Virus record (IMG/VR): IMGVR_UViG_2974724611_000001 | Span: 12,650 to 76,649 of that record | Source: Cinqassovirus ah1 | Lineage: Duplodnaviria; Heunggongvirae; Uroviricota; Caudoviricetes; Straboviridae | Length of the DNA: 64,000 nucleotides | Direction: 5' to 3' (one strand) | Part shown: positions 1-64,000 of the stretch, one piece after another | How positions within the stretch are numbered: the stretch's first letter is position 1 | Layout: each line of letters begins with the position of its first letter | The notes under the pieces: model-generated | What the model was told of the DNA's origin: nothing | Databases searched by the model: none | The model's input: only the letters and a program-made list of their open reading frames with translations | Position numbers and translations under genes: made by a program

Positions 1-104
1 CCTATACATTTTGGAATAATATGATGCGTCTCAGTGTAAACACCCGCATTGTTTTGTGATTTGCACTTTTCTATTAGTTTATCATAAATGTTTTTGTAAT
101 TCAT
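1..104 (-). CDS. HNH homing endonuclease, N-terminal fragment; the gene continues past the window start
   Basis: ATG at 104. Translation MNYKNIYDKLIEKCKSQNNAGVYTETHHIIPKCIG carries the canonical HNH motif E-x-HHI(I/V)PK-x-GG, as in T4 Mob and I-TevIII-type enzymes. No clear SD. Confidence 0.5.
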   Translation of the reverse strand, partial: MNYKNIYDKLIEKCKSQNNAGVYTETHHIIPKCI

Positions 105-108
105 AAAA

Positions 109-131
109 TAAAAGAGGCTTTCGCCCTCTTC
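109..131 (-). terminator. Rho-independent terminator downstream of uvsX, GAAA tetraloop
   Basis: Minus-strand RNA GAGGGC-GAAA-GCCUCUUUUAUUUU lies immediately 3' of the uvsX stop. Confidence 0.55.
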
Positions 132-132
132 C

Positions 133-1359
133 TTAATCTAAGTTATCAAATAAACTATCCGCTTCTTCGGAATCCAGATCGATGTTTTCCAGATTTTCCA
201 ATTCATTTCCTTTTTCGGAAATTTTTCTACTAAGTTCAACTGGAAGTTCTGCCTTTCCGTCAAACAAGTCATCGATTTCTGCCATAGTTTCGTCATCGAC
301 TGTTGCCGCTTTTAGTTTGAAATGATCGGCAAATGCTTCTTTAAAAGGAGCATGGCTGAACATAGGCTTCCAAAATTCGGAACAATCGGTATCAGCCCTT
401 CTCCATTTTTTATCTTCTGTTACCAGCTCTCCCGTTTCTTTGTCCAAGAACGCTCGACTGAACCAGCCATTTGACGGTTTGACAATAAAGCCGATATCAA
501 GACCAACGTCAAGTAGGCCAGAATAGGTATTAATACCACCTTCAAACGTAACGTTCACAGGAAGTTTGGATTTCTCTTTGATGAATCGGGACTTCTCAAT
601 GTTGATGATGAAGTTATAACCAAGCAACTCTGTTCCGTCTTTCTCTTGCTGCCGACCGATAATGAACACGGTATTAGCGGAATACATCGGACCGGTACCG
701 CCGCTCATGATTGTTTTGCTGTAGGTCTCTTGGGTTTCGTATGTGTGGTTAATTACAACCATAGGGATACCGATAGTGGTAAGATATGGAGTAATCATAC
801 GGAAACAACTCTTGATTTGTTTGGCTCGGCTCATGTCTTGTGCAGATTTCAAATCAATAGCATCTTGCAATTCTTTCTTGGACGCAACGTTACCAATCGA
901 GTCAACAAAACAGATTACTTTATCACCTCGTTCCAGTGATTCCAAGTGTTGAATCGCTTCGAACTTCAATTCTTCGACGTCTTTGAACGGAATGTGTTTG
1001 ACTCTGGAAGGGTCTACGCCAGCAGATTTAAAATAACCAGGGGTAGAGCCGAATTCGTTGTCAAAGAATAAACACACCGCATCTGGGTGTTTACGCAGAT
1101 ACGCAGATACCAGAACTAATCCGATGTTTGATTTAAAGTGCTTGGACGGGCCAGCAACTGCGGTGATACCAGGAGTAAGGCCACCATCCAGTTCTCCGCT
1201 AAGAGCAACGTTTAGAATTGGAACACGAGTTCTTACCATGTCACTAGCACCAAAGAAATCACTTTCCGATAGGACAGCAGCGTTTTTTGTAACACCAACT
1301 CCCATCATTCGGGCCATCATGCTAGTTTTTGGTGATGCAGTTTTAATACCTTTAGCCAT
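133..1359 (-). CDS. uvsX: UvsX RecA-like recombinase
   Basis: 408 aa, collinear with T4 UvsX: DVVRTRVPILNVALSGE, GPSKHFKSN, AVCLFFDNEFG, INHTYETQE, FIIGRQ. Confidence 0.95.
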   Translation of the reverse strand: MAKGIKTASPKTSMMARMMGVGVTKNAAVLSESDFFGASDMVRTRVPILNVALSGELDGGLTPGITAVAGPSKHFKSNIGLVLVSAYLRKHPDAVCLFFDNEFGSTPGYFKSAGVDPSRVKHIPFKDVEELKFEAIQHLESLERGDKVICFVDSIGNVASKKELQDAIDLKSAQDMSRAKQIKSCFRMITPYLTTIGIPMVVINHTYETQETYSKTIMSGGTGPMYSANTVFIIGRQQEKDGTELLGYNFIINIEKSRFIKEKSKLPVNVTFEGGINTYSGLLDVGLDIGFIVKPSNGWFSRAFLDKETGELVTEDKKWRRADTDCSEFWKPMFSHAPFKEAFADHFKLKAATVDDETMAEIDDLFDGKAELPVELSRKISEKGNELENLENIDLDSEEADSLFDNLD

Positions 1360-1464
1360 TTTACAGTTTTGCCTCTATTTACAGTTTTAGTTTCGATTTC
1401 ATAATCTCCATAAAGTAGTCTTCAATGTAGGGCTATTATCTCATAGCCCCGAATGTTTATAAAC

Positions 1465-4224
1465 TTACATATCACCGAAAAGATCGGAAAGACTAGATAC
1501 TTTCTCGGTTTCCCAGCCAATCGCATTACAGATATTTTCGAGTGGCTTCAGGTAATGTTTTTGATACATGCCCATGAAATCGAGATATTTAGACAAATCA
1601 AGATCGAATTCATCTGGAATCTTGTCACCGCTAGGGAAAGCAAGTACCGGCGAATGAATATGATTCGGCTCTTTCAGCATCACGATCTGGATCTTCTCGC
1701 CACTTCGAATCATGTCAAGATTTCGCTGCTCTGCTACTTTGTTGTAAGCGAGTGCTCCCTTGATGTGCCCTGGACAACCTTTAACTGGTACCCAGTTGTT
1801 GTGATTCTTTTCGATGTTGTTTGCACTCGATACTGCCGCAATCTCTCGATAATCGCGCTTGGGATACTCGGCCTTGACTTCCTTAACGTAGTCTTGCATT
1901 GCCTTCTCACCCTTAGTCAGGATCAGCTTGATACTCTTCTCCAGCGATTTACCAGCGAATACCGGTGTGCTAGAACGTTGAGTTTCAATACCCATGATCT
2001 TCAACTTCGGAACAACGTTACCGTGTTCGTCAAGCTTGCGCTTACCTTCTGAGTCCCACACGTTAGCAGCATAACGCTTTTTCGCAGTCCAGAAAGCAGT
2101 ATCAGCGATGATTTCTCGGTCCATGAACAGCTTGTGATCATAACACTGGACATATTCCGCGAGTTCGCGATAGCTTTGATCGATATACGGCTCGCATTTC
2201 TCTTTGGCGAACTTCGCAAGAAAATCTACCCAACGAATAGTTTCAATGTCGCCGACTTGAATACCCTTCTTCGCTGCCATGAGATTAACGAACTTTTCAA
2301 ACGTCAAATAAATGGAGTCAGTATCGCCGTAAACGACATAATCGACGTCTTTGGTCTGACACAGCGCATTCATGTATTCATTCATCTTCCGCATGATCCA
2401 ACGAATCGCAAATTGACCACTCATGGTAATCGCTTCGGCGTTTCGAACGTCATAATAACGGAAGTGTTCGTTGCCCAATGCACCATAAAGTGAGTTGATA
2501 AGTACCTTACGTGCTTGTTGGTTAACGTTTTCGAGTTTCTCCATGAATCGGCAGTAATCAACGATGCCATGTAGAGATTCGTTGTTGAACGTTTTCAGAT
2601 TCGCGACGAAATTATCAAACGCTTCTCCCTTAATAGAGAGATCAATGCCGTGTGCGTCGAACTCAATATTGGTATCTGCGATATTATTATCTTTGCGATC
2701 AACGATTGTATCCCAAGCGATTGTCGCAATCTTATCCGCCGTAAACTCTGCATTCTTTGCGGCTTTACGTTGCAAGAACACTTTTTCGATTTCAGTCGGG
2801 ATAATACCGCGTTTCTTTCTGGTGTAACGCATCCCGTTAGCAGCGAACGACAGATCATCATTCGGAACTTGGAATTTCTTGTCAACAAGTCCCATGCCAA
2901 CGATATCTGGCACCATACGGTCTTTCACGAAAATGCGAGGAACATCATAGCAATCAACAATCGTCTCTGGACTAATGTTCCAGCCCATGATCAAGTGTGG
3001 ATACAGGGATGTTAAGTCGAAACTCAGAATCCAGCGATAAAACGCCGTAACTGGGTCTTTAACAAACGCTCCCGCATACTTGACTTTAGAAGTACGTTTG
3101 TTTTCTGGCACAACAATTCCCTGTTCAATCAGACTGTTATGAATGATCGCGTCCCAAGTCTTCAAGGGACTAAAGGTGTTGTTATAGTTGATCTTTGCGT
3201 AATAACTTACACTTGTAATCAGAGCCATCAACGACAAACGAGCATCTAGTTTAACCAACAAATCAACGTCTCGGATAAGATAGTCGATATATCTCTGTGG
3301 GTTTTTCTGACTGAATGCCAAGTATGTTTTCTCGGTAAGCTCCAGCTTTTTCATGCCGAGTTCAACTTGACCGATGTAATCTAACTTGTAAGTCGGACGA
3401 GTCTTAAACGTGAATTTCTTGTAAGCTGCCATATAATCAAGACAAGCAATGCCAAGCAATTCATACGTCACGATCTCTTCGGCTTCTTCACCTTCGTCGT
3501 CGTCTTTGAAAACGGTACGCTCGATGATTTGTTCCCAAGGACTAAGCTTGTTCGCGTATACATCACCGAGGACTTTACGATACCGGTTTACGATATAACG
3601 CAAGTCGAACATTTCAGAGTTCCAACCGGAGAAAACATCCGGGGTGTTATCTCTAAAGAACTTGAGATACCGAATCAAAAGCTCGCGCTCAGACTCACAG
3701 AACACGTAATCCACACGATCTAAGATATCAACAACGTTACCCTTGTCGTCTTTATCAAGAATCGATTTTGCCTTGTCCCACGGACGGGTAGTAAACAGTG
3801 AATACCGTTTGCGTTTTGTGCTGTAGTGACAGATGCCGTCGATTTCCCAGTCACAGATATGGGGTTCAGGGAATGGTCCGTCAGTTGGGACCTCGATATC
3901 CACAAACGCAATATCAATTTGCTCATACTTGAACGAAACTGGACCGCTATAGGTGTGATACAGATATTGGAGAACAAAATCGTCCATGCCAAGTGGCTCG
4001 CGATTAATGTCTCTCATATCTTTCATCCAGCGTCTGGCATCGCCAATGCTATCGAACTCAACTGCCGTCGCTGGCTTTCCGTAAATGTCTTTCAACTCTC
4101 CGTTATTGCTATGCTTGTACAGCGTTGGGCCAAAGTTAACTTTTCGACTTCGACTGATACCGTTATCATCGACATAACGTTCCAGAACAGTATTGCCTTG
4201 AATACATACGTTGGTATAAAACAA
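1465..4224 (-). CDS. 43: DNA polymerase gp43 (family B), apparent TTG start
   Basis: 919 aa. The N-terminus FYTNVCIQGNTVLERYVDDNG aligns with T4 gp43 EFYISIETVGNNIVERYIDENG. Carries the YGDTDS polymerase motif. There is no in-frame ATG; TTG follows an AGAGG SD. Confidence 0.93.
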   Translation of the reverse strand: MFYTNVCIQGNTVLERYVDDNGISRSRKVNFGPTLYKHSNNGELKDIYGKPATAVEFDSIGDARRWMKDMRDINREPLGMDDFVLQYLYHTYSGPVSFKYEQIDIAFVDIEVPTDGPFPEPHICDWEIDGICHYSTKRKRYSLFTTRPWDKAKSILDKDDKGNVVDILDRVDYVFCESERELLIRYLKFFRDNTPDVFSGWNSEMFDLRYIVNRYRKVLGDVYANKLSPWEQIIERTVFKDDDEGEEAEEIVTYELLGIACLDYMAAYKKFTFKTRPTYKLDYIGQVELGMKKLELTEKTYLAFSQKNPQRYIDYLIRDVDLLVKLDARLSLMALITSVSYYAKINYNNTFSPLKTWDAIIHNSLIEQGIVVPENKRTSKVKYAGAFVKDPVTAFYRWILSFDLTSLYPHLIMGWNISPETIVDCYDVPRIFVKDRMVPDIVGMGLVDKKFQVPNDDLSFAANGMRYTRKKRGIIPTEIEKVFLQRKAAKNAEFTADKIATIAWDTIVDRKDNNIADTNIEFDAHGIDLSIKGEAFDNFVANLKTFNNESLHGIVDYCRFMEKLENVNQQARKVLINSLYGALGNEHFRYYDVRNAEAITMSGQFAIRWIMRKMNEYMNALCQTKDVDYVVYGDTDSIYLTFEKFVNLMAAKKGIQVGDIETIRWVDFLAKFAKEKCEPYIDQSYRELAEYVQCYDHKLFMDREIIADTAFWTAKKRYAANVWDSEGKRKLDEHGNVVPKLKIMGIETQRSSTPVFAGKSLEKSIKLILTKGEKAMQDYVKEVKAEYPKRDYREIAAVSSANNIEKNHNNWVPVKGCPGHIKGALAYNKVAEQRNLDMIRSGEKIQIVMLKEPNHIHSPVLAFPSGDKIPDEFDLDLSKYLDFMGMYQKHYLKPLENICNAIGWETEKVSSLSDLFGDM

Positions 4225-4302
4225 AATTACTACCTCTTGTCAGTGCGCCTTTCATGGGTCGCATCTTAGGTGAAACATTCATAATAAACCTCTCACAAAA
4301 TG

Positions 4303-4346
4303 AAAGTTGATTATAAATGCGCTCTTGATTGTTGTCAAGAGCGCCG
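4303..4346 (-). promoter_or_regulatory. Consensus sigma70 early promoter for gene 43, embedded in a 10-bp-stem palindrome that also follows the regA stop
   Basis: Minus strand: TTGACA (4339-4334), 18-nt spacer, TATAAT (4315-4310). The -35 box lies within the perfect hairpin GCGCTCTTGA-caaca-TCAAGAGCGC (4319-4344). Confidence 0.5.
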
Positions 4347-4352
4347 TTTGTA

Positions 4353-4721
4353 TTAAGAGCCGAACTTGTATTTGTGTACCAGAGTCCAGTTAGCTTTCTC
4401 TTTGTGAGAGATCACTCGGAAGAAGTTGTTCCCTGGTGCGTTGTGCTCGCTCACGATATCACACATTCCCCATTCTTTCAGCAACACCGCGATATCGTTA
4501 CGACGGTCGATATCTTCTTGGCTGATTTCCACTTGACGGCCGTCGAGCTGGAGCAGTTCCTTGAAGTGAACGATGTAATACTTGCCTTGCTTTTGAAGAA
4601 TGTGGCAGCTTTGATACAGTCGCTTTTCTACGTTGTTCGCGATACCGATGCGGGTCAGTGTTTCGCGGATTTTCAGGAAGTCTTCGTCTTTTTTCAGTTG
4701 AATTTGCAGCATCATTTTCAT
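4353..4721 (-). CDS. regA: RegA translational repressor
   Basis: 122 aa, the same length as T4 RegA and in the same position between genes 43 and 62. Confidence 0.85.
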   Translation of the reverse strand: MKMMLQIQLKKDEDFLKIRETLTRIGIANNVEKRLYQSCHILQKQGKYYIVHFKELLQLDGRQVEISQEDIDRRNDIAVLLKEWGMCDIVSEHNAPGNNFFRVISHKEKANWTLVHKYKFGS

Positions 4722-4730
4722 TATGTCCTT

Positions 4731-5312
4731 TTACCAAGATCGGATAGCGCGTTGAATTTTTTCGCGCTCAGTTTTAGTTGGGATAACAGTCAAGCAACGG
4801 GCGTTGACGTCATTAACGGTAGGAGAAAACATTTTCTTTAACCGTTTGATTTGTTCATCAGAAAAATAATCAATATATTCTCTGGCTCGTGGAATCGAGA
4901 CTTCGTAATAATCAGAAACAAGGTATTCGAATACTCTTTGTTCCCAATCGTCCGTGAGTTTAGCGAACTTTACTTTCGGGAGACTACACTTCCGAACAGT
5001 AAAATAAAGGTAATCGTAATGCATCTGATCGCTAATAAACCCTTCCATAGAATTCAGTTCAGAAGCATAACCACTCATGGTAACATGCTGGGACAGAGCA
5101 TTGTTTATTGCATGTTGATCGTAATCAGAGAATCGATCAACTGTGCCGTGTCCCCGCTTCTGTGTAACGTTATCGATTATTTCGAACAGGGATTGTTCAG
5201 CCGGTACCTTAAACTGCTTGGCAAGCTCTTTTACAGCGTTCCAATCTCTGGAACGCCATGCAATCTCATGCTCGTTTAAATCTTCTTCGTCCATAAAACA
5301 GGCGAGAGACAT
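4731..5312 (-). CDS. 62: Clamp-loader small subunit gp62
   Basis: MSLACFMDEEDLNEHEIAWRSRDW aligns with T4 gp62 MSLFKDDIQLNEHQVAWYSKDW. The start is trimmed to the internal Met. Confidence 0.85.
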   Translation of the reverse strand: MSLACFMDEEDLNEHEIAWRSRDWNAVKELAKQFKVPAEQSLFEIIDNVTQKRGHGTVDRFSDYDQHAINNALSQHVTMSGYASELNSMEGFISDQMHYDYLYFTVRKCSLPKVKFAKLTDDWEQRVFEYLVSDYYEVSIPRAREYIDYFSDEQIKRLKKMFSPTVNDVNARCLTVIPTKTEREKIQRAIRSW

Positions 5313-5313
5313 T

Positions 5314-6279
5314 TTATTTCCACTCCATTTCCATACTGAGATCAGCAAGTAGATCAAACAGATGAATTTCCATGTTCGGAATACCGTTAGCGTATTTCTG
5401 ATTTTCGGCGATAAGCTTGATCATCACACGCAGAGAAGTCGGTTTAACTTCAACGAAAAGACGCTCATACAGTTTGGTGATAAAGCTATCGTAATCAACG
5501 GTAAACTTCGGAACAAGCGAACGAACATCACCGAGCTTTTTAGACTTGAGCATGGTAACAACGTCGTTCATATCTTCGGTTGCTTGCGTGGCTTTAGTCA
5601 AAACACCTTCATCGATCTTACCTGATTTTGCATAACTATCAAGCATTGTGATAGTGCCACGCAGATCAGGGAAGTTTTGTTTCACAAGAGCAGCGATAGC
5701 TTTACGAGATTCTACTACAACTCCTTCCATTTCGCAAATGGTTTCACACCGTACGATCATTTCTTTCATCATGCGGAGCTTGTCGTCCGCGGTAGGATTA
5801 CCGAATTCAATCTGACGGAATCGAGATTTCAGTGGACCGGGAATAGCTTCTACGTTGTTGCAAGTCATGATAACAGAACAGTTCGAGCTAAACGCTTCCA
5901 TCCAAGAACGGAGTTCTTCATGAACAGCTTTCATGCCCTTGTTATCGCCTTCATCGATGATGATAACTTTGCCACCCGGCTTACGAGTCATGGTAGACGC
6001 AAACGCGGTCAGGTCATTACGCAGATCATCGATACGCAGTTTACCACCAGAGATAAACATAACTTCGGCATCGATCTCATTACAAAGAACCCGTGCCATT
6101 GTAGTTTTGCCAGTACCGGGGCTTTTGGAGAACAGCAGGATGTGGGGGATTCTGCCGGTCGCAACGATACCTTTGAAACGCTCGATATCAGCAGACGGAA
6201 GAATACATTCGGAAATCAATGCGGGACGGTACTTTTGTTCCCACATAAACTCTTTTGGATCGGTGATAGTCACAGTCAT
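5314..6279 (-). CDS. 44: Clamp-loader large subunit gp44 (AAA+)
   Basis: EQKYRP, the Walker A motif SPGTGKTT, IIDEGD and SNCSVIMTCNN are all collinear with T4 gp44. Confidence 0.95.
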   Translation of the reverse strand: MTVTITDPKEFMWEQKYRPALISECILPSADIERFKGIVATGRIPHILLFSKSPGTGKTTMARVLCNEIDAEVMFISGGKLRIDDLRNDLTAFASTMTRKPGGKVIIIDEGDNKGMKAVHEELRSWMEAFSSNCSVIMTCNNVEAIPGPLKSRFRQIEFGNPTADDKLRMMKEMIVRCETICEMEGVVVESRKAIAALVKQNFPDLRGTITMLDSYAKSGKIDEGVLTKATQATEDMNDVVTMLKSKKLGDVRSLVPKFTVDYDSFITKLYERLFVEVKPTSLRVMIKLIAENQKYANGIPNMEIHLFDLLADLSMEMEWK

Positions 6280-6372
6280 TTTATATGTCTCTCAGTGCAT
6301 GGGTAAAACAGTTTGGAATAACTAGCATTCAAAACTATTCTAAAGTGGGGAGGTTGCCCTCCCCGACAGTTA

Positions 6373-7050
6373 TTAAGCAGTGTACTTGGATTTGGAGTCA
6401 ATTGCAATGATATAGCTTGCAGTTGCACCCTTGAAACAGATTGCTCCTTCTTTTGCGATCATCACGGTATATTTGCCGTCGATCATCTTCATGTTACCAA
6501 TCGCAACGATGAAATCAAAAGTAGCGTCGTCTCCTTCGAAGTCATCAGCAATAGCAATCTCAAAGCTGTTGGAGTTGCTTTCGCCGCCGGTCAGACGAGC
6601 GATAATCTTACGACCGTCGTTGACAAAGTGCAGATCTACCAGGGACATAGTAGAGGCAGATTTGTCGATTTGTTTCAGTTGCTCGGCAGTAATCTCGAAC
6701 ACAACGGAAGCAGTTGGCATGGTCAGTGCTTTCTTCGGATGTGCGATAGTACCGGCTTCTGCCATTTTGATTTTTGCCATAGCTTTGCCACCGGATGCAT
6801 TCTTGATAGTGATATATTCACCGTCTTCGGTAACATCAGCAGGCAGACCAACCATCGCAGCAACACCCAAGAATTCACCGAGGCTGTAGATTCGCAGCTC
6901 GCTATCTACGGTATCTTTGATGGTGCTTTCGGCATACAGAACGTTGTTCACGCTCTTGGTGTTGACGAAAGTACCCGGTTTCAGTACCACAGACGGGTTA
7001 ATTTTTGCGAAGTTAGACAGGATTTCTACGGTTTCTTTGCTCAGTTGCAT
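6373..7050 (-). CDS. 45: Sliding clamp gp45
   Basis: 225 aa. MQLSKETVEILSNFAKINPSV aligns with T4 gp45 MKLSKDTTALLKNFATINSGI. Confidence 0.93.
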   Translation of the reverse strand: MQLSKETVEILSNFAKINPSVVLKPGTFVNTKSVNNVLYAESTIKDTVDSELRIYSLGEFLGVAAMVGLPADVTEDGEYITIKNASGGKAMAKIKMAEAGTIAHPKKALTMPTASVVFEITAEQLKQIDKSASTMSLVDLHFVNDGRKIIARLTGGESNSNSFEIAIADDFEGDDATFDFIVAIGNMKMIDGKYTVMIAKEGAICFKGATASYIIAIDSKSKYTA

Positions 7051-7086
7051 TTTATTTCCTCAGTTCAATTCAGTTAGATAGGTATA

Positions 7087-7395
7087 TTACGCTGCTTTCC
7101 ACTCGGAGTAAACAAGAGCAGCGGCATCAGGGAAAAATTCTTCGAACTCGCGTTTGCAGTTCAGATTTTCGGTACGGAACTTCTGACTCAGACGAATCGC
7201 AGTTTCGATTACATCATCGTCAAATTCTTTGTAAATCTCAAAACGAACATCACGTTCCAGACATTGCAGGCGATCATAGTCTTCCTGAGACATGAGTCGG
7301 ACCCAGTTTTTACGAGCCAGATTCTGATAGAAGAAAGCCGCGCTCAGAGTTTTCAGGGAATCACCAGGGATAAAATCAATCATTTCGTACTCCAA
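7087..7395 (-). CDS. rpbA: RpbA-like RNA-polymerase-binding protein (by position)
   Basis: 102-aa acidic protein between genes 45 and 46, as in T4. The call rests on synteny only. Confidence 0.4.
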   Translation of the reverse strand: MEYEMIDFIPGDSLKTLSAAFFYQNLARKNWVRLMSQEDYDRLQCLERDVRFEIYKEFDDDVIETAIRLSQKFRTENLNCKREFEEFFPDAAALVYSEWKAA

Positions 7396-7564
7396 TCAGG
7401 TATGTAATGTAACGTTTCATAGAACGAGACAAGTGTTTTTGTTTCTTGTCTCTGTTGTCGTGCATTATACACGACTTGATCCAAAAGTAAAGTGCTAATA
7501 GACAAATAATCGGAAACATTATTGTCAGTATTATTCGGTCTATCATAGCTTCCATGCTATCCAA
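7376..7564 (-). CDS. Small membrane protein (45.2-like position)
   Basis: 62 aa with one predicted TM helix (IILTIMFPIICLLALYFWI). Confidence 0.4.
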   Translation of the reverse strand: MDSMEAMIDRIILTIMFPIICLLALYFWIKSCIMHDNRDKKQKHLSRSMKRYITYLIGVRND

Positions 7565-7719
7565 TGAGGATCAAAGTTGTTGATAATACGTGTCAATTGT
7601 TCTTCGCCAAATCTGGCTACCAACTGATTATACGTGACTTTGATCTCGTGGTCAATCCCTTTGTTTGATAGTACCCAGAATTCCACATCTGGGCACACGT
7701 CTTGTATGTTATCGAACAT
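7543..7719 (-). CDS. Small hypothetical protein
   Basis: ORF trimmed to the internal Met (MFDNIQDV...), just after the gp46 stop. Confidence 0.3.
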   Translation of the reverse strand: MFDNIQDVCPDVEFWVLSNKGIDHEIKVTYNQLVARFGEEQLTRIINNFDPHWIAWKL

Positions 7720-10027
7720 TCTCCACCATCGTAGTAAAGCGACCTTGCTTATGCATACGAATGTGGCGATTGAAACTGTCATCCATAGCGTCTTTACGAT
7801 GCGAGATAACAATTATGTTGGACTTCATACTATCCAGCATTTTGTTGATTCCAACGATACCCATTTCATCACAGGATCCGTCGAACACTTCGTCCATGCA
7901 TAGCAGGTTGATATTAACTCCACTAATCATACTGCTAACATCGCGCCATGTAAACAACAAACTGAGGTTGATTCTCGCTTTCTCACCTTCTGAGAAGGAA
8001 GCATAACAGAAATCTTCTCTACCACGAGATTTGATAGATTCGTTGAATCCTTCATCAAGCGCAAACACATAGTCGGCACCCAATGCTTTCAAATACTCGT
8101 TGATCTTCTTGTTAAACACAGGGATATATCGTTTAACAATGTGCGCTTTCACGCCGTTGTCTTTCAACATATCGGCAACAATTGAACGATGATGAAGTTC
8201 AAGAACAATCTTAGCGATCTCGTCCTTCAACTCATTAGCTCGTTTAAGTGCTGCATCAACTTGAGAACGATCATACTCGGTAGCTTTCAAGTCGTCAATC
8301 TGTTTTTTCAAGTTTCTTGCGTTTTCTGCGGTAGTCTCATAGGACTCGGTACCAGTAGCGATACTAGCTTTCAACGCTTCCACATTCGCTTTGTATTGTG
8401 CAACAGCCAGATTGTGTTTTGCAACACGTTCCGACTTCAAACGTTCAACTTCGTCTTCCAACTGAGACAGGCGATCTTCCAATTCGGCTTTGTTGTCTTT
8501 GAAACTGTCAATAGCCCAACGTTTTTCGTCTTCGAGTTTGCGCATATTGCGATCATACTCGATTACCTGATTTGCGTGACTCAGGCGCATTTCCTCGATC
8601 TCTCGATCAATTCGACGGATCTCGGCTTCGTGCTGTTCGCTGATAGTACGACACTGATAGGCATAATCTGCCGTCTGCTTTTCGTACTCACGGCGTTTAC
8701 GCTCGTTTTCGTCAACAGTTGCCCGATATGCTTTGAGATCAATTTCGTATTGCTGTTCCTGTGCAGTCAGATCGGAAATAATCTGTTCTTGCTCAGAAAT
8801 TTTAACATCAAAACTAGCGATTTCGTTATCGATTTCGGCAATGCGATCATGAGAATGCGTAGAGCAATCGGTGCCGCAAGTTGGACACTCACCACCTTTC
8901 TCAAAAAATTCTCGACGTCCAACGAGCTGGCGCTTATCCAGTTCGAATGCCATCTTTAGCTGATTAGCTAGTTTCAGTTCTTCGCGAACGTTCACCACAG
9001 TCGGCTCAGACGCTTCCACGTACACCGGTTCCTCGGGAATAGGAACAGCGGCAGTCTTGTCAATCAGATCTTCTTGAGTTGGCTTAGAATCGCGCAACAT
9101 CATTTCGTCATGATCCAATGCACATTCATGAGGCTGATCCAAACGCAGCATAGCAATCTTGGATTGAATCTCGTCCAACTCTTCTTTGTGGGAAGATTGG
9201 AGTTCATCAATCTGAGAATTCAGATTAGCGCGTTTGTCTTCAACTTCTTGTGAATCGTCCTGCTCAATATACTCTGGCTCTACCAGAGATTCAAGCTCAT
9301 TTTTATTTTTGGCAACACTTTCTTTAAACGCTTTCGCCTGATCTACCAACGAACGGAAGTTAGTGGTGAACATAGCGATCATGTTATCAGTCTGTTTTTG
9401 TTGCGCGGTAATCGACGCTTCGGCAGTTTGCTGTTCGCTTTCCGCGGAAGCTAGTTTTACGCGCAAAAGTTCAAGCTCGCCCTTCTTCTCTTTGATGATC
9501 CCTTTGTTGATCTTGTCCATGTCGCCTATAACGGAAACATCCAGAAGATCTTCAACGAGTTCGCGACGCTTACCAGCAGGCAGTTCCATGAACGGCTTAT
9601 ATCCAGCAGTGCCAAGAACGATGATCTGCTTGAAACTGTCGTAACTGATACCAAGCAACTCGTTTTCAAAATACGATTGATATTCCGTCGCGCTTGCAAC
9701 TTCTTTCAGCGGCTCGCCGTTCTTTGTGATTTTAAGAATGTTAGGCTTGATACCGCGCTCGATATGATAGCGATCTTTACCAACACTCAATTCACCTTCA
9801 ACATGGAGACCCTTCTTGTTCTGAGAGTTCACCAGTTGCGCTTTTGTTACATCACGAAACGCTTTGCCATAAAGCAGGAAAGTAAGTGCTTCGATAAAAG
9901 TAGACTTACCCGCGCCGTTAGTGCCAGTGACAAGCGTTTTCTTGTGTTCGTCAAGAGTGACGCGAATTGCCTTCGCGCCAACTGACATAATATTCTGGTA
10001 TTTTACCCAGTGAAATGAAATATCCAT
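7709..10027 (-). CDS. 46: Recombination endonuclease subunit gp46 (Rad50/SbcC-like), with an expanded coiled-coil
   Basis: MDISFHWVKYQNIMSVG aligns with T4 MKNFKLNRVKYKNIMSVG. Carries Walker A GTNGAGKST and the C-terminal signature SFSEGEKAR...LCMDEVFDG. 772 aa versus 560 aa in T4. Its start overlaps the gp47 stop (TAATG). Confidence 0.9.
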   Translation of the reverse strand: MDISFHWVKYQNIMSVGAKAIRVTLDEHKKTLVTGTNGAGKSTFIEALTFLLYGKAFRDVTKAQLVNSQNKKGLHVEGELSVGKDRYHIERGIKPNILKITKNGEPLKEVASATEYQSYFENELLGISYDSFKQIIVLGTAGYKPFMELPAGKRRELVEDLLDVSVIGDMDKINKGIIKEKKGELELLRVKLASAESEQQTAEASITAQQKQTDNMIAMFTTNFRSLVDQAKAFKESVAKNKNELESLVEPEYIEQDDSQEVEDKRANLNSQIDELQSSHKEELDEIQSKIAMLRLDQPHECALDHDEMMLRDSKPTQEDLIDKTAAVPIPEEPVYVEASEPTVVNVREELKLANQLKMAFELDKRQLVGRREFFEKGGECPTCGTDCSTHSHDRIAEIDNEIASFDVKISEQEQIISDLTAQEQQYEIDLKAYRATVDENERKRREYEKQTADYAYQCRTISEQHEAEIRRIDREIEEMRLSHANQVIEYDRNMRKLEDEKRWAIDSFKDNKAELEDRLSQLEDEVERLKSERVAKHNLAVAQYKANVEALKASIATGTESYETTAENARNLKKQIDDLKATEYDRSQVDAALKRANELKDEIAKIVLELHHRSIVADMLKDNGVKAHIVKRYIPVFNKKINEYLKALGADYVFALDEGFNESIKSRGREDFCYASFSEGEKARINLSLLFTWRDVSSMISGVNINLLCMDEVFDGSCDEMGIVGINKMLDSMKSNIIVISHRKDAMDDSFNRHIRMHKQGRFTTMVENVR

Positions 10028-11055
10028 TATGCTCCCTTACCGGAGTTTGCAACTGCATAAAGCTCCTGAACATAGCCGCCAACGGACTTTTTATCGTCGT
10101 CGTCAATCGCTAGTCCAGTAACGTAGTCTTTCATTTGTTCGATAACTTTTTTCGTTTCGGTGATATCTTCAACATCGGAAGAGAAGCTATACACCTGTTT
10201 ATGACGGAACTCATAGCACACGTTTTCGAATTGCGCCATGACAGCATCAAGTTTGTCATCGAACTCATAGATTACCAATTCTACGATCTTGTCCTTGCAT
10301 TTGTCAATGACTTTCGGATCAAAATCTTTCTTGTAATCGATTCGCAGATGCCAGATATCGGGGTTAGCGACAAATTCCAGTTCTTTAGTATCAGTATCGA
10401 ATACCCAGAATCCGCGAATCTCGTTGCAATCGCCCATAGTCAGGGTGTACGGTGTGCCGGTATACAATACATTGCCCTTACGGCTTGATGTGTGATAGTG
10501 GCCACTAATAACTTGCTTGTAGTTGCTCAGGAAGTCAATTGCTTCACCGGTAGACGGAATTCCCTTGTAGAACTCGAATCCGTCAAGCTCCCAGTGTCCA
10601 ACGCAGTATTCGGAATCCGTCTCGGCGGCGTATTTCTCGATTGCTTCTTTGTTCTCAGAGCACTTCCACGGATACAGATCCCAAAGAGTATCACCAAACG
10701 CAACAGTGGTTGGCTTATCGATGATATGGATACCTGGTACATCATGAAACATTTCGGTAACACTATTCGGCATGATCTTGTCTTTAAGATGCATATCGTG
10801 GTTGCCGATAATGATATACTCGTCTGTAAACGCATCCTGGTACATCGGACTAAGCACTTCGCGTTGGAACTTCATCGTCTCTTGCGAGAGACCAGCACGA
10901 ACGTCAAACCAGTCGCCAGTTTGAATCAGCGTTTTGATATCGTGTTTCTTGGCGTAGTCGCACAGAAATTTGGAACCAAGATAGATAGCGTTTTGCATGT
11001 ATGCGCTATCTTTTTGGGTTCCAACATGCTTATCGCCTTCAATGATAAGTTTCAT
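10027..11055 (-). CDS. 47: Recombination endonuclease subunit gp47 (Mre11/SbcD-like)
   Basis: Phosphoesterase motifs GDWFD, GNHD and GHWE. Start set at MKLIIEGD with a GAGGAA SD. Confidence 0.9.
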   Translation of the reverse strand: MKLIIEGDKHVGTQKDSAYMQNAIYLGSKFLCDYAKKHDIKTLIQTGDWFDVRAGLSQETMKFQREVLSPMYQDAFTDEYIIIGNHDMHLKDKIMPNSVTEMFHDVPGIHIIDKPTTVAFGDTLWDLYPWKCSENKEAIEKYAAETDSEYCVGHWELDGFEFYKGIPSTGEAIDFLSNYKQVISGHYHTSSRKGNVLYTGTPYTLTMGDCNEIRGFWVFDTDTKELEFVANPDIWHLRIDYKKDFDPKVIDKCKDKIVELVIYEFDDKLDAVMAQFENVCYEFRHKQVYSFSSDVEDITETKKVIEQMKDYVTGLAIDDDDKKSVGGYVQELYAVANSGKGA

Positions 11056-11114
11056 ATTATTTCCTCGTGAATAAGTATAGCTATGATACATCAAGGTCAG
11101 CGAGTAGTCAACAT

Positions 11115-11230
11115 GTGCGCGGCACTTCGAGCGTAGCGAGACAAAACAAAATCTCTTATAGATCTTTAATGAGAATCTATTTTGTCTTCCTTAAGGTAAT
11201 CAATGAGTTAGCTTCGCGGTGGCTTGCCAC
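11115..11230. repeat. Copy 1 of a ~125-bp inverted-repeat element (partner at 27214-27340)
   Basis: The reverse complement matches 27231-27309 almost exactly (gcgaagctaactcattgattaccttaaggaagacaaaatagattctcattaaagatctataagagatttt...), with flanking similarity. Confidence 0.6.
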
Positions 11231-11238
11231 TTACCATA

Positions 11239-11262
11239 CGAAAAAGCCACCCGAAGGTGGCT
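11239..11262 (-). terminator. Rho-independent terminator, UUCG tetraloop
   Basis: Minus-strand RNA GCCACC-UUCG-GGUGGC followed by UUUUUCG. Confidence 0.6.
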
Positions 11263-11825
11263 CAAATGTCAAGCGTCTTAGCTTTGATGTATCCAGTTTG
11301 TTCGATGTACTGTTCCAACTCTTCTTTCGTCCACCGCTCTTTGTCAAGAGAAAGAACTTCCTTGATTTTTTCCTGATACTTCGTTCCCATAACGTCGTAA
11401 TCTTTTCCGCATCGATTCTCATATCTCTGTCTTGCTAATGCTTCATCAATAGGAAACTCTACCAACACGAAATCGTATTTAAGTCGCTTATACTCAATAA
11501 CAGGTTTATGGCCGTCCAAAATAACATACTCATATCCCATAGATTCGAGTTGTTCTAAAGAATATTGTAATGCACTATAAAATTGGACAGCAGGAGTTGT
11601 TTCGAAGCAATGATATGTATGATTTGAACTCCTACATTTCTTATTTCGATCATATGCTCCTATTGCACAAATCTTATCGTTGAACTTGGTATAACTAACC
11701 GTTGCTCCTTTCGGAGAAGGACAATCTATTTTATTTCTTGCATCCGGATTGAATTTATCTACAAGCGAATACATATAGGTAGTTTTTCCTGCGCCAGGAA
11801 TACCTAATAGCATTATTACTCTCAT
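11262..11825 (-). CDS. P-loop NTPase/kinase-like protein
   Basis: N-terminal Walker A MLLGIPGAGKTTY and a hhhhDG Walker B-like motif (YVILDGH). Confidence 0.55.
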   Translation of the reverse strand: MRVIMLLGIPGAGKTTYMYSLVDKFNPDARNKIDCPSPKGATVSYTKFNDKICAIGAYDRNKKCRSSNHTYHCFETTPAVQFYSALQYSLEQLESMGYEYVILDGHKPVIEYKRLKYDFVLVEFPIDEALARQRYENRCGKDYDVMGTKYQEKIKEVLSLDKERWTKEELEQYIEQTGYIKAKTLDI

Positions 11826-11843
11826 GATACCTCTTTTAGTTTT

Positions 11844-12239
11844 TCATAACCTAATTATGGCACACTTTATTTGAATAGTAAACAAAAGCCACCCGAAGGT
11901 GGCTATATTTATTAAAACATCTTCGCTATTTGTTGGATCGAGATATGGAACACCAGCTTCAATTTTTAACACATACGTGATATTTGTTGCTGTATCCAGA
12001 ATTTCATCCTGCTTAATTGCTTCTTCAACGAGTTTATCACCGACAACAACGCGACGCTTGCCGTCATTCGTTGCTGGTTTAGCGAGAGCTCCTACCATAT
12101 CGGCAGTATAGTCGCCAGCTTGCGGAAGAACGTTACCGTTTCTGTTATTGAACGACGAAACGTTAGCAGGCTTAGTACCCTCTGCCAAAATACCAGCAAC
12201 TCGTGGGTGTAAATTTTTGGATTTTAAACTGAGTGCCAA
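11844..12239 (-). CDS. Hypothetical protein (TTG start; 3' end reads through a terminator hairpin)
   Basis: 131-aa ORF with no in-frame ATG. The coding sequence runs through the GCCACC-UUCG-GGUGGC hairpin at 11884-11903. Confidence 0.3.
   Translation of the reverse strand: MALSLKSKNLHPRVAGILAEGTKPANVSSFNNRNGNVLPQAGDYTADMVGALAKPATNDGKRRVVVGDKLVEEAIKQDEILDTATNITYVLKIEAGVPYLDPTNSEDVLINIATFGWLLFTIQIKCAIIRL
11884..11903 (-). terminator. UUCG-tetraloop hairpin terminator (identical stem to 11246-11261)
   Basis: aaaagccacccgaaggtggc followed by a T-rich tract on the minus strand. Confidence 0.45.
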
Positions 12240-12344
12240 CAGGAATACCAGTAGCAGCGTTCAGAGGAATCCATGCTTTACCAACAATCACGTTTGGGAT
12301 TGTCTGCCATTTTAAATCTCCTATGTTTTATGTTATTTAACAAA

Positions 12345-12374
12345 ACAAAAAGGGAGCCGAAGCTCCCTTTTTGT
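12345..12374 (-). terminator. Bidirectional rho-independent terminator
   Basis: AAAAAGGGAGC-CGAA-GCTCCCTTTTT, with A/T runs on both sides. Confidence 0.55.
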
Positions 12375-12770
12375 TTAGACAGAACACACTGGTGTCAGTG
12401 AAACTTTCTCAGTCTCGCTGGCAGCTTCTGGCTTGCTTTCTTTTACTTTCTGATATGCTTCCATTACTAGCTCGTCATAACGCTGTTTGGAACTCATCCA
12501 GAGCGATTCCAGAACGTCTCTAGCAATAGGCTTTTGCAAAGTCAGAACACGGAGTTTCTCGATTGCGTAGATATACCCGTCTTTGTTACATACATGCAGA
12601 CATTCTTCCGCGTGTAGTCTCAGACGCTCAATCTCTTTCCGATTCTTGGCAAGATATTTCTTACTCTTCTTTTCTACCATAGATTTAATCGCGGCTTGTT
12701 CACGCTCTTTCGCTTCTTCGATTTCGCGTTGATCTTCGGCAATTACAGATTCAAGTTGTGTTTCAGTCAT
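12375..12770 (-). CDS. Hypothetical protein
   Basis: 131-aa ORF, charged and coiled-coil-like; its start overlaps the upstream gene stop. Confidence 0.5.
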   Translation of the reverse strand: MTETQLESVIAEDQREIEEAKEREQAAIKSMVEKKSKKYLAKNRKEIERLRLHAEECLHVCNKDGYIYAIEKLRVLTLQKPIARDVLESLWMSSKQRYDELVMEAYQKVKESKPEAASETEKVSLTPVCSV

Positions 12771-13078
12771 TTATTTTTCCATGTATAAGTGATAGTCAAA
12801 CCATTATCCACAATAGATAATTCACCATGCTTTAATACCATACGGTTAGAACGAATAGAAAGAGGATCAATAATCACCGGGATTCCAGATTCGAGCAATT
12901 TTAAATTTAGCATATAGGAAACTAGATCTAGTTCATAGTTTGACTCAATTAATAAGTCGATGGGATTTATGGATAATGAGATATTATTCGCTATCATCTT
13001 CATCATCCTCAAGGAATGACAGTCCGCCGAGTTGCTTGGGTTTCTTGGGCTTAATTTTTCTATTAGCCTCAAACTCAT
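12767..13078 (-). CDS. Hypothetical protein
   Basis: 103-aa ORF overlapping the gp55 3' end in another frame. Confidence 0.35.
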   Translation of the reverse strand: MSLRLIEKLSPRNPSNSADCHSLRMMKMIANNISLSINPIDLLIESNYELDLVSYMLNLKLLESGIPVIIDPLSIRSNRMVLKHGELSIVDNGLTITYTWKNK

Positions 13079-13505
13079 TCGCTTTCGTCATCATGTCATT
13101 ATAGAAGGCAACATCCACAAGTTTGGCCATGTCTTCGTCTTCGCCGTCATGAACATGTTCCAAGAAATATTTGTATTTAGCCGCTTCTTCCTGTTTCATG
13201 AATTTGATTCGATTGAAAAAGGCTCTGGCACAGATCATACTAATATATGCATGTGGATTACTATAACGCTGGGTATCAAAATTCTTGCAATATCGCAAGC
13301 ATACATCGATTGCCGCACCTACCATTGCTTCTTTCCATGTGTCGGTATAGCGATTAAATCGCCAATGATGCGTAAATCCTTCTGCGATCTTCATGATCGC
13401 TCCCCCGATAAATTCGGGCATTCTTTCATTTGGGTTTTCTTTTAACTTCTCTTTCCAAGCGACAAATGCCTGGTAAAGTTCCTCGTTATCAACATAATTT
13501 GCCAT
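12984..13505 (-). CDS. 55: Late-transcription sigma factor gp55
   Basis: 173 aa. YVDNEELYQAFVAWKEKL...NPHAYISMICARAFFNRIK aligns with T4 gp55 YVNNKELLQAIIDWKTEL...NPHAYITQACFNAFVQRIK. Confidence 0.85.
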   Translation of the reverse strand: MANYVDNEELYQAFVAWKEKLKENPNERMPEFIGGAIMKIAEGFTHHWRFNRYTDTWKEAMVGAAIDVCLRYCKNFDTQRYSNPHAYISMICARAFFNRIKFMKQEEAAKYKYFLEHVHDGEDEDMAKLVDVAFYNDMMTKANEFEANRKIKPKKPKQLGGLSFLEDDEDDSE

Positions 13506-13567
13506 AAAGGTATACTTCCCTCGTTTGTTTACAAGAGAAGTATACTATGAAAAGTTGATATTATAAA

Positions 13568-15007
13568 CTAAGGACGAATTGTAGAAACCCAATCTCGGAC
13601 CATTTTAACATGCTCCGGTTGTATAATGTCAAGCTTAAAATCCAATTTTCTGCACCAGCGATAGAACTTTCCTTGTTCTTCTTTTGACAACTCAAACATG
13701 GTGCCAAACGTGACTTTCTTCTTTCTTGGTGTAGTTTCTTTCTTACGCTCTTTGCGTTCTGGACCACTCACCATATGATCGGTATCAATCTTTGCCTCTG
13801 GTAGATATCTCGATTTCAGATATTCAGCGGCTCGCATATCTGGAACGATTAGCGTCACTTTCCATTTCGAATGCTGATTTCGAATATCGGTTCGCAAACA
13901 AAGCTGGAACACAGGCTCAAGATATTTCGATACCAGATAAGCGTCGATTAGTTTGTTTGTGTCCATATTATGGCAACTCGACAAGCATTTAAGCAACTCT
14001 ATTTGCCATGGCATTGGGTTATAGCTGAATAACGCTACCGCAGTCGTATGGCTCATGTAACTATTAAGTCCATGTGGATTATAAGCTACTCTGTGCCCCA
14101 CTTTCAGTGCCGCTCTATAGCTGTTCGTTGTATAGATGAACGGACTTATTCCAACCAAGTCGTAAACAACGTCCTTGACTTTGTTATAAACGCTTTCACC
14201 GTTGACGTCCTTATCTGCCGCATATCTAGACCATATGCCGTCATAAACGGGAATAATCTCAACTCGATTTGAGTTCGGATACTGAATGAAATCCAGCTTC
14301 TTCATTAGCGGACTTGTTTTAAACTTCCAGCCACAAAAGTCTTTGAGTACAACTCCGGTAAACGTTTCTCTAAAGTTAGCACAAGCGATTGTGATCTTAT
14401 CGAACTTGTTCCACTTTTGAGTTGTGCTATCATCGATGAAATATACCACATTATCTTTGACGATAACGGGAATACCCTGCAACAACGAGCGAGCCAACGA
14501 GAAAACGGAGCTTGAAACAACATCATGACCATATAGACCGTCTGTTGCTATCTTGTTTAGTTTTTCTCTATGATCTTCATCCAGCGTCATTCTACCGTCT
14601 TCGATCTTACAGTATTTTCCAATAAAGTCAAGGTTGTCCGTGAACTTTAATTGATTCAACTGCACAAAATCAGGCACTTCGTCAATATACAATTCGTGAC
14701 CACTCAGATCTTCATAATCTGGATATGTCAACAATGCGGCGTGAGTAATAAACAACACTCGATAATTGCCAGCACTTTCTTTGATTACCTCAGCCACGCT
14801 TTTGCTTCTACTAACATGATCCGAGTCGATGATAATACTATCATTTTCTCCTCCCAAGTTGTTATAGAAGTCATAACTTTGTTGTGATAGTTGACAACTA
14901 ATTGACGCAATCACACAAGGCTTTTTATTCTTTCTAACATGAGTCAGAATTGCTTTTGTCTTGCCAGCAGCAGGAACTGCCTGTAGAATCTCAACGTTTA
15001 ATGCCAT
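13568..15007 (-). CDS. P-loop NTPase of unknown function
   Basis: 479 aa. Walker-A-like AVPAAGKTKAI, Walker-B-like LYIDEVPDF, basic C-terminus. Confidence 0.5.
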   Translation of the reverse strand: MALNVEILQAVPAAGKTKAILTHVRKNKKPCVIASISCQLSQQSYDFYNNLGGENDSIIIDSDHVSRSKSVAEVIKESAGNYRVLFITHAALLTYPDYEDLSGHELYIDEVPDFVQLNQLKFTDNLDFIGKYCKIEDGRMTLDEDHREKLNKIATDGLYGHDVVSSSVFSLARSLLQGIPVIVKDNVVYFIDDSTTQKWNKFDKITIACANFRETFTGVVLKDFCGWKFKTSPLMKKLDFIQYPNSNRVEIIPVYDGIWSRYAADKDVNGESVYNKVKDVVYDLVGISPFIYTTNSYRAALKVGHRVAYNPHGLNSYMSHTTAVALFSYNPMPWQIELLKCLSSCHNMDTNKLIDAYLVSKYLEPVFQLCLRTDIRNQHSKWKVTLIVPDMRAAEYLKSRYLPEAKIDTDHMVSGPERKERKKETTPRKKKVTFGTMFELSKEEQGKFYRWCRKLDFKLDIIQPEHVKMVRDWVSTIRP

Positions 15008-15239
15008 TATCTACACCAAAAGCAATAGTATCGTACTCACGGAGAATAAAAGCAACCAGATGTTCGCGGAGAGCTTTCTTCATCCATGGAGTATCCTCTA
15101 CGACTTTTGTAACTGCATCATGCATCCACTTTACTTGTTCGTCTAGCCAAGCTGGATCACAAGCGAATCCAGTTTTCTTGCGAGATTCAACGGCTTCAAC
15201 GATTCTTGTATTGCAGATGTTTCCAAAAACGACGTTCAT
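14991..15239 (-). CDS. Hypothetical protein
   Basis: 82-aa ORF; 17-nt overlap with the downstream gene. Confidence 0.4.
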   Translation of the reverse strand: MNVVFGNICNTRIVEAVESRKKTGFACDPAWLDEQVKWMHDAVTKVVEDTPWMKKALREHLVAFILREYDTIAFGVDNGIKR

Positions 15240-15314
15240 TTATTCACCTCTCGTTACTGTATAAGCACTATTCTTGCATAGAATAGGACTTTAGTCAACA
15301 AAAAAGGTTCTGAC

Positions 15315-15815
15315 TTACGCCAGAACCTTGTTCCAATACTTATAGTTCATCTTTCGTGCTGTCTTGTAGCATTCAGCGGGATGTAACGGTTGTTTGTGCA
15401 AACGTTTCGCGCTTTTGACTACTTTAGCCCAGCCGTCGGGACGAATGTAGATCAGCCCTGCCCATTTAGGAACGTCATCTGGCGAAATGAGTCCTTCGGG
15501 TACTGCATACCAGAAATAGTTTGACATATCTCCGGCTTCCAACGCTTCTCGTTTCGTCTTGCGAGTCATCTTATGCGTTCGATACAGTGTGGGTTTCTCT
15601 AATTTTTCAAATATGCGAACAGACTTCTTGGCATCGGCTTTGAAATCTGCTTTACTTACCTTGATCTCTATTTCATCACACAAGCCACTCGGACGCAAGC
15701 AAAATAAATCTGCTTCGTTGTCATATAGCGTGTAACAATTTGGGACAATCAGATCATATCGTTTCTGAAATTCAGGTGTTCGTCCTATTGCTTTTTGTAC
15801 GTCCGATTCAGTCAT
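15315..15815 (-). CDS. Hypothetical protein, possible PD-(D/E)XK nuclease
   Basis: 166 aa. D(45)...CDEIEIK has the spacing expected of a PD-(D/E)XK catalytic core. The assignment is weak. Confidence 0.4.
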   Translation of the reverse strand: MTESDVQKAIGRTPEFQKRYDLIVPNCYTLYDNEADLFCLRPSGLCDEIEIKVSKADFKADAKKSVRIFEKLEKPTLYRTHKMTRKTKREALEAGDMSNYFWYAVPEGLISPDDVPKWAGLIYIRPDGWAKVVKSAKRLHKQPLHPAECYKTARKMNYKYWNKVLA

Positions 15816-16096
15816 ACCTGCTCCCCGTATTTTTGCTTGAAAGTCTCAAAACTTCCTATCCACTTATCGTCAACGAATATCTGTGGATATTGCCGAGGAG
15901 AGGTATCTTTGCCTGCTCTAATTCGACATTCTTCAATAGCGGGTCTGTTATATGCAAACCCTATTTGATTTGAATCTCGAACTATAACCGGAATGAATGT
16001 ATAATCGAGCCCATATGAGCGACAGAAATCAACGGCAGCAATACACCCAGGACATTTGAATAAGTCTTCTGGTATGCCGTAGATTTCTATTTTCAT
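15812..16096 (-). CDS. Glutaredoxin-like protein
   Basis: 94 aa with a CPGC active site and a Grx fold pattern (PxIFV.D.wIGG-like). Confidence 0.7.
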   Translation of the reverse strand: MKIEIYGIPEDLFKCPGCIAAVDFCRSYGLDYTFIPVIVRDSNQIGFAYNRPAIEECRIRAGKDTSPRQYPQIFVDDKWIGSFETFKQKYGEQV

Positions 16097-16365
16097 GCGT
16101 TTTCGTTTACCCAGGCTTTCAGTTCTTCAAAGCCACCGATGTATTCACCATCAGCGAATACTTGAGGCATAGAAGTAACAACAACACCATGCTCTTTTGC
16201 GCGGCGAGTTAGATCAGCTTTATTTGTTTTGTGTTCTTCTGTCTTACTGATTTTTGCAATCGGCAGAAAAACATAGTCTACCATTCTGGTGTCAAGCAGA
16301 CGCTTGGCATTCAGACAGGGTTTGCATTCGAGTTCGAGAGGATCGAAACCGTACACTTCCAGCAT
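16093..16365 (-). CDS. nrdH: NrdH-like glutaredoxin
   Basis: 90 aa with a CKPC active site, VPQVFADGEYIGGFEEL, and a position adjacent to the nrdDG cluster. Confidence 0.7.
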   Translation of the reverse strand: MLEVYGFDPLELECKPCLNAKRLLDTRMVDYVFLPIAKISKTEEHKTNKADLTRRAKEHGVVVTSMPQVFADGEYIGGFEELKAWVNENA

Positions 16366-16374
16366 TATTATTCC

Positions 16375-16758
16375 TTAAATTACTTGAGTAAAAGTTCGAT
16401 TGATAATATCAAGTTGTTGCTCGTTGGTCAGAGCAGAGAAACGAACGGCGTAGCCTGAAACTCTGATTGTCAGATTCGGATATTGTTCCGGGTGTTCCAT
16501 AGCATTTACCAGAGTTTCACGGGTGAACACATTAACATTGAGGTGTTGGCCACCGTTCGGCTGATATTCTTTAACGATGTCGATTTCGCGAGTAACAGCG
16601 AGATCAACTTGATGTTTCACGGCAACATATTTAACGCTGCCAGCTTTTAGAATTTCATCATCATGATAGCCGGGAGCACAAATAACTCGGATTGCATCTT
16701 CGGTAACAAATAGAATTGCACCACGCAAATGCCCGCTTAATACTTGAATTGCTTTCAT
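16375..16758 (-). CDS. grcA: Autonomous glycyl-radical cofactor (GrcA/YfiD, T4 Y06I-like)
   Basis: 127 aa. GGQHLNVNV...LTIRVSGYAVRF...LTNEQQLDIINRTFT is near-collinear with E. coli GrcA, including the RVSGY glycyl-radical motif. Confidence 0.88.
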   Translation of the reverse strand: MKAIQVLSGHLRGAILFVTEDAIRVICAPGYHDDEILKAGSVKYVAVKHQVDLAVTREIDIVKEYQPNGGQHLNVNVFTRETLVNAMEHPEQYPNLTIRVSGYAVRFSALTNEQQLDIINRTFTQVI

Positions 16759-17237
16759 ACATTCTCACTTATGTAAATGATGCGTTGATTACTGGACCCA
16801 CGGAACTTTAAATCAACGTCTTTAAGTTCTTCAACGAATTTTCCGTCAACAAGAACGTCAATCAGTGAAGTAACTATAACATTCTTTTTAGACTCAAGTA
16901 AACATTCTTCTTTGGTATATCCTGTCCAGAGCCAAACAGTTTTATTCGGGAACTCAGCACGAAACCATTTCAGAAACTCGATTAACGCATCCAGATTGCG
17001 CTCATACAACGGATCACCACCAAGCAGTGATATCCCATCACGCTTGATACGGGTATCGTTCATATCGCGTTCCACGAGCTTCCTTAGCTGAAACTCTTCT
17101 TCTGTCTTACCTTCCCATTTCCAAGTATTCTTTCCAAAGCAACCTTTGCATTGGTGACTACATCCAGCAAGCCAAATACTTGCGCGAGTACCAGTTCCGT
17201 TTAATACATCTAACGACTTATAATCCAAGATCTTCAT
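16755..17237 (-). CDS. nrdG: Anaerobic RNR activating enzyme NrdG (radical SAM)
   Basis: 160 aa with the CxxxCxxC cluster CSHQCKGC. Adjacent to nrdD. Confidence 0.9.
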   Translation of the reverse strand: MKILDYKSLDVLNGTGTRASIWLAGCSHQCKGCFGKNTWKWEGKTEEEFQLRKLVERDMNDTRIKRDGISLLGGDPLYERNLDALIEFLKWFRAEFPNKTVWLWTGYTKEECLLESKKNVIVTSLIDVLVDGKFVEELKDVDLKFRGSSNQRIIYISENV

Positions 17238-17255
17238 ATATTTTCCTTAATAAGA

Positions 17256-17276
17256 AAAGGGGCTTTCGCCCCTTTA
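17256..17276 (-). terminator. Hairpin terminator/attenuator between nrdD and nrdG, GAAA tetraloop
   Basis: AAAGGGGC-GAAA-GCCCCUUUU on the minus strand. Confidence 0.45.
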
Positions 17277-17277
17277 A

Positions 17278-19392
17278 TCACAAATGTTTACACCGCAACA
17301 TAACTTCTTGTTGTTTCCCGTGGTTGAATGGACGAGCATTTACTTCTCCCAGATAACCACAAACACGACGAATAACGTTCATTTTCTTGTCGTCGTGATT
17401 GCCGCATTTCGGACATTCGTACCCTTTGGAAGTAGCAGTGAATTCGCCATGATAGCCACATTCAAAGCAAACATCAACCGGAGTATTTGTTCCGTAATAC
17501 GGTGTGTTCAGATAAGCATAATCCCAAACGTCTTCCAGCGCTTTCAGATTATCTTTCATATTCGGATATTCACCGTATGAAATAAATCCGCCTGTACTCA
17601 GAGGAATAAATTGCTTTTCAAAATCGATCTTGTCATACGGATTAGTATTATGACGAACGTCGAGGTGAAAGCTGTTTGTGTAATAATCTTTATCGAACAC
17701 TTTATTTTCTGGATAACGTTCGCGATCAATCTTGGCGAAACGATAGCACAGACTTTCGGACGGAGTGCCGTACAGACTAAAAGCGAGTCCAGTTTGTTCT
17801 TTCCATGCATCTGCCAGCTCTTTCATTCGTTGAAGAACAGAAACAGCAAATACTTGTTTTGATTGATTTTCCATGATGTGTTCATCGATACCACGCATCA
17901 TAATTTCGGTGACTTCATGCAGACCGATATATCCAATACTCACGGAAGCGCGACCGTTATCAAACGCTTTCATGATATCATCATCTGGATTCAGACGTAC
18001 ACCACAAGCGCCTTCGACGTAAAGAATCGGAGCGACGCTGGCTTTGACTCCACGCAGACGATCAACGCGAGCAATCAACGCTTGCTTAACAACTTCCATA
18101 CGCTGTTCCAGAAGTTCCCAGAATCGCATATGATTGCCATTTGAATCGAGAGCGATTCGCGGCAGATTCAGAGTCACAACACCGAGATTATTTCTACCGT
18201 CGTGAACTTCATTACCGTTTTCGTCTTCCCAACGATGCAAGAAACTACGGCATCCCATAGGGAATTTAAAGCTACCTGTGATTTCAACAACTTTATCATA
18301 ACTCAGGATATCTGGATACATACGCTTAGAAGCGCACTCCAGTGCCAGTTGCTTGATTCGATAAAGCGGGTCAGTCGGCTTTAAGTTGTGTCCGTCTTTC
18401 AGAGCAAACACAAGTTTCGGGAACACCGGAGTGATACCCTCTTTGCCGAGTCCAGCTAATCGAACTTTCAAGATTGCTTCTTGAATCAGTTCGGCTTCCC
18501 AGCTTTCACCTAGACCAAATCCGAATGTGCAGAACGGGGTTTGGCCGTTTGCGGAGTGAAGAGTATTCACTTCGTATTCGAGACCCTGCATTGCATCATA
18601 CACAGCTTTGCGAGTCTTTGCAATAGCATATTCTTTCGCGTCTGGAATCTTCCAATAGCGAGCTTCGTCCAAATGCTTTTCGTGAGTCATTTTAACATAC
18701 GGTGCCAGCACTTCGTCAATGCGATTGATTGTGTTACCGCCATAAATGTGACTTGCCACTTGTGCAATAATCTGAGCGACTACAGCAGCAGCGGTAGAAA
18801 TGCTTTTCGGAGTTTCAATTTGTGCATTACCCATACGGAATCCACGTTCTAACATGCCTTTAACATCAATGAGCTGGCAGTTAAACATCGGGAAGAACGG
18901 TGAATAGTCAAGATCGTGGAAATGAATCCAACCCATTTCATGTGCTTGCATGACTTCGACAGGCAGATAATGCTTTGCAAAATGCTTGCTAACAATACCA
19001 GCTACCAGATCGCGTTGAGTAGGGATTACCTTAGCGTCTTTGTTGGCGTTTTCGTTCATGATTGATTCGTCGGATTGACGCATCAGGCCCATAATACGCT
19101 TTGTCATGTCAGAGTTAAGATCGCGGGCAACATCACGATCATATCGATATTCGATATAAGCGCGAGCCACAGCAGGATAGCGAGATCTCATTAGGGTATC
19201 TTCTACAGTATGCTGGATTTCTTCAATCGTTACTGTAGAGCGTCCAATGAGCTTACGAACAACAGCCTCGGTAGCGTGTTGCGGGAAAGTCATATCATTG
19301 ATGCCGATTGACTTGAGGGAATTGGTGATTGCGGTTTCAATAAAAGAACGATCAAAATCAACGATTCGACCGTCGCGTTTTTGTACTTGCAT
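17278..19392 (-). CDS. nrdD: Anaerobic ribonucleoside-triphosphate reductase NrdD
   Basis: 704 aa. ATP-cone N-terminus, a C-terminal CxxC...CPKCG zinc ribbon, and the glycyl-radical motif RRVCGYLG. Confidence 0.95.
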   Translation of the reverse strand: MQVQKRDGRIVDFDRSFIETAITNSLKSIGINDMTFPQHATEAVVRKLIGRSTVTIEEIQHTVEDTLMRSRYPAVARAYIEYRYDRDVARDLNSDMTKRIMGLMRQSDESIMNENANKDAKVIPTQRDLVAGIVSKHFAKHYLPVEVMQAHEMGWIHFHDLDYSPFFPMFNCQLIDVKGMLERGFRMGNAQIETPKSISTAAAVVAQIIAQVASHIYGGNTINRIDEVLAPYVKMTHEKHLDEARYWKIPDAKEYAIAKTRKAVYDAMQGLEYEVNTLHSANGQTPFCTFGFGLGESWEAELIQEAILKVRLAGLGKEGITPVFPKLVFALKDGHNLKPTDPLYRIKQLALECASKRMYPDILSYDKVVEITGSFKFPMGCRSFLHRWEDENGNEVHDGRNNLGVVTLNLPRIALDSNGNHMRFWELLEQRMEVVKQALIARVDRLRGVKASVAPILYVEGACGVRLNPDDDIMKAFDNGRASVSIGYIGLHEVTEIMMRGIDEHIMENQSKQVFAVSVLQRMKELADAWKEQTGLAFSLYGTPSESLCYRFAKIDRERYPENKVFDKDYYTNSFHLDVRHNTNPYDKIDFEKQFIPLSTGGFISYGEYPNMKDNLKALEDVWDYAYLNTPYYGTNTPVDVCFECGYHGEFTATSKGYECPKCGNHDDKKMNVIRRVCGYLGEVNARPFNHGKQQEVMLRCKHL

Positions 19393-19514
19393 TTTGTTTC
19401 CGTTGTGAGTGTGTAGGAAAAGAAAAACGAGTCTCTCGACTCGTTCTTATAGTAATACTATTTATGTCGGTAATAAACTTAGCCGAACAAAGAAAGTAAC
19501 TCGGTATCTTCTTT

Positions 19515-19601
19515 TTAGAAAATTGCTGGAGCAACAACGCCGAAAAGAATTCCCAGGATTGCAACAACAACAATCAATTCGATCAGAGTAAAGCCTTTCA
19601 T
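19515..19601 (-). CDS. 28-aa type-IV-prepilin-like hydrophobic peptide, translationally coupled to the upstream gene
   Basis: MKGFTLIELIVVVAILGILFGVVAPAIF. Its ATG overlaps the upstream TGA as ATGA, and GAGGA sits 8 nt upstream. It was missed by the ORF track's length cutoff. Confidence 0.45.
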   Translation of the reverse strand: MKGFTLIELIVVVAILGILFGVVAPAIF

Positions 19602-19862
19602 TTCAGATCCTCACATTGAGTAATGAGTTTAAAACCTTGTTTACGAACAATCGAACGAGCAGCACAGAAAGCACCGAACTTGCTCTTTGCTTCTATGTTC
19701 ATGATATCAGAGTCAAATTCAGATGTGTTCATATCATAGAACACCATACCAAACATACGGTGCGCGAAATCTTTGTTTTCTGACGCCATAGCCTCTCCGT
19801 TTGCAGCAACATAAGCTTGCTTAGTTTGTTCGTTCTTAAAAACCCGAATTTGGTATTTCATG
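19598..19862 (-). CDS. Hypothetical protein
   Basis: ORF trimmed to MKYQIRVFK, with an AGGAACA SD. Confidence 0.5.
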
Positions 19863-19931
19863 ATTTGTTCCTCTCGTTTAGATGTGTCCATATTATCAGA
19901 ACGATACCAAGTGTCAACACATTTTGGAAAT

Positions 19932-19957
19932 AAAAAATCCGCCCGAAGGCGGATTCT
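19932..19957 (-). terminator. Rho-independent terminator, UUCG tetraloop
   Basis: AAUCCGCC-UUCG-GGCGGAUUUUUUA on the minus strand. Confidence 0.6.
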
Positions 19958-19958
19958 G

Positions 19959-21089
19959 TTAAACTTCTAGTTCTTCAAAGAAACTATCATCGAGAGTTGA
20001 ATCAACTTGTCCGATCAGATAGCTAGACAACTCAGCCTCTTGGGCAGCGACTTGAACGGAATCACTATTCAGCCACTTGCGAATCCACGGAAGAGGGTGT
20101 TTCATGCTGGTATTCAGTTCTTCCGGTGCAGGAAGACCAGCAGAGCGCATACGGCTTACAGTCAGATAATCGATGTAATCCAACATGCTAGATAGACTCA
20201 GGCCAGGAATAGTAACATTACCAAGCAAGTCTCTTGCCCAGTCTTTCTCTTGTTCGGCAACTTCCAAGAAGATTTGTACCGCTTTGTGTTCGAGACGTTT
20301 AGCAATCTCATACATTTCGGTATCATCTTCTGCATTCTGCCAAGCACGGATCAGATACTGGGTGCCTTTCAGATGAAGCTGTTCATCACGCGCAATCAGA
20401 CGCATAATCTTAGCATTGCCTTCCATGATACCGCGTTCAGCGAACGAGAAGGTGCAAGCAAAGCTAACATAAAAACGAATTGCTTCCAAAGCGTTTACGG
20501 CGTGCATTGCAAGATACAACGCTTCTTTGACCTTGGTCAGTTGTGCAATTCGCAACTCCGGAGAGAATACGGGCTGTGATACCAGATCGTATGTTTTCAA
20601 CTCTTTGATCAGATTATCGTAATACTGAGTTACAGAAGTGGCACGTGCCATGATCTTACTGTCAAGCAGAATCTTATCAAACACAGCAGACGGATCAACA
20701 TAGATATTCCGCATGATGTGAGTATAAGAACGGCTATGAATTGTCTCACTAAAACTCCAAGTAGTGATCCAAGTCTCAAGCGCAACATCGGACACGATTG
20801 GCAAGAATACCAAGTTAGGTGCGCGACCCTGCACGGAGTCAAGCAGACTTTGATATTTCAGATTCTGGGTGAAAACATGCTGTTCGGCTTCACTCAGTTG
20901 ATTGTAGTCGATTGCATCTTTGGACAAATCCACTTCTTCGGGACGCCAGAAAAATGAGAGCGAACGTTCCGTTAATTTATCAATCGCTGGGTGTTTTACT
21001 GTTTCATATCTGGCTAATCCCATTGCTTCGCCCAAGAACAACGGAGCTTTCATATGATCAACTACATTTTTATTAAATACGGTATCCAT
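19959..21089 (-). CDS. nrdB: Ribonucleotide reductase class Ia beta subunit NrdB
   Basis: 376 aa. Carries the diiron/tyrosyl-radical family signature (SFFWRPEEVD, ETIHSRSY) and the conserved C-terminal tail. Confidence 0.93.
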   Translation of the reverse strand: MDTVFNKNVVDHMKAPLFLGEAMGLARYETVKHPAIDKLTERSLSFFWRPEEVDLSKDAIDYNQLSEAEQHVFTQNLKYQSLLDSVQGRAPNLVFLPIVSDVALETWITTWSFSETIHSRSYTHIMRNIYVDPSAVFDKILLDSKIMARATSVTQYYDNLIKELKTYDLVSQPVFSPELRIAQLTKVKEALYLAMHAVNALEAIRFYVSFACTFSFAERGIMEGNAKIMRLIARDEQLHLKGTQYLIRAWQNAEDDTEMYEIAKRLEHKAVQIFLEVAEQEKDWARDLLGNVTIPGLSLSSMLDYIDYLTVSRMRSAGLPAPEELNTSMKHPLPWIRKWLNSDSVQVAAQEAELSSYLIGQVDSTLDDSFFEELEV

Positions 21090-21106
21090 TTTTATTCCTT
21101 GTTATA

Positions 21107-21120
21107 GGGGCCGAAGCCCC
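21107..21120 (-). terminator. Hairpin, UUCG tetraloop, between nrdA and nrdB
   Basis: GGGGC-UUCG-GCCCC. Confidence 0.4.
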
Positions 21121-21137
21121 TAGTGATAGACTTGATA

Positions 21138-23372
21138 TTAGACCTTGCACGTCTCGCATTCGGAAGAAGTATCTTCTGTGCCGTCTGCGCCGTCGCGAGT
21201 ATTAGAATAATACAGTGATTTAACACCATGTTTCTGTGCTCTTGACATATCTTTCAATACGACTTTCATCGGGATCTTCTCACCCGGATACACAGCAGGA
21301 TCATAATAAGTATTCGCACTAATCATTTGATCCACAAACTTCTGCATAATAGCTACAATGTCCAAGTAACCCTTCATGCCGCGTTTAGTCATCTGCCAAG
21401 CTGTTTCATACTCGCTACCAAGCATGTCTACCTCAGGCACTAGCTGATTAAACACACCATCTTTTGATTGCTTGGTACTCACTAGGCCGCGTGGTGGCTC
21501 AATACCGTTTGTGCTGTTGGTGATCTGTGAACTACTCTCACATGGCATAAATGCGCTTAGAGTATCGTTTCGCAATCCGTGCTTTTTGATCTCAGAACGT
21601 AGCCATTCCCAATCCATTTTCAGATCATTCGGAACGATATTATCAACGTTTTTGTTATACCAGTCAATCGGCAGCAGGCCATCAGCCCATTTTGTCTTAT
21701 GATGCCACTCGTTTGCACCGCGTTCTTTCGCCAGCTCCATAGACGCTACCAAGTTCGCAAACTGCATCATTTCCATGGTGCGGTGAACAAGCTTGTTTGC
21801 ATTGCCGCTAGAGTAGTTAACAAAATTCTTCGCCAAGAAATAAGCAAAGTTTGTTACACCAATACCCAATGCGCGACGCTTCTTAGCTGCCAGTGCTTGA
21901 ACAACTGGATAATCCTGATAGTCAAGCAAGTTATCGAGTGCGCGAACAGCAGCACGAGCCACGTTTAGGAAGTCTTCATAACCCTCAATTGCACCGAGAT
22001 TATATGCTGCTAAAGTGCAGAGCGCCACCTCCCCGGACCCGTCTTTCTTGACTGGGTATGTGGGCAAGGCAATTTCAATGCAAAGGTTGGACTGTCGAAT
22101 CGGCTCTTTGTACGGAGTAGCCGAGTTAACGTTATCAACGAACATCGGATAAATGCGACCGGTACCAGTTCTTTCTTGTGCGAACAGATTGAACAACTCA
22201 GAGGCTTTGATACGCTTCTTACGACACCAAGGTTCATTTTCCAACATTTCGTACATTTCTTTGAACTTCACTGGATCAGAATAGAACAGATTGTAAAGCT
22301 CGCCGTTTTGAACGTCCGGACTAAAGAGCGTGATATAGTCGTCATTTTTCAGACGCTCGAAAAACAGCTTGTTGATTTGGATACCGTAGTCAAGCTGACG
22401 AATTCGATTTTCTTCCACGCCCTTGTTGTTTTTCAAAACAAGGATTTTTTCAACTTCAAGATGCCACATCGGATAGTAAAGAGTAGCAGCACCGCCGCGA
22501 ACACCACCCTGTGAGCAACTTTTTACCGCAGTCTGGAAATGTTTCCAGAACGGAATAATACCAGTGTGACGAACTTCACCACTTCGAATGCGAGAGCCTT
22601 CGGCACGAATAGCGCCACCGTTGATGCCGATACCAGCTCGTTTGCTGATATAGTCAACGATTGAACTTGCGGTAGCGTTAATGCTATCGAGTTCATCACC
22701 ACATTCAATCTTGACGCATGAGCTAAATTGACGAGTCGGAGTACGAACACCAGCAAGAATCGGCGTCGGTAGACTCAGTTTGCCCAAAGAAGTTACGTCA
22801 TAAAAGTTTTTAACTTTAGCAATTCTATCTGTTTTTTCGTCTTGGTGCAAGCACATTGCAACAAGCATATACAACATTTGCGGGGTTTCGTACAATTCGC
22901 CTGTACTGCGATCTTTCGCCAAATACTTTTCTTTGAATTGCATTACACCAGCATAAGCCAGATTAAAATCGCGTTCATGTTTGATATAGCTATTCAGCTC
23001 ATTAAATTCTTCGTCTGTCCACTTAGCGGCAAGATCTTTATCATAGATGCCGTCTTGTACCAAGTCCAGAGTGTGTCGTTTCAGATGAATCGGATCAAAC
23101 TGATTATAAACGTCTTTGCGAATAGCGTACATTTGCAGACGAGCAGAAACATATTGATAATCAGATTGTTCAATAGAGATTCGATCCGCCGCAAACTTGA
23201 TTGCCAGCTTTTGAATGTCTTTTGTACTCATGCCGTCAGTGATTGAAGGCATAATACCACTCATGATTTCGTTTGGATCGATTCGAGTTCCAGCGGTGGC
23301 GAACCCAAGAATTTTCAACAGCTTGTTGGAATCAAAATTCTCAGTTATACCACTTGATTTTCTTACCAGCAT
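21138..23372 (-). CDS. nrdA: Ribonucleotide reductase class Ia alpha subunit NrdA
   Basis: 744 aa. N-terminal ATP cone (VRKSSGITENFDSNKL) and a C-terminal CxxC tail. Confidence 0.95.
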   Translation of the reverse strand: MLVRKSSGITENFDSNKLLKILGFATAGTRIDPNEIMSGIMPSITDGMSTKDIQKLAIKFAADRISIEQSDYQYVSARLQMYAIRKDVYNQFDPIHLKRHTLDLVQDGIYDKDLAAKWTDEEFNELNSYIKHERDFNLAYAGVMQFKEKYLAKDRSTGELYETPQMLYMLVAMCLHQDEKTDRIAKVKNFYDVTSLGKLSLPTPILAGVRTPTRQFSSCVKIECGDELDSINATASSIVDYISKRAGIGINGGAIRAEGSRIRSGEVRHTGIIPFWKHFQTAVKSCSQGGVRGGAATLYYPMWHLEVEKILVLKNNKGVEENRIRQLDYGIQINKLFFERLKNDDYITLFSPDVQNGELYNLFYSDPVKFKEMYEMLENEPWCRKKRIKASELFNLFAQERTGTGRIYPMFVDNVNSATPYKEPIRQSNLCIEIALPTYPVKKDGSGEVALCTLAAYNLGAIEGYEDFLNVARAAVRALDNLLDYQDYPVVQALAAKKRRALGIGVTNFAYFLAKNFVNYSSGNANKLVHRTMEMMQFANLVASMELAKERGANEWHHKTKWADGLLPIDWYNKNVDNIVPNDLKMDWEWLRSEIKKHGLRNDTLSAFMPCESSSQITNSTNGIEPPRGLVSTKQSKDGVFNQLVPEVDMLGSEYETAWQMTKRGMKGYLDIVAIMQKFVDQMISANTYYDPAVYPGEKIPMKVVLKDMSRAQKHGVKSLYYSNTRDGADGTEDTSSECETCKV

Positions 23373-23409
23373 TAAAGCTCCGTTGTGTTATGTGTTGGAG
23401 GAGAGTTTC

Positions 23410-23446
23410 ATTATACAACAATCACGGTTGATGTAAACAAATTACA
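23410..23446 (-). promoter_or_regulatory. Sigma70-type promoter for nrdA, with a palindrome over the -35 box
   Basis: Minus strand: TTTACA, 16 nt, TATAAT. The -35 box lies in the 7-bp inverted repeat GATGTAA-acaaa-TTACATC (23428-23446). Confidence 0.45.
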
Positions 23447-23463
23447 TCTTTAGTTTCAAAGAA

Positions 23464-23483
23464 AATCCCTCATCTGCGGGATT
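23464..23483 (-). terminator. Hairpin terminator after the 299-aa repeat protein
   Basis: AATCCC-gcagatga-GGGATT followed by a U-rich tract. Confidence 0.4.
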
Positions 23484-23582
23484 GTTATTTAGATTTGATT
23501 GTAATGATTATCACCAAATGTCATTACATTTAGCCAATGACGAGCCAGCTCAATCCTAGCATCATAATATTTTACATTCTTA

Positions 23583-24482
23583 CTATAGCATACCGCATTT
23601 TGAGGACTGGTATCGTCTTTGATGCCAATTAGTTTTCGCGATTTTCATCACATTTTCGATTACTTTCAGCCAATGACGAGCCAGCTCCAAACGCGCCTCA
23701 TAGTATGAGGTATCATACTTCATCAAACCGTGAGCTTCGTCCTTAAACTGTTTGATTGCTTGATCTCGCTTGTGATCTTCGATTGTGTAGTGTTTTGCGC
23801 GAGGATCCGGCATGAAGTTCTTAACTTCATCATTATCAAGCATGATGATGTAACCTTTCCAACCACTCCAATATTTGTAGTCTTGAAGCAAGTATTCATC
23901 GTTCAACTTTACTTTGATCATTTCACACAGACCTTCCTTGAGATGGTCGCGAGTGATTTTACCAGAGATTACATCGCGCAAAATTTCGCGAGATTCTTCC
24001 CAGTCTTGGCGATTATATACATAATGACGAACCAAATCGTTCATTTTATCCTGACGTTCAATAGCATCACAATATTCGGATTGAAGTTTAAGAATGTAGC
24101 GCAGCCAGTGACGAGCCAGTTCCAGGCGAGCTTCCCAGTATCCGTCGTTACCAACTTCGTCTTCTTCGTGATATTGTCTGATTGCCTCTTTCAGAGGATC
24201 TTCCATTTCATCCGGATTGCCAATGATAATACAGTGACCTTCCCAACCACTAAAGAATTTATAATCGTCCAGTGTACCAAGACTACACAAATCGATGCCA
24301 CCTGCTCGGGAGCCAGTTACATAACAGAGACCGATTTTACACTCTTCACGGGTAATGCTACCGTCGATTACGGCTTGCAGTTTTGATTTTGTTACGTCGA
24401 AACGTGCTTTGTTCTTGACGTAGTGTTTAACAGCTTCGGAAACCATCGGGTCGTTGATGATGCGAGTTTGCAGTTCGTTCAT
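23583..24482 (-). CDS. Hypothetical protein with an internal tandem duplication
   Basis: 299 aa. Two ~140-aa repeats each end in YWEARLELARHWL / YYEARLELARHWL. Confidence 0.55.
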   Translation of the reverse strand: MNELQTRIINDPMVSEAVKHYVKNKARFDVTKSKLQAVIDGSITREECKIGLCYVTGSRAGGIDLCSLGTLDDYKFFSGWEGHCIIIGNPDEMEDPLKEAIRQYHEEDEVGNDGYWEARLELARHWLRYILKLQSEYCDAIERQDKMNDLVRHYVYNRQDWEESREILRDVISGKITRDHLKEGLCEMIKVKLNDEYLLQDYKYWSGWKGYIIMLDNDEVKNFMPDPRAKHYTIEDHKRDQAIKQFKDEAHGLMKYDTSYYEARLELARHWLKVIENVMKIAKTNWHQRRYQSSKCGML

Positions 24483-24535
24483 AATGTATTCCTAGTTTAT
24501 GTTATGTAGCTATATTAGCGGGTTCGCGAGTTGTG

Positions 24536-24706
24536 TCAATTGGTTTCGGAAAGAAATTTGATATCTTCTTTTGCGTCTTCAATGCGAAGATATTCACCAC
24601 GTAGAACACTGTCCATTACCATAGCAGTAGAGCGTTCATTTTTGTCCTTGCTCTTGAGCATAGCGTTAATCTTTGATCTGATTTCAAATGCTTCTTCTAG
24701 TGTCAT
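24536..24706 (-). CDS. Small hypothetical protein (56 aa)
   Basis: MTLEEAFEIRSKINAMLKSK..., with an AGAGGA SD 7 nt upstream. Below the ORF-track cutoff. Confidence 0.4.
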   Translation of the reverse strand: MTLEEAFEIRSKINAMLKSKDKNERSTAMVMDSVLRGEYLRIEDAKEDIKFLSETN

Positions 24707-24762
24707 GGTATTATCCTCTAAAACAATAAAGCCAGTCTACATGGACTGGCTGTTATGTCAAA

Positions 24763-25257
24763 TCAATTATGAAGTTTTTTCATCATTTTTGGAAATTCCT
24801 TGTTGAACACTTTGCAGAGTTCTGCCTTAGTCATTCCTTCATTATACGCGAATCCATATCGTTGCAGTTCTGCGATCATCGCTGGCTTATCTTGGCGAGC
24901 GAATCGCTTTTTAGTATCAGGAACAAGTTTCGGGTGTATGTCGTTTTTGCTGCTATCTTTTTTCAGATAAGCCAACAACGCTTCCAGATACTCGATGTAA
25001 TCGATACCACGTCCTGCTAATCCAGAGCGCATAAACTCATGGCGAGTTCGTCCTTCAGACCCGTTGCAGAGATTACAAAGCAGACCGCGCACACGACCGG
25101 CTTGTGGTCCGTCTAGTTCGTGATCGTGATCCAAATGATTCTTGTTGATTTCTTTGTCTAGTTCGCGTTTGCAAATCGGACAAATTCCATTTTGAGCATG
25201 ATACAGTTTTTCTTTTGCGAGATCATAAGTTTTGGGAGTTAGGAGCATTAGAGTCAT
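24763..25257 (-). CDS. 49: Endonuclease VII (Holliday-junction resolvase) gp49
   Basis: YHAQNGICPICKREL...NHLDHDHELDGPQAGRVRGLLCNLCN is collinear with T4 EndoVII YDAQNGKCLICQREL...NHLDHDHELNGPKAGKVRGLLCNLCN. Confidence 0.92.
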   Translation of the reverse strand: MTLMLLTPKTYDLAKEKLYHAQNGICPICKRELDKEINKNHLDHDHELDGPQAGRVRGLLCNLCNGSEGRTRHEFMRSGLAGRGIDYIEYLEALLAYLKKDSSKNDIHPKLVPDTKKRFARQDKPAMIAELQRYGFAYNEGMTKAELCKVFNKEFPKMMKKLHN

Positions 25258-25299
25258 TCCATTTTTGATAGTATGACTCTATTTAGCGATTACAGGTGG

Positions 25300-25881
25300 T
25301 TATCTACCCATTTTCAGGACTTGATGCGTTTCGATATATTTGATGTTTGATTTCACCATTTTACCGTCTTTGTGCATATACCAATTGCCGTTTTTGTCAT
25401 AAGCATAGATTAGCCCAGTCTGACCCATAAACAGCATTGCATTCGATGATGGGTTATTGGTAAACGATGTATAACTAATGATTCCACCTTGTTCCATAAA
25501 TCCCTGAACAAATCCCATGAATCGAGTAACAACACGACTCGGCGGAATACCGTTTTCTTGACTCATAATCCGAAGCGGGAAATTGCGCCCAATCGCAATT
25601 TCTTTCTGCCGTTTTGCATCGGCACCTACCCAGATTTTGTCGTCTTTCAGTATCAGATTGATCGGACTCGAATACTCATTATTGATCCAGTTATCACGGG
25701 TCAGATGATGAAACTTAGCAGTAACATCCATATCACCGATTGTCATGAAAAACGTGGCAACTTTTGATTTCGGATCAAACTCAACAAGTCGGCAGCGTTT
25801 GCTTTTGATGATAGTATAATCACCAACGCACAACTCTCGGTATTGATCTTCTGGCTTTGCGATTTCTTCAATTACAAACAT
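25300..25881 (-). CDS. Hypothetical protein
   Basis: 193-aa ORF. Confidence 0.5.
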   Translation of the reverse strand: MFVIEEIAKPEDQYRELCVGDYTIIKSKRCRLVEFDPKSKVATFFMTIGDMDVTAKFHHLTRDNWINNEYSSPINLILKDDKIWVGADAKRQKEIAIGRNFPLRIMSQENGIPPSRVVTRFMGFVQGFMEQGGIISYTSFTNNPSSNAMLFMGQTGLIYAYDKNGNWYMHKDGKMVKSNIKYIETHQVLKMGR

Positions 25882-25926
25882 TAATCATATCTCCATGGCA
25901 AATCGAGTACATGTTCCAGACTACCG

Positions 25927-26397
25927 TTATTGGTAGAGTTGAACGGCTTCATAATCGCCAGATTCAACAGCGATAGCATAGTGCGCCATGCCTTTGTTGT
26001 CAATCAAAATCAAACAAGGATCTGCTTCTATGATACCAATTCGCACACCCTCAACTTTAGAGCTGGTTTTATCCCATAGCAGTGTGATCCCAGTTTCGGC
26101 AACAACTTTCACTTCATCAACAAAATCGCCAACATTGATCACACTGCGATTGGTATAGAAAAGCTCACCATTTTCGATTGTATAGTCGGACATATGAATT
26201 AGATACATCGGGCGACCAATCGGATCTTTTGCATTGCGCCAGCGTCCATTTTCAAACACGAGTTCGGAATAAGCGATTTCTCCGATTGTGATCTTGATTG
26301 AGTTCGATGTTACCTCAGTCAAAACACCTTGCAGTCCTTTTACACGAACAACATTGCCGATTTCAACTTTTTTCTTGTCTTCTGAATAACGAAACAT
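25927..26397 (-). CDS. Hypothetical protein
   Basis: 156-aa ORF. Confidence 0.5.
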   Translation of the reverse strand: MFRYSEDKKKVEIGNVVRVKGLQGVLTEVTSNSIKITIGEIAYSELVFENGRWRNAKDPIGRPMYLIHMSDYTIENGELFYTNRSVINVGDFVDEVKVVAETGITLLWDKTSSKVEGVRIGIIEADPCLILIDNKGMAHYAIAVESGDYEAVQLYQ

Positions 26398-26398
26398 G

Positions 26399-26956
26399 TT
26401 AACCCCGATATTGATTGACTACACAGATATGGGTATTGTTAATGAACATACGACCTTCCGAGTCCGGTTCTACAAAGTAGAGTGTTTGTCCAGTTGCAAC
26501 AATAACACGCTCTTTACCGTCTTCTGTTTTTACCACGATAGCGTTTTTCTCGCCACGACTTGGATTGAAAATGATCTCGTTTTTAGACATACCAAACGAG
26601 CCAACAGCAATTACCGTGCCCTTGTAATAGGTAGAGTCCACACAGAAGCCAATCTCTTCGCCAGCAGCGATTGGCTGCTTTATGCCGTAATCATACAGCA
26701 TACCGAGACTCATTCCATAGCGTGAGTTCATACCGCTACCAGAAACAGTGTAGCCATGATCTGAACTATGACAGGTATAACGATAGGACTTGGAACTCAG
26801 TTGATAGAATTCCATTTCTATTTTTTCACCGGTTTCGCTATCAGTCAAGTAAACTTTCTTTCCTTCGATTTTGTTGATAGTCAACAGTTGATAACGTCCG
26901 AAGCCAATAACATCACCAACAGTAAGACGTTTAGGATTAACAATTTTACAAATCAT
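26399..26956 (-). CDS. Hypothetical protein
   Basis: 185-aa ORF, 1 nt after the upstream start. Confidence 0.5.
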   Translation of the reverse strand: MICKIVNPKRLTVGDVIGFGRYQLLTINKIEGKKVYLTDSETGEKIEMEFYQLSSKSYRYTCHSSDHGYTVSGSGMNSRYGMSLGMLYDYGIKQPIAAGEEIGFCVDSTYYKGTVIAVGSFGMSKNEIIFNPSRGEKNAIVVKTEDGKERVIVATGQTLYFVEPDSEGRMFINNTHICVVNQYRG

Positions 26957-27126
26957 TTGTTCATTCTCATTTCACGTTTAAGGCGTTCGATGCGCTGCTT
27001 AATAGCAACACCGTCAGGAGTACACACAGAAGCACCGGACGCGGTATGGATCTGCATAGCATAAGCATTGATTTTGATCATCGGCTTGTACTTCATACGA
27101 TTCATAATACGTTTCAGGTAGTTCAT
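26953..27126 (-). CDS. Small basic hypothetical protein
   Basis: ORF trimmed to MNYLKRIMNRMKYK... with a GGAG SD. The track's longer ORF reads into the repeat element. Confidence 0.4.
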   Translation of the reverse strand: MNYLKRIMNRMKYKPMIKINAYAMQIHTASGASVCTPDGVAIKQRIERLKREMRMNK

Positions 27127-27213
27127 GATGTTCTCCGTAGTTGATAATTGGAGTATAGCGATTGGATTCCTACTGTCAAACATTATTTCGATCAAATAGT
27201 AATCTACTCCAGA

Positions 27214-27340
27214 AAGTCGCGCCAGCGACTGCGAAGCTAACTCATTGATTACCTTAAGGAAGACAAAATAGATTCTCATTAAAGATCTATAAGAGATTTT
27301 ATTTTGTCTTTGTTCGCTACGCTCACAAGTGCTGGCGCAC
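27214..27340. repeat. Copy 2 of the inverted-repeat element, plus adjacent nested stem-loops
   Basis: 27231-27309 is near-identical to the reverse complement of 11133-11217. Flanking hairpins: AGTCGC-gcca-GCGACT, and CCAGCGATTC...GAATCGCTGG (27335-27395). Confidence 0.6.
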
Positions 27341-27424
27341 GTTACCAGCGATTCTATGATCTTCTAATACGTTCATATCAGTATACCGTAGGAATCGCTG
27401 GTACGTTGATCCACAGCGTTTGGC

Positions 27425-27883
27425 TTAATACCTGAGATTGAATCGAGTCAATACTATGTTCGAAGTCTCATGGTCCAATGTTACTTGATACCAACGTCCG
27501 CTCTCGGTACAAATATGGCTATGGCCGATTTTGCAATTCGGACTAGCCCAACTCAGAGTATTGCTAATTCCCTGATCTGTTCTATCTGAACTCATTTTGA
27601 TCAGCACATTTTTGCCGGTGTTTACTATGCATCCAGAGCTGATAAAATCTTTGTCAAACTCTTCCGGTGTGATCTCGATATCAATCATACGGATAAAGCG
27701 CATAGGAAGACGTACCACTGTGTCCTTTAGATTAACGTCAACAAAGTATTCGTTATAACGAGTCGCTTCCAAAACGCGATTGGTTAGCGAATAGTGATAG
27801 AGTTCCATCACCTGATACTTGTCAAGTGCAGGACGTGCCTTGAACTCATAGAAATCGATCATGTTGATTATTTGTACTATCAT
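27425..27883 (-). CDS. Hypothetical protein
   Basis: 152-aa ORF. Confidence 0.5.
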   Translation of the reverse strand: MIVQIINMIDFYEFKARPALDKYQVMELYHYSLTNRVLEATRYNEYFVDVNLKDTVVRLPMRFIRMIDIEITPEEFDKDFISSGCIVNTGKNVLIKMSSDRTDQGISNTLSWASPNCKIGHSHICTESGRWYQVTLDHETSNIVLTRFNLRY

Positions 27884-27896
27884 TTATTTCTCCAAT

Positions 27897-27921
27897 GAAA
27901 AAGGGCCCGAAGGCCCTTGTT
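27897..27921 (-). terminator. Rho-independent terminator, UUCG tetraloop
   Basis: AAGGGCC-UUCG-GGCCCUUUUU. Confidence 0.55.
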
Positions 27922-28140
27922 TTAAATTTCACTCAAATGCATACCGTGAATCGCATCAACTTTAGTGCCGTCTTGCAACACGATATCAAAATAGTTATCA
28001 GCACAAGCACAAATGATGGTTACATGTTCACCGTACACTTGCGCTTTCAACAGTTTACCGAACACTTCATCGCCGTAAGCGAATTCCCACTCAGATGAAT
28101 CCACTTGGTCCAGTTTAACGATTTTTGCTTTGGCTTGCAT
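27922..28140 (-). CDS. Hypothetical protein
   Basis: 72-aa ORF preceded by a promoter–leader cassette. Confidence 0.5.
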   Translation of the reverse strand: MQAKAKIVKLDQVDSSEWEFAYGDEVFGKLLKAQVYGEHVTIICACADNYFDIVLQDGTKVDAIHGMHLSEI

Positions 28141-28203
28141 GATATTTTCCTCAGTTGTTTGGCTTCAATGAGGATATAATAACAGGACCAAAAATCAGTG
28201 CAA
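28138..28203 (-). promoter_or_regulatory. Promoter–leader cassette (MotA-box-like TGCTTGC variant)
   Basis: Minus strand: aaagTGCTTGCA, 17 nt, TATTAT, aTCCTCATTGAAGCC, leader, GAGGAAAAtatcATG. Confidence 0.45.
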
Positions 28204-28566
28204 GCACTTTTTCAGAAAGTGATGATGTTTTTGCTTGTTGAAAGTATAGCCAAACTCAGGACGAGCCACGATGCCTTCAAACAGCGCGGGTTTCTTTGCT
28301 ACCACAACAACATCATAGCCAATCAGTTCGCGCTCGGCATTGATATTCGGGACCTTGATTTCACGTTCCACAAATTGATGAACAACAACACCATGAATAG
28401 TCTGAAACAAAGAACCAGTAACAGTTTTCTTGATCATCGCTGGGATAGTGAAAATCTCTTTGATCCGAATACCTTCGATGTGACCATTAGCGATCATTTG
28501 TTGATAGACGGCCAGTGATGCTTTCATATCTTGAATCTTGATAAACATAATATTTTCCTTAAACAA
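28195..28566 (-). CDS. Hypothetical protein
   Basis: 123-aa ORF. Confidence 0.45.
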   Translation of the reverse strand: MFKENIMFIKIQDMKASLAVYQQMIANGHIEGIRIKEIFTIPAMIKKTVTGSLFQTIHGVVVHQFVEREIKVPNINAERELIGYDVVVVAKKPALFEGIVARPEFGYTFNKQKHHHFLKKCLH

Positions 28567-28890
28567 TCAGTTGCGATAAAGTTCGGATTTGATGTCGTTC
28601 ATAACTTGATTCTTGACATCCTCGTTGATATTGAACTCGATTTCTTGAATCAGTTCAATAAATTTAGACGGGATATCTTCAAACATGATACAGTTCAGCT
28701 CAAAGCTATAGCCGTTTTCTGTCTCTTCGATTTCAAACTCGGTCTGTTGTTCAGCGTGATAGAAGAACACATGGAGACCGTGAATGCCAACAAGTTCATA
28801 GAGGTAATCACTTTCATCAGACGAAACATATGCCTCGATGTTAATACCGAAATCTTTGATACGCGCTTTCATTATCGACCTTCTTTGCAA
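28567..28890 (-). CDS. Hypothetical protein
   Basis: 107-aa acidic ORF. Confidence 0.5.
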   Translation of the reverse strand: MQRRSIMKARIKDFGINIEAYVSSDESDYLYELVGIHGLHVFFYHAEQQTEFEIEETENGYSFELNCIMFEDIPSKFIELIQEIEFNINEDVKNQVMNDIKSELYRN

Positions 28891-29255
28891 GAAATGAAAC
28901 CGTATATGCCGAGTTTAGAACCCCGGGACATTGCATCTTGCCAGTTGCTTACATGACCACGAACATACTTTGAAGCAGCTTTCCAACCGTTAGCTTTCAG
29001 AATGTCACCGGTTTCCATGTTCACAAACCAGACAACGCTACGAGTAGATTGATTTGCATAGTCAGCACGGAAGATTCTTGCATTCTTTTTGCCGAATTCA
29101 ACACCGTAAACATAACGAGAGATATTACCGTCTACCAGACGCTGGGCATGGTCTTGCTCATAACGCTTGTAGAAGTCCGGAACACTGATATTAAAATAAA
29201 CGTGATTTGAAAACTCGTTCATTTCTTTTACCATTTGCTCGATTGCTGCTTTCAT
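28872..29255 (-). CDS. Hypothetical protein
   Basis: Start set at MKAAIEQ, directly behind the cassette SD GAGGAAAACATC. Confidence 0.5.
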   Translation of the reverse strand: MKAAIEQMVKEMNEFSNHVYFNISVPDFYKRYEQDHAQRLVDGNISRYVYGVEFGKKNARIFRADYANQSTRSVVWFVNMETGDILKANGWKAASKYVRGHVSNWQDAMSRGSKLGIYGFISCKEGR

Positions 29256-29332
29256 GATGTTTTCCTCAGAGTTTGTTTTGTTTCGATGTGGACATATTAT
29301 CATGTCCACACCTAGCGTCAACTACTTTTTCA
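29253..29332 (-). promoter_or_regulatory. Early promoter–leader cassette with a hairpin spanning the -10 box
   Basis: Minus strand: aaaagtaGTTGAC (29322-29317), 17 nt, TAATAT (29299-29294), gTCCACATCGAAACAAAACAAACTCTGAGGAAAACATCATG. Palindrome GTGGACAT-gataatat-GTCCAC. Confidence 0.55.
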
Positions 29333-29334
29333 AT

Positions 29335-29907
29335 TTATTTTTCGATGCCAGTGGTATCATAATTGTGATCTAGTGTGTTGAAAAACGCTTTTGTCATTTC
29401 TCGCATTTCCTCGTTATGCAGAGGACAATCACGATTGATACGCTTGAAAATTTCACCGGCTCGATTCTCTGGACAAGTACAATGCGGCAGATTGTGTTTG
29501 TGGAAAGACGAATCGATATCAAAACCCCAGAGAGATTGCAATTCGTATTCGATATCCCGAATCCAGCCAAGATGTTCGGCAATTCGTTGTTTTTGTACTA
29601 ATTGACCAACGGTACCAACATTGTAAAGTTTCTCGTTTTTAAGTTGCTTTACATGGATATCCCGATAGTGTTGTAATTGATCGATTTTGAGAATCGTTTC
29701 ATCCGAAAGACCCCGAGAGATAGCCAGATCCAGATTGACGGTAGTATGACGCTGTTTGATAGCGAGTTCCCATTTCTCTACCATGAATGCAATAATCTTT
29801 TGCGCATTCACTCGATCTTTCGCTTCAAACGCGCCGAGAAGTTTCAGCGCGTCTTTTTGTGCAAGTTTAATGCGGAGTTTATCCGCATCAGTTATCAGTT
29901 TTTTCAT
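29335..29907 (-). CDS. Hypothetical Cys/His-rich protein
   Basis: Start at MKKLITD with a GGAG SD. C-terminal cluster HCTCPEN...RDCPLH. Confidence 0.5.
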   Translation of the reverse strand: MKKLITDADKLRIKLAQKDALKLLGAFEAKDRVNAQKIIAFMVEKWELAIKQRHTTVNLDLAISRGLSDETILKIDQLQHYRDIHVKQLKNEKLYNVGTVGQLVQKQRIAEHLGWIRDIEYELQSLWGFDIDSSFHKHNLPHCTCPENRAGEIFKRINRDCPLHNEEMREMTKAFFNTLDHNYDTTGIEK

Positions 29908-30130
29908 TGACAAACTCCATAAATTCTTTTTCGTACCCGCGATTGATAGCGAATGATACCACATCTTCACCGCCAGCTACCATATGACGACGCACGGATT
30001 CTAAGAAGTAATCAAACTCACTGAATCCATGAGAACTTTGCATTTTCAGATGCCAGTTGATCTTTTGATCCAACTCTTTCAAATTGATTGTATGATGTTT
30101 CCAGTGAAAAACTCGACTTTGATTTTTCAT
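29888..30130 (-). CDS. Hypothetical protein
   Basis: Start at MKNQSRVF with a GGAG SD. Confidence 0.45.
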   Translation of the reverse strand: MKNQSRVFHWKHHTINLKELDQKINWHLKMQSSHGFSEFDYFLESVRRHMVAGGEDVVSFAINRGYEKEFMEFVNEKTDN

Positions 30131-30184
30131 AATGACTCCGCTTTGTTTCTGGGACCAATATAACATGATCCCAGATAGAGTCAA

Positions 30185-31066
30185 TCACTTTTTACCAACA
30201 TACCAAGCGAATACGCTATGAAATGCGGAGCTTGCACTCTTACCACCGCGAGCTTCATACTCGGCAATAAACTTCACGCGATCCCGAATCCCTTCTTCCC
30301 ACAGCGCGTTAGCAAGTTTAGACGGACGGTGACGAACAATTTCACCACTCGGAGCAACATAACGCTTTTTACCGTCTCCAGTATCAACAACTTGAGCAGC
30401 TACTTTCTTACCAACAACTTTAGCAGGAACTTTGATTTCGACTTTGTTTTGCTTGACTTCTACCTTCTGATTAACAACAGTAACAGTAGGAGCAGCTTCA
30501 CCCTTACGAGTCGGCACATAAGTCAGCATGGATTTATCTTGCGGACCAACATAGTCGAACGGCTTGATTGGGTGATTACCTTTCCGAGTACGATAAACAT
30601 GACCTTTCTGGATGTTATCGTGAATTTTTTTAGTAACAACAACTTTTTGACCAGCAACACCGTAAATGTGCTGATTAACAGGAACTTCCAGATCATGGTA
30701 AGTGTTACCGCTGCCGCCCAACATTTTGTGAATGTATTTCCAACGAGCGTCGTGTCCGCTTTTGCCGCGTTGTACATAATCAACAATGTGAGCAACTTCG
30801 TGGCTTACGGTTTCGTCAAGCAGATGCCACCAAGCTTTCTCGCTCATGATCATCATGTTAACGTTGAAATTCAGTTCATACTTGCGGTTGAAGCTGTAGC
30901 CTTGCATCATTGCGCGACCAGCAGAACGAGCGCGGAGAGTGAACTTTACTGCCAAATTCTTACCAATCACGAGGTCAACACCGAACAGATCGTTGGCTTT
31001 TTTAACTTCGATTTCTACCCGGGCTTTGAGTGCTGCGATTGCTTGATCTTTCAGATTCAAAGTCAT
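30185..31066 (-). CDS. SprT-like zinc metallopeptidase domain protein
   Basis: 293 aa. HExxH in the context DETVSHEVAHIVDY; Lys-rich C-terminal half. Confidence 0.55.
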   Translation of the reverse strand: MTLNLKDQAIAALKARVEIEVKKANDLFGVDLVIGKNLAVKFTLRARSAGRAMMQGYSFNRKYELNFNVNMMIMSEKAWWHLLDETVSHEVAHIVDYVQRGKSGHDARWKYIHKMLGGSGNTYHDLEVPVNQHIYGVAGQKVVVTKKIHDNIQKGHVYRTRKGNHPIKPFDYVGPQDKSMLTYVPTRKGEAAPTVTVVNQKVEVKQNKVEIKVPAKVVGKKVAAQVVDTGDGKKRYVAPSGEIVRHRPSKLANALWEEGIRDRVKFIAEYEARGGKSASSAFHSVFAWYVGKK

Positions 31067-31145
31067 GATGTTTTCCTCAGTTGAATTCGTTGATTGGCTT
31101 CAATGAGGACATAATATCAGGTAGATCCCAAACGTCAACAACTTT
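31064..31145 (-). promoter_or_regulatory. Early promoter–leader cassette
   Basis: GTTGAC (+ strand gtcaac ~31131), then TATTAT, TCCTCATTGAAGCC, leader, GAGGAAAACATCATG. Confidence 0.45.
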
Positions 31146-31177
31146 TTGGAAATAAAAATCCGCCCGAAGGCGGATCA

Positions 31178-31486
31178 TCATTTCTTTGTTGCTAGTTTCA
31201 GCAAATGTCTGAGTTGGGCGCTATCAATGTTGGTTTTGATTTGTTCAGCCAGATCCGCTGGATTTGCATCCGGTAGCGCATCAGCATACGCTTGATAAAC
31301 ATCATCAGCACTATCAAAACCACGATATCGCTTGATCCGACTTTTTGTGATCGATTGCACCACAAATGATTCAAACTTATCACGATAGATACCACACCGA
31401 ACGATGTTTCTATCCAAGAACAAAGCGACATTCATCAGAACATAGAAGAAACAGAACGAAACAATATTTTTGATCTTGATTAACAT
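31178..31486 (-). CDS. Hypothetical membrane protein
   Basis: 102-aa ORF with one TM helix. Confidence 0.4.
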   Translation of the reverse strand: MLIKIKNIVSFCFFYVLMNVALFLDRNIVRCGIYRDKFESFVVQSITKSRIKRYRGFDSADDVYQAYADALPDANPADLAEQIKTNIDSAQLRHLLKLATKK

Positions 31487-31497
31487 ATTTCTCCTTA

Positions 31498-31524
31498 AAA
31501 GAAAAGAGGCTTTCGCCCTCTCTT
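31498..31524 (-). terminator. Hairpin terminator, GAAA tetraloop
   Basis: AGAGGGC-GAAA-GCCUCUUUUC. Confidence 0.5.
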
Positions 31525-31526
31525 GA

Positions 31527-32471
31527 TTACTGCATTTGTTTCAGGAACAGCGGAGCTTGACCGTTGCCCATCATAGTGAAGTTTGCAGGTACTTGACCGT
31601 TCCAACCGGTACCAGCTTTCTTCATTTCAACTTCTAGACGCTTCAACTCGATGATCTGAGGAGTCAGAGAAGATGCCAATTTGGCGTTACCAATCGCGGT
31701 TTGTTCAGCCATGTAACGATCTGCATCTGCTTTCTGTTTTACACCGTCAGCATAAGCTTTGGCTTGAACGAAAGTTTGGTAAGCAGCGGCTTCATACTTC
31801 GCTTTATCTGCGGCAGCTTGACCCTTAGCAGTTGCTTCGGTAGTCTGTGCAGCAGTGGTAGCGATTCGCAACTGGGATTTCTCAGCTTCTTCCTTCTGGA
31901 TTCGATCTTGAGTTTGCAGAATTTGATTCTGAATTCGCGGATCGAAAGTTACATCTTGTACCAGAACTTCTTGCAGAGTGATACCAGTGCCGGTCAGTGC
32001 TTCTTGCAGACGACGCTTGGTATTCTCTTGCATCGCGGTTACATTGAAGCTATCAGCCAGACCACGGGAGTCAGCAATTTTACGGCCTTCGTCTTTGATA
32101 ATGCTAGTCAGGAACTGAGACATTGCCTTATCAACAAACATTTCCATAGTACCGTAGTTCTTTTTGATGAACGGGGTCTTGGAGTTGTCTACACGATACA
32201 ACACGGTAACGTTGGCGGTACTGTTGAAACGGTCTTTAGTCGGGATCAGCAAGTTTTCTTTAACAAACTTGTTGTTCCGGGTATCGAAAGTATCAAATCC
32301 CATAAACGGGTTTACAAAGTGCAGACCTTCTTCCAGCGGACGATCTTGAACTTCGCCCATCAGAGTACCGACTTTGGTAGTACCGGCGTCAACGATAGTA
32401 AAGCAGTTGGAACCGATAACGATAGCTACCAGAGCAGCAACACCAGTAATACCCATTTTGAATTGATTCAT
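31527..32471 (-). CDS. SPFH/band-7 (prohibitin/HflC-like) membrane protein
   Basis: 314 aa. N-terminal TM (GVAALVAIVIGSNCF), then an SPFH-like core and an Ala/Gln/Lys-rich coiled coil. Confidence 0.7.
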   Translation of the reverse strand: MNQFKMGITGVAALVAIVIGSNCFTIVDAGTTKVGTLMGEVQDRPLEEGLHFVNPFMGFDTFDTRNNKFVKENLLIPTKDRFNSTANVTVLYRVDNSKTPFIKKNYGTMEMFVDKAMSQFLTSIIKDEGRKIADSRGLADSFNVTAMQENTKRRLQEALTGTGITLQEVLVQDVTFDPRIQNQILQTQDRIQKEEAEKSQLRIATTAAQTTEATAKGQAAADKAKYEAAAYQTFVQAKAYADGVKQKADADRYMAEQTAIGNAKLASSLTPQIIELKRLEVEMKKAGTGWNGQVPANFTMMGNGQAPLFLKQMQ

Positions 32472-32816
32472 TTAAACATTCCTTTTATATTCTCCCATAA
32501 CATCCAGATAGTTTTCGATGTTAAAAGCTGGGAGAGAGCAGCTTAGATTAGAACCACAGAAGTGATTCACCAGTTGATCGATAACATTGTCATTAAGACG
32601 GAAGTTATCAGCTTCATAAGTTTCCCAGGCATCACGTATCATTTGTTCGGTGACTGAGAAACAGAAATTGTTAACACCATACACTTTGATTTCAATCTCT
32701 TTACCGTCAAACAGAGCAATCAGATTTTGCACATTCGGGCTGGTAACCATGTTTGCGCGAGTTGCATTGTAGATACCACGAGCATTGATTTTAGCTTTTA
32801 CAGTAACAAAGTGCAT
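32472..32816 (-). CDS. Hypothetical protein
   Basis: 114-aa ORF. Confidence 0.5.
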   Translation of the reverse strand: MHFVTVKAKINARGIYNATRANMVTSPNVQNLIALFDGKEIEIKVYGVNNFCFSVTEQMIRDAWETYEADNFRLNDNVIDQLVNHFCGSNLSCSLPAFNIENYLDVMGEYKRNV

Positions 32817-32885
32817 AATGTATTCCTCATTCGTTATTTGATAGAGCCATTATCGCATGGCTCTTAGCGGTAGTCAACAACTTTT
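32814..32885 (-). promoter_or_regulatory. Early promoter–leader cassette (copy A of an exact duplicate)
   Basis: tgatagagccattatcgcatggctcttagcggtagtcaacaacttt is identical to 33190-33235. Palindrome AGAGCCAT-gcgata-ATGGCTCT. Confidence 0.5.
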
Positions 32886-33172
32886 TATTCGGCTTTACAA
32901 ATCATTTTGAGTTGCATAACCTTTTCAGAATCACCAGCACCAGACAACCAAGCGGTGTGATCCCATTGCTCAGTGATAGAAGCGTTGGTAAACATCTTAG
33001 AACGAGACAGGTCGCGCTCGATTGCTTGCAGTGTGCCAACGTAGTCGGAAGTAACAACAATCATGTTATTGCCTTCACATTTACCATCGAAGTTAACGAT
33101 GATTTGCACATTACGAACAGAGTATTTGCGAGTTGCGAACAGTGCTTTGAATTCAGCGGCTACGTTTTTCAT
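32885..33172 (-). CDS. Hypothetical protein
   Basis: 95-aa ORF. Confidence 0.5.
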   Translation of the reverse strand: MKNVAAEFKALFATRKYSVRNVQIIVNFDGKCEGNNMIVVTSDYVGTLQAIERDLSRSKMFTNASITEQWDHTAWLSGAGDSEKVMQLKMICKAE

Positions 33173-33245
33173 GATGTATTCCTCAGTTGTCTTGATTTGA
33201 TAGAGCCATTATCGCATGGCTCTTAGCGGTAGTCAACAACTTTTA
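33170..33245 (-). promoter_or_regulatory. Early promoter–leader cassette (copy B of an exact duplicate)
   Basis: Same ~46-bp sequence as 32835-32880. Confidence 0.5.
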
Positions 33246-33247
33246 AA

Positions 33248-33661
33248 TCAATCTTCGTAATAATCGTCCATTTCGAGTGGGTAATCCATTCCCCAATCCC
33301 ATGAGATATTGGATTCAAACTTGATGCCGGTTTGTTTGCACAGTTCACAGTAACGATCTGCGGTACGCTTGTTGTAGAATGCGCGATGTTTGTTGTACCC
33401 GTTCTGGCGTTCTACGTTACAATCCAACAGACTGAAACTATTCAATGCCCGCAGAGTATCTTGGATTGCTTGAATTTCGCCGTTGCTGTATACCATACGA
33501 CACGGAACAAACAGAGAATCGGATTTTGAGCCATCAACATAAGTATGGCGCTCGGGACGACCGGTAATCAGATATTTGGTAACAAAAGAGTTTTCGCCAA
33601 GTGCGCTTACATAATAAACAGTCTTACCAGCTTTCAGATTCTTAACAGTTACCTTTTTCAT
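33248..33661 (-). CDS. Hypothetical protein
   Basis: 137-aa ORF. Confidence 0.5.
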   Translation of the reverse strand: MKKVTVKNLKAGKTVYYVSALGENSFVTKYLITGRPERHTYVDGSKSDSLFVPCRMVYSNGEIQAIQDTLRALNSFSLLDCNVERQNGYNKHRAFYNKRTADRYCELCKQTGIKFESNISWDWGMDYPLEMDDYYED

Positions 33662-33664
33662 GAT

Positions 33665-33940
33665 TTATTCCTCATAGTTTTTGATTGATTTGATAATGCT
33701 TTCTATGAATTCCAGATCCGTGTCTTCGAAGATAGTTGGCTCCATGTTATCAGTAACGTCATTGTAATAATGAACAGTATAACCGAAAACTTTGGTATAA
33801 ACAACTAACATTTTCGAAACCGGCATTCTGATATAAACAGAGTTGCTAGGAAACGCTATCGATTTGTAACCATTGTATCCCAACGATTTAAAGAAAGCAA
33901 CCAGTTTTTCGCATTTTCTTTCTTTAATGAACTCAAACAT
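33665..33940 (-). CDS. Hypothetical protein
   Basis: 91-aa ORF. Confidence 0.45.
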   Translation of the reverse strand: MFEFIKERKCEKLVAFFKSLGYNGYKSIAFPSNSVYIRMPVSKMLVVYTKVFGYTVHYYNDVTDNMEPTIFEDTDLEFIESIIKSIKNYEE

Positions 33941-34007
33941 GATTGGTTCCTCTCGTATTGATTGTGGCTATAATAACAGGTATAGTCACACTCGCAAGCA
34001 CTTTCAA

Positions 34008-34238
34008 TTAATCCAAATAAATTTTTGGACCGTAGTGTTCGAATCCCTCGGTAATCAAGAATTCACATTCTTGTCCTTCTCGCAATTCGTCATGGACATA
34101 GGTACCAATCCATGACCACTGGCCAGTTTCACTTCGTACCGGCTTTGTTTTGCACACAAATCGAAACACAGAAAATCCGCAGCATTCAACAAACGGAGTA
34201 CCGACTTCCAGTTTCTTTACATTATCCAGACTACTCAC
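34008..34238 (-). CDS. Hypothetical protein
   Basis: 76-aa ORF. Confidence 0.45.
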   Translation of the reverse strand: MSSLDNVKKLEVGTPFVECCGFSVFRFVCKTKPVRSETGQWSWIGTYVHDELREGQECEFLITEGFEHYGPKIYLD

Positions 34239-34476
34239 CTAAAAACCCCTTCTTGTCCAATACTTTACAAGCTTTACGGACGGCTTCAACGTTTTCCGAA
34301 ATGATTTCATCGTGTCCGTACACCGCAACATGACGCATCACACGGTCCATGCAGCCGGGCAGATTGTTGTTCCAAATCGCGGATACCGGATCTACCAACG
34401 GACGATCTTTCAAGAAAGTCGCCAGCATGATTTTGTTAACGTGATCTTTAGTTTCTTGCCAATAACTCATTGCCAA
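34231..34476 (-). CDS. Hypothetical protein
   Basis: 81-aa ORF preceded by a cassette. Confidence 0.45.
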   Translation of the reverse strand: MAMSYWQETKDHVNKIMLATFLKDRPLVDPVSAIWNNNLPGCMDRVMRHVAVYGHDEIISENVEAVRKACKVLDKKGFLGE

Positions 34477-34535
34477 TCTCCTTGTTTCAATGTGGATATA
34501 TTAACAGGTTGATTCCAGTTTGCAAGCACTAAAAC
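34476..34535 (-). promoter_or_regulatory. Promoter–leader cassette (TGCTTGC variant)
   Basis: Minus strand: ttagTGCTTGCaaac...TTAATATATCCACATTGAAAC...GAGATTGGCAATG. Confidence 0.4.
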
Positions 34536-34562
34536 GAAAAAAGCACCCGAAGGTGCCTTTTA
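34536..34562 (-). terminator. Rho-independent terminator, UUCG tetraloop
   Basis: GCACC-UUCG-GGUGCUUUUUUCG. Confidence 0.55.
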
Positions 34563-35120
34563 TTTTACGAATACAACATCAGTCAAGCTTTCGCCCAACA
34601 CGGTTTCAGCTTCTTCAATCCAATCAGCGGATTCAACGCTTTCATAAAAATCATCCACGCTTTCGAAAATAGCTTGTTTCTGTCCCATTTCCGTGCGCTT
34701 CTTAGACTGAAATCCACCTGTTCCCTTAGGATAAACAGTAGCGATCTCTATCTGACGATTGCGAACACGCCCAGCGACGCTGATATCCATGCTCTTAGAA
34801 TGAAACATGAATTGACCGTTTCGAATTTTTTCATCTTCAACATAATGAGCAATCTTCCGATAAAATGCTTTCCAGTCTTCTGGTGTAACATCATTTCGGC
34901 GTTGTGCTGCACGTGCCTGCGCATGAATCGAACTCATGAAATCATAGACCCCAACTTTCATCTTGGTAGCCAATTTAGATCTCTTTGAGAGTTCGAACTC
35001 CTGTTCTTTAGTCAATTCAACAACTTGATTTTTGCTATAAACAGGCTTCTTTTGATCCTTTTCTAGTTGTTCCTCGCCGGGCATATGAGACTCGGCTAGA
35101 AAATCAGCCAGTGATTTCAT
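34560..35120 (-). CDS. Hypothetical protein
   Basis: 186-aa ORF. Confidence 0.5.
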   Translation of the reverse strand: MKSLADFLAESHMPGEEQLEKDQKKPVYSKNQVVELTKEQEFELSKRSKLATKMKVGVYDFMSSIHAQARAAQRRNDVTPEDWKAFYRKIAHYVEDEKIRNGQFMFHSKSMDISVAGRVRNRQIEIATVYPKGTGGFQSKKRTEMGQKQAIFESVDDFYESVESADWIEEAETVLGESLTDVVFVK

Positions 35121-35361
35121 CTTTATCCCTCTTGATTCGTTTGCGTAGCATGATATCCACTACAATAAGAACAGCAATAACCGCGCCAAAATACATCGCA
35201 AACGGACCGTCACTTTCGATAAAAGTATCGGTAATCCAAGCTTGACCGGCAGCGAATAACAGAGTTCCTAGCAATAGTTGCCATAGTGTGCAACAAAGTT
35301 TTTGAAAGAACTTGATATCGAATCCAGCCAACGCCCTTTTCAACTCTTCATCTTGATTCAT
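35104..35361 (-). CDS. Small membrane protein
   Basis: 85 aa with two TM helices. Confidence 0.45.
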   Translation of the reverse strand: MNQDEELKRALAGFDIKFFQKLCCTLWQLLLGTLLFAAGQAWITDTFIESDGPFAMYFGAVIAVLIVVDIMLRKRIKRDKDEITG

Positions 35362-35546
35362 TTTTGATCTCCTAAAACTGTATTTAGAAGAGAATCGATT
35401 TTGTTTCCTCTATAACACTCCGATTTGACTCAAATAAACCATTAAAACGATAGCAACAGAAAAACCACGAGTAAATCCATTGCCGAATATAAAACAAACA
35501 GCAAGCAATGATACAACAATGACTTCCACCGCTTGATCGCTAATGA

Positions 35547-35705
35547 TTATTTGCATTGTGTTAGACTCAGATCGTTGATTCCCATTCCCATTGTGATGAT
35601 GATTACCATAACAAACATAGCAACCAGAAAACGGATTGTCCTGTCTTCATGCATGATGCTATAAAATATTGCAATCAGGGAAACAGATGCGATTAAAGTT
35701 GACAT
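35547..35705 (-). CDS. Possible small hydrophobic peptide (52 aa)
   Basis: MSTLIASVSLIAIFYSIMHEDRTIRFLVAMFVMVIIITMGMGINDLSLTQCK, with a GGAG SD. It overlaps the 3' end of the upstream ORF by 47 nt. Confidence 0.25.
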   Translation of the reverse strand: MSTLIASVSLIAIFYSIMHEDRTIRFLVAMFVMVIIITMGMGINDLSLTQCK

Positions 35706-35986
35706 TACAGAACTCCAGTTCAATTAACTCGTAATCATCGGCAGTCTTACGCTTGATATCGTAATCAGACGGAGACGGATTATCAATGCCAGAGTTATAC
35801 CACTCAACTGATTTTTTGTGATGAATCACGTTTTCAAAGATACTGCGATCTGATGAAATGAACGGAACAGAACACAGAAAATCGAAATCAGCGGTTACCG
35901 AATTGCAGAACTCCGCATTTCCGTTTGCGGTAGTGGAGATACCAAGCCACATATCTTTCTTTTTTGTGACGCATTGCATAGAACAT
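35659..35986 (-). CDS. Hypothetical protein
   Basis: Start at MFYAMQCV behind the cassette SD GAGAGGAAAATATC. Confidence 0.45.
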
Positions 35987-36045
35987 GATATTTTCCTCTC
36001 TAAAAGATAGGCTCATTCTACACGAACGAGCCTAGTTGTCAATCA
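35984..36045 (-). promoter_or_regulatory. Early promoter–leader cassette (TTGACA / TAGAAT) with a hairpin over the -10 box
   Basis: Minus strand: gattTTGACAactAGGCTCgttcgtgTAGAATGAGCCTatc. Confidence 0.4.
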
Positions 36046-36405
36046 AATCAGACCAAGAATTTTCTTTTCTTCGTCACTCAGTTTTGCGAGTGCGGCAGCT
36101 TTCTTCTCGTTGTTGATTTTGATTTCGTAGTCTTCGCGCTTGCGAATGACTGTGATCCGATCTTTAACGAGGAAGCTGAATTCTTCACCGTCGATATCGA
36201 ATGTCAGAACATCTTTTGCACCAGAGTAGCAAGCGCCGTTACCACCGTACCAACCCTTTCCTTTAGATAGTTCTAAACCCAAAGACTCGCTAGTGGAGTA
36301 GCAGAACACAGCAGAGCGACGTTCGTCGGTAGATATGGTGATTTCGTATGCTTTTTCTTTTTTCATTTGTACAGTCATATTAACCTCACAGATATTCAGT
36401 TGCAC
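36043..36405 (-). CDS. Hypothetical protein
   Basis: 120-aa ORF. Confidence 0.5.
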   Translation of the reverse strand: MQLNICEVNMTVQMKKEKAYEITISTDERRSAVFCYSTSESLGLELSKGKGWYGGNGACYSGAKDVLTFDIDGEEFSFLVKDRITVIRKREDYEIKINNEKKAAALAKLSDEEKKILGLI

Positions 36406-36595
36406 TTGCGATTTCGTTGCCGTTCAGTTTGATACTGATTTCCAATGTCACATCGTTATAATAACCGTGACGGCGATTCATTGAAATATCGAGATTTGAT
36501 TTCAGGTATTCTTCTACCTTGTCTTCGATCTTCTGTTCCAACTCTTCTTCGCTGATATTAATCATTTTGCTCATTTTACCAGTTGTCCTTTTCAC
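36386..36595 (-). CDS. Hypothetical protein
   Basis: 69-aa ORF. Confidence 0.45.
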   Translation of the reverse strand: MKRTTGKMSKMINISEEELEQKIEDKVEEYLKSNLDISMNRRHGYYNDVTLEISIKLNGNEIASATEYL

Positions 36596-36603
36596 CTACG
36601 ATA

Positions 36604-36816
36604 TCACAAATGTATTCTGAATCTTTGGCGATTACTTCGCCGTTCTACTTCGAGTTTGCCGTTGGTAGCACTCATTGGGACTTCCAGCTTTTCTTTCAGA
36701 TACGCTTTAAGTTGTTCCAGTATATCTGAACTCAAACTGTTGTCAACTGATTTTTCCACAATTTTTATGCTCTTTACATTGCGTTGTTGTGTAGCCGTCA
36801 AACACAGAACGAGCAC
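36604..36816 (-). CDS. Hypothetical protein (probably shorter, GTG start near 36765)
   Basis: The track ORF overlaps the HAD gene 3' end by 74 nt. An internal GTG start would reduce the overlap to about 17 nt. Confidence 0.3.
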   Translation of the reverse strand: MLVLCLTATQQRNVKSIKIVEKSVDNSLSSDILEQLKAYLKEKLEVPMSATNGKLEVERRSNRQRFRIHL

Positions 36817-37233
36817 GATAATAGTCCTTAGCTGTGAATCCGTTCACACTATCAACGTGAATGAAATTTTGCTTTTGTGACTCCAACATGTCGTCGTCAT
36901 CGTCAACAATCACATAATTCTCACATTCTTGATGTTTGTTCAGCCACTCTTGAATCAACTCTCCGCGATTTTCACCAACAAGATCTCTTGTTTTGAAATC
37001 CTCATGTAAGCATTCGGGAGGGAATCCTGCCATAGCAAGTTGATCCTTCACCATCTGCAAATCACATCCAAGTCTCCAAGTGCTACTGTATACCACTTTC
37101 AAACCGTAGTCAACGATTAGTTGGATAAAAGCTTTACAGCTCCTATGTCTACCATTTGTCCGTATTTCAAGTAACTGCTATCGCTATGAAATACTCCGTC
37201 AACATCGAGAAACAATACACGGCATTTTTTCAT
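36743..37233 (-). pseudogene. HAD-superfamily phosphatase disrupted by a -1 frameshift
   Basis: Frame A, 37233-37117: MKKCRVLFLDVDGVFHSDSSYLKYGQMVDIGAVKLLSN, stop. This carries HAD motif I (DxDG). Frame B, 37177-36743, continues ...CKAFIQLIVDYGLKVVYSSTWRLG...YVIVDDDDDM (motifs II-IV). The frame-A ATG overlaps the upstream TGA as ATGA. Confidence 0.55.
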
Positions 37234-38477
37234 ACGTCAAGAGTCCACATCGTATCTTTCAGCCAATCTGGATACTTTCTACCGTCGCTGGTGTCAGTCT
37301 CGTCTAATGTGTTGCAATAAGCGATTTGATTTTCGATTTGAGTTCGGTATTCCTCTCCCAAAATCTTCACCAATCGCTCTATGGCAGCGTTTCTATTGTC
37401 CAGCATATACTCACAAGCGTATATACGAGAAACGATTGTACCAGCGTTCTGGCCTGCTTCCAGCATACGTTTCACGATACCTTCGAGTATGTTACCGTCA
37501 CCGCATGAAGGCTCAAAGAAAGTCGAACTGGAATCCGGATCATCTATGTCGGTATGATCCAACATCTGATTTACGAGTTCAATCGGAGTGAAAAACTCGG
37601 CAGTTTTCTTCTGACGATCTCTATCAATCTTATCGGTAAACATCCTGGTATCACCAACGACTTGCGTTTTGTGACGCTTACCGCCATAGTAATCTTCGAT
37701 TACTTCTGGAACCCTAGATTTGATATCAAGCATATCGAATTTTTCGAATAGCTCGTCATCTGTCCAACGCTTCGTCATGTCTACCCATGGAATTGCATGT
37801 AGCTCTCCACTATCTAGGTGAACATTCATCTTATACAGAGAAAGCATGAATCTTGCAAAGTCCGTTTTCAGATAAGCAATAAAATTCTCTGCCTCTTCTA
37901 ATGTCTTGAATGCGAAATTAGTGCCACGTTTAGGCATTTCCGTAGTTGGAATGTAGTCAACTGGGAACATGGTAAAGAAGTCTGAATTAAAGCGTTTGCC
38001 AGCTTCTGGCGGGTGTCCTCTAACACTTGCTATAGTGACGTAGTGACTCGCATCACTAACTTCACCAGAGCAGGCATGATGCGCTACAGACTGAATTGGA
38101 AATCTGTCATACAGTTTAACACACCAATCGCCAATCATATTCAGACGATTGATAGGCAGTCTAGCGTCATAGTAGCCAGACACATTAATCAGACCAGCTT
38201 TCATTGTTTTGTCAATAACGGTTATACTAAGCGGAGTCAAAAACCCGGCTTTGAAAACGGCATTACCGTCAAACAGATGAACACTTGTTGTATATGTTTT
38301 CATGTTGTCGAGTAGTTCGGCAACTCGTTTTGTTTGTCGCGTTGGCTTTCTGTTAATAAAAGGTCCAGACGGATGCACAGCGATAGTAACATCACATTTC
38401 TTTACACCTAAGTTAACAAAGTCAACGTGCAAACCAGCACTATATGGCGGGTTTGCAATCATATAATCAAAGTGCAT
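37230..38477 (-). CDS. Beta-class N6-adenine DNA methyltransferase
   Basis: 415 aa. Motif IV NPPY at the N-terminus (MIANPPYSAG), then C-terminal motif X FFTP and motif I FFEPSCGDGN. Confidence 0.7.
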   Translation of the reverse strand: MHFDYMIANPPYSAGLHVDFVNLGVKKCDVTIAVHPSGPFINRKPTRQTKRVAELLDNMKTYTTSVHLFDGNAVFKAGFLTPLSITVIDKTMKAGLINVSGYYDARLPINRLNMIGDWCVKLYDRFPIQSVAHHACSGEVSDASHYVTIASVRGHPPEAGKRFNSDFFTMFPVDYIPTTEMPKRGTNFAFKTLEEAENFIAYLKTDFARFMLSLYKMNVHLDSGELHAIPWVDMTKRWTDDELFEKFDMLDIKSRVPEVIEDYYGGKRHKTQVVGDTRMFTDKIDRDRQKKTAEFFTPIELVNQMLDHTDIDDPDSSSTFFEPSCGDGNILEGIVKRMLEAGQNAGTIVSRIYACEYMLDNRNAAIERLVKILGEEYRTQIENQIAYCNTLDETDTSDGRKYPDWLKDTMWTLDV

Positions 38478-39162
38478 GAGTGCTCAGACGTTCTCCGTAT
38501 TCGCGATCCATGCCGTATTCTTTTGCTATCTTCATAATAGCGATGTTCATTTTTACCAGCTTATCACGTTCCACGATGTAATCATTCATCATTACATCGA
38601 GTTCATGAGATTGGCGACGTCTGATCTCCGATTCAATTTGTTTGATTTGAAGTTTCAAGATATCGGTAGAAACTTCTTTGATATCCTTTTCCACTTTAGC
38701 AATGATCTCCGGTTTCTGTTGCTTAGGCTGTTTTTGTAGCAGATCGATTTTGCGCTCAGGAATTCGAACGTTCATCTTGAATCCATATTCGGTGCGCTTT
38801 GCTGCGAAAGGAGAAAATGCTTTCATTTGTTCGATCATTTTGTCCACAATCGACTGACTACCACGGCTGAACTCAAACTCAACGATATTAACAACGATGC
38901 CTTCGCCAAGTTTCGTTACATTAACACCCATCAACTCCGGGCACTGACCGTCTTCAATATACGCGCCAAACAATTCGTTTAGATGCGCTTTGCTGAATGA
39001 GCGGCTACCGATCATCGATTCTGTATAGCGTCTGATGTTTTTGCGGAACTTCGCTGGGTCGATATCGACTTTAGTTCCAGCTGGCTTGGAATGGGTTTCG
39101 CAAGCAATATTCAGGAATTTGTACCACTGATTACGCGCAACTAGCTTCCGTTTTTCGTTCAT
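38467..39162 (-). CDS. Hypothetical protein with a C-terminal coiled coil
   Basis: Start at MNEKRKLVARN with a GGAGATATC SD. Confidence 0.5.
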   Translation of the reverse strand: MNEKRKLVARNQWYKFLNIACETHSKPAGTKVDIDPAKFRKNIRRYTESMIGSRSFSKAHLNELFGAYIEDGQCPELMGVNVTKLGEGIVVNIVEFEFSRGSQSIVDKMIEQMKAFSPFAAKRTEYGFKMNVRIPERKIDLLQKQPKQQKPEIIAKVEKDIKEVSTDILKLQIKQIESEIRRRQSHELDVMMNDYIVERDKLVKMNIAIMKIAKEYGMDREYGERLSTHAL

Positions 39163-39176
39163 GATATCTCCTATAA

Positions 39177-39192
39177 GAGGGCCGAAGCCCTC
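39177..39192 (-). terminator. UUCG-tetraloop hairpin
   Basis: GAGGGC-UUCG-GCCCUC, followed by a weak U-tract. Confidence 0.35.
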
Positions 39193-39391
39193 AAATGTCA
39201 AACAGTGATGCAAGTCCTGGATGCTGTGGGAACTTCACATGTTTGGTGTTTTTGTCAATTGCCAATCCGGTTTGTTTAACAAACGCATCGAACTTTTCTT
39301 TAGAAGCAAAACGAACTTTGATCGTCCGTTTGCCACTCTTCATTTTCTCGATTACGTGTTCCGGTGCGGCATCTGGGTTAACATATGCCAT
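39191..39391 (-). CDS. Hypothetical protein
   Basis: 66-aa ORF. Confidence 0.45.
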   Translation of the reverse strand: MAYVNPDAAPEHVIEKMKSGKRTIKVRFASKEKFDAFVKQTGLAIDKNTKHVKFPQHPGLASLFDI

Positions 39392-40590
39392 TATTCTTCC
39401 TCGTCGTTAGCGTCTTGTTCGGACGCTTTGATAGATGTTAGCACCATTCCGTATTCATTGCAACCTTCCGGAATAACATTTTTCAGTTTCAGACGATTAG
39501 AACGATACGGTGCATAGTCTACCCAGTGGTGCCAGCGACCGTTCATCCACTGCAATCTGGCAACGTCTGGATGCATGTCCACAATCATTTGCGACTTAGG
39601 CAGAGTACCTTCTTTTGAATAGAAAGCTTCTGTGTTACCGCCTGCCATCGCTTGAGTAACGAGTTTACCAGTCAAGAAAGCGTTATATTGAATCGTGCAA
39701 TGACCGTCTTTCAAAACACGCAGGCTCAAATCGGTATCTTCGTTATAGCGACCTCTCCAACGATACGGGATATCATTGAGAATCAACAGAGTGCTATAAA
39801 TCCGACAGTTTTGAACGAACGGAGGCAACGACTCTTTCGGCACAGCAAAGAAGCGATAATGCGGACCAGCGATATAGACGTTTTCATAACGATCAACGTG
39901 ATCTTCCATAGCACGGAAGATCGCGCCACTGTTAACGATTGTGCGCTTGTTTCCGTCAAGACGGAAGAAGTGTTGTTGGTTATCGTCCATTACCCAGTGA
40001 CGCTTGAACCCCATTTTCATAGAGTGTTCCCAAGCAAAGTTACGAGCAGCGCCTGGACCCTTGCTTCGAGTGTTACCGAGATTATCAAATGTATCATATT
40101 CGTCAAGATATTTCTGATCAAGAATGATAACGGTCACATATTCATGATCAACGCGGCTGTTATATTCTTCGAATTGAGATTCTTCTACAACGATATAATG
40201 CTTGACTTTCATACGCACCAAACTATCGGAAGTCAATCGCTTTTCCCATCGGGATTTTGATACGATGTAAATCGGATATTTTGGCTGATTCAAATCGGTG
40301 TAATCAGATACATACCGAATCACGGAGTAATCGTCTGGACCTTTCTTCGGCCACCAAATGCTCTTTGTCTTGTCACTTAACGGCAAGTCTGCGAGCTTAG
40401 AAAACTCGGCAACATCATCGTTATTATCGAACTCGAATTCAATCTCGGCATAAGCGTCGATGATATCTTTCGGCTCATAGTGTGGCATTTGCTGCCAGTG
40501 GTCCCATGGATTATCTTCGTTGGCATATCGCTCATTGCGATAAATCAAATTGCCATCTAAGTCTCTTGTTTTTTCTACTTGTTTGCGCAT
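39391..40590 (-). CDS. Hypothetical protein, possibly a nucleotide-sugar (GT-A-like) transferase
   Basis: 399 aa with a DxD-like motif (VMDDN). The assignment is weak. Confidence 0.35.
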   Translation of the reverse strand: MRKQVEKTRDLDGNLIYRNERYANEDNPWDHWQQMPHYEPKDIIDAYAEIEFEFDNNDDVAEFSKLADLPLSDKTKSIWWPKKGPDDYSVIRYVSDYTDLNQPKYPIYIVSKSRWEKRLTSDSLVRMKVKHYIVVEESQFEEYNSRVDHEYVTVIILDQKYLDEYDTFDNLGNTRSKGPGAARNFAWEHSMKMGFKRHWVMDDNQQHFFRLDGNKRTIVNSGAIFRAMEDHVDRYENVYIAGPHYRFFAVPKESLPPFVQNCRIYSTLLILNDIPYRWRGRYNEDTDLSLRVLKDGHCTIQYNAFLTGKLVTQAMAGGNTEAFYSKEGTLPKSQMIVDMHPDVARLQWMNGRWHHWVDYAPYRSNRLKLKNVIPEGCNEYGMVLTSIKASEQDANDEEE

Positions 40591-40652
40591 GTTCTTTCCA
40601 ATAATGAAAACAGTGATATAAGGATATCACCGTTTCCGTGTTTTGTAAACAA

Positions 40653-41432
40653 TTAGAATGTTAGTAGGCTTTCGCGAACTTTGTTAATTTCTTCCGTAAG
40701 TGCTTTTGATTCTTTTTCATACTTGGCACGTTCGGATTGGAGCTTTGCAATTTCTTGATCCACATTTCGTTGCTTTTCTTCCAGTAGACGAATGCGATCA
40801 AACTTGGAGCCATAGTTCAGTTCGAGGAAACGATTCACTTGAATCAAGTATTGGCGTTTCATTTCGTTTTCGCTAACCGGAGGGCGAGCTGAGGTAATTG
40901 TTTGTTCTTGTTTCACAGTTTCTTCCTTTTTGAAGGGTTTCACCAGATCTGCGGCAACCAAAACTTTGTTTTCTTGCTTGAGATAAGGCATCATCGGCAG
41001 CGGCTTGAGAGTCTTTCTATCGGGAGACAAAAAGATCTTGGACTCGATTTGAACAACACCGTTAACGATCTCGGCATATCCCAGCTTAACAAGATTTGAT
41101 TCTGCCATATGAGAGATAGTTTTAGATCGGATTACCATACGAATACAAGCAAACGACGTAAACTGATTGATGTTTCTCATAACAGAAGCGGAGTCCCACA
41201 CTACCGATTCTCCACCAATAGCAATGTTAAACTTTTGTTTGACGTTATCGTCTTTGTCGAGTCGATCAGCTTTTCTCACATGACCCGCGGTATAATGATT
41301 ATACACGCGAATTGTTTTACCGTCAACGGTAACGTTTTTGAAAAAGATGTGATTCAGAATCGCCCGGCAAGCATTGTGTACCTTGATCTCCGCTTTCATC
41401 TTATTCCGATTAGATTTTACTTGACTACTCAT
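40653..41432 (-). CDS. Hypothetical protein, paralog A (N-terminal domain plus C-terminal coiled coil)
   Basis: 259 aa. Shares FxNVTVDGxT and overall architecture with the next gene. Confidence 0.5.
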   Translation of the reverse strand: MSSQVKSNRNKMKAEIKVHNACRAILNHIFFKNVTVDGKTIRVYNHYTAGHVRKADRLDKDDNVKQKFNIAIGGESVVWDSASVMRNINQFTSFACIRMVIRSKTISHMAESNLVKLGYAEIVNGVVQIESKIFLSPDRKTLKPLPMMPYLKQENKVLVAADLVKPFKKEETVKQEQTITSARPPVSENEMKRQYLIQVNRFLELNYGSKFDRIRLLEEKQRNVDQEIAKLQSERAKYEKESKALTEEINKVRESLLTF

Positions 41433-42310
41433 TACGCTTCCTTAAAGCTATATTTGTCTAGGATCTGAGTCATGATAGTGATTTTCGGTTGCAAAGTCAA
41501 CATCACTTCATGATATTCCGCGTCTGCTTGTTGTTGTTCAGCGATAGCCATGTCCAGTTGCGCTTGTGCTTGTGCTACCAGTTGTTTAGCAGTTTTCACA
41601 TTAACGGCTTTATTCGAGCGAACACGATCCAGCTTCTGGAGTTCAGCAAATCCTGGCAACACTTTTTCGAGGTCGATATCAAAAACATCTTGACGAACAT
41701 CTTCTTTCTTACTCATTTCGTCCAATGTTTTTGCGTTTTCTTTCCGAGTATCTTTGTACATGATATCGTGTCCAATAGACTTTTTATCGGTACGCGGTAG
41801 ATAATCTTCTCCAACTTTTGACTCAGGAACCGGAATAATGACGCGGCACTTGTATTCGAACGGGTCGCAATGCCACACGCGCATACCAGTTTCACCGTCT
41901 CGAAAACTCCAGTTTTCCATAGAGAAGTGTTTGCCGATTTTAGATTCGAGCAACTTTCTCGGAACTTCGCACTTGAAATAAAGCGCGATTTGGTTTGGAG
42001 AAATTACTCGATACTGCCAACCCGCAGTTTGTAGACCAGGCCACATTGCACCAAGCTTTTCGAACGGACGATATTTGCCGTCGTTGTTATTGTACATAGA
42101 CTTGGTAAACGCGGTATGAGATCCGAACATCCGAATGAATGCGGAACCAATGCGAACGAGATTTGTACTAGAGAACAAGTTACCCTCAAGGATTCGGGTA
42201 CGAGTTTGACCGTCCACAGTCACGTTTTCGCAGAACAGATTTTGTTCCATGCGGATAAGAAAGTTCTTGAATTTCTTATCTTTGAATACTAATTTACGAC
42301 CTTCTTTCAT
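41432..42310 (-). CDS. Hypothetical protein, paralog B
   Basis: 292 aa. FCENVTVDGQTRTRI matches FKNVTVDGKTIRVY in paralog A. Gln/Ala-rich C-terminal coiled coil. Confidence 0.5.
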   Translation of the reverse strand: MKEGRKLVFKDKKFKNFLIRMEQNLFCENVTVDGQTRTRILEGNLFSSTNLVRIGSAFIRMFGSHTAFTKSMYNNNDGKYRPFEKLGAMWPGLQTAGWQYRVISPNQIALYFKCEVPRKLLESKIGKHFSMENWSFRDGETGMRVWHCDPFEYKCRVIIPVPESKVGEDYLPRTDKKSIGHDIMYKDTRKENAKTLDEMSKKEDVRQDVFDIDLEKVLPGFAELQKLDRVRSNKAVNVKTAKQLVAQAQAQLDMAIAEQQQADAEYHEVMLTLQPKITIMTQILDKYSFKEA

Positions 42311-42312
42311 TA

Positions 42313-42537
42313 TTAAGCCTCCGCTTTGATATAGCCAACGATATCAGAGAAAGTAACAGACTCCATACCAACCCCGATTTTATCATTAACACTATACACC
42401 GTGCCATAGTCTTCATCTTCGCGCTGTGATACAATGAAAACCTTGCCGTTTTTCATATGAACTTCCATATCATTCTGATTAGACAGATCCAAGTTGATGT
42501 ATTGAACAGTTTTGATAGCGGAGATTTGAGCCAACAT
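42313..42537 (-). CDS. Hypothetical protein
   Basis: 74-aa ORF preceded by a cassette. Confidence 0.5.
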   Translation of the reverse strand: MLAQISAIKTVQYINLDLSNQNDMEVHMKNGKVFIVSQREDEDYGTVYSVNDKIGVGMESVTFSDIVGYIKAEA

Positions 42538-42600
42538 GGTGTATTCCTCGTTTCGTTTGATGTAGCTATATTATCATATCAATATTCTACGTCAAGCACT
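42537..42600 (-). promoter_or_regulatory. Promoter–leader cassette
   Basis: Minus strand: gaaaaGTGCTTGACgtagaatattgatatgaTAATATagctacatcaaacgaaacGAGGAATACACCATG. Confidence 0.4.
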
Positions 42601-43115
42601 TTTCTAGCGTGATCCACATTTTTTACACATCGGATTAGTTCACCAATCTTGTCTTTCTTGATAACAAGCGTAGTAAAGTCGCCGTCGCTATTCATATCAA
42701 AGATTATGTTTTGTTTTGAAGTTCTAACACCAAGCCGAGAGTTCTTGATCTTCATTCTGCCAACTTGTATGTTAGCTGATTTAAATCTGGACTCGGTAAC
42801 AATAGAATCAGAACGTTTCATGAAATTAACAAATCGATCATGATCCTCTCGCTTAGGCAACTGGAACCAAACTTTCTTATTGAAATTCTCAGTTACCTCC
42901 ATAACAGTCGTATGATCTTTGATATAAAAAGAGATTGTATAAAACTGATTTACACATACACCAGAACAAGCAACGACTTCCTTATTACCGGCGTTTAGTC
43001 TTGAATAGAACTCTTGGTCACTCACAATAGCAGCGTTGGCAGATGTTACTGCCAACGCGATTGCAAGATTACTCCAGAGATTCGTCGCATTCTTCATACA
43101 GAACGGATTCATCAC
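42579..43115 (-). CDS. Secreted/periplasmic protein (signal peptide)
   Basis: Signal peptide: MKNATNLWSNLAIALAVTSANA-AIV. Confidence 0.5.
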   Translation of the reverse strand: MMNPFCMKNATNLWSNLAIALAVTSANAAIVSDQEFYSRLNAGNKEVVACSGVCVNQFYTISFYIKDHTTVMEVTENFNKKVWFQLPKREDHDRFVNFMKRSDSIVTESRFKSANIQVGRMKIKNSRLGVRTSKQNIIFDMNSDGDFTTLVIKKDKIGELIRCVKNVDHARKVLDVEY

Positions 43116-43395
43116 AGATTACCTCGTCTTCATTGGTACCGTCTTCTACTTGATCCGCAGTGCTATTCTGCATAGCATTCATGAGCATCATAGTAGTTAC
43201 TACGTTAGAAGCAGTGTTGGTGTGAACGGCTGCATTGCTCACAGTAGCAGGACGAGACACCGGAGCACTAACAGGACGCGATACAGTCATCGGTCGGCTG
43301 ATAGTCATAGGACGACTCATACTAATAGCGGCATTAGCAAATTCAACAACACACAGGCCAGCAAACATCATAACAGCAATAACAGATTTTTTCAT
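43069..43395 (-). CDS. Secreted protein with SRP(M/V)T(I/V)S repeats
   Basis: Start at MKKSVIAVMMFAGL (signal peptide). Repeats SRPMTISRPMTVSRPVSAPVSRPATVS; acidic C-terminus. Confidence 0.5.
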   Translation of the reverse strand: MKKSVIAVMMFAGLCVVEFANAAISMSRPMTISRPMTVSRPVSAPVSRPATVSNAAVHTNTASNVVTTMMLMNAMQNSTADQVEDGTNEDEVICDESVLYEECDESLE

Positions 43396-43509
43396 TTGAA
43401 CCCCAGAAATATTACACACAAAAACATCATAAACATTTGAATAAACGTTTCCACTTTCTTAATTCTCTTGCCAGAATTCTAAGAAAGTGGGGACAATCCC
43501 CACCCGTTT

Positions 43510-43776
43510 TTAATCTACTTTTCTGATAACGTAATGATAGCCAAGCATTTTCAGTTTATTTTCGAAGTTGCACCCTTTCTTGAAATCACCGTCGATTGTG
43601 TGAATCGCGTTGTAACCAATAACATGTCCTACTTTAGAACGAATCGGCTCAATGGTCATGATTGCACCTGCCATAGACAGTTTGAAATCAGCGGTGATAT
43701 CGATGTAACGTGCAGTCGGAACAACAACAGTAAACACATATTTCATAACAATCTCCTCATCAGAAAGTGGAGTCAT
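43510..43776 (-). CDS. Hypothetical protein
   Basis: 88-aa ORF behind a cassette. Confidence 0.5.
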   Translation of the reverse strand: MTPLSDEEIVMKYVFTVVVPTARYIDITADFKLSMAGAIMTIEPIRSKVGHVIGYNAIHTIDGDFKKGCNFENKLKMLGYHYVIRKVD

Positions 43777-43830
43777 TATCTATGGATTACCAACAGCCGT
43801 CAACAACTTTTTATCGAAAATCCGAAACTT
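43774..43830 (-). promoter_or_regulatory. Early promoter–leader cassette
   Basis: Minus strand: aaagttGTTGACggctgttggtaatccaTAGATAatgactccactttctgatGAGGAGATTGTTATG. Confidence 0.4.
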
Positions 43831-44353
43831 TTGACTGATTCACGCTTTGATCTTGTTCTACCGCGGCATTCATCTGAGAGCAGCCTTGCAGCATCATATA
43901 AGGATTGGTATGCATTAGATTAGAACCAATCGCAACTCCTTCCTCGAATCCAGCTTGAACTTTAGCGGCATCATAGTTCGGATTCTTTTTCGCTTCTTCA
44001 ATCATTCGAGTTCGGAACACGTTGTAATAAGCATTGTTGCTCATACGCGCTTGGGCACACTTACTGGTAATTCCAAGACCGCGACCGATGTTATATGAGA
44101 ATGATTCGGCTTCTTGCTTGGCAATATTATCATCGATTCGCTTTTGATCTTCTACTGCCCAAGCTTTATACTCAGCTTCTTGTTTGTTGCGGATCTCGCG
44201 CTCTTGCAAATTGATAGCCAGTTGCTTGTCTTGCTCTTCCAATTGCTTGAGATAAACTACCTGTTGGTGTTGAGCGTCGATATCATACTGATCGGACGGC
44301 ATAGAAGCGCAACCAGTCAACATAAGTCCAGCGAGAATAATCAAACGTTTCAT
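43811..44353 (-). CDS. Lipoprotein
   Basis: Signal peptide plus lipobox: MKRLIILAGLMLTGC. Confidence 0.6.
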   Translation of the reverse strand: MKRLIILAGLMLTGCASMPSDQYDIDAQHQQVVYLKQLEEQDKQLAINLQEREIRNKQEAEYKAWAVEDQKRIDDNIAKQEAESFSYNIGRGLGITSKCAQARMSNNAYYNVFRTRMIEEAKKNPNYDAAKVQAGFEEGVAIGSNLMHTNPYMMLQGCSQMNAAVEQDQSVNQSKVSDFR

Positions 44354-44673
44354 TTTGCACCTACACAGTTAGCGAAACTACGAAAATTCACGTTATCAAG
44401 TTCTACCATAACGCGATCATTTTTCAACACAACATCTTGGCCGGATTTGCTTGCGATCTCTTCTTTACTCATTTCAAAGAATACATGAGTCGGATCAACC
44501 GGATTAAACGGGTCGGTACCATAATCAGTAACAGCTACACCAGATTTGGTGCCAACAGTTGCATACGAAATCAGGGTATGGCTTTCTTTGTCATGTTTAA
44601 CAAAAGTCTGGCACTCAATATGAGCAGCATTTACACTGATAGAAAACAAAGCAAGGATAATCAATTTTTTCAT
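44350..44673 (-). CDS. Secreted protein
   Basis: Start at MKKLIILALFSISVNA (signal peptide). Confidence 0.5.
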   Translation of the reverse strand: MKKLIILALFSISVNAAHIECQTFVKHDKESHTLISYATVGTKSGVAVTDYGTDPFNPVDPTHVFFEMSKEEIASKSGQDVVLKNDRVMVELDNVNFRSFANCVGAK

Positions 44674-44683
44674 TTTGTTTCGC

Positions 44684-44785
44684 GACCCACTAACGATAGC
44701 TCTAAGAATGCCCCCATTCACCTAGCACAAACAATTAATTTAAGTTAAAAATTAGTGTAAAGAAAAGAGCTACCGTTAGTGGGTC
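44684..44785. repeat. 20-bp imperfect inverted repeat with a 62-nt spacer (large stem-loop)
   Basis: gacccactaacgatagctct (44684-44703) versus agagctaccgttagtgggtc (44766-44785): 19 of 20 positions are complementary. The left arm sits 11 nt upstream of the 44673 start. Confidence 0.55.
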
Positions 44786-44798
44786 CCGTCTCCCACTG

Positions 44799-45332
44799 TT
44801 AGTTCAGATAAGTCGTTGCAGTTGATACGCAATCAGCAACCATGGAACTCATGTCTTTGATATCAACGGCATAGCCACCAATCAAAGATGTGTCGTCTTG
44901 AACACCGATATAAACTTCTTTGGTAGCGTATTTTTCGACGCTTGCGGTTACACCGTTGGAAGATTTGTATTCGTGCTGATAAAATTGATCGTCAACAAGT
45001 TCAGAAACATCACCAGCGGCAACGAGTTTGATTTGACGCGCAAACTCAACGGCAGTATCTTTGCCCATCGCAGAGAACATAGGCATAACTGCTTGTTGTC
45101 CTTCGAGCATATACCCGATCATAACAACAGTGTTTGATTTCAGATTCACGCCGATGCCGAGTTGTTCTGGACCAGCTTCTCCTTGAAAATCGATAGTACA
45201 AACGTTGGCACTATGTTTTGTTGATAGTTGTGCTTGAACTTCGTCCATAGTCAGTTGGGTGAAGTTTTCAGCGGGAGAGGCATTCGCTACACAAGAGAAG
45301 CCGAGAAGCATTGCAAGTAATGTCTTTTTCAT
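44799..45332 (-). CDS. Secreted protein
   Basis: Signal peptide: MKKTLLAMLLGFSCVANA-SP. Confidence 0.55.
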   Translation of the reverse strand: MKKTLLAMLLGFSCVANASPAENFTQLTMDEVQAQLSTKHSANVCTIDFQGEAGPEQLGIGVNLKSNTVVMIGYMLEGQQAVMPMFSAMGKDTAVEFARQIKLVAAGDVSELVDDQFYQHEYKSSNGVTASVEKYATKEVYIGVQDDTSLIGGYAVDIKDMSSMVADCVSTATTYLN

Positions 45333-45352
45333 GATAATTCTCTTTAGTTAGG

Positions 45353-45673
45353 TTATTTGACTATGGTAATCTCTTTTGCCACATCAGTCAATGTATTTTT
45401 GAAATTTTTTGCGATTTCGAGTTCAGTTTCACCAAATACTTGGACGATTTGCCACATGTAAATGGTATCAAAATCGGAAGTCTCATGAGAATAAACACTT
45501 CTCAGAACTACCCAGTGATCCGAATATTTGTATTCAGGCGAACCCCACCTATGACTGATTCGTTGACGTTTAGTAGCAAACGCAACAGCATAAGCACCGC
45601 GAGGAACAGGACCTTGGTATGTGCTATCACTGATATCATATTGTTCATCCCTAAAATAATATTTCATAATCAT
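45353..45673 (-). CDS. Hypothetical protein
   Basis: 106-aa ORF. Confidence 0.5.
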   Translation of the reverse strand: MIMKYYFRDEQYDISDSTYQGPVPRGAYAVAFATKRQRISHRWGSPEYKYSDHWVVLRSVYSHETSDFDTIYMWQIVQVFGETELEIAKNFKNTLTDVAKEITIVK

Positions 45674-46131
45674 TCCTCAAATGTAAGAAGTGTGATAACT
45701 CGATCATCTTGGCGAATGATTCGAACGTCGTCGGGAGGATTTTTAACATATTCCCGAATCTCATTTTGTAGTCTATCGGTGAACATACCATGACGATTAG
45801 CCCAACGGATTTTCATCATATCACTATCAGTAGGACAATAATAGCCATATTCTAGTTTAATCTGTTCTTCATCAAACTTGTAGTTTCGAACTCGCTCCAT
45901 ATAACGAACGAGAAAATGATCCGACAGATTCAAGCATCCAACAGTTCGCCACGTATTATAACAAAAGTTATCTTTTATTCTTCCGTTAGCCCAGTCACCC
46001 GGCAAAACAGTTCGTTCCACGCTGTTCAGAATGCGGTGGCTTTCTGCGATACAATCATTAATTCGTTGAATTTCTTGATTGATTTTCAGAACTTTTGCCG
46101 GGCGTACCCTTCTCAGTCTACGCCCTTGCAT
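45670..46131 (-). CDS. Hypothetical protein
   Basis: 153-aa ORF. Confidence 0.5.
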   Translation of the reverse strand: MQGRRLRRVRPAKVLKINQEIQRINDCIAESHRILNSVERTVLPGDWANGRIKDNFCYNTWRTVGCLNLSDHFLVRYMERVRNYKFDEEQIKLEYGYYCPTDSDMMKIRWANRHGMFTDRLQNEIREYVKNPPDDVRIIRQDDRVITLLTFEE

Positions 46132-46133
46132 AC

Positions 46134-46745
46134 TTATTTCCCAATATAAAAGTCAATTGCTTTATGCGGGTCAAAAAAGATTTTAACTCCGGCATCCGAT
46201 ACATCACATTCATTGCCGTTGTCAGTTCTTTTAAAATAATGCCGAGTTTCGGTATGATCGCAATACCAAGTCTTACCGTCGATCTCTCGCGTTTCTCTAG
46301 TATTGTTACTATACACTTTATGATCCCTAATTTCAATAGGCATCTGTCTGATTTCGTTATGATAGAAAACCGCATATTTGAGTTCTACCGTTGAATCCAT
46401 ACGAAGCAAAACAGATTCATACTTGGTCAACTCCATGTTATTGAGTCGATTCGCGTATGCCATTGCCTCATGTTCGGTGTTAAACACACGATTGACATTA
46501 TACGGCTCATAATGAGCACCTTCCATGGTGATATTAAAATCACCGTAGAATATTTCTCGAAAGCTACCGGTTCCTGTTAGCTGAATTGTAGTCTTTCTGT
46601 CATGAATCGCAACAACTTTACCAGATACACACGACGCTACCAATCGATCATTCTTTTTCACAACAGAAATGGCATACAATGTCTTTTCATATTGGATTTG
46701 TGATTTCTTTGTAACTAACATGATGATTCCTCTTGTTTTTGACAA
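46134..46745 (-). CDS. Hypothetical protein
   Basis: 203-aa ORF. Confidence 0.5.
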   Translation of the reverse strand: MSKTRGIIMLVTKKSQIQYEKTLYAISVVKKNDRLVASCVSGKVVAIHDRKTTIQLTGTGSFREIFYGDFNITMEGAHYEPYNVNRVFNTEHEAMAYANRLNNMELTKYESVLLRMDSTVELKYAVFYHNEIRQMPIEIRDHKVYSNNTRETREIDGKTWYCDHTETRHYFKRTDNGNECDVSDAGVKIFFDPHKAIDFYIGK

Positions 46746-46777
46746 TAGGCACTCGTTGGAGTGCCCATCAGCAACAC

Positions 46778-47416
46778 TTAGATCAAATCAAACACGCTTA
46801 CAACTTTCTTGGCAAACACCGGAACTTCGGTAACACGGAGAGTTTTCATGATTTCACGAATGGTCTCTTCGGTAGCTGGTACCATTTTGCCGTTGTTTTC
46901 AACGTAGAACTCAGAAGCGTCGAAACCAGACGCTTGTGCGATCTTGGTTTCAATTTTGATATGTTCTACCGGTTTAACAGCGACCGGAGCAACGACTTCC
47001 ATTTTCACATTAGCCATAGGGAATTCATGACCGATATATGGGAAGCTCTTAGAGAACTCGATTGCGCCACCAGTGAAATTCTCTACTTTCGGAGTAAACG
47101 CACCACTACGAATGATATCCAGATTCATGACTTCGGTAATCTGAGTTTCACCCAAGTTGTTCAGAGTCTTTGACACAATGTAGCCAACAGAAACAGAAGA
47201 GTTCGGGCGACGAATAGCAAGACGGCGATAGCAGCCAGTTGAATCCATATACCACATCGCACCGATAGTATAAGTAGGATATACTTTGTCGATAGTGCCA
47301 GGAGTGTTACCTTTGGATTTACCCAGACCGGTAACTTTACCAAACACGCCAGCAAACTTACCAGCAGTTACCATAACCAGAGTGCCAACTTTGTGTTTGT
47401 GATTTACGTTTTGCAT
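46778..47416 (-). CDS. Hypothetical protein with a KOW-like N-terminus
   Basis: Start at MQNVNHKHKVGTLVMVTAGKFAGVFGKV behind a cassette. Confidence 0.5.
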   Translation of the reverse strand: MQNVNHKHKVGTLVMVTAGKFAGVFGKVTGLGKSKGNTPGTIDKVYPTYTIGAMWYMDSTGCYRRLAIRRPNSSVSVGYIVSKTLNNLGETQITEVMNLDIIRSGAFTPKVENFTGGAIEFSKSFPYIGHEFPMANVKMEVVAPVAVKPVEHIKIETKIAQASGFDASEFYVENNGKMVPATEETIREIMKTLRVTEVPVFAKKVVSVFDLI

Positions 47417-47490
47417 TTTTAATCTCTCAGTTTGTTTCGATGTGGATATATTAACAGGATGATTTTGTCTGTCAACTACTTTTTTCGACA
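47414..47490 (-). promoter_or_regulatory. Early promoter–leader cassette
   Basis: Minus strand: aaaagtaGTTGACagac...cctgTTAATATATCCACATCGAAACAAACTGAGAGATTAAAAATG. Confidence 0.45.
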
Positions 47491-47521
47491 ATGGACACTA
47501 ATTAAAGTGCCCATTAGCAAA

Positions 47522-47881
47522 TTACGCAGTAACGAAATCGGCGATGATACGCGGATTAGCAATGTGACCGCTCAGTTTCCAGATAGAAACGGTTTCTGTA
47601 GGATTCTTGATCTTGTGCTCACGCGCTACTTCCATAGCCTGCTTGTCGGTCATCGGACTCATAAACACGCTTTGACCGTCGGCTTTGGTGATCTGAACAA
47701 TAGAAGTCAGTTTACCTTGTTTGACACCAACACCAATATCACTCATGATTTGTTTGGCTTCGGTATCGCTAATCTCGTCCAGAGACTTGACACTCAGATA
47801 AACACGCTTGCCATCAATGCGCAGAACACCGGAACAAACACCATCACGCCAGGTATAGTCTTCCATCTTGCAACAGCGCAT
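47522..47881 (-). CDS. Hypothetical protein (start uncertain)
   Basis: 119-aa ORF. An upstream 32-codon ORF with a strong GAGGTG SD (ATG at 47942) overlaps it in the +1 frame. Confidence 0.4.
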   Translation of the reverse strand: MRCCKMEDYTWRDGVCSGVLRIDGKRVYLSVKSLDEISDTEAKQIMSDIGVGVKQGKLTSIVQITKADGQSVFMSPMTDKQAMEVAREHKIKNPTETVSIWKLSGHIANPRIIADFVTA

Positions 47882-48102
47882 GATGTTTAGATTTTACGTT
47901 GTTAACACGTACCATACCACGATAAGAAGTTTTTACAGTCATTTTTCACCTCAGATAAATTTAAATGTTTTGAATTCTTCTTGACTCAGTTGCACTACCA
48001 TATCTTTTTCGATACAGAGATTTGAATACAGGTCCAGTTTATCAGCTTTCACCAGTATGTCAATGATTTTATCGAACTTTTCTTTTGCCAAACGAATAGT
48101 CA

Positions 48103-48366
48103 TTACATGTCCTCCAGAATAACAATCTCGCGGTCTTTCGGGTTTGCGTCATAGTCAAAGAAAGACATTTTACCGTCTTTACGAACAGTCAGATAACCCA
48201 GATGATTATCAACTTGCTCGATTGTGTAGCCGTTTTCTTTCAGGAACATCACCACTTCTTGGTGCGCGTGAGTGCGACCACAACCAGTCCAGTCAATCAC
48301 AGCAGCTTTGGCACCAGAGTTAGTAGAAACAAACAGAGCGTTGCGAATGTTATTCGGATTAAACAT
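48103..48366 (-). CDS. Hypothetical protein
   Basis: 87-aa ORF behind a cassette. Confidence 0.5.
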   Translation of the reverse strand: MFNPNNIRNALFVSTNSGAKAAVIDWTGCGRTHAHQEVVMFLKENGYTIEQVDNHLGYLTVRKDGKMSFFDYDANPKDREIVILEDM

Positions 48367-48440
48367 GACGATTTTCTCTCGTTGTTGTCTTGATGTGGCT
48401 CATTATACAGTAACAAGCCACACAGTCAATCACTTTTTGG
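48364..48440 (-). promoter_or_regulatory. Early promoter–leader cassette with a hairpin
   Basis: Minus strand: aaaagtgaTTGACTgTGTGGCTtgttactgtataatgAGCCACATCAAGACAACAACGAGAGAAAATCGTCATG. Confidence 0.45.
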
Positions 48441-48843
48441 AAGATTTCACGAGTTTTGGATTATAGTGCCAAGAGTTGATTTTCTTGCCGTTAAGCACGT
48501 AATTGCCAAACTCGATGCCATGAGTTTCCAACATATACTTGATATTTGCATCTGTTTGTTTGAACACTTCTCGGACATTGCGCTCCCAAGTCTCAATCCA
48601 GCGAGTTTTCGAAGTCTCGTTGGTCTTGTCGTCCTTGCGATCAAACATGTCCAGATATTCGTTAAACTTAGAGTTCGACCGAAGTTGATCTACCATGTCG
48701 TTGTTGCTGAATTTCAGAAACGGAATCCGTTTGATTTCGCAAATAGCATACAGTTCAACGGCAGCTTTTACGCTCATTTTATTTTTCATTTCGAAGTCTC
48801 CACAAGAACTTTCATACCGGCTGGAACAGTAACTACCAGGCAA
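48430..48843 (-). CDS. Hypothetical protein
   Basis: 137-aa ORF. Confidence 0.45.
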   Translation of the reverse strand: MPGSYCSSRYESSCGDFEMKNKMSVKAAVELYAICEIKRIPFLKFSNNDMVDQLRSNSKFNEYLDMFDRKDDKTNETSKTRWIETWERNVREVFKQTDANIKYMLETHGIEFGNYVLNGKKINSWHYNPKLVKSSKK

Positions 48844-49265
48844 TCACGATACATACGGGTTGTCGGCAAAGACATTTCTTCCTTATCGAACAGTTTGGAC
48901 AAGTCATTCTGTTTTGACTCCTGTTTCATGGTCCAAGCTTCACCGTCGTGGAAAATTCCTTGTTTGTTGAATTTTATCTTCGATGTGGCAGGACGCAGCA
49001 ACTCACGAACTATTGATTTCCAACGAGGACGACGGTCAACTTGATTAGGATTTTTTGGATTTGGACCAGTGATTAACATCAGGTCAGGACACCGATTAAG
49101 TGCATCAACGAACACCGGGTCTCGCTCAAGTACACCATACATCATTGTTGGAGTAACCCTTTTAGTTTTTACCAATGACAGAAATACAGTCATAATATAG
49201 GTCTTGATTTCATTCCGCACATCACTGGAAACAGTTGGATGTCGATTTTTTAAAACTTGTGTCAT
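48786..49265 (-). CDS. Hypothetical protein
   Basis: 159-aa ORF. Confidence 0.5.
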   Translation of the reverse strand: MTQVLKNRHPTVSSDVRNEIKTYIMTVFLSLVKTKRVTPTMMYGVLERDPVFVDALNRCPDLMLITGPNPKNPNQVDRRPRWKSIVRELLRPATSKIKFNKQGIFHDGEAWTMKQESKQNDLSKLFDKEEMSLPTTRMYRDCLVVTVPAGMKVLVETSK

Positions 49266-49267
49266 TA

Positions 49268-49417
49268 TTAACCTCTTACGTTTTTAATTACAGATGAACC
49301 GATATCAGCGATTGTGCCAATCACGGCGATAAGTAGAATGATTATTCCAACACAGAAACCCAGGAGTGTCAATGCAATATATGCCCAGTTTTCCATAATC
49401 CAGTGAACAATTGACAT
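49268..49417 (-). CDS. Small membrane protein (49 aa)
   Basis: MSIVHWIMENWAYIALTLLGFCVGIIILLIAVIGTIADIGSSVIKNVRG. Its TAATAATG overlaps the next gene start. Confidence 0.35.
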   Translation of the reverse strand: MSIVHWIMENWAYIALTLLGFCVGIIILLIAVIGTIADIGSSVIKNVRG

Positions 49418-49424
49418 AAAAGAA

Positions 49425-49766
49425 TCAAGCATTCAAATGCTCCTTCAAAACTCGAATATGTTCAGGACTAAGTCCACGAAGACTCTTCTTAACTTCTTCC
49501 AGTAGATTATGATCTCGATTTGCGCTTTCGTCAACAACAACCTTATAAGATTCACCAAAAGATTTTGTAACTTTCACTCCGTTAGCTTCTTTCATATGAT
49601 CCGCATTGAGGATCTCTACCGGTTGAAAAGTATAGGTGTAATACGGATTCTTTCCCTGCAATAACAGAAGACTTACAATCCGCTTGATCTCTCCGCTATA
49701 AACACCAAGCTGACGAACGGAGCGACCTTCACAATCGCCCTCAGTTGAAACACGATACGTTGCCAT
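49425..49766 (-). CDS. Hypothetical protein
   Basis: 113-aa ORF. Confidence 0.5.
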   Translation of the reverse strand: MATYRVSTEGDCEGRSVRQLGVYSGEIKRIVSLLLLQGKNPYYTYTFQPVEILNADHMKEANGVKVTKSFGESYKVVVDESANRDHNLLEEVKKSLRGLSPEHIRVLKEHLNA

Positions 49767-49775
49767 GATAACTCC

Positions 49776-49973
49776 TTAGATTTTGAATTTCACACATTCC
49801 GACCCGTGAATCACAATCACAGTTTGACGACGACGCCAGAATTGGTACCATTTCACCTTAGCATACTCGGCCATTTGCATTACCTCTTCAACTGACGCGG
49901 AAGTAACGGAAATTTCACCGTTTGGCAGAGTCATCATAACTTGATCATTCACGATTTGCAGATTCATAATCAT
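49776..49973 (-). CDS. Hypothetical protein
   Basis: 65-aa ORF. Confidence 0.45.
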   Translation of the reverse strand: MIMNLQIVNDQVMMTLPNGEISVTSASVEEVMQMAEYAKVKWYQFWRRRQTVIVIHGSECVKFKI

Positions 49974-49977
49974 TTCC

Positions 49978-50064
49978 TCAATTAAGTTGATTCAGAGCAC
50001 TTGACAGGGCTTCGGCATACGCTATTGCAAATCCCATCATCATTATAAAGAATGCGACTTTCAT
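49978..50064 (-). CDS. 28-aa hydrophobic peptide with its own promoter cassette
   Basis: MKVAFFIMMMGFAIAYAEALSSALNQLN. A full cassette lies upstream at 50065-50125 (TTGACA...catatcagg; hairpin CGTGGACAT/ATGTCCACG). Confidence 0.4.
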   Translation of the reverse strand: MKVAFFIMMMGFAIAYAEALSSALNQLN

Positions 50065-50066
50065 TT

Positions 50067-50125
50067 TGTTTGTCCGATTTCGTCTTGACGTGGACATCAT
50101 ATCAGGATGTCCACGAGTGTCAATC
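50067..50125 (-). promoter_or_regulatory. Early promoter–leader cassette with a 9-bp-arm hairpin
   Basis: Minus strand: tattTGATTGACActCGTGGACATcctgatatgATGTCCACGtcaagacgaaatcggacaaacaaaATG. Confidence 0.45.
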
Positions 50126-50624
50126 AAATATCGAAAAGATTTTCTAAAGAATTTTGCTTTACTATGCCACGAGCTTCTAACAGCCAGTCTGGATATTTTC
50201 TACCCTCGCTGATATCAGTGTGATCGATTGTGTTACAATACGCAATGTTATTCAGCGCAATATCTCGGATTTCATCTGTCTGCCAATCACTGGTTAGATT
50301 GAGTTCAGCTAATAACGCTCCAATTCGAGCTATAATCGCTTCCCAGTTATCTCGCATATACTCACAAGCATAAACATCGGAAACAGCTTGGATCGCGTTG
50401 GACCGAGTTACGCCGGCTTTCTTGATCTTACGCTCGATAACTCTAACAACAAAATTACCGTCGCCAGCAGCAGGCTCAAACATGGTAACGCCGAGATTAT
50501 CCACGTCCGATACCATATCAATCATATGATCAACGATATGAATAGGAGTAAAAACTTCGTCGGTTTTCTTTTGTCGATCACGACTGATTGGACCAGTAAA
50601 CGTTCTCGCATCATCTTTTATCAT
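50124..50624 (-). CDS. N6-adenine methyltransferase C-terminal half (motif X/I module), separate ORF
   Basis: Start at MIKDD with a GGAGA SD. DRQKKTDEVFTPIHIV...MFEPAAGDGNF...VYACEYM...IAYCNT...GRKYPDWL is collinear with residues ~285-410 of the 37230-38477 methyltransferase. Confidence 0.6.
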   Translation of the reverse strand: MIKDDARTFTGPISRDRQKKTDEVFTPIHIVDHMIDMVSDVDNLGVTMFEPAAGDGNFVVRVIERKIKKAGVTRSNAIQAVSDVYACEYMRDNWEAIIARIGALLAELNLTSDWQTDEIRDIALNNIAYCNTIDHTDISEGRKYPDWLLEARGIVKQNSLENLFDI

Positions 50625-50636
50625 AATTATCTCCAA

Positions 50637-50662
50637 AGAAAAAGGGGCCGCAGCCCCTTTAT
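50637..50662 (-). terminator. Bidirectional hairpin terminator separating the two methyltransferase halves
   Basis: AAAGGGGC-UGCG-GCCCCUUUUUCUUUGGAGA. The GGAGA SD of the next ORF follows immediately. Confidence 0.5.
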
Positions 50663-50663
50663 A

Positions 50664-52301
50664 TTATCGTACCAATTCAGCAAAATCAACCGGAATTGCA
50701 TTTCTTTGTTCTTCGGTGATGCCAAAATGGTTGAACAACTTTTCATCGTCCCAAGACTGGGTGAAATCAAGCCACGGAATGGATTTCAACTCACCTCGGT
50801 GTAGATTTCCGTTCATTTTCAGCGTTGCCAGACACGAGCGAAAAAAGAGTGTTTTGGTATACGATAGGAAATTGTCTGCCTCTTCCTTGGTAGAAAATTC
50901 CCAAGATAACCAGCTATTGTTAGTCAGTCTTGAATCCGATACTACCGCATTTGTAAATCGTTTCCATAGAGTACATACGAACCATTTTCCATTTTTGTAT
51001 TCCGGTTCGTTATCTCCATTCATATACTTATGATCATCAACGCTATCCGCGAACGTGATATTATAAAATGGAAGAAGCCATTCGCCGTACATGTTTACTT
51101 GATCTATCGTTTCGGCTGTGTATTTTCCATGTTTTGCAATAACTCGAACGCGATCCAACTTCGTGAGCTTATTGATATAGGTAATTCCAACCGGAGACGA
51201 AATATCAGCAGAGAAACAATCAAATCCGATATATTCCCATGAGCAGTCATATTTGGAAACATATGTTAGAAATGCCTTGGCATCATTAGAACGACGAACT
51301 TCCTTTCTGTTTGTGATTGTGCTACACGGATGAATAGCAACAACGCGATCTGCCACTTCTAAGCCTATATTCACAAACTTGAGATCTTCCGCAAAAGGAG
51401 GATTCTGCAAGCATACATCAAATTTCATTTTTGCTCCCAGTTTATCTTTGTTTTTCATCGCATCTGTAGAAATTGCTCCAACCAACATAGAACGCATTTC
51501 TTTTGCCTTCTTATCAGAAGAAGTTGCCAGAGTAATCTTTGCTGGATTATATCCCATTTTAACTAGAGTATAAACAAACTCCACAGCTTCGACAACAAGG
51601 ACAGACGGCTGCATATACTTACAAAGATCCGCATAGGAGATCATCTTGTGTGCAGTTTCGAAGTCCATGACATAAGGCTGATTGGATTTCGCGCTATCGA
51701 CATAAGTCAAATCCTTGATCCGAACTTCGGAGTTATACCAATCGCGCAATCCGATCATTTCGATGGCATAGTGATTCATGTAAACGGGCTTTTCAATGAC
51801 GCTTACACTGGCAACCGGAGCAGGAGCGATCATGTTTTCGATAAGAAAAACGATACGCTTCATTTTTACGATGATAAAGTTGGAAACAATTTTGTTCATT
51901 TGTTCCGGACTAACATTATAGTCGAATGCGTCTTTTACCATGCTTTCAGGAACAGCTACTTCGAACCACTCGGTGCTATTCTTTTCTTTGCGGTCCACGC
52001 GAACAAAACCACAGTGTTCCATCATCAGGTGAAGTTGGTGATCGGTATTGACGGAAGAATTGGACAGTGACATTTTCCAAGCTTCCACGCAATCTTCGCT
52101 AACTGCGGTAGTCTTAGTTTGTCCTTTTACACGAAGGGAAGTATCTTCGTGTTTGGTTTCACCAACTTTGAACTTGATTTTACGCTCGGCTCGAATCATG
52201 TTCCGCACTTCGTTCGGATAGAAATATGCGTACACGTTCTTGCTTTTGTTGGTGCAGTTTTCGCCCAGGGTTTTCAGCTTAGTGATCAGTTCGTTTTTCA
52301 T
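50664..52301 (-). CDS. Methyltransferase N-terminal half (motif IV NPPF / TRD module), fused to a ~290-aa novel N-terminal domain
   Basis: Start set at MKNELITKLKTLGENC, directly behind the cassette SD GAGGAATACATCATG. Residues ~295-545 (FDVCLQNPPFAEDL...HPCSTITNRK...) align with residues 1-280 of the intact paralog. Residues 1-290 have no recognisable match. Confidence 0.6.
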   Translation of the reverse strand: MKNELITKLKTLGENCTNKSKNVYAYFYPNEVRNMIRAERKIKFKVGETKHEDTSLRVKGQTKTTAVSEDCVEAWKMSLSNSSVNTDHQLHLMMEHCGFVRVDRKEKNSTEWFEVAVPESMVKDAFDYNVSPEQMNKIVSNFIIVKMKRIVFLIENMIAPAPVASVSVIEKPVYMNHYAIEMIGLRDWYNSEVRIKDLTYVDSAKSNQPYVMDFETAHKMISYADLCKYMQPSVLVVEAVEFVYTLVKMGYNPAKITLATSSDKKAKEMRSMLVGAISTDAMKNKDKLGAKMKFDVCLQNPPFAEDLKFVNIGLEVADRVVAIHPCSTITNRKEVRRSNDAKAFLTYVSKYDCSWEYIGFDCFSADISSPVGITYINKLTKLDRVRVIAKHGKYTAETIDQVNMYGEWLLPFYNITFADSVDDHKYMNGDNEPEYKNGKWFVCTLWKRFTNAVVSDSRLTNNSWLSWEFSTKEEADNFLSYTKTLFFRSCLATLKMNGNLHRGELKSIPWLDFTQSWDDEKLFNHFGITEEQRNAIPVDFAELVR

Positions 52302-52385
52302 GATGTATTCCTCAGTGTTTTGTTTCGATGTGGAACATAATAACAGAATTGGATTACTGTGCAAGCACTTTCTGGAACTTTTTAT
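52299..52385 (-). promoter_or_regulatory. Promoter–leader cassette (TGCTTGC variant)
   Basis: Minus strand: ccagaaaGTGCTTGCACagtaatccaattctgTTATTATGTTCCACATCGAAACAAAACACTGAGGAATACATCATG. Confidence 0.45.
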
Positions 52386-52408
52386 ATAAAAATCCCGACG
52401 AAGCGGGA

Positions 52409-52630
52409 TCAGTCTTTCTTGGATGCCAACATTGCTGCCATCAGCATGTCGTGGCGTTTTTGTTCTTCTTTCTCTTTGCGTAGATTCGGCAGAATCAGTA
52501 ACAGAATGATAGAGAAAAGAGGAGTCAGAAAAATGGTGATGATTAACCAACCCAGAACAGAACGCCAGCGAGAGTTTGCCAATACCAAAGTTACGATCAG
52601 AAATACAAGCCAGCCAATTGCGATTGTCAT
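52409..52630 (-). CDS. Small membrane protein
   Basis: 73 aa with two TM helices. Confidence 0.45.
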   Translation of the reverse strand: MTIAIGWLVFLIVTLVLANSRWRSVLGWLIITIFLTPLFSIILLLILPNLRKEKEEQKRHDMLMAAMLASKKD

Positions 52631-53082
52631 TTAAACACCGTTATGATAGTTGATAACGTATTCTTTCAGCTCTTGATAAAAAGCCTGATACTCGATAGCG
52701 CGAATAATGTCCTTCGGACCAACACCCTTCAAACGTCTTATATCGCTATTGTGTCGGAGATCGCTCATTTTGATGTAGACAGAACGAATGTCGGACTTGA
52801 CTCGTTGCTTGTAAGAATCCATACTTTCGCCCTTGATCTTACTCACATTTTGAACAAGTTGAACGGCTTCTAGCTCATGCCGTTAGAGATCAAGAGATCT
52901 CGTCCACCTTCGATATCTTCAATGATATCATGAGCCAACGCTGCCTGTTTAGTAGCTTCGTCAGCACACTCCGGAAGACCCTCCATAACCGCCAAGCAGT
53001 GTTCGAAATAGGGACGTCCACCTTTGTCGTTAGTTTCCGAGAAAGCAGTTGCTACCAGTGCGTACAGTTTAGCTAAAGTCAT
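52631..53082 (-). pseudogene. Small alarmone hydrolase (RelA/SpoT-type HD-domain (p)ppGpp hydrolase) split by a -1 frameshift
   Basis: ORF 53082-52870 carries the HD half: GGRPYFEHCLAVMEG...AALAHDIIEDIEGG, then a stop. ORF 52846-52631 (reading frame open from 52882) continues ...ELEAVQLVQNVSKIK...YIKMSDLRHNSDIRRL, the KLADRLHNMRT-like motif. Confidence 0.55.
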
Positions 53083-53313
53083 GTTCCTTCTCCAGTTCGT
53101 TTAACTCTTGAGTTAACATCTTATCACGGTTTGCGTGATATTCAACTTTTTTCTTTGAATGTTCAATTTCTCGGACTAAATGTTTCCTAGTATTGCTTGA
53201 ACTCGCCGTTTACAACTTCACCCATTTGACACGCAAAACCGTACATCATATATTCCTCAGTTGATTTGAAAGTGCGATCTATAATGATCGCACCGATTTG
53301 GATTACAAGCTTT

Positions 53314-53736
53314 TTAGAACTCTGGATTCATTTTGCTGTGAGTGCCAGCGACAAGAGCAAATGTCTTGGAGTATAGCCACTGACCAGTCAACTTTTTACG
53401 CCAGAACACACGACCGCTGGAAGTCTTGATAGTTTTCAGACTATCGGAAATCTTAACGATTGTTCCACACGGGTAATAATCGCCGTTAAACGTCATGCTC
53501 ACTTCATCACCAACTTTCGGCATTTCGATTACATCAAATCTAGGGCTTGCCCATTCGCCTTTGTCGATTGCCAGCAGATTTTTACCTTCGAATTCATCAA
53601 CGATAGCTTGAGCATTCGCCAGTGACTTGAAATCCCAGCGAGAAACGATGTAGTGAGTACGATCAGCTTCGCGGGCAGCCATGGCGGCTTTGATATCGGT
53701 GTAGATTTCTTTGGTGTTCATATTGAAGTGCAGCAT
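53314..53736 (-). CDS. Hypothetical protein
   Basis: 140-aa ORF behind a cassette. Confidence 0.5.
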   Translation of the reverse strand: MLHFNMNTKEIYTDIKAAMAAREADRTHYIVSRWDFKSLANAQAIVDEFEGKNLLAIDKGEWASPRFDVIEMPKVGDEVSMTFNGDYYPCGTIVKISDSLKTIKTSSGRVFWRKKLTGQWLYSKTFALVAGTHSKMNPEF

Positions 53737-53815
53737 GATGTAATCCTCAGAAGTTGTTTTGTTTTGATGTGGCTATAGTATCAATAGCCACACCTAGCGT
53801 CAACTACTTTTTTCG
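53734..53815 (-). promoter_or_regulatory. Early promoter–leader cassette with a hairpin
   Basis: Minus strand: aaaagtaGTTGACgctagGTGTGGCTATtgatactATAGCCACATCAAAACAAAACAACTTCTGAGGATTACATCATG. Confidence 0.5.
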
Positions 53816-53820
53816 AAAAA

Positions 53821-54192
53821 TTAGTAATCTTTTCCATTTCGACCGGCGTGATATATCATTTCTCGATATATCTTGATGCTCTTTTCATACGGATCTGGCA
53901 CATTATCCATATCTCGATAGAACTCTCTGTTGTTCTTACTGTCTCTGATGTATTTTCCGAGATAGCCACTGATTCCATTCAGATAGGTACGCATGGATTG
54001 CGTATTGAGCATTTCAGACGGAATTGTTTGGAGTAGTTCTTTCAGTTCGTTGAAACGTTCTACCACTTTCTGGTATTGTTCATCGAACTTAGAGAACTCG
54101 GCCAGATTCATACGAAGTCGATTCATGTGCCTAAGTTCAAACGCGAGTTCGCGAGAGATTACTCCAAATTTACTTGCAAAATCAGGATTCAT
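53821..54192 (-). CDS. Hypothetical protein
   Basis: 123-aa ORF. Confidence 0.5.
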   Translation of the reverse strand: MNPDFASKFGVISRELAFELRHMNRLRMNLAEFSKFDEQYQKVVERFNELKELLQTIPSEMLNTQSMRTYLNGISGYLGKYIRDSKNNREFYRDMDNVPDPYEKSIKIYREMIYHAGRNGKDY

Positions 54193-54469
54193 TTGATCTC
54201 CCTTTTAAGATTCGCATTTCCATTTCAGCGCAAGCGACATTATAGAAATCACGCTTTGCTTGAGCCAGTTCCGGAACAACTACGTTCATTCGATGCATAT
54301 ACAGATCATCAAGACGATTCAGAATCTTGACACCATCGCGAGACAGTTTACCGTTTTCGGTCTGTGCCTGCTTTTCAATCTCAACTTCTCGAATGCATTC
54401 CAACTGATAATCCGCCGACATTTGCCGATCTTTCAGTCGCTTGTATACTTCCAAAATATCAATTTGCAT
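54182..54469 (-). CDS. Hypothetical protein
   Basis: 95-aa ORF. Confidence 0.45.
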   Translation of the reverse strand: MQIDILEVYKRLKDRQMSADYQLECIREVEIEKQAQTENGKLSRDGVKILNRLDDLYMHRMNVVVPELAQAKRDFYNVACAEMEMRILKGRSNES

Positions 54470-54731
54470 TTTTCAATCCTATATACCACAGTTTACCAAC
54501 ACTGGTATGTTGATACCGTTCTTTATCCCACATACGGCGTCTAACGGCACTTGTGTGTTCATTGCCACCGCTTGTTTTGTCTAGCCAGCGCATCATGATA
54601 CGGAAACAGAGTCCCACGTCCATTCTGAATTCGCAAGCCATTTCGTCATACAGTTTATCATTTACATAAAGCCGACAATGATACTTGTTGTTGATCCTTG
54701 TCAGCTTGGTCTCGGTTTTTAGTTCGCTCAA
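54459..54731 (-). CDS. Hypothetical protein
   Basis: 90-aa ORF. Confidence 0.45.
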   Translation of the reverse strand: MSELKTETKLTRINNKYHCRLYVNDKLYDEMACEFRMDVGLCFRIMMRWLDKTSGGNEHTSAVRRRMWDKERYQHTSVGKLWYIGLKNAN

Positions 54732-55012
54732 ATAAGACGCTCCCCAGTTACAACAGTTTTACCACTTGAATAGTAGCCGTACTGTTTCCACTTTCTCATA
54801 TTGCTAATCATGATATTCTTTGCCGCTTGTTCCGCTTTCTCCGCAGTATCATAAGAAATAGTATAATCAACACGGGAAATACCTACAGCACATACGAACG
54901 GATAAAATTTCATGATTAGCTCCTCGATTTGATAAAGTGATTGTATCAGAGTCCAAACCGATACGCAATGTATTGTTTGTAAGAATCCAAAGAAATTACG
55001 TTTTTGTGCCAA
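54728..55012 (-). CDS. Hypothetical protein (likely starts at the internal Met, ~54911)
   Basis: 94-aa ORF. The alternative start MKFYPFVCAV reduces the overlap. Confidence 0.4.
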   Translation of the reverse strand: MAQKRNFFGFLQTIHCVSVWTLIQSLYQIEELIMKFYPFVCAVGISRVDYTISYDTAEKAEQAAKNIMISNMRKWKQYGYYSSGKTVVTGERLI

Positions 55013-55212
55013 CTTACGTGCAGTTCAACACCAGCAACAGAATCAACACTACCTAATTTGGTATCCCAGAAGTGAGTTTTCACTTTACGTTTCGGGCGCT
55101 CCAAAAAGAAATTTAAACTGCCGTCTTTGTCTTGCGCAACGTATGACCCGCAGAAGTTTTTGCCTTCTTTAACGAGAGATTCAACAACGATTTCCATGAA
55201 TGACTTTTTCAT
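54946..55212 (-). CDS. Hypothetical protein
   Basis: 88-aa ORF behind a cassette. Confidence 0.5.
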   Translation of the reverse strand: MKKSFMEIVVESLVKEGKNFCGSYVAQDKDGSLNFFLERPKRKVKTHFWDTKLGSVDSVAGVELHVSWHKNVISLDSYKQYIAYRFGL

Positions 55213-55272
55213 AATAAACCTCGGCGTTTCGATGTGGCTATATTATCAGGTCCATATCCGGTGTCAACAAAA
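55210..55272 (-). promoter_or_regulatory. Early promoter–leader cassette, immediately after the NAMPT terminator
   Basis: Minus strand: tttttGTTGACaccggatatggacctgaTAATATAGCCACATCGAAACGCCGAGGTTTATTATG. Confidence 0.45.
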
Positions 55273-55300
55273 AAGCCACCCGAAGGTGGCTTTTATTTTT
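55270..55300 (-). terminator. Bidirectional rho-independent terminator, UUCG tetraloop
   Basis: GCCACC-UUCG-GGUGGC, with U/A runs on both sides. Confidence 0.6.
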
Positions 55301-56744
55301 ACGCTTGTTCGTCGCTACGTGCGCGAGCTTCGTCAAACAGTGCTTTGTTGTAGCTGTGAGCACAAACACCGTCCATCAGATAAGTAACAAACTCGTTACT
55401 GTTCTCATACTGTGCGAATCGCGGGTCAAGAACGTTTACAGTCTTATATTGACCGTCGATCTTAACGAGACGCATACGACCAGCTTTGGAAGCTTTCCAT
55501 GCAGCGTCTTTTGGATTCTTACGAACACCACGCCATTTGCCATTTACGCGAATCGCAGAGCATTTGTAAGCCCACTTCTGAGTGTCGCGGTCGCATTTTT
55601 GCAGCAAGCCACCACCCATACCGAAAGCAACGTTTTCAACACTGAAACCCAGTTCTTTGATGAACTTCAAGCAAGCTTCGACATCCTTATCGGAACTCAG
55701 GCCGTCTCCTTGAATCACGCGGTAGCTACCATGCAGAACTTTATAACCTTTGCTGTTTACAGTGAAGCCAACGTTTTTCGCGATAGTCTCCAGTGCATAT
55801 CCGATATTGTCGAACATGTCGCCAGAGTCAGGACGAATCACGCAAGTACCGCCACGTGCCAAAATCTCTTTCTTGAATTCACCGGTAGTCAGACGATCAA
55901 CGGCAGATTTGTAGTCGATAGAGTCAGCAACTACAGCATAAACACCGTCACCCCATTGACGAATACTGTTCCAGAATGCTTCATCTTCTTGTTCAGGAGT
56001 CAGCATACCTTCATCACCATAACAAATGGTAGTGCTGTGCTCACGCGCTGGAATACTGATACCAACCGCGATATCATGAGCCAGATTATAGATATCTTGT
56101 GCCATAATCAGAGCTTCAACGGTATCGGTACCGATAAAGTTGATCAGGTGCGCCAGACCACCCAGTTTTGCCGCTTGTTCGCAAGTCGCGCCGCGAGCAC
56201 CGAAGTCGTGCAAGCGAGTTTTCAGAACGAAATCAAAGTCGGCACCGGTCAGATCTGAGGTTTCTTTCAGATACTTTTTCACCAGCTTCTTGATTTTGAA
56301 ACTCAGAGTGGCAACAGAACTCGGATACCAGTGACCACGCAACAGGAAAGTTTCCAGATGCCCACCAATGCTGAATTCAGGACCGAAAGTCTCAACAACC
56401 ATAGTTGCATTGCGACCGGGGATAACTTGTCCGTCTTTTACACCGTACATATTAACCGGCAGCTTACCACCACGTTCAGTTGCAATTTTCATCCACATGT
56501 CATAGGCGAATACATCGCGACCGAAATGTGATTTGTAAAGCATGTTAGCGCGAGTTACGTCAGCGACGGTAATGCCCTGCTCCAGGACACGCGAAACAAA
56601 GTGCAGACCCGATACCATCAACTTATCATCAATACGAGGTTCAGCATAGAAACTCGCGGCGTCAGTACCTTGTGGGAACTGCCATGGATGAGTGATTTTG
56701 TAAGAGTCGGTGGAAGTACACAGGTTAGATTTAAATACGTTCAT
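55299..56744 (-). CDS. nadV: Nicotinamide phosphoribosyltransferase (NAMPT/NadV)
   Basis: ~481 aa from MNVFKSN. The NAMPT family signature runs throughout (TDSYKITH, GHLETFLLRGHWYPS, FGARG, IRPDSGD, GGGLLQK). Confidence 0.88.
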   Translation of the reverse strand: MNVFKSNLCTSTDSYKITHPWQFPQGTDAASFYAEPRIDDKLMVSGLHFVSRVLEQGITVADVTRANMLYKSHFGRDVFAYDMWMKIATERGGKLPVNMYGVKDGQVIPGRNATMVVETFGPEFSIGGHLETFLLRGHWYPSSVATLSFKIKKLVKKYLKETSDLTGADFDFVLKTRLHDFGARGATCEQAAKLGGLAHLINFIGTDTVEALIMAQDIYNLAHDIAVGISIPAREHSTTICYGDEGMLTPEQEDEAFWNSIRQWGDGVYAVVADSIDYKSAVDRLTTGEFKKEILARGGTCVIRPDSGDMFDNIGYALETIAKNVGFTVNSKGYKVLHGSYRVIQGDGLSSDKDVEACLKFIKELGFSVENVAFGMGGGLLQKCDRDTQKWAYKCSAIRVNGKWRGVRKNPKDAAWKASKAGRMRLVKIDGQYKTVNVLDPRFAQYENSNEFVTYLMDGVCAHSYNKALFDEARARSDEQA

Positions 56745-56865
56745 TTTGAAGGCTCCCTTCATTGATTGTGGTTTGTTTGTGATTTCTTATCACAAAAAGA
56801 TTGTCTCATATCTTTAGACACAAAACAAGCTTTTTGTGAGGGGTATTTTCTACCCCGTCACGTTA

Positions 56866-57543
56866 TCAGAATACCAGTGCGATACCAGCAACAGCAGAGT
56901 TATCATAGCCAACACCGGTAGTTACAGTGTGGCGCAGTTTAACATAGGGCTGGAACAGCTCGCCAGTCAGAGTCATAGCGATTTCGTGTTCATTGGAAGT
57001 CGGAAGACCCAGAGAGAAATCGGTACGTTCATGTTGGGTTTTACGGGTAAAGTTATATCCTACAGTCATTTCGGGGTGAATTTCATAACTCACACCAGCT
57101 TTGATCTTGCTATAGTCTTGACCTTCGTTCATGAAGCTATAACCAGCGCCAGCGTAGGAATACAGTTTGGCGAACGGCATGTATTCAACGATGCCCTGGA
57201 AGTAAGTTTCATGATCGGTATTCACATCACCTTCATAGATGCCGTATTCAGCACTAGGAACAAAGGTAAAATCATCAGAGATCTGAATTGTCTTGCCCAG
57301 AGTACCGGCAGTGTGCTTGGTAGTGTCGTGTTTGACTTCCAGGAAGTAGGAGTCAGGCAGAGCAACGGAAGCACCGTATTCAGAAACATCGGTAGAGACG
57401 TTACGCTCTACATAGATCTTTTCAAATTGAACTTGAGCGGCAGCTTCGGTCAGATCGGAAGCTTGTGCTTGGGTACAGCCAAAAGATGCAGCAGCTACGG
57501 CCAAGCCAATGATTACACTGTGAATAAAGTTTTTGGACATCAA
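56866..57543 (-). CDS. Outer-membrane beta-barrel protein (porin/OmpW/KdgM-like)
   Basis: Signal peptide MSKNFIHSVIIGLAVAAASFGCTQAQA. Alternating amphipathic beta-strands. C-terminal aromatic residue (..GIALVF). Confidence 0.55.
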   Translation of the reverse strand: MMSKNFIHSVIIGLAVAAASFGCTQAQASDLTEAAAQVQFEKIYVERNVSTDVSEYGASVALPDSYFLEVKHDTTKHTAGTLGKTIQISDDFTFVPSAEYGIYEGDVNTDHETYFQGIVEYMPFAKLYSYAGAGYSFMNEGQDYSKIKAGVSYEIHPEMTVGYNFTRKTQHERTDFSLGLPTSNEHEIAMTLTGELFQPYVKLRHTVTTGVGYDNSAVAGIALVF

Positions 57544-57554
57544 GGTATTACCTC

Positions 57555-57773
57555 TTAGTTGATTGAGAATAAAGCAACAACAAGTATCAACATTATTATT
57601 AGGATCTTGTTGTCACCATGTTTACTTAACGTTTCCAGTATACGTCGCTCGATTGCAACTGTCAACAACTTTTTCGCGATTGCTAACGGTATAACAAGAA
57701 ACGTTAAGACTAGGAACTTATGTTGATTATACATTAGCTCCAGAAGATTGCAAACACTATCGTAAAAATCCAT
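57555..57773 (-). CDS. Small membrane protein
   Basis: 72 aa with two TM helices. Confidence 0.4.
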   Translation of the reverse strand: MDFYDSVCNLLELMYNQHKFLVLTFLVIPLAIAKKLLTVAIERRILETLSKHGDNKILIIMLILVVALFSIN

Positions 57774-57822
57774 ATCGTTACTATAGTTGACGGTCGATGA
57801 AGAAAAATCAAACCAATCGTCC

Positions 57823-58056
57823 TTACAGTAACTCCGTCATATAACGGCTATACGAGATTGTATAGTCAGAGCCAAATCCGGTGATATCTTCCCAGTCTTG
57901 ACCCGGGTCCACTTTTACAATAAACCCGTAACCGAGAAATGGAATTTCATGATTGGTTCCTAAACCGACAACGGTACATTTAAACTTTTGAACGTTGCCG
58001 AATATACCGGAGACGAGTTCAACTTCAACCCGATCTCCATTTTCAAACGGATACAT
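57823..58056 (-). CDS. Hypothetical protein
   Basis: ORF trimmed to MYPFENGDRV. Confidence 0.4.
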   Translation of the reverse strand: MYPFENGDRVEVELVSGIFGNVQKFKCTVVGLGTNHEIPFLGYGFIVKVDPGQDWEDITGFGSDYTISYSRYMTELL

Positions 58057-58282
58057 CGAATAGTCCTTGTTGTTTAGCTTTTTCAAAAAGCGGGTGATTG
58101 TCCGATATCGAGATATCAAGAGCTTTTATGATAAGACTAATGTCTTCCAATGTCAACTCTTTTTTCGTGATTTTATGGGTTTTCGGGATGCGAATAGATC
58201 CAGTCAGACTATTGTCACCACGATGATACCAGTCTTCTCGTTGCTCGATCAGTTCGTCTTGATGGAGTGCGTCCTGACTCAT
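58043..58282 (-). CDS. Hypothetical protein
   Basis: 79 aa. 4-nt overlap (ATGA) with the upstream nucleotidyltransferase gene. Confidence 0.5.
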   Translation of the reverse strand: MSQDALHQDELIEQREDWYHRGDNSLTGSIRIPKTHKITKKELTLEDISLIIKALDISISDNHPLFEKAKQQGLFDVSV

Positions 58283-59232
58283 TTGTTGATTTCCTCTACA
58301 TAAACATCATAAAGGAAATTATCCCAGAATTCCTTGTCCACGGACTCGCGCATACCGTTTTTCTTGGCAATAACGATTTCCGCTTCCACGTCATTCATGA
58401 GCTGTTCAAGATACGGATTAACTTCATCTACCAGATTACGATTTCCCAACTTAATGTCAAGAATAAATTCACGATGTTTCAACGGGAATTTCAGATCACC
58501 AGTCCGATAAATTTCAAGCAGTTGCTCGCCACCACGGACGGCATGAGAAAGTGCTTTCCAGTCCACACCGACTTCTTCTTTCGCCTTCTTAGCGCGATCA
58601 CCGTACTCTTCCCAGATCTTCGTGATCTGTTGTTCAAACTCAGTGAACTTGATTCCATAAAGATACTTGCGCCCCAGAACTTCATAGAAGCTCACCGGCT
58701 CGCCAGTTCGAGAGAGTTCACACCCAGGGAACGTGAATTCGTCGCTAGGAAGACGTCCAATAAAGCTGGACAGACGGTAGCCACGTTCGTCTTGTGGTAC
58801 TGCTTTGACTACTGCCATAACTCGTTCCAGCGCGGCCAAGCGTGTGCCCTTAACGCCGTACTTGGTAGCTTGCTTACGACAGTAACCCAAGAATGCATCC
58901 ATTTTTGTGGTATAGAACATCGAGCGATTTTCGTGGATATATTCCCAGTGCTTTGAAGTCTCCAGCAGTTGATTACTATGCAACATATCAATACACATAG
59001 TTTCGCCTTTGCTTGCGAGTCGCAAGAACTGGCGCAAGGACATCATTTCGGTATCGATATCATCAACGGTATTCTTGCCTTTGCCACCGGTCGATTCGTT
59101 GTAGACTTCTCGCCCACCCAGTACGATTTCTCTGGGAGTAGGGATAAAGATTCCTTTATAATCTCGATCCGAAGTCGGGGTACTCAGCCCGTACAGGTGC
59201 GAGCCGAATACAGTTTTCATCAAAGTTTTCAT
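58279..59232 (-). CDS. Pol-beta-superfamily nucleotidyltransferase (RlaP/YcgL-like minimal NTase with a C-terminal extension)
   Basis: 317 aa. N-terminal hGS-x9-SDxD motif: VFGSHLYGLSTPTSDRDYKGIFI. Confidence 0.55.
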   Translation of the reverse strand: MKTLMKTVFGSHLYGLSTPTSDRDYKGIFIPTPREIVLGGREVYNESTGGKGKNTVDDIDTEMMSLRQFLRLASKGETMCIDMLHSNQLLETSKHWEYIHENRSMFYTTKMDAFLGYCRKQATKYGVKGTRLAALERVMAVVKAVPQDERGYRLSSFIGRLPSDEFTFPGCELSRTGEPVSFYEVLGRKYLYGIKFTEFEQQITKIWEEYGDRAKKAKEEVGVDWKALSHAVRGGEQLLEIYRTGDLKFPLKHREFILDIKLGNRNLVDEVNPYLEQLMNDVEAEIVIAKKNGMRESVDKEFWDNFLYDVYVEEINK

Positions 59233-59588
59233 TCTGTTTCCTTAAAGAAATCAACACTCTTTTTAATTACACTTGAGCTTTCTTTGTAGTAATCTACCAC
59301 AAGTTCTTCGTCTCGTCCGAGTGCAAGCATGAATCGTTTTGCTTGACTAACTGACATTGGTCCAGTAGTTCTTCCCCAGCCAAGAAAAACGAAATCTTTC
59401 TCTTGCTCATGAATTTGAATCCCATATTTGAGCATATTCTTATTCACAACGGGGAGCTTATTCAAAAATGAATCGCGATCCAGATAGTTCATAATCTTAA
59501 CATAGATAATACGACACACGATTGAAGACAAAAACAAAACCAAAATAAAAATCGCGTATTCTTTGGCACCAATTTCGATAATGTTCAT
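59229..59588 (-). CDS. Membrane-anchored protein (N-terminal TM)
   Basis: 119 aa. TM helix YAIFILVLFLSSIVCRIIYV. 4-nt overlap with the nucleotidyltransferase gene. Confidence 0.5.
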   Translation of the reverse strand: MNIIEIGAKEYAIFILVLFLSSIVCRIIYVKIMNYLDRDSFLNKLPVVNKNMLKYGIQIHEQEKDFVFLGWGRTTGPMSVSQAKRFMLALGRDEELVVDYYKESSSVIKKSVDFFKETE

Positions 59589-59914
59589 TATTGCATTGCC
59601 TTCTGTTGATAGAGTTCAGCCAAGTTTTTGTTCAGTCGCTCGATTGCTTGTTCCAAAGTCTCAGCATTCGGATCATAGTTATCGGCAGTTGAATCGTAAT
59701 GTGATTTTGATTTACCATGAGAAACATCCCAATGAGTGGAAGTAGTCTCAGGACAACGAGTCACATACAGATTTTGATCTGATTTAGACCGTAGATAAAA
59801 CACTTTACACCCGGCCAGACCACTAGGCATTTGATATGCGTTCGTGGTCTCAGTTGTTACAGTATCGCATCCAATCAGAGCGAATGCAAGAGTAATTACG
59901 GCAAACTTTTTCAT
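59588..59914 (-). CDS. Lipoprotein
   Basis: MKKFAVITLAFALIGC (lipobox). Confidence 0.55.
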   Translation of the reverse strand: MKKFAVITLAFALIGCDTVTTETTNAYQMPSGLAGCKVFYLRSKSDQNLYVTRCPETTSTHWDVSHGKSKSHYDSTADNYDPNAETLEQAIERLNKNLAELYQQKAMQ

Positions 59915-60032
59915 ATTTCAAGCCGCTCCAGTACAGGTAAAATTGATTTGAAGACCATGATCATAAAGTCGTTGCTTCCGACCATGGCCCAGATCACAAA
60001 GTTAAGAACAATCAGTAACACCCAGATTGCAT

Positions 60033-60287
60033 TTAATCCTTTCGCCACCATACGTCTTCGTCTCTCATGTCACTTGATGTATTGGATCTTATCACAACAG
60101 GACGAGGAGTTACAAGTGGATTTTTCATTATTTTTGTTTCTGTGCTTGCGTAAACAGGGATATATTTCTGGCTGAAATCTTGACCCTGTAGCATTAGCTC
60201 AAAGTTACGCAAAACGCTCTCCTTAGAGGGCGCACTAATGTCCTGATACCTACTTGACATTAAACTGCCTGTACAGATACTTGCCAA
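60033..60287 (-). CDS. Hypothetical protein
   Basis: 84-aa ORF. Confidence 0.35.
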   Translation of the reverse strand: MASICTGSLMSSRYQDISAPSKESVLRNFELMLQGQDFSQKYIPVYASTETKIMKNPLVTPRPVVIRSNTSSDMRDEDVWWRKD

Positions 60288-60627
60288 AGATCAGTTTATG
60301 AACGTCGTTGGATTTCTCTGCCTGTTGCAGGATATCGTAAAATTCAGGAATAGTCAATACTCTGGTTTGTTTTCCGTCTGAACTAACGAAATCATATCCG
60401 TGAGTGCTATCAGTCGGCACTTTTGGAATTCCGTAGTGGTCATAAAGGCGAATAGTGATTCCTTTCTTTTGGAAAGCATCAACAATTTCATTGAAATGTT
60501 GTTTGATCCAAATACGTCGATTGGTTGCTTTTTCGCTACGACGCTTTTTGATCAAGTCTGAGATCCAGATAGCAAAAGCGATAATTGCAACAAAAATAAT
60601 TGTGATCATCGCGGCAACATAAGCCAT
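60250..60627 (-). CDS. Membrane protein
   Basis: 125 aa with an N-terminal TM helix (AAMITIIFVAIIAFAIWI). Confidence 0.5.
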   Translation of the reverse strand: MAYVAAMITIIFVAIIAFAIWISDLIKKRRSEKATNRRIWIKQHFNEIVDAFQKKGITIRLYDHYGIPKVPTDSTHGYDFVSSDGKQTRVLTIPEFYDILQQAEKSNDVHKLIFGKYLYRQFNVK

Positions 60628-60631
60628 TTTA

Positions 60632-60961
60632 TTACCTCACAGTGAATAGATCAGACGTAACCGGTTTATCGCTCAAAGGAACGGTGTGTTCTTCGAACTT
60701 TTCTCCGTATTCACATTTTCGCCAGAACAGCATTACCTCAGACGGATATAGATCTCGGCTGATTCTTTCTCCGTTGGTAAACACGAAACGGACTTTGTGT
60801 ACCTTTTTGAGCTGTACTCCATGTTTCATAAGATTGTGTTGGATGATATCCCAACTCTTTCTGATACGACGATAGGAGACAAACTCAACGATAGCACACA
60901 TTAACAATATTGCGGCAAGAATAACTGCCGCAACGATTCCCATGATATCGATTGTAGTCAT
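60632..60961 (-). CDS. Membrane protein
   Basis: 109 aa with an N-terminal TM helix (IVAAVILAAILLMCAIV). Confidence 0.5.
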   Translation of the reverse strand: MTTIDIMGIVAAVILAAILLMCAIVEFVSYRRIRKSWDIIQHNLMKHGVQLKKVHKVRFVFTNGERISRDLYPSEVMLFWRKCEYGEKFEEHTVPLSDKPVTSDLFTVR

Positions 60962-61314
60962 TATACCTCTAGTTTGTAACAGTCAATAAACGCCTGTGCA
61001 TTCTTATTAACAAAGTCCACGATTTTGTCACAAGCCAACTCACGGGACTTTTGTTTCCGCAGAACCGGAAACTTAACACCAGATTTCCACTTACAATCAC
61101 CACAAAGAGATTCGAACTTGGTTTCACCGGCGTGAAGCATGAAATGCGCCCAACGATTGTTGAAAAACTCAAGATCAGAACAACCGATCTTAGCACCAAC
61201 CATGATCACTTCCATGATTTCTTCGCCCAGAGATTTACGTGATCTAACTCGAACATACTCTACCAGACGCGGGTCAATCTTGGATTTTACTTGTTCTACC
61301 AGAGCTTGATTCAT
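60961..61314 (-). CDS. Hypothetical protein
   Basis: Start at MNQALVEQ behind a cassette. Confidence 0.5.
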   Translation of the reverse strand: MNQALVEQVKSKIDPRLVEYVRVRSRKSLGEEIMEVIMVGAKIGCSDLEFFNNRWAHFMLHAGETKFESLCGDCKWKSGVKFPVLRKQKSRELACDKIVDFVNKNAQAFIDCYKLEV

Positions 61315-61385
61315 GATGTTTTCCTCAGAGTGATTGCTTTGTTTCAATGAGGCCATTATTACATGGCCTCCGATTTATGTCAAAC
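61312..61385 (-). promoter_or_regulatory. Early promoter–leader cassette with a hairpin
   Basis: Minus strand: taagtTTGACAtaaatcGGAGGCCATgtaataATGGCCTCATTGAAACAAAGCAATCACTCTGAGGAAAACATCATG. Confidence 0.5.
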
Positions 61386-61688
61386 TTATTTTTGAACTTT
61401 TTTCTGTTGCTTCTGGATTTCTTTCCAGACTTGCTTTTGCAGCTTTTCGCGGCAGCCGTTCTTGTTCATCAGATAATCGTTGGTGATCTTCTGTTGAGCG
61501 TGGAACCAGTGGGCAACAGCTTCACTAAGAATAACACGTTGTTCGGCTTCTGGGAGTTTCTTGAACTTCTCAATACCGAAGTATTTGATACGAGATACAA
61601 CACCGTTTGTCATACGCTCCAGAGCATCACGATTCACATTAAACTGCTTTGCGATTGCGTCGAATTGTGCTTGAATTGCCATGTCCAT
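61386..61688 (-). CDS. Hypothetical protein
   Basis: 100 aa. Start at MDMAIQ behind a cassette. Confidence 0.5.
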   Translation of the reverse strand: MDMAIQAQFDAIAKQFNVNRDALERMTNGVVSRIKYFGIEKFKKLPEAEQRVILSEAVAHWFHAQQKITNDYLMNKNGCREKLQKQVWKEIQKQQKKVQK

Positions 61689-61771
61689 GATGTTTTCCTC
61701 AGTGTTTTGTTTTGCGACGAGTCGCGTTGTTTCGATGTGGACATCATAACAGGCCGATCCTTGCTGTCAAC
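61686..61771 (-). promoter_or_regulatory. Early promoter–leader cassette
   Basis: GTTGAC (61771-61766), 17 nt, TATGAT (61748-61743), GTCCACATCGAAAC...GCGACgagTCGC...GAGGAAAACATCATG. Confidence 0.5.
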
Positions 61772-61800
61772 AAAAAAAGGCACCCGAAGGTGCCTTTTAT
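61772..61800 (-). terminator. Rho-independent terminator, UUCG tetraloop
   Basis: AAAAGGCACC-UUCG-GGUGCCUUUUUUUG. Confidence 0.6.
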
Positions 61801-61802
61801 TT

Positions 61803-63977
61803 TTATAGCTGTTCGGTGAGTTTCAGATAGTCTTTCAACTCTTTGCCTTTCAGCTTCTTACACGCTGAATACTCGCGGTACTCTGTGCGCTTGGCTGGGA
61901 TATAGACACGAACGTATCCGTCATCCTCGTTGCCACCTTCGATTTTGATCCCAGAAGGGAAATCGACTTTCTTGGGTTCCACGTACTCAAGACGTCCGTT
62001 CTTCAATCTCGGCAATTCGCCGTCTCGGAAAGAATACACGATATAATCTTGAACACCGGAACGCTTGGATTCGGTAAGTAGTTCACTGAACTTCATTGTT
62101 TTACTTTCTTCCAATGTTCCCTTCATTTTCTCTTGATATGCTTTGAACTTGTCGTATCGATTCAGTTCAACCTCATAGCATTTTAGAATTCGCAGTTGTT
62201 TTTCTGGACTAAACACTGCCCATTCTGGACTGATTACGTTTGATTTTGATGTTGCATTAGGCACACCAGCAGAACGATAATCCTTGATAGGCTGACCCAG
62301 AATAGATTCCATTTCGAAAACATACCCACGGGTACCAGCTTGACGTCCATAACCGGAGTTACCAACGTATTGCAAGATCTTATCAATCTTGTTACTAAAG
62401 TAAATCCCGTCACCAAGCATACGTCCAACAACAGATGAATCCTTGCTAGGAATAATCTTGAAGCCGTAACGCAAGATCATGTTAGCAGCGATACCACCGG
62501 TTCCGTGGAAACATGGAACAACTTGTTCAAGTTTACCAGCGTCGATCTGTTCTTGCATGAACTTTTTGAATTCACCGTCTGGGAAACTCACGGTCATACT
62601 ACGCAGAATTAGAGGATAAACGTTACCGTGTTTACCAGCGTAATAGTTATCGATCAAATGCTTACCAATCAGGTATTTCTGTTCGTTGGTAATATTGTCG
62701 TCAACTGCTTTAACTTTCGGAACAACACCGTCACCTTTCGCAGCTTCGGCTTCCACACGCTTGATATAATCGGTGAACTTCTCATTCTTGCCGAGTTTGA
62801 TCTTCGCTTGTTTCACCAACTCAGTTGGGTTAATTTCGTTAAACTCAAACATCTGCTTAACACGACGACGATCCAACTTGTCGAACAAGTTAATTGGACC
62901 CTCAAGAACTTGTCCGTAAACAAACTTGATTGCAGCCAATTGATCTCGCACTTTACCACGATAATATGTTTCCAAGTTATCGAAGAAAATGTCCGTGATA
63001 GCAGGATCAGTTTCTACGGCGTCAGTCATAATGTCTACCAATGCTTGTTGCATACCTTGCTTATGATCACGAACACTGATAGATTTACCGTTCTCGGCGT
63101 TAAAGAACTTAAATCCGTTCTTAACTTCAAGCTTCATGAATTCTACCGCGTCTTCTCCATCAAAATCATAATATTTCAGGAAAGCGGAGTAAAGATTATC
63201 ATACTTACTGTTTTTATTGATGCCAAGATCGTAAATGTCCAGATCTTTGCCTAGTGCTCTGTATCCACCAAGGAAAATCTTTTGTCTGTATTCGGGCATT
63301 GTACCACGATTCGACATAAAGAAAATTCGAGTCTTAGCACCCGCGTTTGGAGTTCCCTTGATTTTATTGATAACATATTCAGCACCAGCAGCAACGTCGC
63401 TTTCACCATGAATGAAGGCAGCGGACATCAAAGCGTTTTCTTGCTCTTCCCAAGAAGAACCCACGCTGGTATCTTTTGTGATATATGCATCCAATGCGTC
63501 TCTAACTCGCTGCTTCATGCTTGGTACCATGTTATAAGCCATAGCATTAACACGATTCGGGAAAATAACACCAAGCTCAAGAGCACGAATAACACACTTA
63601 GCAATCATGGAAACATCTGCCGCGTCCATGTTTTCTAGTGGATATTCAACTGAACTCTTATAAGAGTCTTTTACTCGCTTGATTGTATCAACGAAATCCG
63701 CGTCATCGAGTGCGTACAGTTTAGTCCAATGATCGTTGATGAACGAGAAATCGGCGTTGGCTTTATTCGCGGGAGTCAACAGAAACTCAAGTCCATGACG
63801 ACACATCGAAACTTTGTTATTTGCGTTCCAGGAATCCCATTTATAAGGAGGATATACTCGCTTGTATCTTTCCAGCACGTAACTCGTTACTGTATCCCAA
63901 CCAATCATATCAGCAAATGAGCCGTCAAACAACAGAGATTTGAAAGCATCCGATAGATAGCTAGAATAGGACATCAT
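61803..63977 (-). CDS. Large protein with a C-terminal PARP-like (H-Y-E) ADP-ribosyltransferase domain; Alt-like candidate injected effector
   Basis: 724 aa. The C-terminal ~130 aa carries VPCFHGTGGIAANMILRYGF (H-G-T), GDGIYFSNKIDKILQY (matching PARP GKGIYFAD) and YVFEMES (catalytic Glu). The 5' end may extend past the window. Confidence 0.55.
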   Translation of the reverse strand: MMSYSSYLSDAFKSLLFDGSFADMIGWDTVTSYVLERYKRVYPPYKWDSWNANNKVSMCRHGLEFLLTPANKANADFSFINDHWTKLYALDDADFVDTIKRVKDSYKSSVEYPLENMDAADVSMIAKCVIRALELGVIFPNRVNAMAYNMVPSMKQRVRDALDAYITKDTSVGSSWEEQENALMSAAFIHGESDVAAGAEYVINKIKGTPNAGAKTRIFFMSNRGTMPEYRQKIFLGGYRALGKDLDIYDLGINKNSKYDNLYSAFLKYYDFDGEDAVEFMKLEVKNGFKFFNAENGKSISVRDHKQGMQQALVDIMTDAVETDPAITDIFFDNLETYYRGKVRDQLAAIKFVYGQVLEGPINLFDKLDRRRVKQMFEFNEINPTELVKQAKIKLGKNEKFTDYIKRVEAEAAKGDGVVPKVKAVDDNITNEQKYLIGKHLIDNYYAGKHGNVYPLILRSMTVSFPDGEFKKFMQEQIDAGKLEQVVPCFHGTGGIAANMILRYGFKIIPSKDSSVVGRMLGDGIYFSNKIDKILQYVGNSGYGRQAGTRGYVFEMESILGQPIKDYRSAGVPNATSKSNVISPEWAVFSPEKQLRILKCYEVELNRYDKFKAYQEKMKGTLEESKTMKFSELLTESKRSGVQDYIVYSFRDGELPRLKNGRLEYVEPKKVDFPSGIKIEGGNEDDGYVRVYIPAKRTEYREYSACKKLKGKELKDYLKLTEQL

Positions 63978-64000
63978 ATAGACATAAGCAGTTGAAATTA

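Follow-up and report, generated by a model that had tools for sequence, protein, structure and literature searches.

Families of short palindromic repeats such as REP/BIME, ERIC, Correia and MITEs typify the chromosomes of bacteria. ERIC or IRU sequences are imperfect palindromes of about 127 bp in enterobacteria, the BIME-1 or RIP elements of E. coli have the architecture REP-IHF-REP, and the Correia elements of Neisseria (CREE/NEMIS) measure 100-150 bp. In strictly lytic phages, with their tightly packed genomes, we know of hardly any such family. T4-type phages do have mobile cassettes with a regulatory role, called PeSL (promoter-early stem-loop) and PmSL (Arbiol 2010, PMC2839356; Comeau 2014, PMC4122927). 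The repeat described here, found in Aeromonas phage Ah1 and its relatives, is intergenic, hairpin-rich, imperfectly palindromic and about 120-180 bp long, and the family has apparently not been described before; that it is a conserved boundary element akin to ERIC, BIME and PeSL, with a function read from sequence, is an interpretation we regard as evenly poised.

Within the window (the whole stretch analysed, 64 kb of the Ah1 genome), a repeat search finds an inverted pair at 11130-11227 and 27221-27318, with arms of 98 nt that are 92% complementary; just one more inverted pair reaches 30 nt, with 42 nt at 71%, which excludes a chance origin of the 98-nt pair. Pairwise alignment of the two copies gives ~85 nt of near-identity, with both ends similar but weaker, and sets copy 1 at 11115-11230 (+) and copy 2 at 27216-27340 (-), the latter with a tail reaching ~27200; the near-identical pair and boundaries reported in a preliminary description agree with this. 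Both copies are intergenic, as had also been proposed: in the GenBank annotation of Ah1 (MG250483.1), copy 1 lies between gp47 and Ah1_00028, and copy 2 between Ah1_00050 and Ah1_00051. Two ORFs that were said to begin alike within the element, 11067..11438 (+) and 26953..27279 (-), do both contain MRIYFVFLKVINELAS, but the plus-strand ORF has an earlier start, GTG 11067. The same window separately holds true PeSL-like cassettes, families D1-D5 in the repeat search.

The unit starts with a left terminal GC hairpin, a linker and an AT-rich hairpin with 18-bp arms and a conserved 15-nt loop; there follow 11 variable nucleotides, a conserved CAAnnnnTTAGC block in agreement with the IHF consensus, a right terminal GC hairpin and, at this one end, a Shine-Dalgarno-like TTTCTGGAG tail. 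Copy 1 (slot S1, upstream of gene 47; 11115..11230, +) was delimited by alignment and model match, the latter covering 11138-11213 of the window, or 23787-23862 of the full record. Its left hairpin, GTGC-GCG-GCAC, occupies 11115..11125 (+), the inner AT-rich hairpin 11138..11188 (+; arms 11138-11155 and 11171-11188 around the conserved 15-nt loop, 11156-11170), the block AATCAATGAGTTA, which fits the IHF consensus WATCAANNNNTTR, 11198..11210 (+), and the right hairpin, GTGG-CTTG-CCAC, 11219..11230 (+). Copy 2 (slot S2; 27200..27340, -, including its tail; core 27235-27311), delimited in the same way, has its left hairpin, GTGC-GCCA-GCAC, at 27329..27340 (-), the inner hairpin at 27260..27310 (-; arms 27293-27310 and 27260-27277, loop 27278-27292), the IHF-consensus match AATCAATGAGTTA at 27238..27250 (-), the right hairpin, AGTCGC-TGGC-GCGACT, at 27215..27230 (-) and the tail, TTTCTGGAGTAGATTA, at 27200-27215. 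The forward strand of copy 1 is antisense to the genes on either side, that of copy 2 sense. The analysis confirms the internal hairpin noted in each copy, as well as the long stem-loop noted beside copy 2, which lies at 27345..27403 (-), between the Ah1_00051 stop and the repeat (-26.2 kcal/mol, z = -5.8).

Across the family, the left and right terminal hairpins form an inverted-repeat pair, and in phiAS5 the right one, GCGGC-TAC-GCCGC, matches the left exactly when reverse-complemented. GC-rich terminal hairpins are present on the left in 24/29 copies and on the right in 25/29 (about 4 in shuffled flanks), with at least 8 different stem sequences among the 29 copies; the inner hairpin shows compensatory changes at 4-5 stem pairs in the copy alignment. 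Terminal hairpins and compensatory changes together indicate that the structure of the repeat is under selection, as far as comparison of copies can tell. Folding is twice as good for the reverse strand as for the forward one, G.U positions numbering 6-7 versus 1, and a T-run sufficient for the terminator scan follows only one of the terminal hairpins. The strict IHF consensus is matched in 8/8 copies of Ah1, 7/7 of Aeh1, 4/6 of phiAS5 and 2/7 of PX29, and CAAnnnnTTA within this block is invariant across the copies examined; a match is expected by chance at ~0.007 per core. The conserved core is asymmetric, and its sequence is kept, loop included, which exceeds what generic hairpin punctuation needs and counts against reading the repeat as punctuation.

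The family has eight dispersed copies in Ah1, of which the two in the window are neighbours and the other six fall outside it; the preliminary description, which would have abandoned its reading had the element occurred only twice, was right to see an intergenic element that is repeated, non-coding and structured internally. Aeh1 has 7-8 copies, PX29 7 and phiAS5 6-7, and these three are the only IMG/VR contigs besides Ah1 to carry it. All 13 GenBank phage records with the repeat are Aeromonas phages, and it is restricted to one T4-like clade comprising Ah1/Aeh1/avDM12, PX29/AsFcp and phiAS5/phiWae14; no credible match was found in 185,579 species genomes of bacteria and archaea or in JGI metagenomes, and searches of the repeat for Rfam families and tRNA gave no covariance-model match. 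An apparent ninth copy in avDM12 is a duplicated record end, an assembly breakpoint in the same genome is caused by the repeat, and Aeh1p059 is an example of a mis-annotated ORF that the repeat flags.

The copies are confined to seven intergenic slots, which are syntenic and constant across three genera (7/7 slots in PX29 and six in phiAS5 when checked against annotation); in Ah1 and Aeh1 the repeat is duplicated in tandem at gp26|gp54. Most slots lie between the end of a transcription unit and the next promoter; at four of the seven a sigma-70-like promoter directly adjoins the repeat and fires away from it, while at the remaining three the promoter scan found none next to it, and late-promoter-like CTAAATA/TATAAATA motifs are seen there by eye only. 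Copy 1 is laid out as terminator, repeat, promoter: an intrinsic-terminator-like hairpin of the upstream unit (Ah1_00028) lies just beyond its right end at 11244..11263 (-), and the gene 47 promoter, TTGACT-17-TATCAT at 11083..11111 (-), adjoins its left end from outside and fires away. Copy 2 is laid out as stem-loop, repeat, promoter, with the Ah1_00050 promoter, TTGACA-16-TATACT at 27152..27179 (-), ~35 nt past its right end. Consensus promoters flank the repeat at the vs.1 and ndd slots, the left hairpin of the vs.1 slot is terminator-like, and a terminal hairpin adjoins the -35 box in two slots, that of gene 47 and, in phiAS5 and PX29, that of ndd. Because the sigma-70-like promoters scanned lie outside it, the repeat is not a simple promoter, a role already thought unlikely; an internal promoter-like TTGATT-18-TAGATT (8/12) was not called by the scan and has its -10 within a hairpin arm. 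Four Ah1 copies lie on the plus and four on the minus strand, among genes that are mostly on the minus strand. Comparison of assemblies shows orientation flips between lineages at two slots, Ah1 being opposite to PX29 and phiAS5 at the ndd slot and opposite to avDM12 and phiAS5 at slot S2.

Cores from the same genome are 86-94% identical and those from different genera 72-81%. Set against the alignable flanking genes, which are 68-70% identical between genera, the core, at 74-82% in this comparison, is only moderately better conserved. PX29 carries an identical, genus-specific double compensatory stem change in 7/7 copies, and the loop variant of the Ah1 ndd-slot copy is that of a different Ah1 copy, not that of the Aeh1 orthologue; Ah1, Aeh1 and PX29 all preserve, at the gene-47 copy, a left flank specific to that slot, which suggests that each slot is inherited by vertical descent. 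The greater likeness within genomes than between genera, together with the shared stem changes of PX29, therefore points to concerted evolution under selection; judging by these patterns, the copies are homogenised within a genome by gene conversion. Slot S2 is a mosaic junction in avDM12, one side having 86% nucleotide identity to Ah1 and the other being unalignable, with 47% protein identity. Both this stop in homology and the homogenisation bear out the suspected link to exchange between genomes. The number of extra genes beside slot S1 is 0 in PX29, 2 in Ah1, 5 in Aeh1 and 5 in avDM12.

The 98-nt arms provide homology enough for T4-type recombination, and the pair was originally taken to bracket, and possibly invert, a 16-kb gp55-nrd-EndoVII module. 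This is extremely improbable: the two are merely neighbours among eight copies in both orientations, Ah1, Aeh1, avDM12 and PX29 agree in the order and strand of the block's genes, with no inverted block seen among these relatives of Ah1, and for most pairs of copies a crossover would mean the deletion or inversion of essential regions; eight copies in Ah1, and the same seven gaps occupied in three genera, therefore argue for genome punctuation instead. A multi-copy small-RNA gene or short peptide gene (MRIYFVF...) is very unlikely. An ATG-initiated frame opens in the loop of all copies, with conservative changes (R to K, F/V to L), and the reverse strand combines promoter-like TTGA..-18-TA.ATT spacing, seen by eye, with a stable conserved hairpin; however, no Shine-Dalgarno sequence precedes the ATG, 4/30 copies have a stop at codon 4 or 10, C-termini vary in frame and length, variable sites fall 7/6/9 of 14 by codon position and thus lack 3-periodicity, the internal promoter-like site is the uncalled one in the hairpin arm, and Rfam gives no match. 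A selfish, non-autonomous MITE-like element that invaded an ancestor and persists through gene conversion, serving no phage function, would account for the small, palindromic, non-coding unit with terminal inverted repeats, for the copies in both orientations, the tandem duplication and the in-place flips. We consider it rather improbable, as there is no new insertion site in the genomes surveyed (Ah1, PX29 and phiAS5 in full or nearly so, most of Aeh1 and three avDM12 slots), no target-site duplication at the outer boundaries of 29 copies, no transposase or recombinase annotated among 355 Ah1 features, and no occurrence in the hosts and other viruses of the collections searched; the repeat is moreover retained at 74-82% identity between genera, against 68-70% for their alignable genes.

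That the repeats are cis-acting sites at which host IHF and a phage protein would bind the symmetric AT-rich arms and the IHF-like block in double-stranded form is unlikely but carries some weight. The seven slots would then be an operator regulon upstream of promoters, or replication or organisation sites, and the candidate binder is Ah1_00232, a Cys/His-rich, nuclease-less, homing-endonuclease-like protein. The repeat would work in either orientation, the spacer between terminator and promoter looks non-transcribed, the symmetric arm changes of PX29 suit dimer half-sites as well as a hairpin, and the IHF match is rarely met by chance. In all three genera a gene of the Ah1_00232 family begins 8 nt past the tail at one of the copies and uses the Shine-Dalgarno sequence and ATG there, the tail being vestigial at the other slots; the family occurs only in repeat-bearing records, plus one match at 24% identity, and this co-occurrence is confounded by common descent. 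Ah1_00232 matches the middle of phage endonuclease PHROGs and has a match to CapR homology, which is below the Pfam threshold and unsupported by PDB and NCBIfam searches; CapR has been proven to be a repressor derived from a domesticated endonuclease, with its binding site upstream of a promoter (PMC8096241). Against double-stranded binding, the terminal hairpins conserve pairing and not sequence, which argues for single-strand structure, and the better folding and G.U positions of the reverse strand point to RNA. The specific proposal that the slots are genome-wide cis sites read by the domesticated, nuclease-less zinc-finger family of Ah1_00232 with host IHF appears doubtful; if it held, there would be a phage-wide operator network, or replication or organisation sites in a number comparable to T4's five to seven origins, the Ah1_00232 gene would be fused to one copy of the sites its own protein reads, and gene conversion would keep the slots uniform so that one protein reads all of them.

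Under the preferred reading as a boundary element, selection would maintain the repeat as an orientation-tolerant punctuation module. Its hairpin stack may form in transcripts or unwound DNA entering the spacer from either side, where it would stop or process read-through and insulate the next promoter, and the AT-rich inverted repeat with the IHF-like site may provide a protein-binding and bending point upstream of that promoter. As each end is an inverted repeat of the other, a paralogue could convert a copy in either orientation, producing the flips; as the best-conserved DNA within otherwise diverged spacers, the repeat could also offer co-infecting relatives a landing pad for homologous exchange.

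Compared with known systems, the repeat resembles the invertible switches fimS and Hin/Gin in bounding a segment by inverted repeats and, when lineages are compared, in occurring in both orientations at one locus, and fimS also in an IHF site, putative in the repeat; it differs in that flips are seen only between lineages, and in having no annotated recombinase and no clear internal promoter. With Correia elements it has in common a size around 100-150 bp, inverted repeats at its termini and, as predicted equivalents, a central IHF site, a hairpin that forms in transcripts and effects on neighbouring promoters, but no TA duplication is seen, the sequences are dissimilar, and its sites are fixed, not polymorphic. 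ERIC is alike in size, imperfect palindromy, intergenic placement, either orientation and non-coding nature, whereas its sequence is unrelated and the Ah1 repeat is phage-borne, of tiny copy number and fixed in position. BIME-1 likewise has inverted small GC-rich palindromic units flanking an IHF-consensus site and sits in extragenic spacers at operon ends; the Ah1 repeat is unrelated in sequence, adds a long AT-rich hairpin, has no known RAYT-type partner and only a putative IHF site, and a search of the bacterial genome collection gave no match to it as a REP family of the host chromosome.

Like PeSL/PmSL, it is a repeated intergenic cassette of T4-like phages with a stem-loop next to promoters at some slots, carries a Shine-Dalgarno sequence and start codon at one extremity, in use at the slot of the Ah1_00232 family gene, and is tied to exchange junctions and variable gene content. 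Unlike them, it has no sigma-70 promoter in the conserved unit, conserves a long non-promoter core, occurs in both orientations without being fixed to the direction of transcription units, and occupies seven fixed slots only, core-gene regions included. The same seven gaps are held through the divergence of three genera while the copies evolve in concert and flip freely, which makes the repeat a clean natural system in which to measure short-repeat gene conversion in the T4-type recombination machine, and its eight precisely defined copies are targets for work on transcription and replication punctuation in T4-like genomes. As a candidate mechanism of mosaic exchange at fixed junctions, it complements the PeSL model.

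The window matches MG250483.1, the record of Aeromonas phage Ah1 (Straboviridae, Cinqassovirus), at 100% identity; subtracting 12,649 from a record position gives the position in the window. A repeat search of the 64-kb window returns inverted arms at 11130-11227 and 27221-27318 (98 nt, 92% complementary), the sole other long inverted pair being far weaker (42 nt, 71%); when aligned, copy 1 (11115-11230, + strand) and copy 2 (27200-27340, - strand) are almost identical over ~85 nt, with ends that are related but diverged. By the annotation of the record, copy 1 occupies the spacer between gp47 and Ah1_00028 and copy 2 that between Ah1_00050 and Ah1_00051, so that the near-identical intergenic inverted pair of the preliminary description stands. 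The thought that it might occur only twice is contradicted by blastn and model search: the whole Ah1 genome, searched with exact and mismatch patterns and with R1, a sequence-only model of the 77-nt core on whose covariance-model search the whole-genome steps relied, holds eight copies. Four are on the + strand (record 23.8, 78.2, 107.9 and 108.0 kb, the last two forming a 180-bp tandem) and four on the - strand (39.9, 136.7, 173.5 and 218.6 kb); only those at 23.8 kb (+) and 39.9 kb (-) fall inside the window. One further Ah1 site (L002 48018-48064, intergenic or ORF) aligns weakly with part of R1 (E = 0.036, model positions 17-60), probably by chance.

With copy 1 as query, blastn matches 13 phage records at several sites apiece, and every one of these is an Aeromonas phage. 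Aeh1 and PX29 carry at least seven copies each and phiAS5 at least six, one further copy in each of Aeh1 and phiAS5 being suggested by blastn. Three IMG/VR scans recovered the element only in Aeh1, PX29 and phiAS5, and two JGI metagenome scans did not recover it, the remaining matches in both failing the full-length model. It was not found with a degenerate core pattern in one genome per bacterial or archaeal species, a search that yielded only AT-rich chance matches in Clostridium and Bacteroidota and led to rejection of a host origin; Rfam (gathering and E-value thresholds) and a tRNA/tmRNA search gave no match to it.

Across three genera the copies are flanked by a common set of gene pairs, which define seven syntenic intergenic slots (S1-S7). 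A copy is termed sense where the element's forward strand, defined as the one bearing AAAGACAAAATAAAATC, is also the coding strand of the neighbouring genes. Orientation is the same throughout at five slots: antisense at S1 (gene 47 / next ORF; Ah1, Aeh1, avDM12 and PX29, not found in phiAS5), S3 (large ORF Ah1_00126 / ADP-ribosylglycohydrolase) and S4 (gp26 / gp54, with a tandem copy in Ah1 and Aeh1), and sense at S6 (vs.1 / pseT.2) and S5 (Ah1_00232 family / gp15, sense to 00232). At the other two it differs, S2 (the 174-nt ORF Ah1_00050 / Ah1_00051) being sense in Ah1, Aeh1 and PX29 and antisense in avDM12 and phiAS5, and S7 (ndd-like / next ORF) sense in Ah1, Aeh1 and avDM12 and antisense in PX29 and phiAS5; these flips take in the whole unit, terminal hairpins included. 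The 16-kb gp55-nrd-EndoVII interval that the pair had been taken to bracket is merely the stretch from S1 to S2, and nothing singles it out. In that interval nrdA is intact in Ah1 (744 aa, window 21138-23372); the Aeh1 gene is interrupted by the homing endonuclease mobE (L007 41489-44628), whereas in Ah1 a mobE gene adjoins uvsX instead.

The proposal that copies are footprints of modular exchange receives some support from avDM12 at S2 and from the gene content beside S1. Homology of avDM12 to Ah1 runs at 86% nucleotide identity as far as the promoter side of S2 and then ends; its S2 element is of the phiAS5 type, flipped, and the gene on the far side is 47% identical in protein. Beside S1, PX29 has no extra genes, Ah1 two, and Aeh1 and avDM12 five. 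The avDM12-TAAL record (OP380604.1), filed under Chrysonvirus, is 99.5% identical to Ah1 at S3 and phiAS5-like at S2, and is therefore a mosaic genome. The element and its flanks are duplicated at both ends of this record (L035 1-332; L036 1130-1491), which has a poly-A run at its 3' end; the duplication appears to have arisen from faulty assembly at the repeat, and an apparent ninth avDM12 copy was discarded as such, the record beginning and ending within S2.

Read along the forward strand, the unit opens with short GC-rich hairpins, either one or two in number (GTGC-n-GCAC or GTC-n-GAC, then GCGGC-GTA-GCCGC), after which comes CTAG or CTAA. A linker that varies, and at times carries an additional GTTAC..GTAAC hairpin, leads to an AT-rich hairpin whose arms are 18 nt long (AAGACAAAATAAAATCTC / GAGAATCTATTTTGTCTT) and whose 15-nt loop is conserved. 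After 11 variable nt come the conserved block (A)ATCAATGAGTTAGC, a further GC hairpin or two, drawn from at least four sequence types, and a tail, TTTCTGGAG or TTTCTGGAAGAG. The left and right ends are inverted repeats of one another: the phiAS5 right hairpin, GCGGC-TAC-GCCGC, exactly reverse-complements its left counterpart, and an avDM12 copy is bounded by TCGAAGATTGC / GCAATCTTCGA. Because the termini are mutually inverted, a paralogue would be able to pair with and convert a copy either way round. Perfect GC-rich terminal hairpins occur in 24/29 left and 25/29 right flanks (shuffled flanks: ~4, maximum 10-11, in 200 shuffles), with at least eight different stems in use; it is therefore the pairing that is conserved, not the sequence. 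Watson-Crick pairs account for 84% of inner-stem cells, with double compensatory change at four pairs. Folded as RNA, the reverse strand reaches a consensus energy of -28.5 kcal/mol and has G.U at 6-7 positions, against -13.9 kcal/mol and a single G.U position for the forward strand; wobble pairs favor the reverse strand in the inner stem and the forward strand in one outer pairing. These results hint that the reverse strand may act as RNA.

The element block AATCAATGAGTTA fits the IHF consensus, WATCAANNNNTTR, a match expected by chance at ~0.007 per core; the 64-kb window contains seven matches, two of which are copies 1 and 2. CAA....TTA is invariant in 30/30 copies examined, the four middle bases varying, and the strict consensus fails in 2/6 phiAS5 and 5/7 PX29 copies.

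Within a genome the cores share 86-94% identity; between genera they share 72-81%. All seven PX29 copies carry the genus-specific change of GACAAAA/TTTTGTC to GAGAAGA/TCTTCTC, and the loop variant of Ah1 S7 is that of Ah1 S6, absent from the Aeh1 S7 orthologue. In Ah1, Aeh1 and PX29, however, the left flank of the S1 copy remains specific to that slot; copies are therefore inherited vertically in place, with patching through gene conversion. From genus to genus, consensus cores match at 74-82% identity and alignable flanking genes at 68-70%, a modest margin that argues for purifying selection on this non-coding DNA.

Scans place transcription signals around the copies. Copy 1 is flanked by the Ah1_00028 terminator (11244-11263) and, on the opposite side, by the gene-47 promoter (11083-11111); copy 2 is flanked by a long, strong stem-loop (27345-27403, - strand; -26.2 kcal/mol, z = -5.8) and, opposite it, by the Ah1_00050 promoter (27152-27179). 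The GC-containing arms of this stem-loop, CCAGCGATTC/GAATCGCTGG, measure 10-12 bp and enclose an inner hairpin of ~37 nt, and a related GGAGCGAT..ATCGCTCC stem-loop adjoins the ndd-slot copy in Ah1 and phiAS5 (L006 20724-20790; L009 ~1628-1695). At S6 and S7 consensus promoters lie directly past the element tail, and the S6 left hairpin scores as a terminator. The promoter scan called no sigma-70-like site at the element edge in S3 and S5 and no sigma-70 promoter within the element; at S4 the sole such site is formed by the tail of the second tandem copy and points antisense into gp54 (TTTACT-17-TATAAT, 10/12; L004 9123-9151, Ah1 record 108123-108151). By eye, S3-S5 show only late-type motifs (CTAAATA or TATAAATA), directed outward from the left end; reading the core itself as a late promoter (TATAAATA) or a MotA box was unconvincing. 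The element also opens ORFs (MRIYFVF...) at window 11067-11438 (+) and 26953-27279 (-) and in Aeh1 (Aeh1p059, L007 49489-49671), where the annotated gene is probably spurious.

From these properties we infer that a selected, orientation-tolerant boundary module is the most economical reading of the element. Its stacked hairpins would stop or process read-through arriving from either side, the AT-rich inverted repeat and IHF-like site would be placed upstream of the next promoter, and high recombination would keep copies uniform and let related phages exchange at element sites. That the pair instead serves to invert the 16-kb module, as had been proposed, is scarcely credible, since gene order and strand of the interval are unchanged in Ah1, Aeh1, avDM12 and PX29. 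A small RNA or peptide gene is very improbable, and the peptide gene is rejected: a Shine-Dalgarno sequence (SD) and codon periodicity are absent, stops are premature and C-termini inconsistent. A functionless MITE-like relic is decidedly unlikely, no target-site duplications having been seen at the copies.

A network of protein-binding sites is also unlikely, although Ah1_00232 would make an attractive partner. This gene (L004 37038-37643, Ah1 record 136038-136643, outside the window) lies on the opposite strand between gp14 and gp15, and the S5 tail GGAAGAG-N8-ATG is the real translation start of its family in all three genera; several other copies retain a vestige of this start (ATGAAC or TTGTAC). 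The 201-aa, Cys/His-rich product has a sub-threshold CapR-homology-domain match and aligns with the middle, non-catalytic part of phage (HNH) endonuclease PHROGs, although no nuclease domain was detected in it; PDB sequences and NCBIfam gave no informative match, and the family is confined to element-bearing phages. It may be a DNA-binding protein domesticated from a homing endonuclease; for CapR, a role as an endonuclease-derived repressor is proven (PMC8096241).

The SD and start codon in the S5 tail recall the way PeSLs are defined, by a 'Shine-Dalgarno and start codon at the 3' extremity' (PMC4122927); the element is not classed as a PeSL, however, because it lacks a good promoter of its own and its copies run either way round. 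Genuine PeSL-like regulatory cassettes are plentiful in the rest of the window, with at least nine repeats in families D1-D5 (19876-61815, - strand) that carry a terminator hairpin (AAAAAGCCACCCGAAGGTGGCTTTTT type), a near-consensus early promoter and CTGAGGAAAACATCATG (SD and start) in that order; such cassettes are described for other T4-type phages, though apparently not for this clade. The literature searched, including PeSL papers, a T4 mobile-DNA review and a T4 origin review, yielded no published description of the element. It is alike in kind to ERIC, BIME/RIP and Correia repeats and to phage PeSLs, but differs from them in being phage-borne and low-copy, in occupying fixed slots, in its concerted evolution and in flipping freely.

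Follow-up and report, generated by a model that had tools for sequence, protein, structure and literature searches.

A phage gene for a pilin helix without a head: a 28-codon ORF of Aeromonas phage Ah1 with a predicted prepilin signal and a possible role as a pilin mimic

The prepilin-type N-terminal domain described by the models PF07963 and TIGR02532 consists of a basic leader running to a Gly, followed by Phe1-Thr-Leu-Ile-Glu5 and about 20 hydrophobic residues that include Gly14 and Pro22. Phe1, Glu5, Gly14 and Pro22 are hallmark positions of the alpha1-N helix of pilins, as is established from pilin structure. A pilin membrane helix without the globular domain is biologically active in Caulobacter, where CIP, the 17-residue membrane helix of PilA, binds PleC and changes c-di-GMP and, when added as a peptide, lowered susceptibility to phage phiCbK by 77% and attachment by 71% (PMC7196804). 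A direct contact is also described for PilS, which contacts PilA for autoregulation (PMC6058289). Viruses are known both to supply pilins and to act against pili. The archaeal virus SNJ2 encodes functional type IV pilins that use the host assembly machinery; these are full-length, form the dominant surface pili and are the receptor for another virus (PMC12426801). PfsE of Pf4, a very small inner-membrane protein and the smallest that Pf4 has, blocks type IV pili via the platform protein PilC (PMC8764522). PfsE uses an aromatic YAWGW cluster, whereas Aqs1 of DMS3 and Tip of D3112 bind the ATPase PilB.

Here we describe a gene of Ah1, a T4-like phage that infects Aeromonas hydrophila, which encodes a prepilin-type N-terminus and which we refer to as a mini-pilin (Table 1). 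It lies in a stretch of 64,000 nucleotides (the window), which over positions 19300-20000 matches Aeromonas phage Ah1 (NC_055733; Straboviridae, Cinqassovirus) at 100% identity. The mini-pilin has all the features of the PF07963/TIGR02532 domain given above, but in it the domain is the entire protein, it is phage-encoded and just two residues precede the Gly. With CIP it has in common that a pilin membrane helix stands without a globular domain; CIP, however, is an experimental truncation or synthetic peptide of a host Flp-type pilin and not a natural phage gene, and both its motif and its host are different. [quoted passage not shown] With Zip they make up a class of superinfection-exclusion proteins that is delimited by experiment, through inhibited twitching or piliation and phage resistance when the protein is expressed (PMC8764522). 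Relative to the SNJ2 pilins it is the opposite, a truncated and presumably non-assembling helix.

Table 1. Features at and around the mini-pilin locus, with positions in the window.
Feature	Position	Strand	Details
nrdA	23372-21138	-	
nrdB	21089-19959	-	
Intrinsic-terminator-like hairpin and T-run closing the nrdA-nrdB unit	19934..19957	-	10-bp stem, 5 GC pairs
Sigma-70-type promoter-like site, extended -10	19890..19917	-	TTGACA, 16 nt, TG-TAATAT; consensus match 10/12 + TG
Upstream 87-aa gene (Ah1 gp041, phrog_23306)	19598..19861	-	TGA overlaps mini-pilin ATG
Shine-Dalgarno GAGGA	19608..19612	-	6 nt 5' of ATG; kept in 7/7 Aeromonas T4-like orthologues
Mini-pilin ORF	19515..19601	-	ATG start, 28 codons + TAA; encodes MKGFTLIELIVVVAILGILFGVVAPAIF
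Predicted leader Met-Lys-Gly	19593..19601	-	Putative prepilin-peptidase site after Gly3 (TIGR02532/PF07963 alignment)
Predicted mature 25-residue helix	19518..19592	-	FTLIELIVVVAILGILFGVVAPAIF, with Phe1, Glu5, Gly14, Pro22 (sequence, alignment)
Intrinsic-terminator-like hairpin before nrdD	19423..19448	-	11-bp stem, GAGA loop, TTTTTCTTTT tail
nrdD	19392-17278	-	
Band_7 homologue	31527-32471		

That the product resembles a pilin is already known, since the resemblance has stood in annotations for two decades, and the domain family itself is known as well. The Aeh1 orthologue, Aeh1p044, has borne the note [quoted passage not shown] since 2003, similar pilin notes are present in the records of PX29 (gp038) and Aes508, and a pilin Pfam match marks KVP40.0030. 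In the records of Ah1, phiAS5, phiWae14 and AsFcp_2 the gene is not annotated, a gap that reflects how ORFs of fewer than 30 codons escape routine gene calling. Our literature searches turned up passing remarks, such as that ORF231 of ValKK3 resembles PilE (PMC13142089), but no study of what the prepilin-like peptides of phages do. The first-pass annotation, made from the DNA alone, had stated that no pseudopilin-mimic peptide was known; no function has been reported, but the GenBank notes of 2003 and six PHROG families of phage prepilin-like proteins weaken a claim of complete novelty.

The ORF that was proposed in that annotation is present, and its product is exactly the 28-residue peptide given there. 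Both N-terminal models recognize it above their curated cut-offs, PF07963 with 32.8 bits (E=4.4e-8; gathering score 21.2) and TIGR02532 with 34.5 bits (cut-off 16.3), confirming the prepilin-type N-terminus. The peptide reads MK-G|FTLIE-LIVVVAILGILFGVVAPAIF, that is, a basic leader to Gly(-1), Phe(+1), Glu(+5) and about 20 hydrophobic residues, and it is the sole instance of a G[F..]TLIEL-type motif in the six frames of the window. We found neither an alpha1-C helix nor the globular beta-sheet head of a structural subunit in the mini-pilin. As had been claimed, the stop codon follows directly on the hydrophobic helix (mature residue 25), and 3' of it there is only the terminator and then nrdD. 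In terms of established pilin structure, the peptide ends about where the alpha1-N helix would exit the membrane. None of the full-length models (GspG TIGR01710, GspH, PilA, PpdD and ComGC) passed, the best being GspG with 30.5 bits versus 88.85. The GspG, GspH, PilA and PpdD models cover the shared N-terminus only, and the HMM scores do not separate type IV pili (T4P) from type II secretion (T2SS). As predicted from its sequence, the mini-pilin product is a class III (prepilin) signal plus an alpha1-N membrane helix, and nothing else.

Three details of the first description of the locus required correction. The mini-pilin ATG and the upstream TGA do overlap, in the sequence ATGA, and a GAGGA Shine-Dalgarno sequence does precede the ATG, but at a distance of 6 nt rather than 8. 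RefSeq gives the upstream gene a length of 87 aa, not 88 aa; a 97-aa reading of it was also considered and rejected because the start would fall within the -10 element of the promoter. Lastly, the mini-pilin gene is not downstream of nrdD but lies 3' of nrdB and 5' of nrdD, with a terminator-like hairpin between it and nrdD. The order on the minus strand, which carries every local gene, is nrdA, nrdB, the 87-aa gene, the mini-pilin ORF, the terminator, nrdD and nrdG. For the 87-aa gene there was no match in Pfam or NCBIfam and just one other database cluster.

How unusual is such a short form? As a baseline for length we scanned bacterial genomes for the same 13 N-terminal residues, GFTLIELIVVVAI, which gave at least 120 loci and 115 complete genes. 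Among the matches listed, the mature proteins of these 115 complete genes span 60-625 aa (median 139), with none below 60, and the predicted mature length of the mini-pilin, 25 aa, falls outside that range. Its leader, with Met-Lys before the Gly, is likewise shorter than the leaders of the bacterial genes sampled, among the matches listed, and there is no Aeromonas locus among the matches listed for this N-terminus. From these comparisons the gene appears to be deliberately truncated. Should the product prove to be processed and active, all pilins sampled from bacteria, among the matches listed, would be far longer.

A second question is whether the ORF is a gene at all. Orthologues were sought by DNA patterns, by tblastn and with a 31-aa open frame, and six further T4-like phages of Aeromonas that were examined proved to carry forms of 27-29 aa between nrdB and nrdD: Aeh1 and avDM12 (28 aa, with Gly21 replaced by Ser), AsFcp_2 (28 aa, MKGFTLIELIVVVAILGILFSVVAPTIF), phiAS5 (27 aa, MKGFTLIELIVVIAVLGIVAAILPKIF), phiWae14 (27 aa, like phiAS5 but with Val12 replaced by Met) and PX29 (29 aa, MKGFTLIELLVVVAIIGILASVSIPALFH). 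The phages with the conserved peptide are assigned to three genera, Cinqassovirus, Chrysonvirus and Angelvirus, and the orthologues score 35.5-37.9 bits with the prepilin N-terminal profile. All share the start codon, the GAGGA and the stop position, while the flanking genes vary. KGFTLIEL is invariant in all the aligned Aeromonas and Vibrio phage homologues, Gly14 is retained in every T4-like form, and Pro22 is retained in the Ah1 group, PX29 and the T5-like form and is found at residue 21 in phiAS5 and phiWae14. Between the Ah1 group and the phiAS5 group, pS is 0.71-0.75 (saturated) and pN is 0.17-0.22, giving a dN/dS of about 0.06-0.11, and so low a ratio at saturated synonymous sites indicates that the protein sequence is under purifying selection. 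The first-pass annotation had allowed for the case that only the nucleotides, and not the ORF, might be conserved; what we found is a small ORF kept at the protein level at the same slot in related phages. On this comparative evidence we consider that the mini-pilin ORF is a real phage gene under selection, and its translation signals are good.

The same observations bear on the idea that the gene is a remnant, the decaying 5' end of a captured host pilin or pseudopilin gene that was retained merely for its small size. It does sit in a variable region, where two genes present between the peptide and nrdD in Aeh1, phiAS5 and PX29 are absent from Ah1 and AsFcp, and its lack of annotation in the four records named above would suit a relic, but the low dN/dS and the start, Shine-Dalgarno sequence and stop position conserved across three genera would not, nor would the persistence of the peptide in PX29, where the upstream partner gene was lost, or the similar mini forms in a T5-like phage family. 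We regard a remnant as highly improbable, as the conservation pattern largely refutes it. Several other accounts of the conserved segment were set aside. An RNA element as the cause of conservation was rejected, as an Rfam search of 19300-20000 gave no family near its gathering score. A 60-aa ORF on the plus strand (19409-19591) overlaps the gene and the antisense frame is open in all orthologues, yet this ORF runs on into unconserved flanking sequence and was rejected. A split pilin was also rejected, as the downstream genes of Aeh1, PX29, phiAS5 and AhP_Mru1 have no Pfam match and Ah1 has none before nrdD. The 87-aa gene was likewise rejected as an obligatory partner of the mini-pilin, as it is absent in PX29.

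The surroundings of the gene have the anatomy of a separate transcription unit. The nrdA-nrdB unit is closed by a terminator-like hairpin that has counterparts 3' of nrdB in PX29 and phiAS5, and it is followed by a promoter-like site that is orthologous to sites in PX29 (11/12 + TG) and phiAS5 (10/12 + TG); in PX29 the peptide gene is the first gene after this site. The terminator-promoter-terminator layout is common to Ah1, PX29 and phiAS5. The mini-pilin unit has, therefore, the look of an early unit read by the host polymerase, and the gene is probably expressed early.

What might a pilin helix without a head do in an infected cell? We propose that it is a dominant-negative pilin mimic that enters pilin maturation and disturbs T4P and/or T2SS, and we put the probability of this chain as a whole at roughly 0.4. 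The first-pass annotation had already suggested a mini-pilin that is cut by the host prepilin peptidase and poisons or caps pilus or T2SS assembly, an interpretation that is partly supported. In the first step, host RNA polymerase would read from the promoter through the 87-aa gene and the peptide gene to the terminator, elements that are seen in the DNA, and the peptide would be translated by coupling to the 87-aa gene. In the second, it would enter the inner membrane in the manner of a prepilin, with Met-Lys-Gly on the cytoplasmic side, and in the third a host prepilin peptidase (TapD/PilD type) would cut after Gly3 and methylate Phe1, leaving a 25-residue helix that retains Glu5, Gly14 and Pro22. 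In the fourth, the headless helix would imitate, in a dominant-negative manner, the pilins or pseudopilins pooled in the membrane, competing for the sites that recognize alpha1-N on the peptidase, on the PilC/GspF platform and alignment proteins and at the base of the growing filament, with pilin-sensing kinases possibly a further site to be contested. The outcome would be that type IV pili and/or the T2SS pseudopilus are no longer extended during infection, from which the phage would likely benefit in one of two ways: 1. if pilus-dependent competitor phages are excluded, or 2. if costly or harmful host surface functions are shut down.

The conservation of the cleavage motif, Glu5, Gly14 and Pro22 leads us to think that the peptide would use the pilin maturation pathway rather than serve as a generic anchor, and three precedents, those of CIP with PleC, PilS with PilA and PfsE with PilC, make a mimic plausible. 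In Aeromonas the peptidase TapD acts for the Tap pilus as well as for Exe type II secretion, and on this basis both systems could be affected. Against the mimic speaks the leader, with its mere Met-Lys before the Gly. The Ah1-type phages are virulent and T4-like and their receptors are not known to be pili, and because of this the benefit of shutting down T4P or T2SS in a short lytic cycle is speculative. Transcriptional routes of the PilS-PilR type would be of little weight if host transcription is shut off.

The last point matters for a different view of the same helix, in which it is sensed by host kinases that monitor inner-membrane pilin, of the PilS or the Caulobacter PleC type, so that the phage reprogrammes the c-di-GMP or surface-sensing state instead of physically blocking a machine. 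The CIP helix suffices for PleC-dependent c-di-GMP signaling, with a change in pilus function within 10 min (PMC7196804), PilS and PilA interact directly (PMC6058289), and the phage peptide retains the whole of alpha1-N including Glu5 and Pro22. A virulent T4-like phage, however, probably profits little from host transcriptional responses, and the parent pilin of CIP is of the Flp type (type IVc) and has another motif, and we consider a signaling role of this kind improbable. One more signal was considered and rejected. A truncated pilin, PilA108, activates a DegS/AlgW-type protease via its C-terminal Phe (PMC3684759), but a C-terminal Phe as an envelope-stress signal is not conserved in the phage peptides, of which that of PX29 ends in His and the T5-like form in Pro.

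The Ah1 group is not alone in encoding such N-termini. By tblastn, prepilin-type N-termini were found in 171 phage records, with host genera that include Synechococcus (49), Pseudomonas (46), Vibrio (32), Aeromonas (26) and Acinetobacter (6), and there were no Escherichia or Klebsiella phages among the 171. Their lengths range widely, from 37 aa in T5-like Aeromonas phages (AhP_Mru1, AhSzw-1) through 59 aa in the KPP10-like Pseudomonas phage vB_PaeM_G1 (KPP10 gp132 family, phrog_10597), 66-67 aa in KVP40-like Vibrio phages (KVP40.0030 family, phrog_13280), 75 aa in the T4-like Aeromonas phage Aes508 (Aes508_086) and 107 aa in Acinetobacter phage Acibel004 (Acibel004_97) to 117-123 aa in cyanophages ("pilin", phrog_3433). 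KVP40.0030, KPP10 gp132, Aes508_086, Acibel004_97 and the cyanophage pilin have the N-terminal motif in common with the Ah1 peptide, but in these longer relatives a hydrophilic tail of 30-100 residues follows the helix, whereas peptides of the Ah1 type are without a tail. Their genomic neighbors differ too, the KVP40 gene adjoining thymidylate synthase and the Aes508 gene adjoining Band_7. The Ah1-type peptide thus stands at the short extreme of a broader and unstudied range of small prepilin-like proteins from phages. Beyond the helix, the C-terminal tails of the longer relatives show no relationship among themselves, and for this reason the group may not share one function.

The unrelated tails and, mainly, a neighborhood with SPFH/Band_7 genes that recurs in other phages support an explanation apart from pili. 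The product could be a small membrane peptide of a generic kind, with no part in pili or secretion, its prepilin N-terminus borrowed only as an efficient device for membrane insertion and anchoring, and with a role in membrane potential, in lysis timing, in blocking DNA entry by superinfecting T4-like phages as T4 Imm and Sp do, or as a partner of membrane-organizing proteins. The product is essentially a single hydrophobic helix, several small membrane proteins of T4-like phages are known to act in exclusion and lysis control, and in Aes508, GomatiRiver_11 and AhP_Mru1 a prepilin-like gene lies directly, or nearly so, 3' of an SPFH/Band_7 gene for a membrane scaffold, a neighbor that recurs in uncultured contigs of about 108 kb; the Aes508 gene is also near rI. 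In Ah1, however, the Band_7 homologue is 12 kb from the mini-pilin ORF. A mere anchor would need neither an invariant KGFTLIEL nor a Gly14 and Pro22 kept across host genera, and the distribution of the prepilin-like genes over host genera is more easily explained by a pilin-related function. We think a generic role rather unlikely.

Returning to the dominant-negative mimic, could it extend beyond the Ah1 group? We tentatively suggest, with more doubt than conviction, that many lytic phages of piliated bacteria encode a class of "mini-pilins", host-takeover factors that have so far gone unrecognized. Such proteins, made up of a prepilin signal and an alpha1-N helix with or without a short tail, might enter pilin maturation, act as dominant-negative subunits or mimics of the pilin pool and so switch off T4P and/or T2SS from within the membrane. 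If the class is real, the 25-residue form of the Aeromonas phages would represent it in its minimal natural form, as a counterpart in nature to the synthetic CIP, and subunit mimicry would join the binding of PilB and PilC as a phage way to disable pili. An active mini-pilin would also be a natural probe of what alpha1-N does by itself in peptidase recognition, platform docking, incorporation into the filament and sensing by kinases, and possibly a template for peptides against such virulence as depends on pili or secretion in Aeromonas, Vibrio, Pseudomonas and Acinetobacter.

Regarding classification, six PHROG families share the prepilin N-terminus, of which five have unknown functions and one bears the label "pilin". 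The best match of the mini-pilin is phrog_13280, with 34.2 bits over profile positions 4-30 of 67 only; the conserved C-terminal tail of that family (YEIDGQLMQCTPVQ..WDDDF) is absent from the mini-pilin, which is not a member by the whole profile. Between the Ah1 gene and the Vibrio phage genes, nucleotide identity is 83.6% over 60 nt. Further short forms emerged when 1.84 billion representative proteins were scanned in full and a word index was then searched; two of them, uncultured forms of 55 aa and 66 aa, are encoded on contigs that reach about 110 kb and carry dense, phage-like gene arrays.

Over their first 60 nt, the genes for the prepilin-like homologues of Vibrio phages are 83.6% identical to the mini-pilin gene of Ah1, and because of this identity we consider that the sequences suggest either a common origin or a transfer between Aeromonas and Vibrio T4-like phages. 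A hydrophilic tail (…YEIDGQLMQCTPVQ..WDDDF) is conserved among the 66-67-aa Vibrio phage homologues, whose genes lie shortly before the one for thymidylate synthase.

The mini-pilin ORF is annotated in the records of Aeh1 and PX29 and is missing from those of Ah1, phiAS5, phiWae14 and AsFcp_2 (the records without it being NC_055733, NC_014636, LC778249 and MH791401). It exemplifies the loss of conserved genes of fewer than 30 codons by gene callers. A different annotation question arises for GomatiRiver_11, in whose annotated product the GFTLIEL motif begins only at residue 79. An internal Met lies approximately 19 residues before the motif (MKLKERKSKRTVPGVKANG|FTLIEL) and, when the protein is set against its 75-aa homologue in Aes508, is the likelier start of this prepilin-like protein.

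Features discussed (L numbers, retrieved loci of other phages or contigs, with coordinates within each locus)
Feature	Source	Location	Strand	Remark
Mini-pilin ORF	Ah1	window 19515-19601	-	
Prepilin-like homologue KVP40.0030	Vibrio phage	L009 2492-2692		
Prepilin-like homologue VH7D gp250	Vibrio phage	L002 3000-3203		
Prepilin-like gene	GomatiRiver_11	L170 1767-2225		annotated product 152 aa
Band_7 + prepilin-like pair	Aes508	L169 1006-2219		
Band_7 + prepilin-like pair	GomatiRiver_11	L170 794-2225		
Band_7 + prepilin-like pair	AhP_Mru1	L042 1172-2614		
Band_7 + prepilin-like pair	uncultured contig	L163 4955-6168		
Band_7 homologue	Ah1	window 31527-32471	-	12 kb from mini-pilin
Mini-pilin-nrdD interval	Ah1	window 19393-19514		
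Intervals compared with it		L003 2986-3750; L004 2973-3853; L006 2591-3445		

In four phage contexts, three of which represent clearly different phage groups, a gene for a prepilin-like mini-protein lies directly or nearly directly downstream of an SPFH/Band_7 membrane-scaffold gene, and the adjoining Band_7 proteins are themselves highly divergent. In Ah1, the ORF that comes after the Band_7 homologue encodes 102 aa, and its product is hydrophobic at the N-terminus.

The interval between the mini-pilin gene and nrdD is an indel hot spot. Only the terminator and 120 nt, with no extra genes, occupy it in Ah1 and AsFcp_2; two additional genes of unknown function are present in Aeh1, avDM12, phiAS5, phiWae14 and PX29, one of them preceded by a sigma-70-like promoter in phiAS5 and PX29.

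Follow-up and report, generated by a model that had tools for sequence, protein, structure and literature searches.

The question raised by this part of the Aeromonas phage Ah1 genome is what a family of repeated promoter–leader units does for the small accessory genes that it precedes, and why some of its members can fold into a hairpin over the −10 box. The window, a stretch of 64,000 nucleotides, matches bases 12650-76649 of NC_055733 at 100% identity; Ah1 is an Aeh1-like (Cinqassovirus) T4-type phage, and all genes in the window lie on the minus strand. An earlier sequence-only reading had counted at least 17 promoter–leader–Shine-Dalgarno cassettes on that strand, and curation raises the number to ~25 within window positions 27,900-61,775. 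Each consists of an UP-like A-tract, a σ70 −35 box (xTTGAC or CTTGCA), a 17-18 nt spacer in which a TGn extended −10 is often present, the −10 box, a conserved A-rich leader of the CCACATCGAAAC type, a GAGGA Shine-Dalgarno sequence, and the ATG. When the complete Ah1 genome was scanned with a two-block PWM, comprising the −35 and −10 blocks only, 69 promoter sites emerged on the minus strand versus 2 on the plus strand; 21 of the 69 fall in 27,900-61,775, and the 25 curated cassettes are these 21 plus terminator-abutted copies. A mechanical repeat search recovered a promoter-core family (8 copies), a leader/Shine-Dalgarno/ATG family (CATGATGTTTTCCTCAG, 11 copies), and a terminator family (4 copies).

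Ten of the ~25 cassettes carry a −10 hairpin of 8-13 bp and an eleventh carries an imperfect one; the earlier reading had proposed at least nine. The 5′ arm lies within the spacer, the 3′ arm begins at −10 position 4-6 and extends to about +1, and the 4-8 nt loop contains the first half of the −10. These copies, and three hairpins outside 27,900-61,775, are as follows.

29253-29330, minus strand: cassette, hairpin 29285-29312 (GGTGTGGACATG/TATGTCCACATC), −35 GTTGAC, −10 TAATAT, ATG 29255; −17.7 kcal/mol, z −4.4
30128-30193, minus strand: cassette 5′ of a sprT-like gene, hairpin 30148-30175 (TCTGGGATCA/TGGTCCCAGA, one T·G); at least 4 different complementary arm pairs among orthologues
32814-32886, minus strand: cassette, hairpin 32843-32864 (AGAGCCAT/ATGGCTCT), −10 GATAAT
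33170-33245, minus strand: cassette, hairpin 33202-33223 (AGAGCCAT/ATGGCTCT); forms a direct repeat with the preceding cassette, 359 nt apart, 93% identity over 60 nt
33938-34006, minus strand: cassette, imperfect hairpin 33964-33989 (GTGACTAT/ATAGCCAC, one A·C), −35 CTTGCG at 33993-33998, −10 TATTAT
35984-36051, minus strand: cassette, hairpin 36008-36034 (TAGGCTCGTTC/GAATGAGCCTA), z −4.3, terminator-like because TCTTTT follows; four different arm pairs among orthologues
40588-40658, minus strand: cassette, hairpin 40608-40635 (AAACGGTGATA/TATCACTGTTT), T-rich tail, −35 GTTTAC
48364-48438, minus strand: cassette, hairpin 48393-48423 (GTGTGGCTTGTTA/TAATGAGCCACAT); arms ATGGTTCATTA/TAATGAACCAT in the PX29 orthologue
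50062-50132, minus strand: cassette, hairpin 50089-50115 (CGTGGACATC/GATGTCCACG)
53734-53812, minus strand: cassette, hairpin 53766-53794 (GGTGTGGCTAT/ATAGCCACATC); orthologues with arms GGACAT/ATGTCC and GGCCGT/ATGGCC
61312-61392, minus strand: cassette, hairpin 61349-61370 (GAGGCCAT/ATGGCCTC), −10 AATAAT, z −4.25; true ATG likely 61314
24704-24770, minus strand, outside 27,900-61,775: cassette, −10-spanning hairpin 24730-24751 (AGCCAGTC/GACTGGCT), T-rich tail
1429-1450, minus strand, outside 27,900-61,775: hairpin GGGGCTAT/ATAGCCCT over a GATAAT box, 5′ of uvsX and 3′ of DNA polymerase
4319-4345, minus strand, outside 27,900-61,775: hairpin GGCGCTCTTGA/TCAAGAGCGC over the −35 box, 5′ of DNA polymerase

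The CTTGCG copy at 33993-33998, the hairpins at 36008-36034, 40608-40635 and 30148-30175, and the imperfect one at 33964-33989 are additions to the sequence-only reading, as are, beyond its range, the copies at 24730-24751 and 1429-1450. One hairpin that it listed with arms GTGTGGCT/AGCCACAC really has AGCCACAT, which makes its outermost pair a G·T.

The geometry is nearly constant: among 40 distinct hairpins, 37 have a 3′ arm whose end falls +6 to +10 beyond the −10, coinciding with the predicted transcription start, and 35 have a loop of 4-8 nt; the hairpin lies wholly inside untranslated sequence. When the longest exact Watson-Crick stem between the spacer and the −10/downstream sequence is taken as the measure, with a threshold of at least 7 bp, 10 of the 69 Ah1 promoters have such a stem, whereas partner permutation gives 1.17 on average and never more than 7 in 20,000 trials (1.5% of mismatched-partner pairs reach the threshold). 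Within 27,900-61,775 the count is 8 of 21 versus a permutation mean of 1.0 and maximum of 6, and the same excess is seen in the relatives Aeh1 (6/23), avDM12-TAAL (6/24), and PX29 (5/19). RNA minimum free energies of hairpin cassettes range from −13 to −18 kcal/mol (z −2.2 to −4.4), and those of four non-hairpin cassettes from −5.6 to −6.8 (z −1.5 to +1.05).

The proposal that the arms covary around the −10 box was borne out by orthologous cassettes from five relatives, in which pairing is retained with different arms. In alignments A1, A4, and A3, 100%, 97.5%, and 90% of cells are paired, versus 20-54% in slid-partner controls, and only 0-4 of 500 shuffles match these levels. Alignment A1 has 96 cells, with both sides changed in 5 of 8 pairs, and A3 contains three compensatory pairs. 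At the level of sequence, the −10 hairpin is thereby shown to be kept by compensatory substitutions, in orthologous as well as paralogous cassettes. Part of the apparent "compensation" among orthologues could nonetheless be whole-cassette conversion from a paralogue; the avDM12 orthologue of 53734-53812, for instance, has the arms of the Ah1 cassette 29253-29330.

The remaining cassettes and promoter-like sites of this region do not have the −10 hairpin.

28138-28212, minus strand: cassette, −35 CTTGCA 28199-28204, −10 TATTAT 28176-28181, ATG 28140, hairpin absent; stop of the upstream ORF just within the spacer
31064-31176, minus strand: cassette, −10 at 31111-31116, no −10 hairpin (z +0.6), intrinsic-terminator hairpin 31157-31176 upstream
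34468-34561, minus strand: cassette, −35 CTTGCA, −10 TAATAT, no −10 hairpin, terminator hairpin 34538-34561 upstream
36673-36755, minus strand: promoter-like site, GTTGAC, 17 nt, TATACT, hairpin absent; cassette status less certain
42535-42604, minus strand: cassette, TGCTTGAC, −10 TAATAT, no −10 hairpin; upstream ORF enters the spacer
43744-43812, minus strand: cassette, GTTGAC, 18 nt, GATAAT, neither hairpin nor terminator, z +1.05
45330-45400, minus strand: cassette, ATTGAC, 18 nt, TACCAT, no −10 hairpin; promoter overlapped by the upstream ORF
47414-47484, minus strand: cassette, GTTGAC, 17 nt, TAATAT, ATCCACATCGAAAC, no −10 hairpin; imperfect hairpin upstream
52299-52409, minus strand: cassette, −35 CTTGCA, −10 TATTAT, no −10 hairpin; upstream terminator ATCCCG-CTTCGT-CGGGAT-TTTT at ~52388-52409
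53080-53154, minus strand: promoter-like site, GTTGAA, 17 nt, TAAGAT, hairpin absent
55210-55294, minus strand: cassette, GTTGAC, 17 nt, TAATAT, no strong −10 hairpin; terminator AAAAGCCACC-TTCG-GGTGGCTTTT (55271-55294) adjoins the −35
57538-57674, minus strand: promoter, GTTGAC, 18 nt, TATACT, long leader, hairpin absent
58054-58165, minus strand: promoter-like site, GTTGAC, 18 nt, TATCAT, ~127 nt within the upstream ORF, hairpin absent
61686-61798, minus strand: cassette, GTTGAC, 17 nt, TATGAT, no −10 hairpin; terminator AAAAGGCACC-TTCG-GGTGCCTTTT (61775-61798) adjoins the −35

The architecture of a cassette may be set by the room available, giving three types. Where the upstream stop lies 5-22 nt before the −35 end, the cassette would have the 8-13 bp hairpin, its 5′ arm drawn from the spacer and its 3′ arm from the last −10 bases and the discriminator; where the intergenic gap exceeds ~35 nt, a canonical GC-stem/TTCG-loop/T-run terminator would adjoin the −35; and where the upstream ORF extends into the promoter, there would be neither. 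The eight tabulated hairpin cassettes have upstream stops at −5 to −22 from the −35 end, and the intergenic sequences of the other three place theirs in the same range. The four window cassettes scored for both features (61748, 52342, 31116, and 19895) have the terminator and not the −10 hairpin, with stops 37-49 nt upstream where the annotation permits reading. Mutual exclusivity of hairpin and terminator is only marginally significant (a terminator is present in 2 of 47 hairpin promoters versus 24 of the 152 promoters without a hairpin; odds ratio 0.24, p = 0.047, from data that are not independent). Structure of either sort is not obligatory, since 8 of the 25 cassettes have neither.

These features support the earlier identification of the cassettes as PeSL-type, as in Arbiol 2010. 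The −10-overlapping hairpin is among the commonest PeSL sub-classes of the original description (PMC2839356), the same scan applied to RB49 finds a −10-spanning geometry like that of Ah1, and the Ah1 hairpin at 4319-4345 corresponds to the sub-class whose stem-loop overlaps the −35. The kind was thus already described, and what is new here is its documentation in another phage group. The unusually high density that had been suggested is not supported: the 69 promoter sites of Ah1 are spread over 221 kb, with a stem-loop on only some, whereas phi1 and RB49 have 52 and 51 PeSLs in 164 kb.

The best explanation, which we hold to be probable, is that these are PeSL-type early-gene expression cassettes whose hairpin acts on read-through RNA. 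We infer from sequence that the promoters are active, where transcription begins, and where any RNA would end. The modules would switch on small accessory genes directly after infection via host RNA polymerase; a cassette's own transcript would not contain the hairpin, which would instead operate in transcripts that reach it from promoters farther upstream, attenuating them and/or protecting their 3′ ends as a stem-loop, and so insulating each gene unit. In the published PeSL description, one stem-loop of this kind lowered lacZ read-through to the same degree as rrnB T1 (PMC2839356). The conserved promoter and leader/SD blocks would also supply short homologies for gene gain, loss, and swapping. 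Of 42 indel edges relative to Aeh1, avDM12, and PX29, 22 are no more than 20 nt away from a cassette, compared with 3.6 for random positions; 28% of all gene boundaries are that close. In avDM12-TAAL the 47414-47484 cassette is present twice, flanking an extra ORF missing in Ah1, and the leader of the Ah1 cassette whose −10 begins at 61360 is joined to the following gene at a place that holds an extra gene in Aeh1 and PX29.

A different role, rather unlikely in our judgment, is that the inverted repeat acts in DNA, where it would fold into a hairpin or cruciform when the molecule is single-stranded or supercoiled and be a recombination hotspot or signal mobilizing gene cassettes, possibly as the target of a structure-specific nuclease such as endonuclease VII, with PeSL mini-circles as a result. 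The enrichment of cassettes at indel edges speaks for this role as well. Ah1 encodes endonuclease VII, and the stems are nearly all perfect palindromes, able to fold in both DNA strands, so that the data do not distinguish RNA from single-stranded DNA (mismatches are G·T in 9 cases versus A·C in 3, a small and non-independent count). In RB49, a mini-circle crossover mapped to the loop of a stem-loop, and its authors speculated on a stem-loop-binding recombination protein (PMC2839356). The Ah1 breakpoints, however, sit at cassette edges (where the A-tract meets the −35, at the CCACATCGAAAC box, and where the SD joins the ATG) and not at the hairpin, and they occur equally at hairpin-less cassettes, for example at 34471-34476, 52298, 55224-55230, and 47523. 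With an 8-13 bp stem and a loop of 4-8 nt, such repeats would also form cruciforms poorly.

It is unlikely that the hairpins are intrinsic (rho-independent) terminators placed inside the promoter. One phi1 stem-loop matched rrnB T1 in termination (PMC2839356), and T-rich tails follow three window hairpins (36008-36034, 40608-40635, and 24730-24751), one of which the scan calls terminator-like. Yet only 7 of 40 hairpins (17.5%) have four or more T among the 9 nt that follow the stem, so most are not canonical intrinsic terminators, and hairpin-less promoters have such a tail at the same place in 21 of 147 cases (14%); the common hairpin class is followed by ATCGAAAC or ATCAAGAC.

The complementarity might also be functionless, upheld by hairpin-templated mutation (quasi-palindrome correction) together with paralogous cassette conversion, which we regard as improbable. 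Exchange of cassettes is clear. Identical arm pairs also recur: the GTGGACAT arms occur at the non-orthologous sites 29253-29330 and 50062-50132 and in the avDM12 orthologue of 53734-53812, and AGAGACAT arms are present at two loci. Against this stand at least 12 different arm pairs, every one complementary, several differing by single compensated base pairs (e.g., AGAGCCAT to AGAGACAT); within the alignments, spacer bases next to the arms diverge freely, the hairpin position is constant relative to the stop codon and start site, and the distant RB49 has the same design.

The sequence-only reading had further seen a middle-like class, resembling the MotA box, in the TGCTTGCA-type cassettes; that these are MotA/AsiA-dependent middle promoters, early and middle versions of one cassette coexisting, now appears highly improbable. 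The TGCTT core agrees with the MotA box, 5 of 7 copies have a TATTAT −10 as in the nt-1 "PmSL" (PMC4122927), and Ah1 encodes AsiA. However, in each of the 7 Ah1 copies TGCTT is separated from the −10 by exactly 20 nt, whereas the T4 MotA box, TGCTTtA, lies 12±1 bp from the −10, placing TGCTT ~14 nt away (PMC2988021); judged on sequence, the 20-nt distance is σ70 −35 geometry. Because TGCTTGAC intermediates exist, CTTGCA is best read as a −35 variant in the aaaGTGATTGAC register, and the ~42590 site, earlier assigned to the CTTGCA class, actually has CTTGAC. The syntenic asiA–gene 52 interval yielded no MotA domain, and both motA and middle promoters are reportedly missing from Aeh1.

Scarcely credible, finally, is an operator for a dimeric repressor covering the −10 box: the dyad is centered on the 5′ edge of the −10, but the arms vary between cassettes and orthologues while staying complementary, which favors pairing over a shared protein-recognition sequence.

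The window matches positions 12650-76649 of the record of Aeromonas phage Ah1 (MG250483/NC_055733), a T4-type myovirus of the genus Cinqassovirus and a near relative of Aeh1, at 100% identity. Every annotated gene in it lies on the minus strand, and the stretch from 27 to 62 kb is a run of small "hypothetical protein" genes typical of a hyperplastic region. Reading of the intergenic sequences together with a regular-expression scan gave a recurring unit consisting of aaaaagt(a/t/g)-(G/A/C/T)TTGAC, 17-18 nt, a TAnnAT-like −10 box, and then (G/A)(T/G)CCACATCGAAAC…CTGAGGAAAACATC-ATG, with the aaaaagt(a/t/g) tract ahead of the −35 in most copies and a terminator T-run in its place in three. A repeat finder recovered the promoter core as a separate module (8 copies), the leader/SD/ATG block CATGATGTTTTCCTCAG (11 copies), which places a Shine-Dalgarno (SD) sequence and start codon at the 3' end of the cassette, and a terminator module AAAAAGCCACCCGAAGGTGGCTTTT (4 copies). 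The genes downstream of the cassettes encode small hypothetical proteins in nearly all cases.

Genome-wide statistics were computed on the assembled whole Ah1 genome (221 kb), which was scanned with a two-block weight matrix built from the −35 and −10 blocks only, so that spacer and downstream sequence were never used. The matrix found 69 minus-strand sites versus 2 plus-strand sites, whose spacers measure 16-18 nt, and 21 of the 69 fall within window positions 27,900-61,775. Because it penalizes terminator-abutted copies, in which a T-run stands in for the A-tract, these were added by curation to give 25 cassettes in this region. The repeated promoter–leader–SD unit described on the minus strand by the sequence-only reading is therefore real, and more extensive than first counted.

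A subset of these promoters can fold into a hairpin across the −10 box. Two segments of each promoter were compared, the spacer extended by the first two bases of the −10 box and the stretch that begins at −10 position 3 and ends at +16, and the stem was taken as their longest exact Watson-Crick pairing. A stem of at least 7 bp is present in 10 of the 69 Ah1 promoters, against a mean of 1.17 and a maximum of 7 in 20,000 permutations of partners, and a spacer paired with the downstream region of another promoter reached this length in 1.5% of cases. Within 27,900-61,775 the count is 8/21 (permutation mean 1.0, maximum 6), and the excess is seen in three relatives independently of Ah1.

Promoters with a stem of at least 7 bp in the homologous regions of three relatives
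Aeh1: 6/23 promoters; permutation mean 0.71, maximum 5
avDM12-TAAL: 6/24 promoters; permutation mean 0.76, maximum 5
PX29: 5/19 promoters; permutation mean 0.52, maximum 4

Hairpin cassettes cluster at 29-62 kb of the window, and the cassettes of 27,900-61,775 include 10 strong and 1 imperfect −10-spanning hairpins. A further 5-6 stem-loops are upstream terminator hairpins, one hairpin (4319-4345) overlaps the −35, and 8/25 cassettes carry neither type, so that the feature is not universal. Eight hairpin cassettes folded as RNA at −13.1 to −17.8 kcal/mol (z −2.2 to −4.4), compared with −5.6 to −6.8 kcal/mol (z −1.5 to +1.05) for four hairpin-less ones. As an informal negative control, an IMG/VR scan with the pattern TTGAC-N17-TANNAT-NNCCACATC returned mostly unrelated promoters, nearly all with stems of 6 bp or less. 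No Rfam family matched the window at the gathering threshold.

Evidence that the stem itself is maintained comes from orthologous cassettes, which were located through their downstream coding sequence. Each cassette name below is the window coordinate of the start of its −10 box. The arms of cassette 53780 read GGCTAT/ATAGCC in Ah1, Aeh1, and PX29, GGACAT/ATGTCC in avDM12, and GGCCGT/ATGGCC in phiAS5 and phiWae14. Those of cassette 48407 are GTGGCT/AGCCAC, replaced by ATGGTTCATTA/TAATGAACCAT in PX29 and GATGTGGCTC/GAGCCACATC in phiAS5; cassette 30162, upstream of a sprT-like gene, has four to five unrelated yet complementary arm pairs, and cassette 36020 has four among its orthologues. The pairs AGAGCCAT/ATGGCTCT and AGAGACAT/ATGTCTCT differ by a single compensated base pair. 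At least 12 distinct arm pairs are present, complementary in every one, and the non-arm spacer bases beside them drift freely in the same alignments. Pairs were counted in structure-blind MAFFT alignments with shuffled and slid-partner controls; alignment A4 was used in place of A2, which mixes two stem registers.

Base pairing in alignments of cassettes (sequences within each alignment are related to each other)
A1: 100% of 96 cells in standard pairs; compensatory change in 5/8 pairs, 22 cells; 0/500 shuffles reach the observed value; slid-partner 33-54%
A4: 97.5% of cells in standard pairs; 2 compensatory pairs, 8 cells; 0/500 shuffles reach the observed value; slid-partner 20-49%
A3: 90% of cells in standard pairs; 3 compensatory pairs; 4/500 shuffles reach the observed value; slid-partner 29-42%

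The proposal that the arms differ between copies and stay complementary thus holds at orthologous sites, and with relatives included in the alignments pairing exceeds both controls. Conservation of the stem by compensatory substitutions at orthologous promoters of six phages argues that it is selected as a structure and not as a sequence. Neutral maintenance of a palindrome is one of two main rivals to the mechanism favored below; the same arm pairs do occur at non-orthologous sites, and some changes may therefore be conversion between cassettes and not paired point mutations. An inverted repeat serving as a repressor operator was rejected because the arms vary. Stem mismatches comprise 9 G·T versus 3 A·C, counts too small and too non-independent to tell RNA from DNA pairing. 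Protein-anchored IMG/VR searches with the sprT-like gene and gp108, meant to add orthologues of the cassettes ahead of them, yielded Aeh1, PX29, and phiAS5 and no others.

The hairpin holds a constant position in the cassette. Ah1 and four relatives supply 40 distinct hairpins: 37 have a 3' arm that ends at +6 to +10 counted from the last −10 base, and 35 have a loop of 4-8 nt. If transcription starts ~7 nt after the −10, the convention for the Aeh1 promoter logos in PMC1524935, the stem ends at about +1, and the hairpin is predicted to be missing from the cassette's own transcript and present only in RNA reading through from upstream. Its occurrence follows the distance to the upstream gene. 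In the eight tabulated hairpin cassettes of the window, 5-22 nt separate the end of the upstream stop codon from the −35 end, the stop in many cases being the TGA of TGATTGAC, and reading of the intergenic sequence places the stop within the same range for the remaining three. Cassettes with longer gaps have a canonical terminator abutting the −35 in place of the −10 hairpin, and where the upstream ORF runs into the spacer there is neither. Across five genomes, a hairpin and a terminator occur together in 2/47 hairpin promoters versus 24/152 others (odds ratio 0.24, p = 0.047, on non-independent data).

Classical intrinsic termination, requiring a GC-rich stem and a U-tract, does not describe the −10-spanning hairpins as a class: a T-rich tail follows only 7/40, no more than background, so most are not classical intrinsic terminators. 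Three in the window do look terminator-like (36008-36034, 40608-40635, and 24730-24751), and a GC-stem with U-tract is present in the upstream hairpins at 61775-61798, 55271-55294, 34538-34561, and 31157-31176. The mechanism that we favor, which is inferred, is that the −10 hairpin would act in RNA transcribed through from upstream, where it would serve as an attenuator or 3'-end stabilizer insulating each portable gene unit. REP elements in E. coli operons are intercistronic stabilizer hairpins of this general kind and can protect upstream mRNA from 3' exonucleases. The Ah1 hairpins resemble them in being intergenic stem-loops without a U-tract between co-transcribed genes, but differ in being built into a promoter and ending at its predicted start site. 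How far away the preceding stop codon lies thus sets which structure a cassette carries (a −10 hairpin, a terminator ahead of the promoter, or none), and this placement rule, together with a stem ending at the predicted start, makes the attenuator/insulator idea directly testable.

The other main rival is a role in DNA-level recombination, and the cassettes do mark sites of gene exchange. When BLAST matches of the window to Aeh1, avDM12-TAAL, and PX29 were chained colinearly, 42 distinct length-changing gap edges, not all independent, were obtained. A cassette is no more than 20 nt away from 22 of them, compared with 3.6 expected for random positions (maximum 12 in 20,000); for gene boundaries as a whole, 28% are this close. 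The expected coincidence of cassettes with gene-insertion boundaries is thus found. A 2.16-kb segment (50138-52298, methyltransferase and gp104) that is replaced in Aeh1 is bounded exactly by the ATG of one cassette and the −35 edge of the next. All three relatives carry a 181-191-nt gene between the SD and ATG at 34471-34476, cassette 47453 is present in avDM12 as two near-identical copies flanking an extra ORF missing from Ah1, and at cassette 61360 Ah1 and avDM12 have the leader fused to a gene that in Aeh1 and PX29 comes after an extra one. The breakpoints map to the conserved promoter and leader blocks, at cassettes lacking a hairpin as well, a pattern that homology-driven exchange explains better than a cut specific to the hairpin. 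Two further sites were noted. Within 32814-33245 a pair of cassettes with 93% identity across 60 nt form direct repeats 359 nt apart around one small gene, gp063, the arrangement predicted to give a PeSL (promoter-early stem-loop) "mini-circle" by recombination. At 53181-53270 a leader/SD/ATG remnant of the CATCATATATTCCTCAG family and a short truncated ORF stand where Aeh1 and avDM12-TAAL hold an extra 1,004 nt, including a UV-damage endonuclease gene, lost in Ah1.

It seems to us improbable that the −10 hairpin is selected for anything beyond passive insulation, either as a DNA or RNA hairpin coupling the end of the upstream transcript to promoter firing or through a structure-specific phage factor that excises and inserts cassettes. 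If either version were true, the hairpin would be an active element of a gene-shuffling system, and similar hairpin cassettes in coliphage RB49 and viral contig L025 mean that such a mechanism might extend beyond Ah1's phage group.

Identification of the cassettes as PeSLs is right. Arbiol et al. 2010 (PMC2839356) described these elements in coliphages phi1 and RB49 as combining an AT-rich tract with a σ70 promoter, stem-loop, and SD/ATG, showed promoter activity, found that one stem-loop terminated comparably to rrnB T1, and mentioned PeSL-like sequences around gene 43 of Aeh1. The Ah1 units share the AT-rich tract, near-consensus σ70 promoter, stem-loop, and SD plus ATG, and in both systems the stem-loop is commonest over the −10 or in the interval separating it from the −35, and the elements lie upstream of ORFans in plastic regions as well as at indel boundaries. 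Both also flank gene 43, with Ah1 hairpin promoters on either side of the polymerase gene at 1429-1450 and 4319-4345. RB49 scanned in the same way has identical geometry, with the spacer supplying the 5' arm and the 3' arm reaching to +6 to +8 past the −10 (ATGGGAGTA-gtaaaa-TACTCCCAT and GGGAGTAT-gctata-ATACTCCC). The Ah1 cassettes differ in belonging to genus Cinqassovirus and an Aeromonas host and in being known from sequence alone; their arms are not G-run/C-run but vary around (A/G)T(G/A)(G/T)CCAC, their leader CCACATCGAAAC…GAGGAAAACATC is strongly conserved, and they split three ways by intergenic length (−10 hairpin, upstream terminator, none). The suggestion of unusually high density is not supported, as phi1 and RB49 have 52 and 51 PeSLs, each in 164 kb.

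Comeau et al. 2014 (PMC4122927) extended PeSLs to nt-1/KVP40 and PST/T4 and described "PmSLs" with TGCTT and a TATTAT −10. Shared with Ah1 are the broad "schizo-T-even" lineage, the TGCTT variant with TATTAT −10, and terminator stem-loops just upstream of the promoter (Ah1 −10 starts 61748, 55245, 34503, 31116, and 52342). The stem-loops in those phages were described upstream of the promoter, whereas in Ah1 ~40% of cassettes carry them across the −10. No comparative test of stem covariation was found in these two PeSL papers (PMC2839356, PMC4122927). The PeSL architecture, including a stem-loop across the −10, now reaches the Aeh1-like Aeromonas phages. Further hairpin cassettes were seen in the IMG/VR pattern scan in L025 (×4), L109, L118, L089, and L048, the last two with longer palindromes over the −10. 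The L025 cassettes lie within 2.8 kb (10775-13559) of IMGVR_UViG_3300020682_000004, an unclassified 60-kb viral contig whose PHROG matches gave no classification, and share the −10-spanning type of hairpin, here GTGGCTAT/ATAGCCAC of 9-10 bp, but have a leader that differs from Ah1. TAnnAT-nnCCACATC around the start site is common to many unrelated viral promoters.

TGCTT-containing cassettes had been read as a MotA-like middle class, an assignment that the spacing does not support. TGCTT lies exactly 20 nt from the −10 in 7/7 such Ah1 cassettes (18 nt follow TGCTTGC), whereas the T4 MotA box is 12±1 bp upstream of the −10 (PMC2988021), placing the Ah1 box ~6 bp too far upstream. The TGCTT core sits in aaaGTGCTTGC(A/G), whose last two positions differ from the MotA box (a/t)3TGCTTtA. 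Two of the seven read TGCTTGAC, so the motif is aaaGTG plus a CTTG(A/C)(C/A) −35 in ordinary σ70 register, continuous with other σ70 −35 variants. Ah1 does encode AsiA (PF09010, E = 1.4e-20) and, with the TGCTT core and good −10, shares this feature with T4 MotA-dependent promoters, but no MotA domain was found in the five ORFs of the syntenic asiA–gene 52 interval and the Ah1 genome record has no motA annotation. In the literature motA is reported missing from Aeh1; Nolan et al. 2006 predicted Aeh1 early promoters and reported neither motA nor middle promoters there, and a term search of their paper returned neither "inverted repeat" nor "stem-loop". For comparison with the PmSL spacing, KVP40 was examined over positions 20-70 kb, where no site of TGCTT type turned up. 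The TGCTT cassettes are here treated as −35 variants, to which the MotA-type middle promoter label should not be applied; they may differ in strength or AsiA sensitivity.

Several gene starts in the Ah1 record are probably false or misplaced and call for correction. The annotated gp124 start (ATG 61356) lies inside the hairpin 3' arm and −10 box, with an SD-preceded ATG at 61314; gp059, a 105-nt ORF (31077-31181), overlies a promoter cassette and its terminator and is a probable annotation error; and the start annotated at 35979 is probably 35986.

Two other structured elements were observed in the window. A 98-nt inverted repeat (11130-11227, plus strand; 27221-27318, minus strand), 92% complementary with 15,993 nt between its arms, brackets gp028-gp050 (gp55, nrd genes, endonuclease VII). 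The arms are members of a repeat ~75-120 nt long, with core AAGACAAAATAAAATCTCTTATAGATCTTTAATGAGAATCTATTTTGTCTTCCTTAAGGTAATCAATGAGTTAGCT, that is scattered through intergenic sequence in 8 copies in Ah1 (both strands), 8 in Aeh1, 9 in avDM12-TAAL, 6 in phiAS5 and phiWae14, and 2-3 in PX29 and AsFcp, every copy being unannotated. The repeat has no Rfam match. Its core can form an imperfect hairpin of 18 bp, which shows no covariation because it is nearly invariant. In the leader of gene 55 (late sigma factor; 13510-13545, minus strand), GTATACTTC can be read as pairing with GAAGTATAC, and as the 3' arm overlaps the Shine-Dalgarno sequence GAGGGAAG, this is a putative translational control hairpin.
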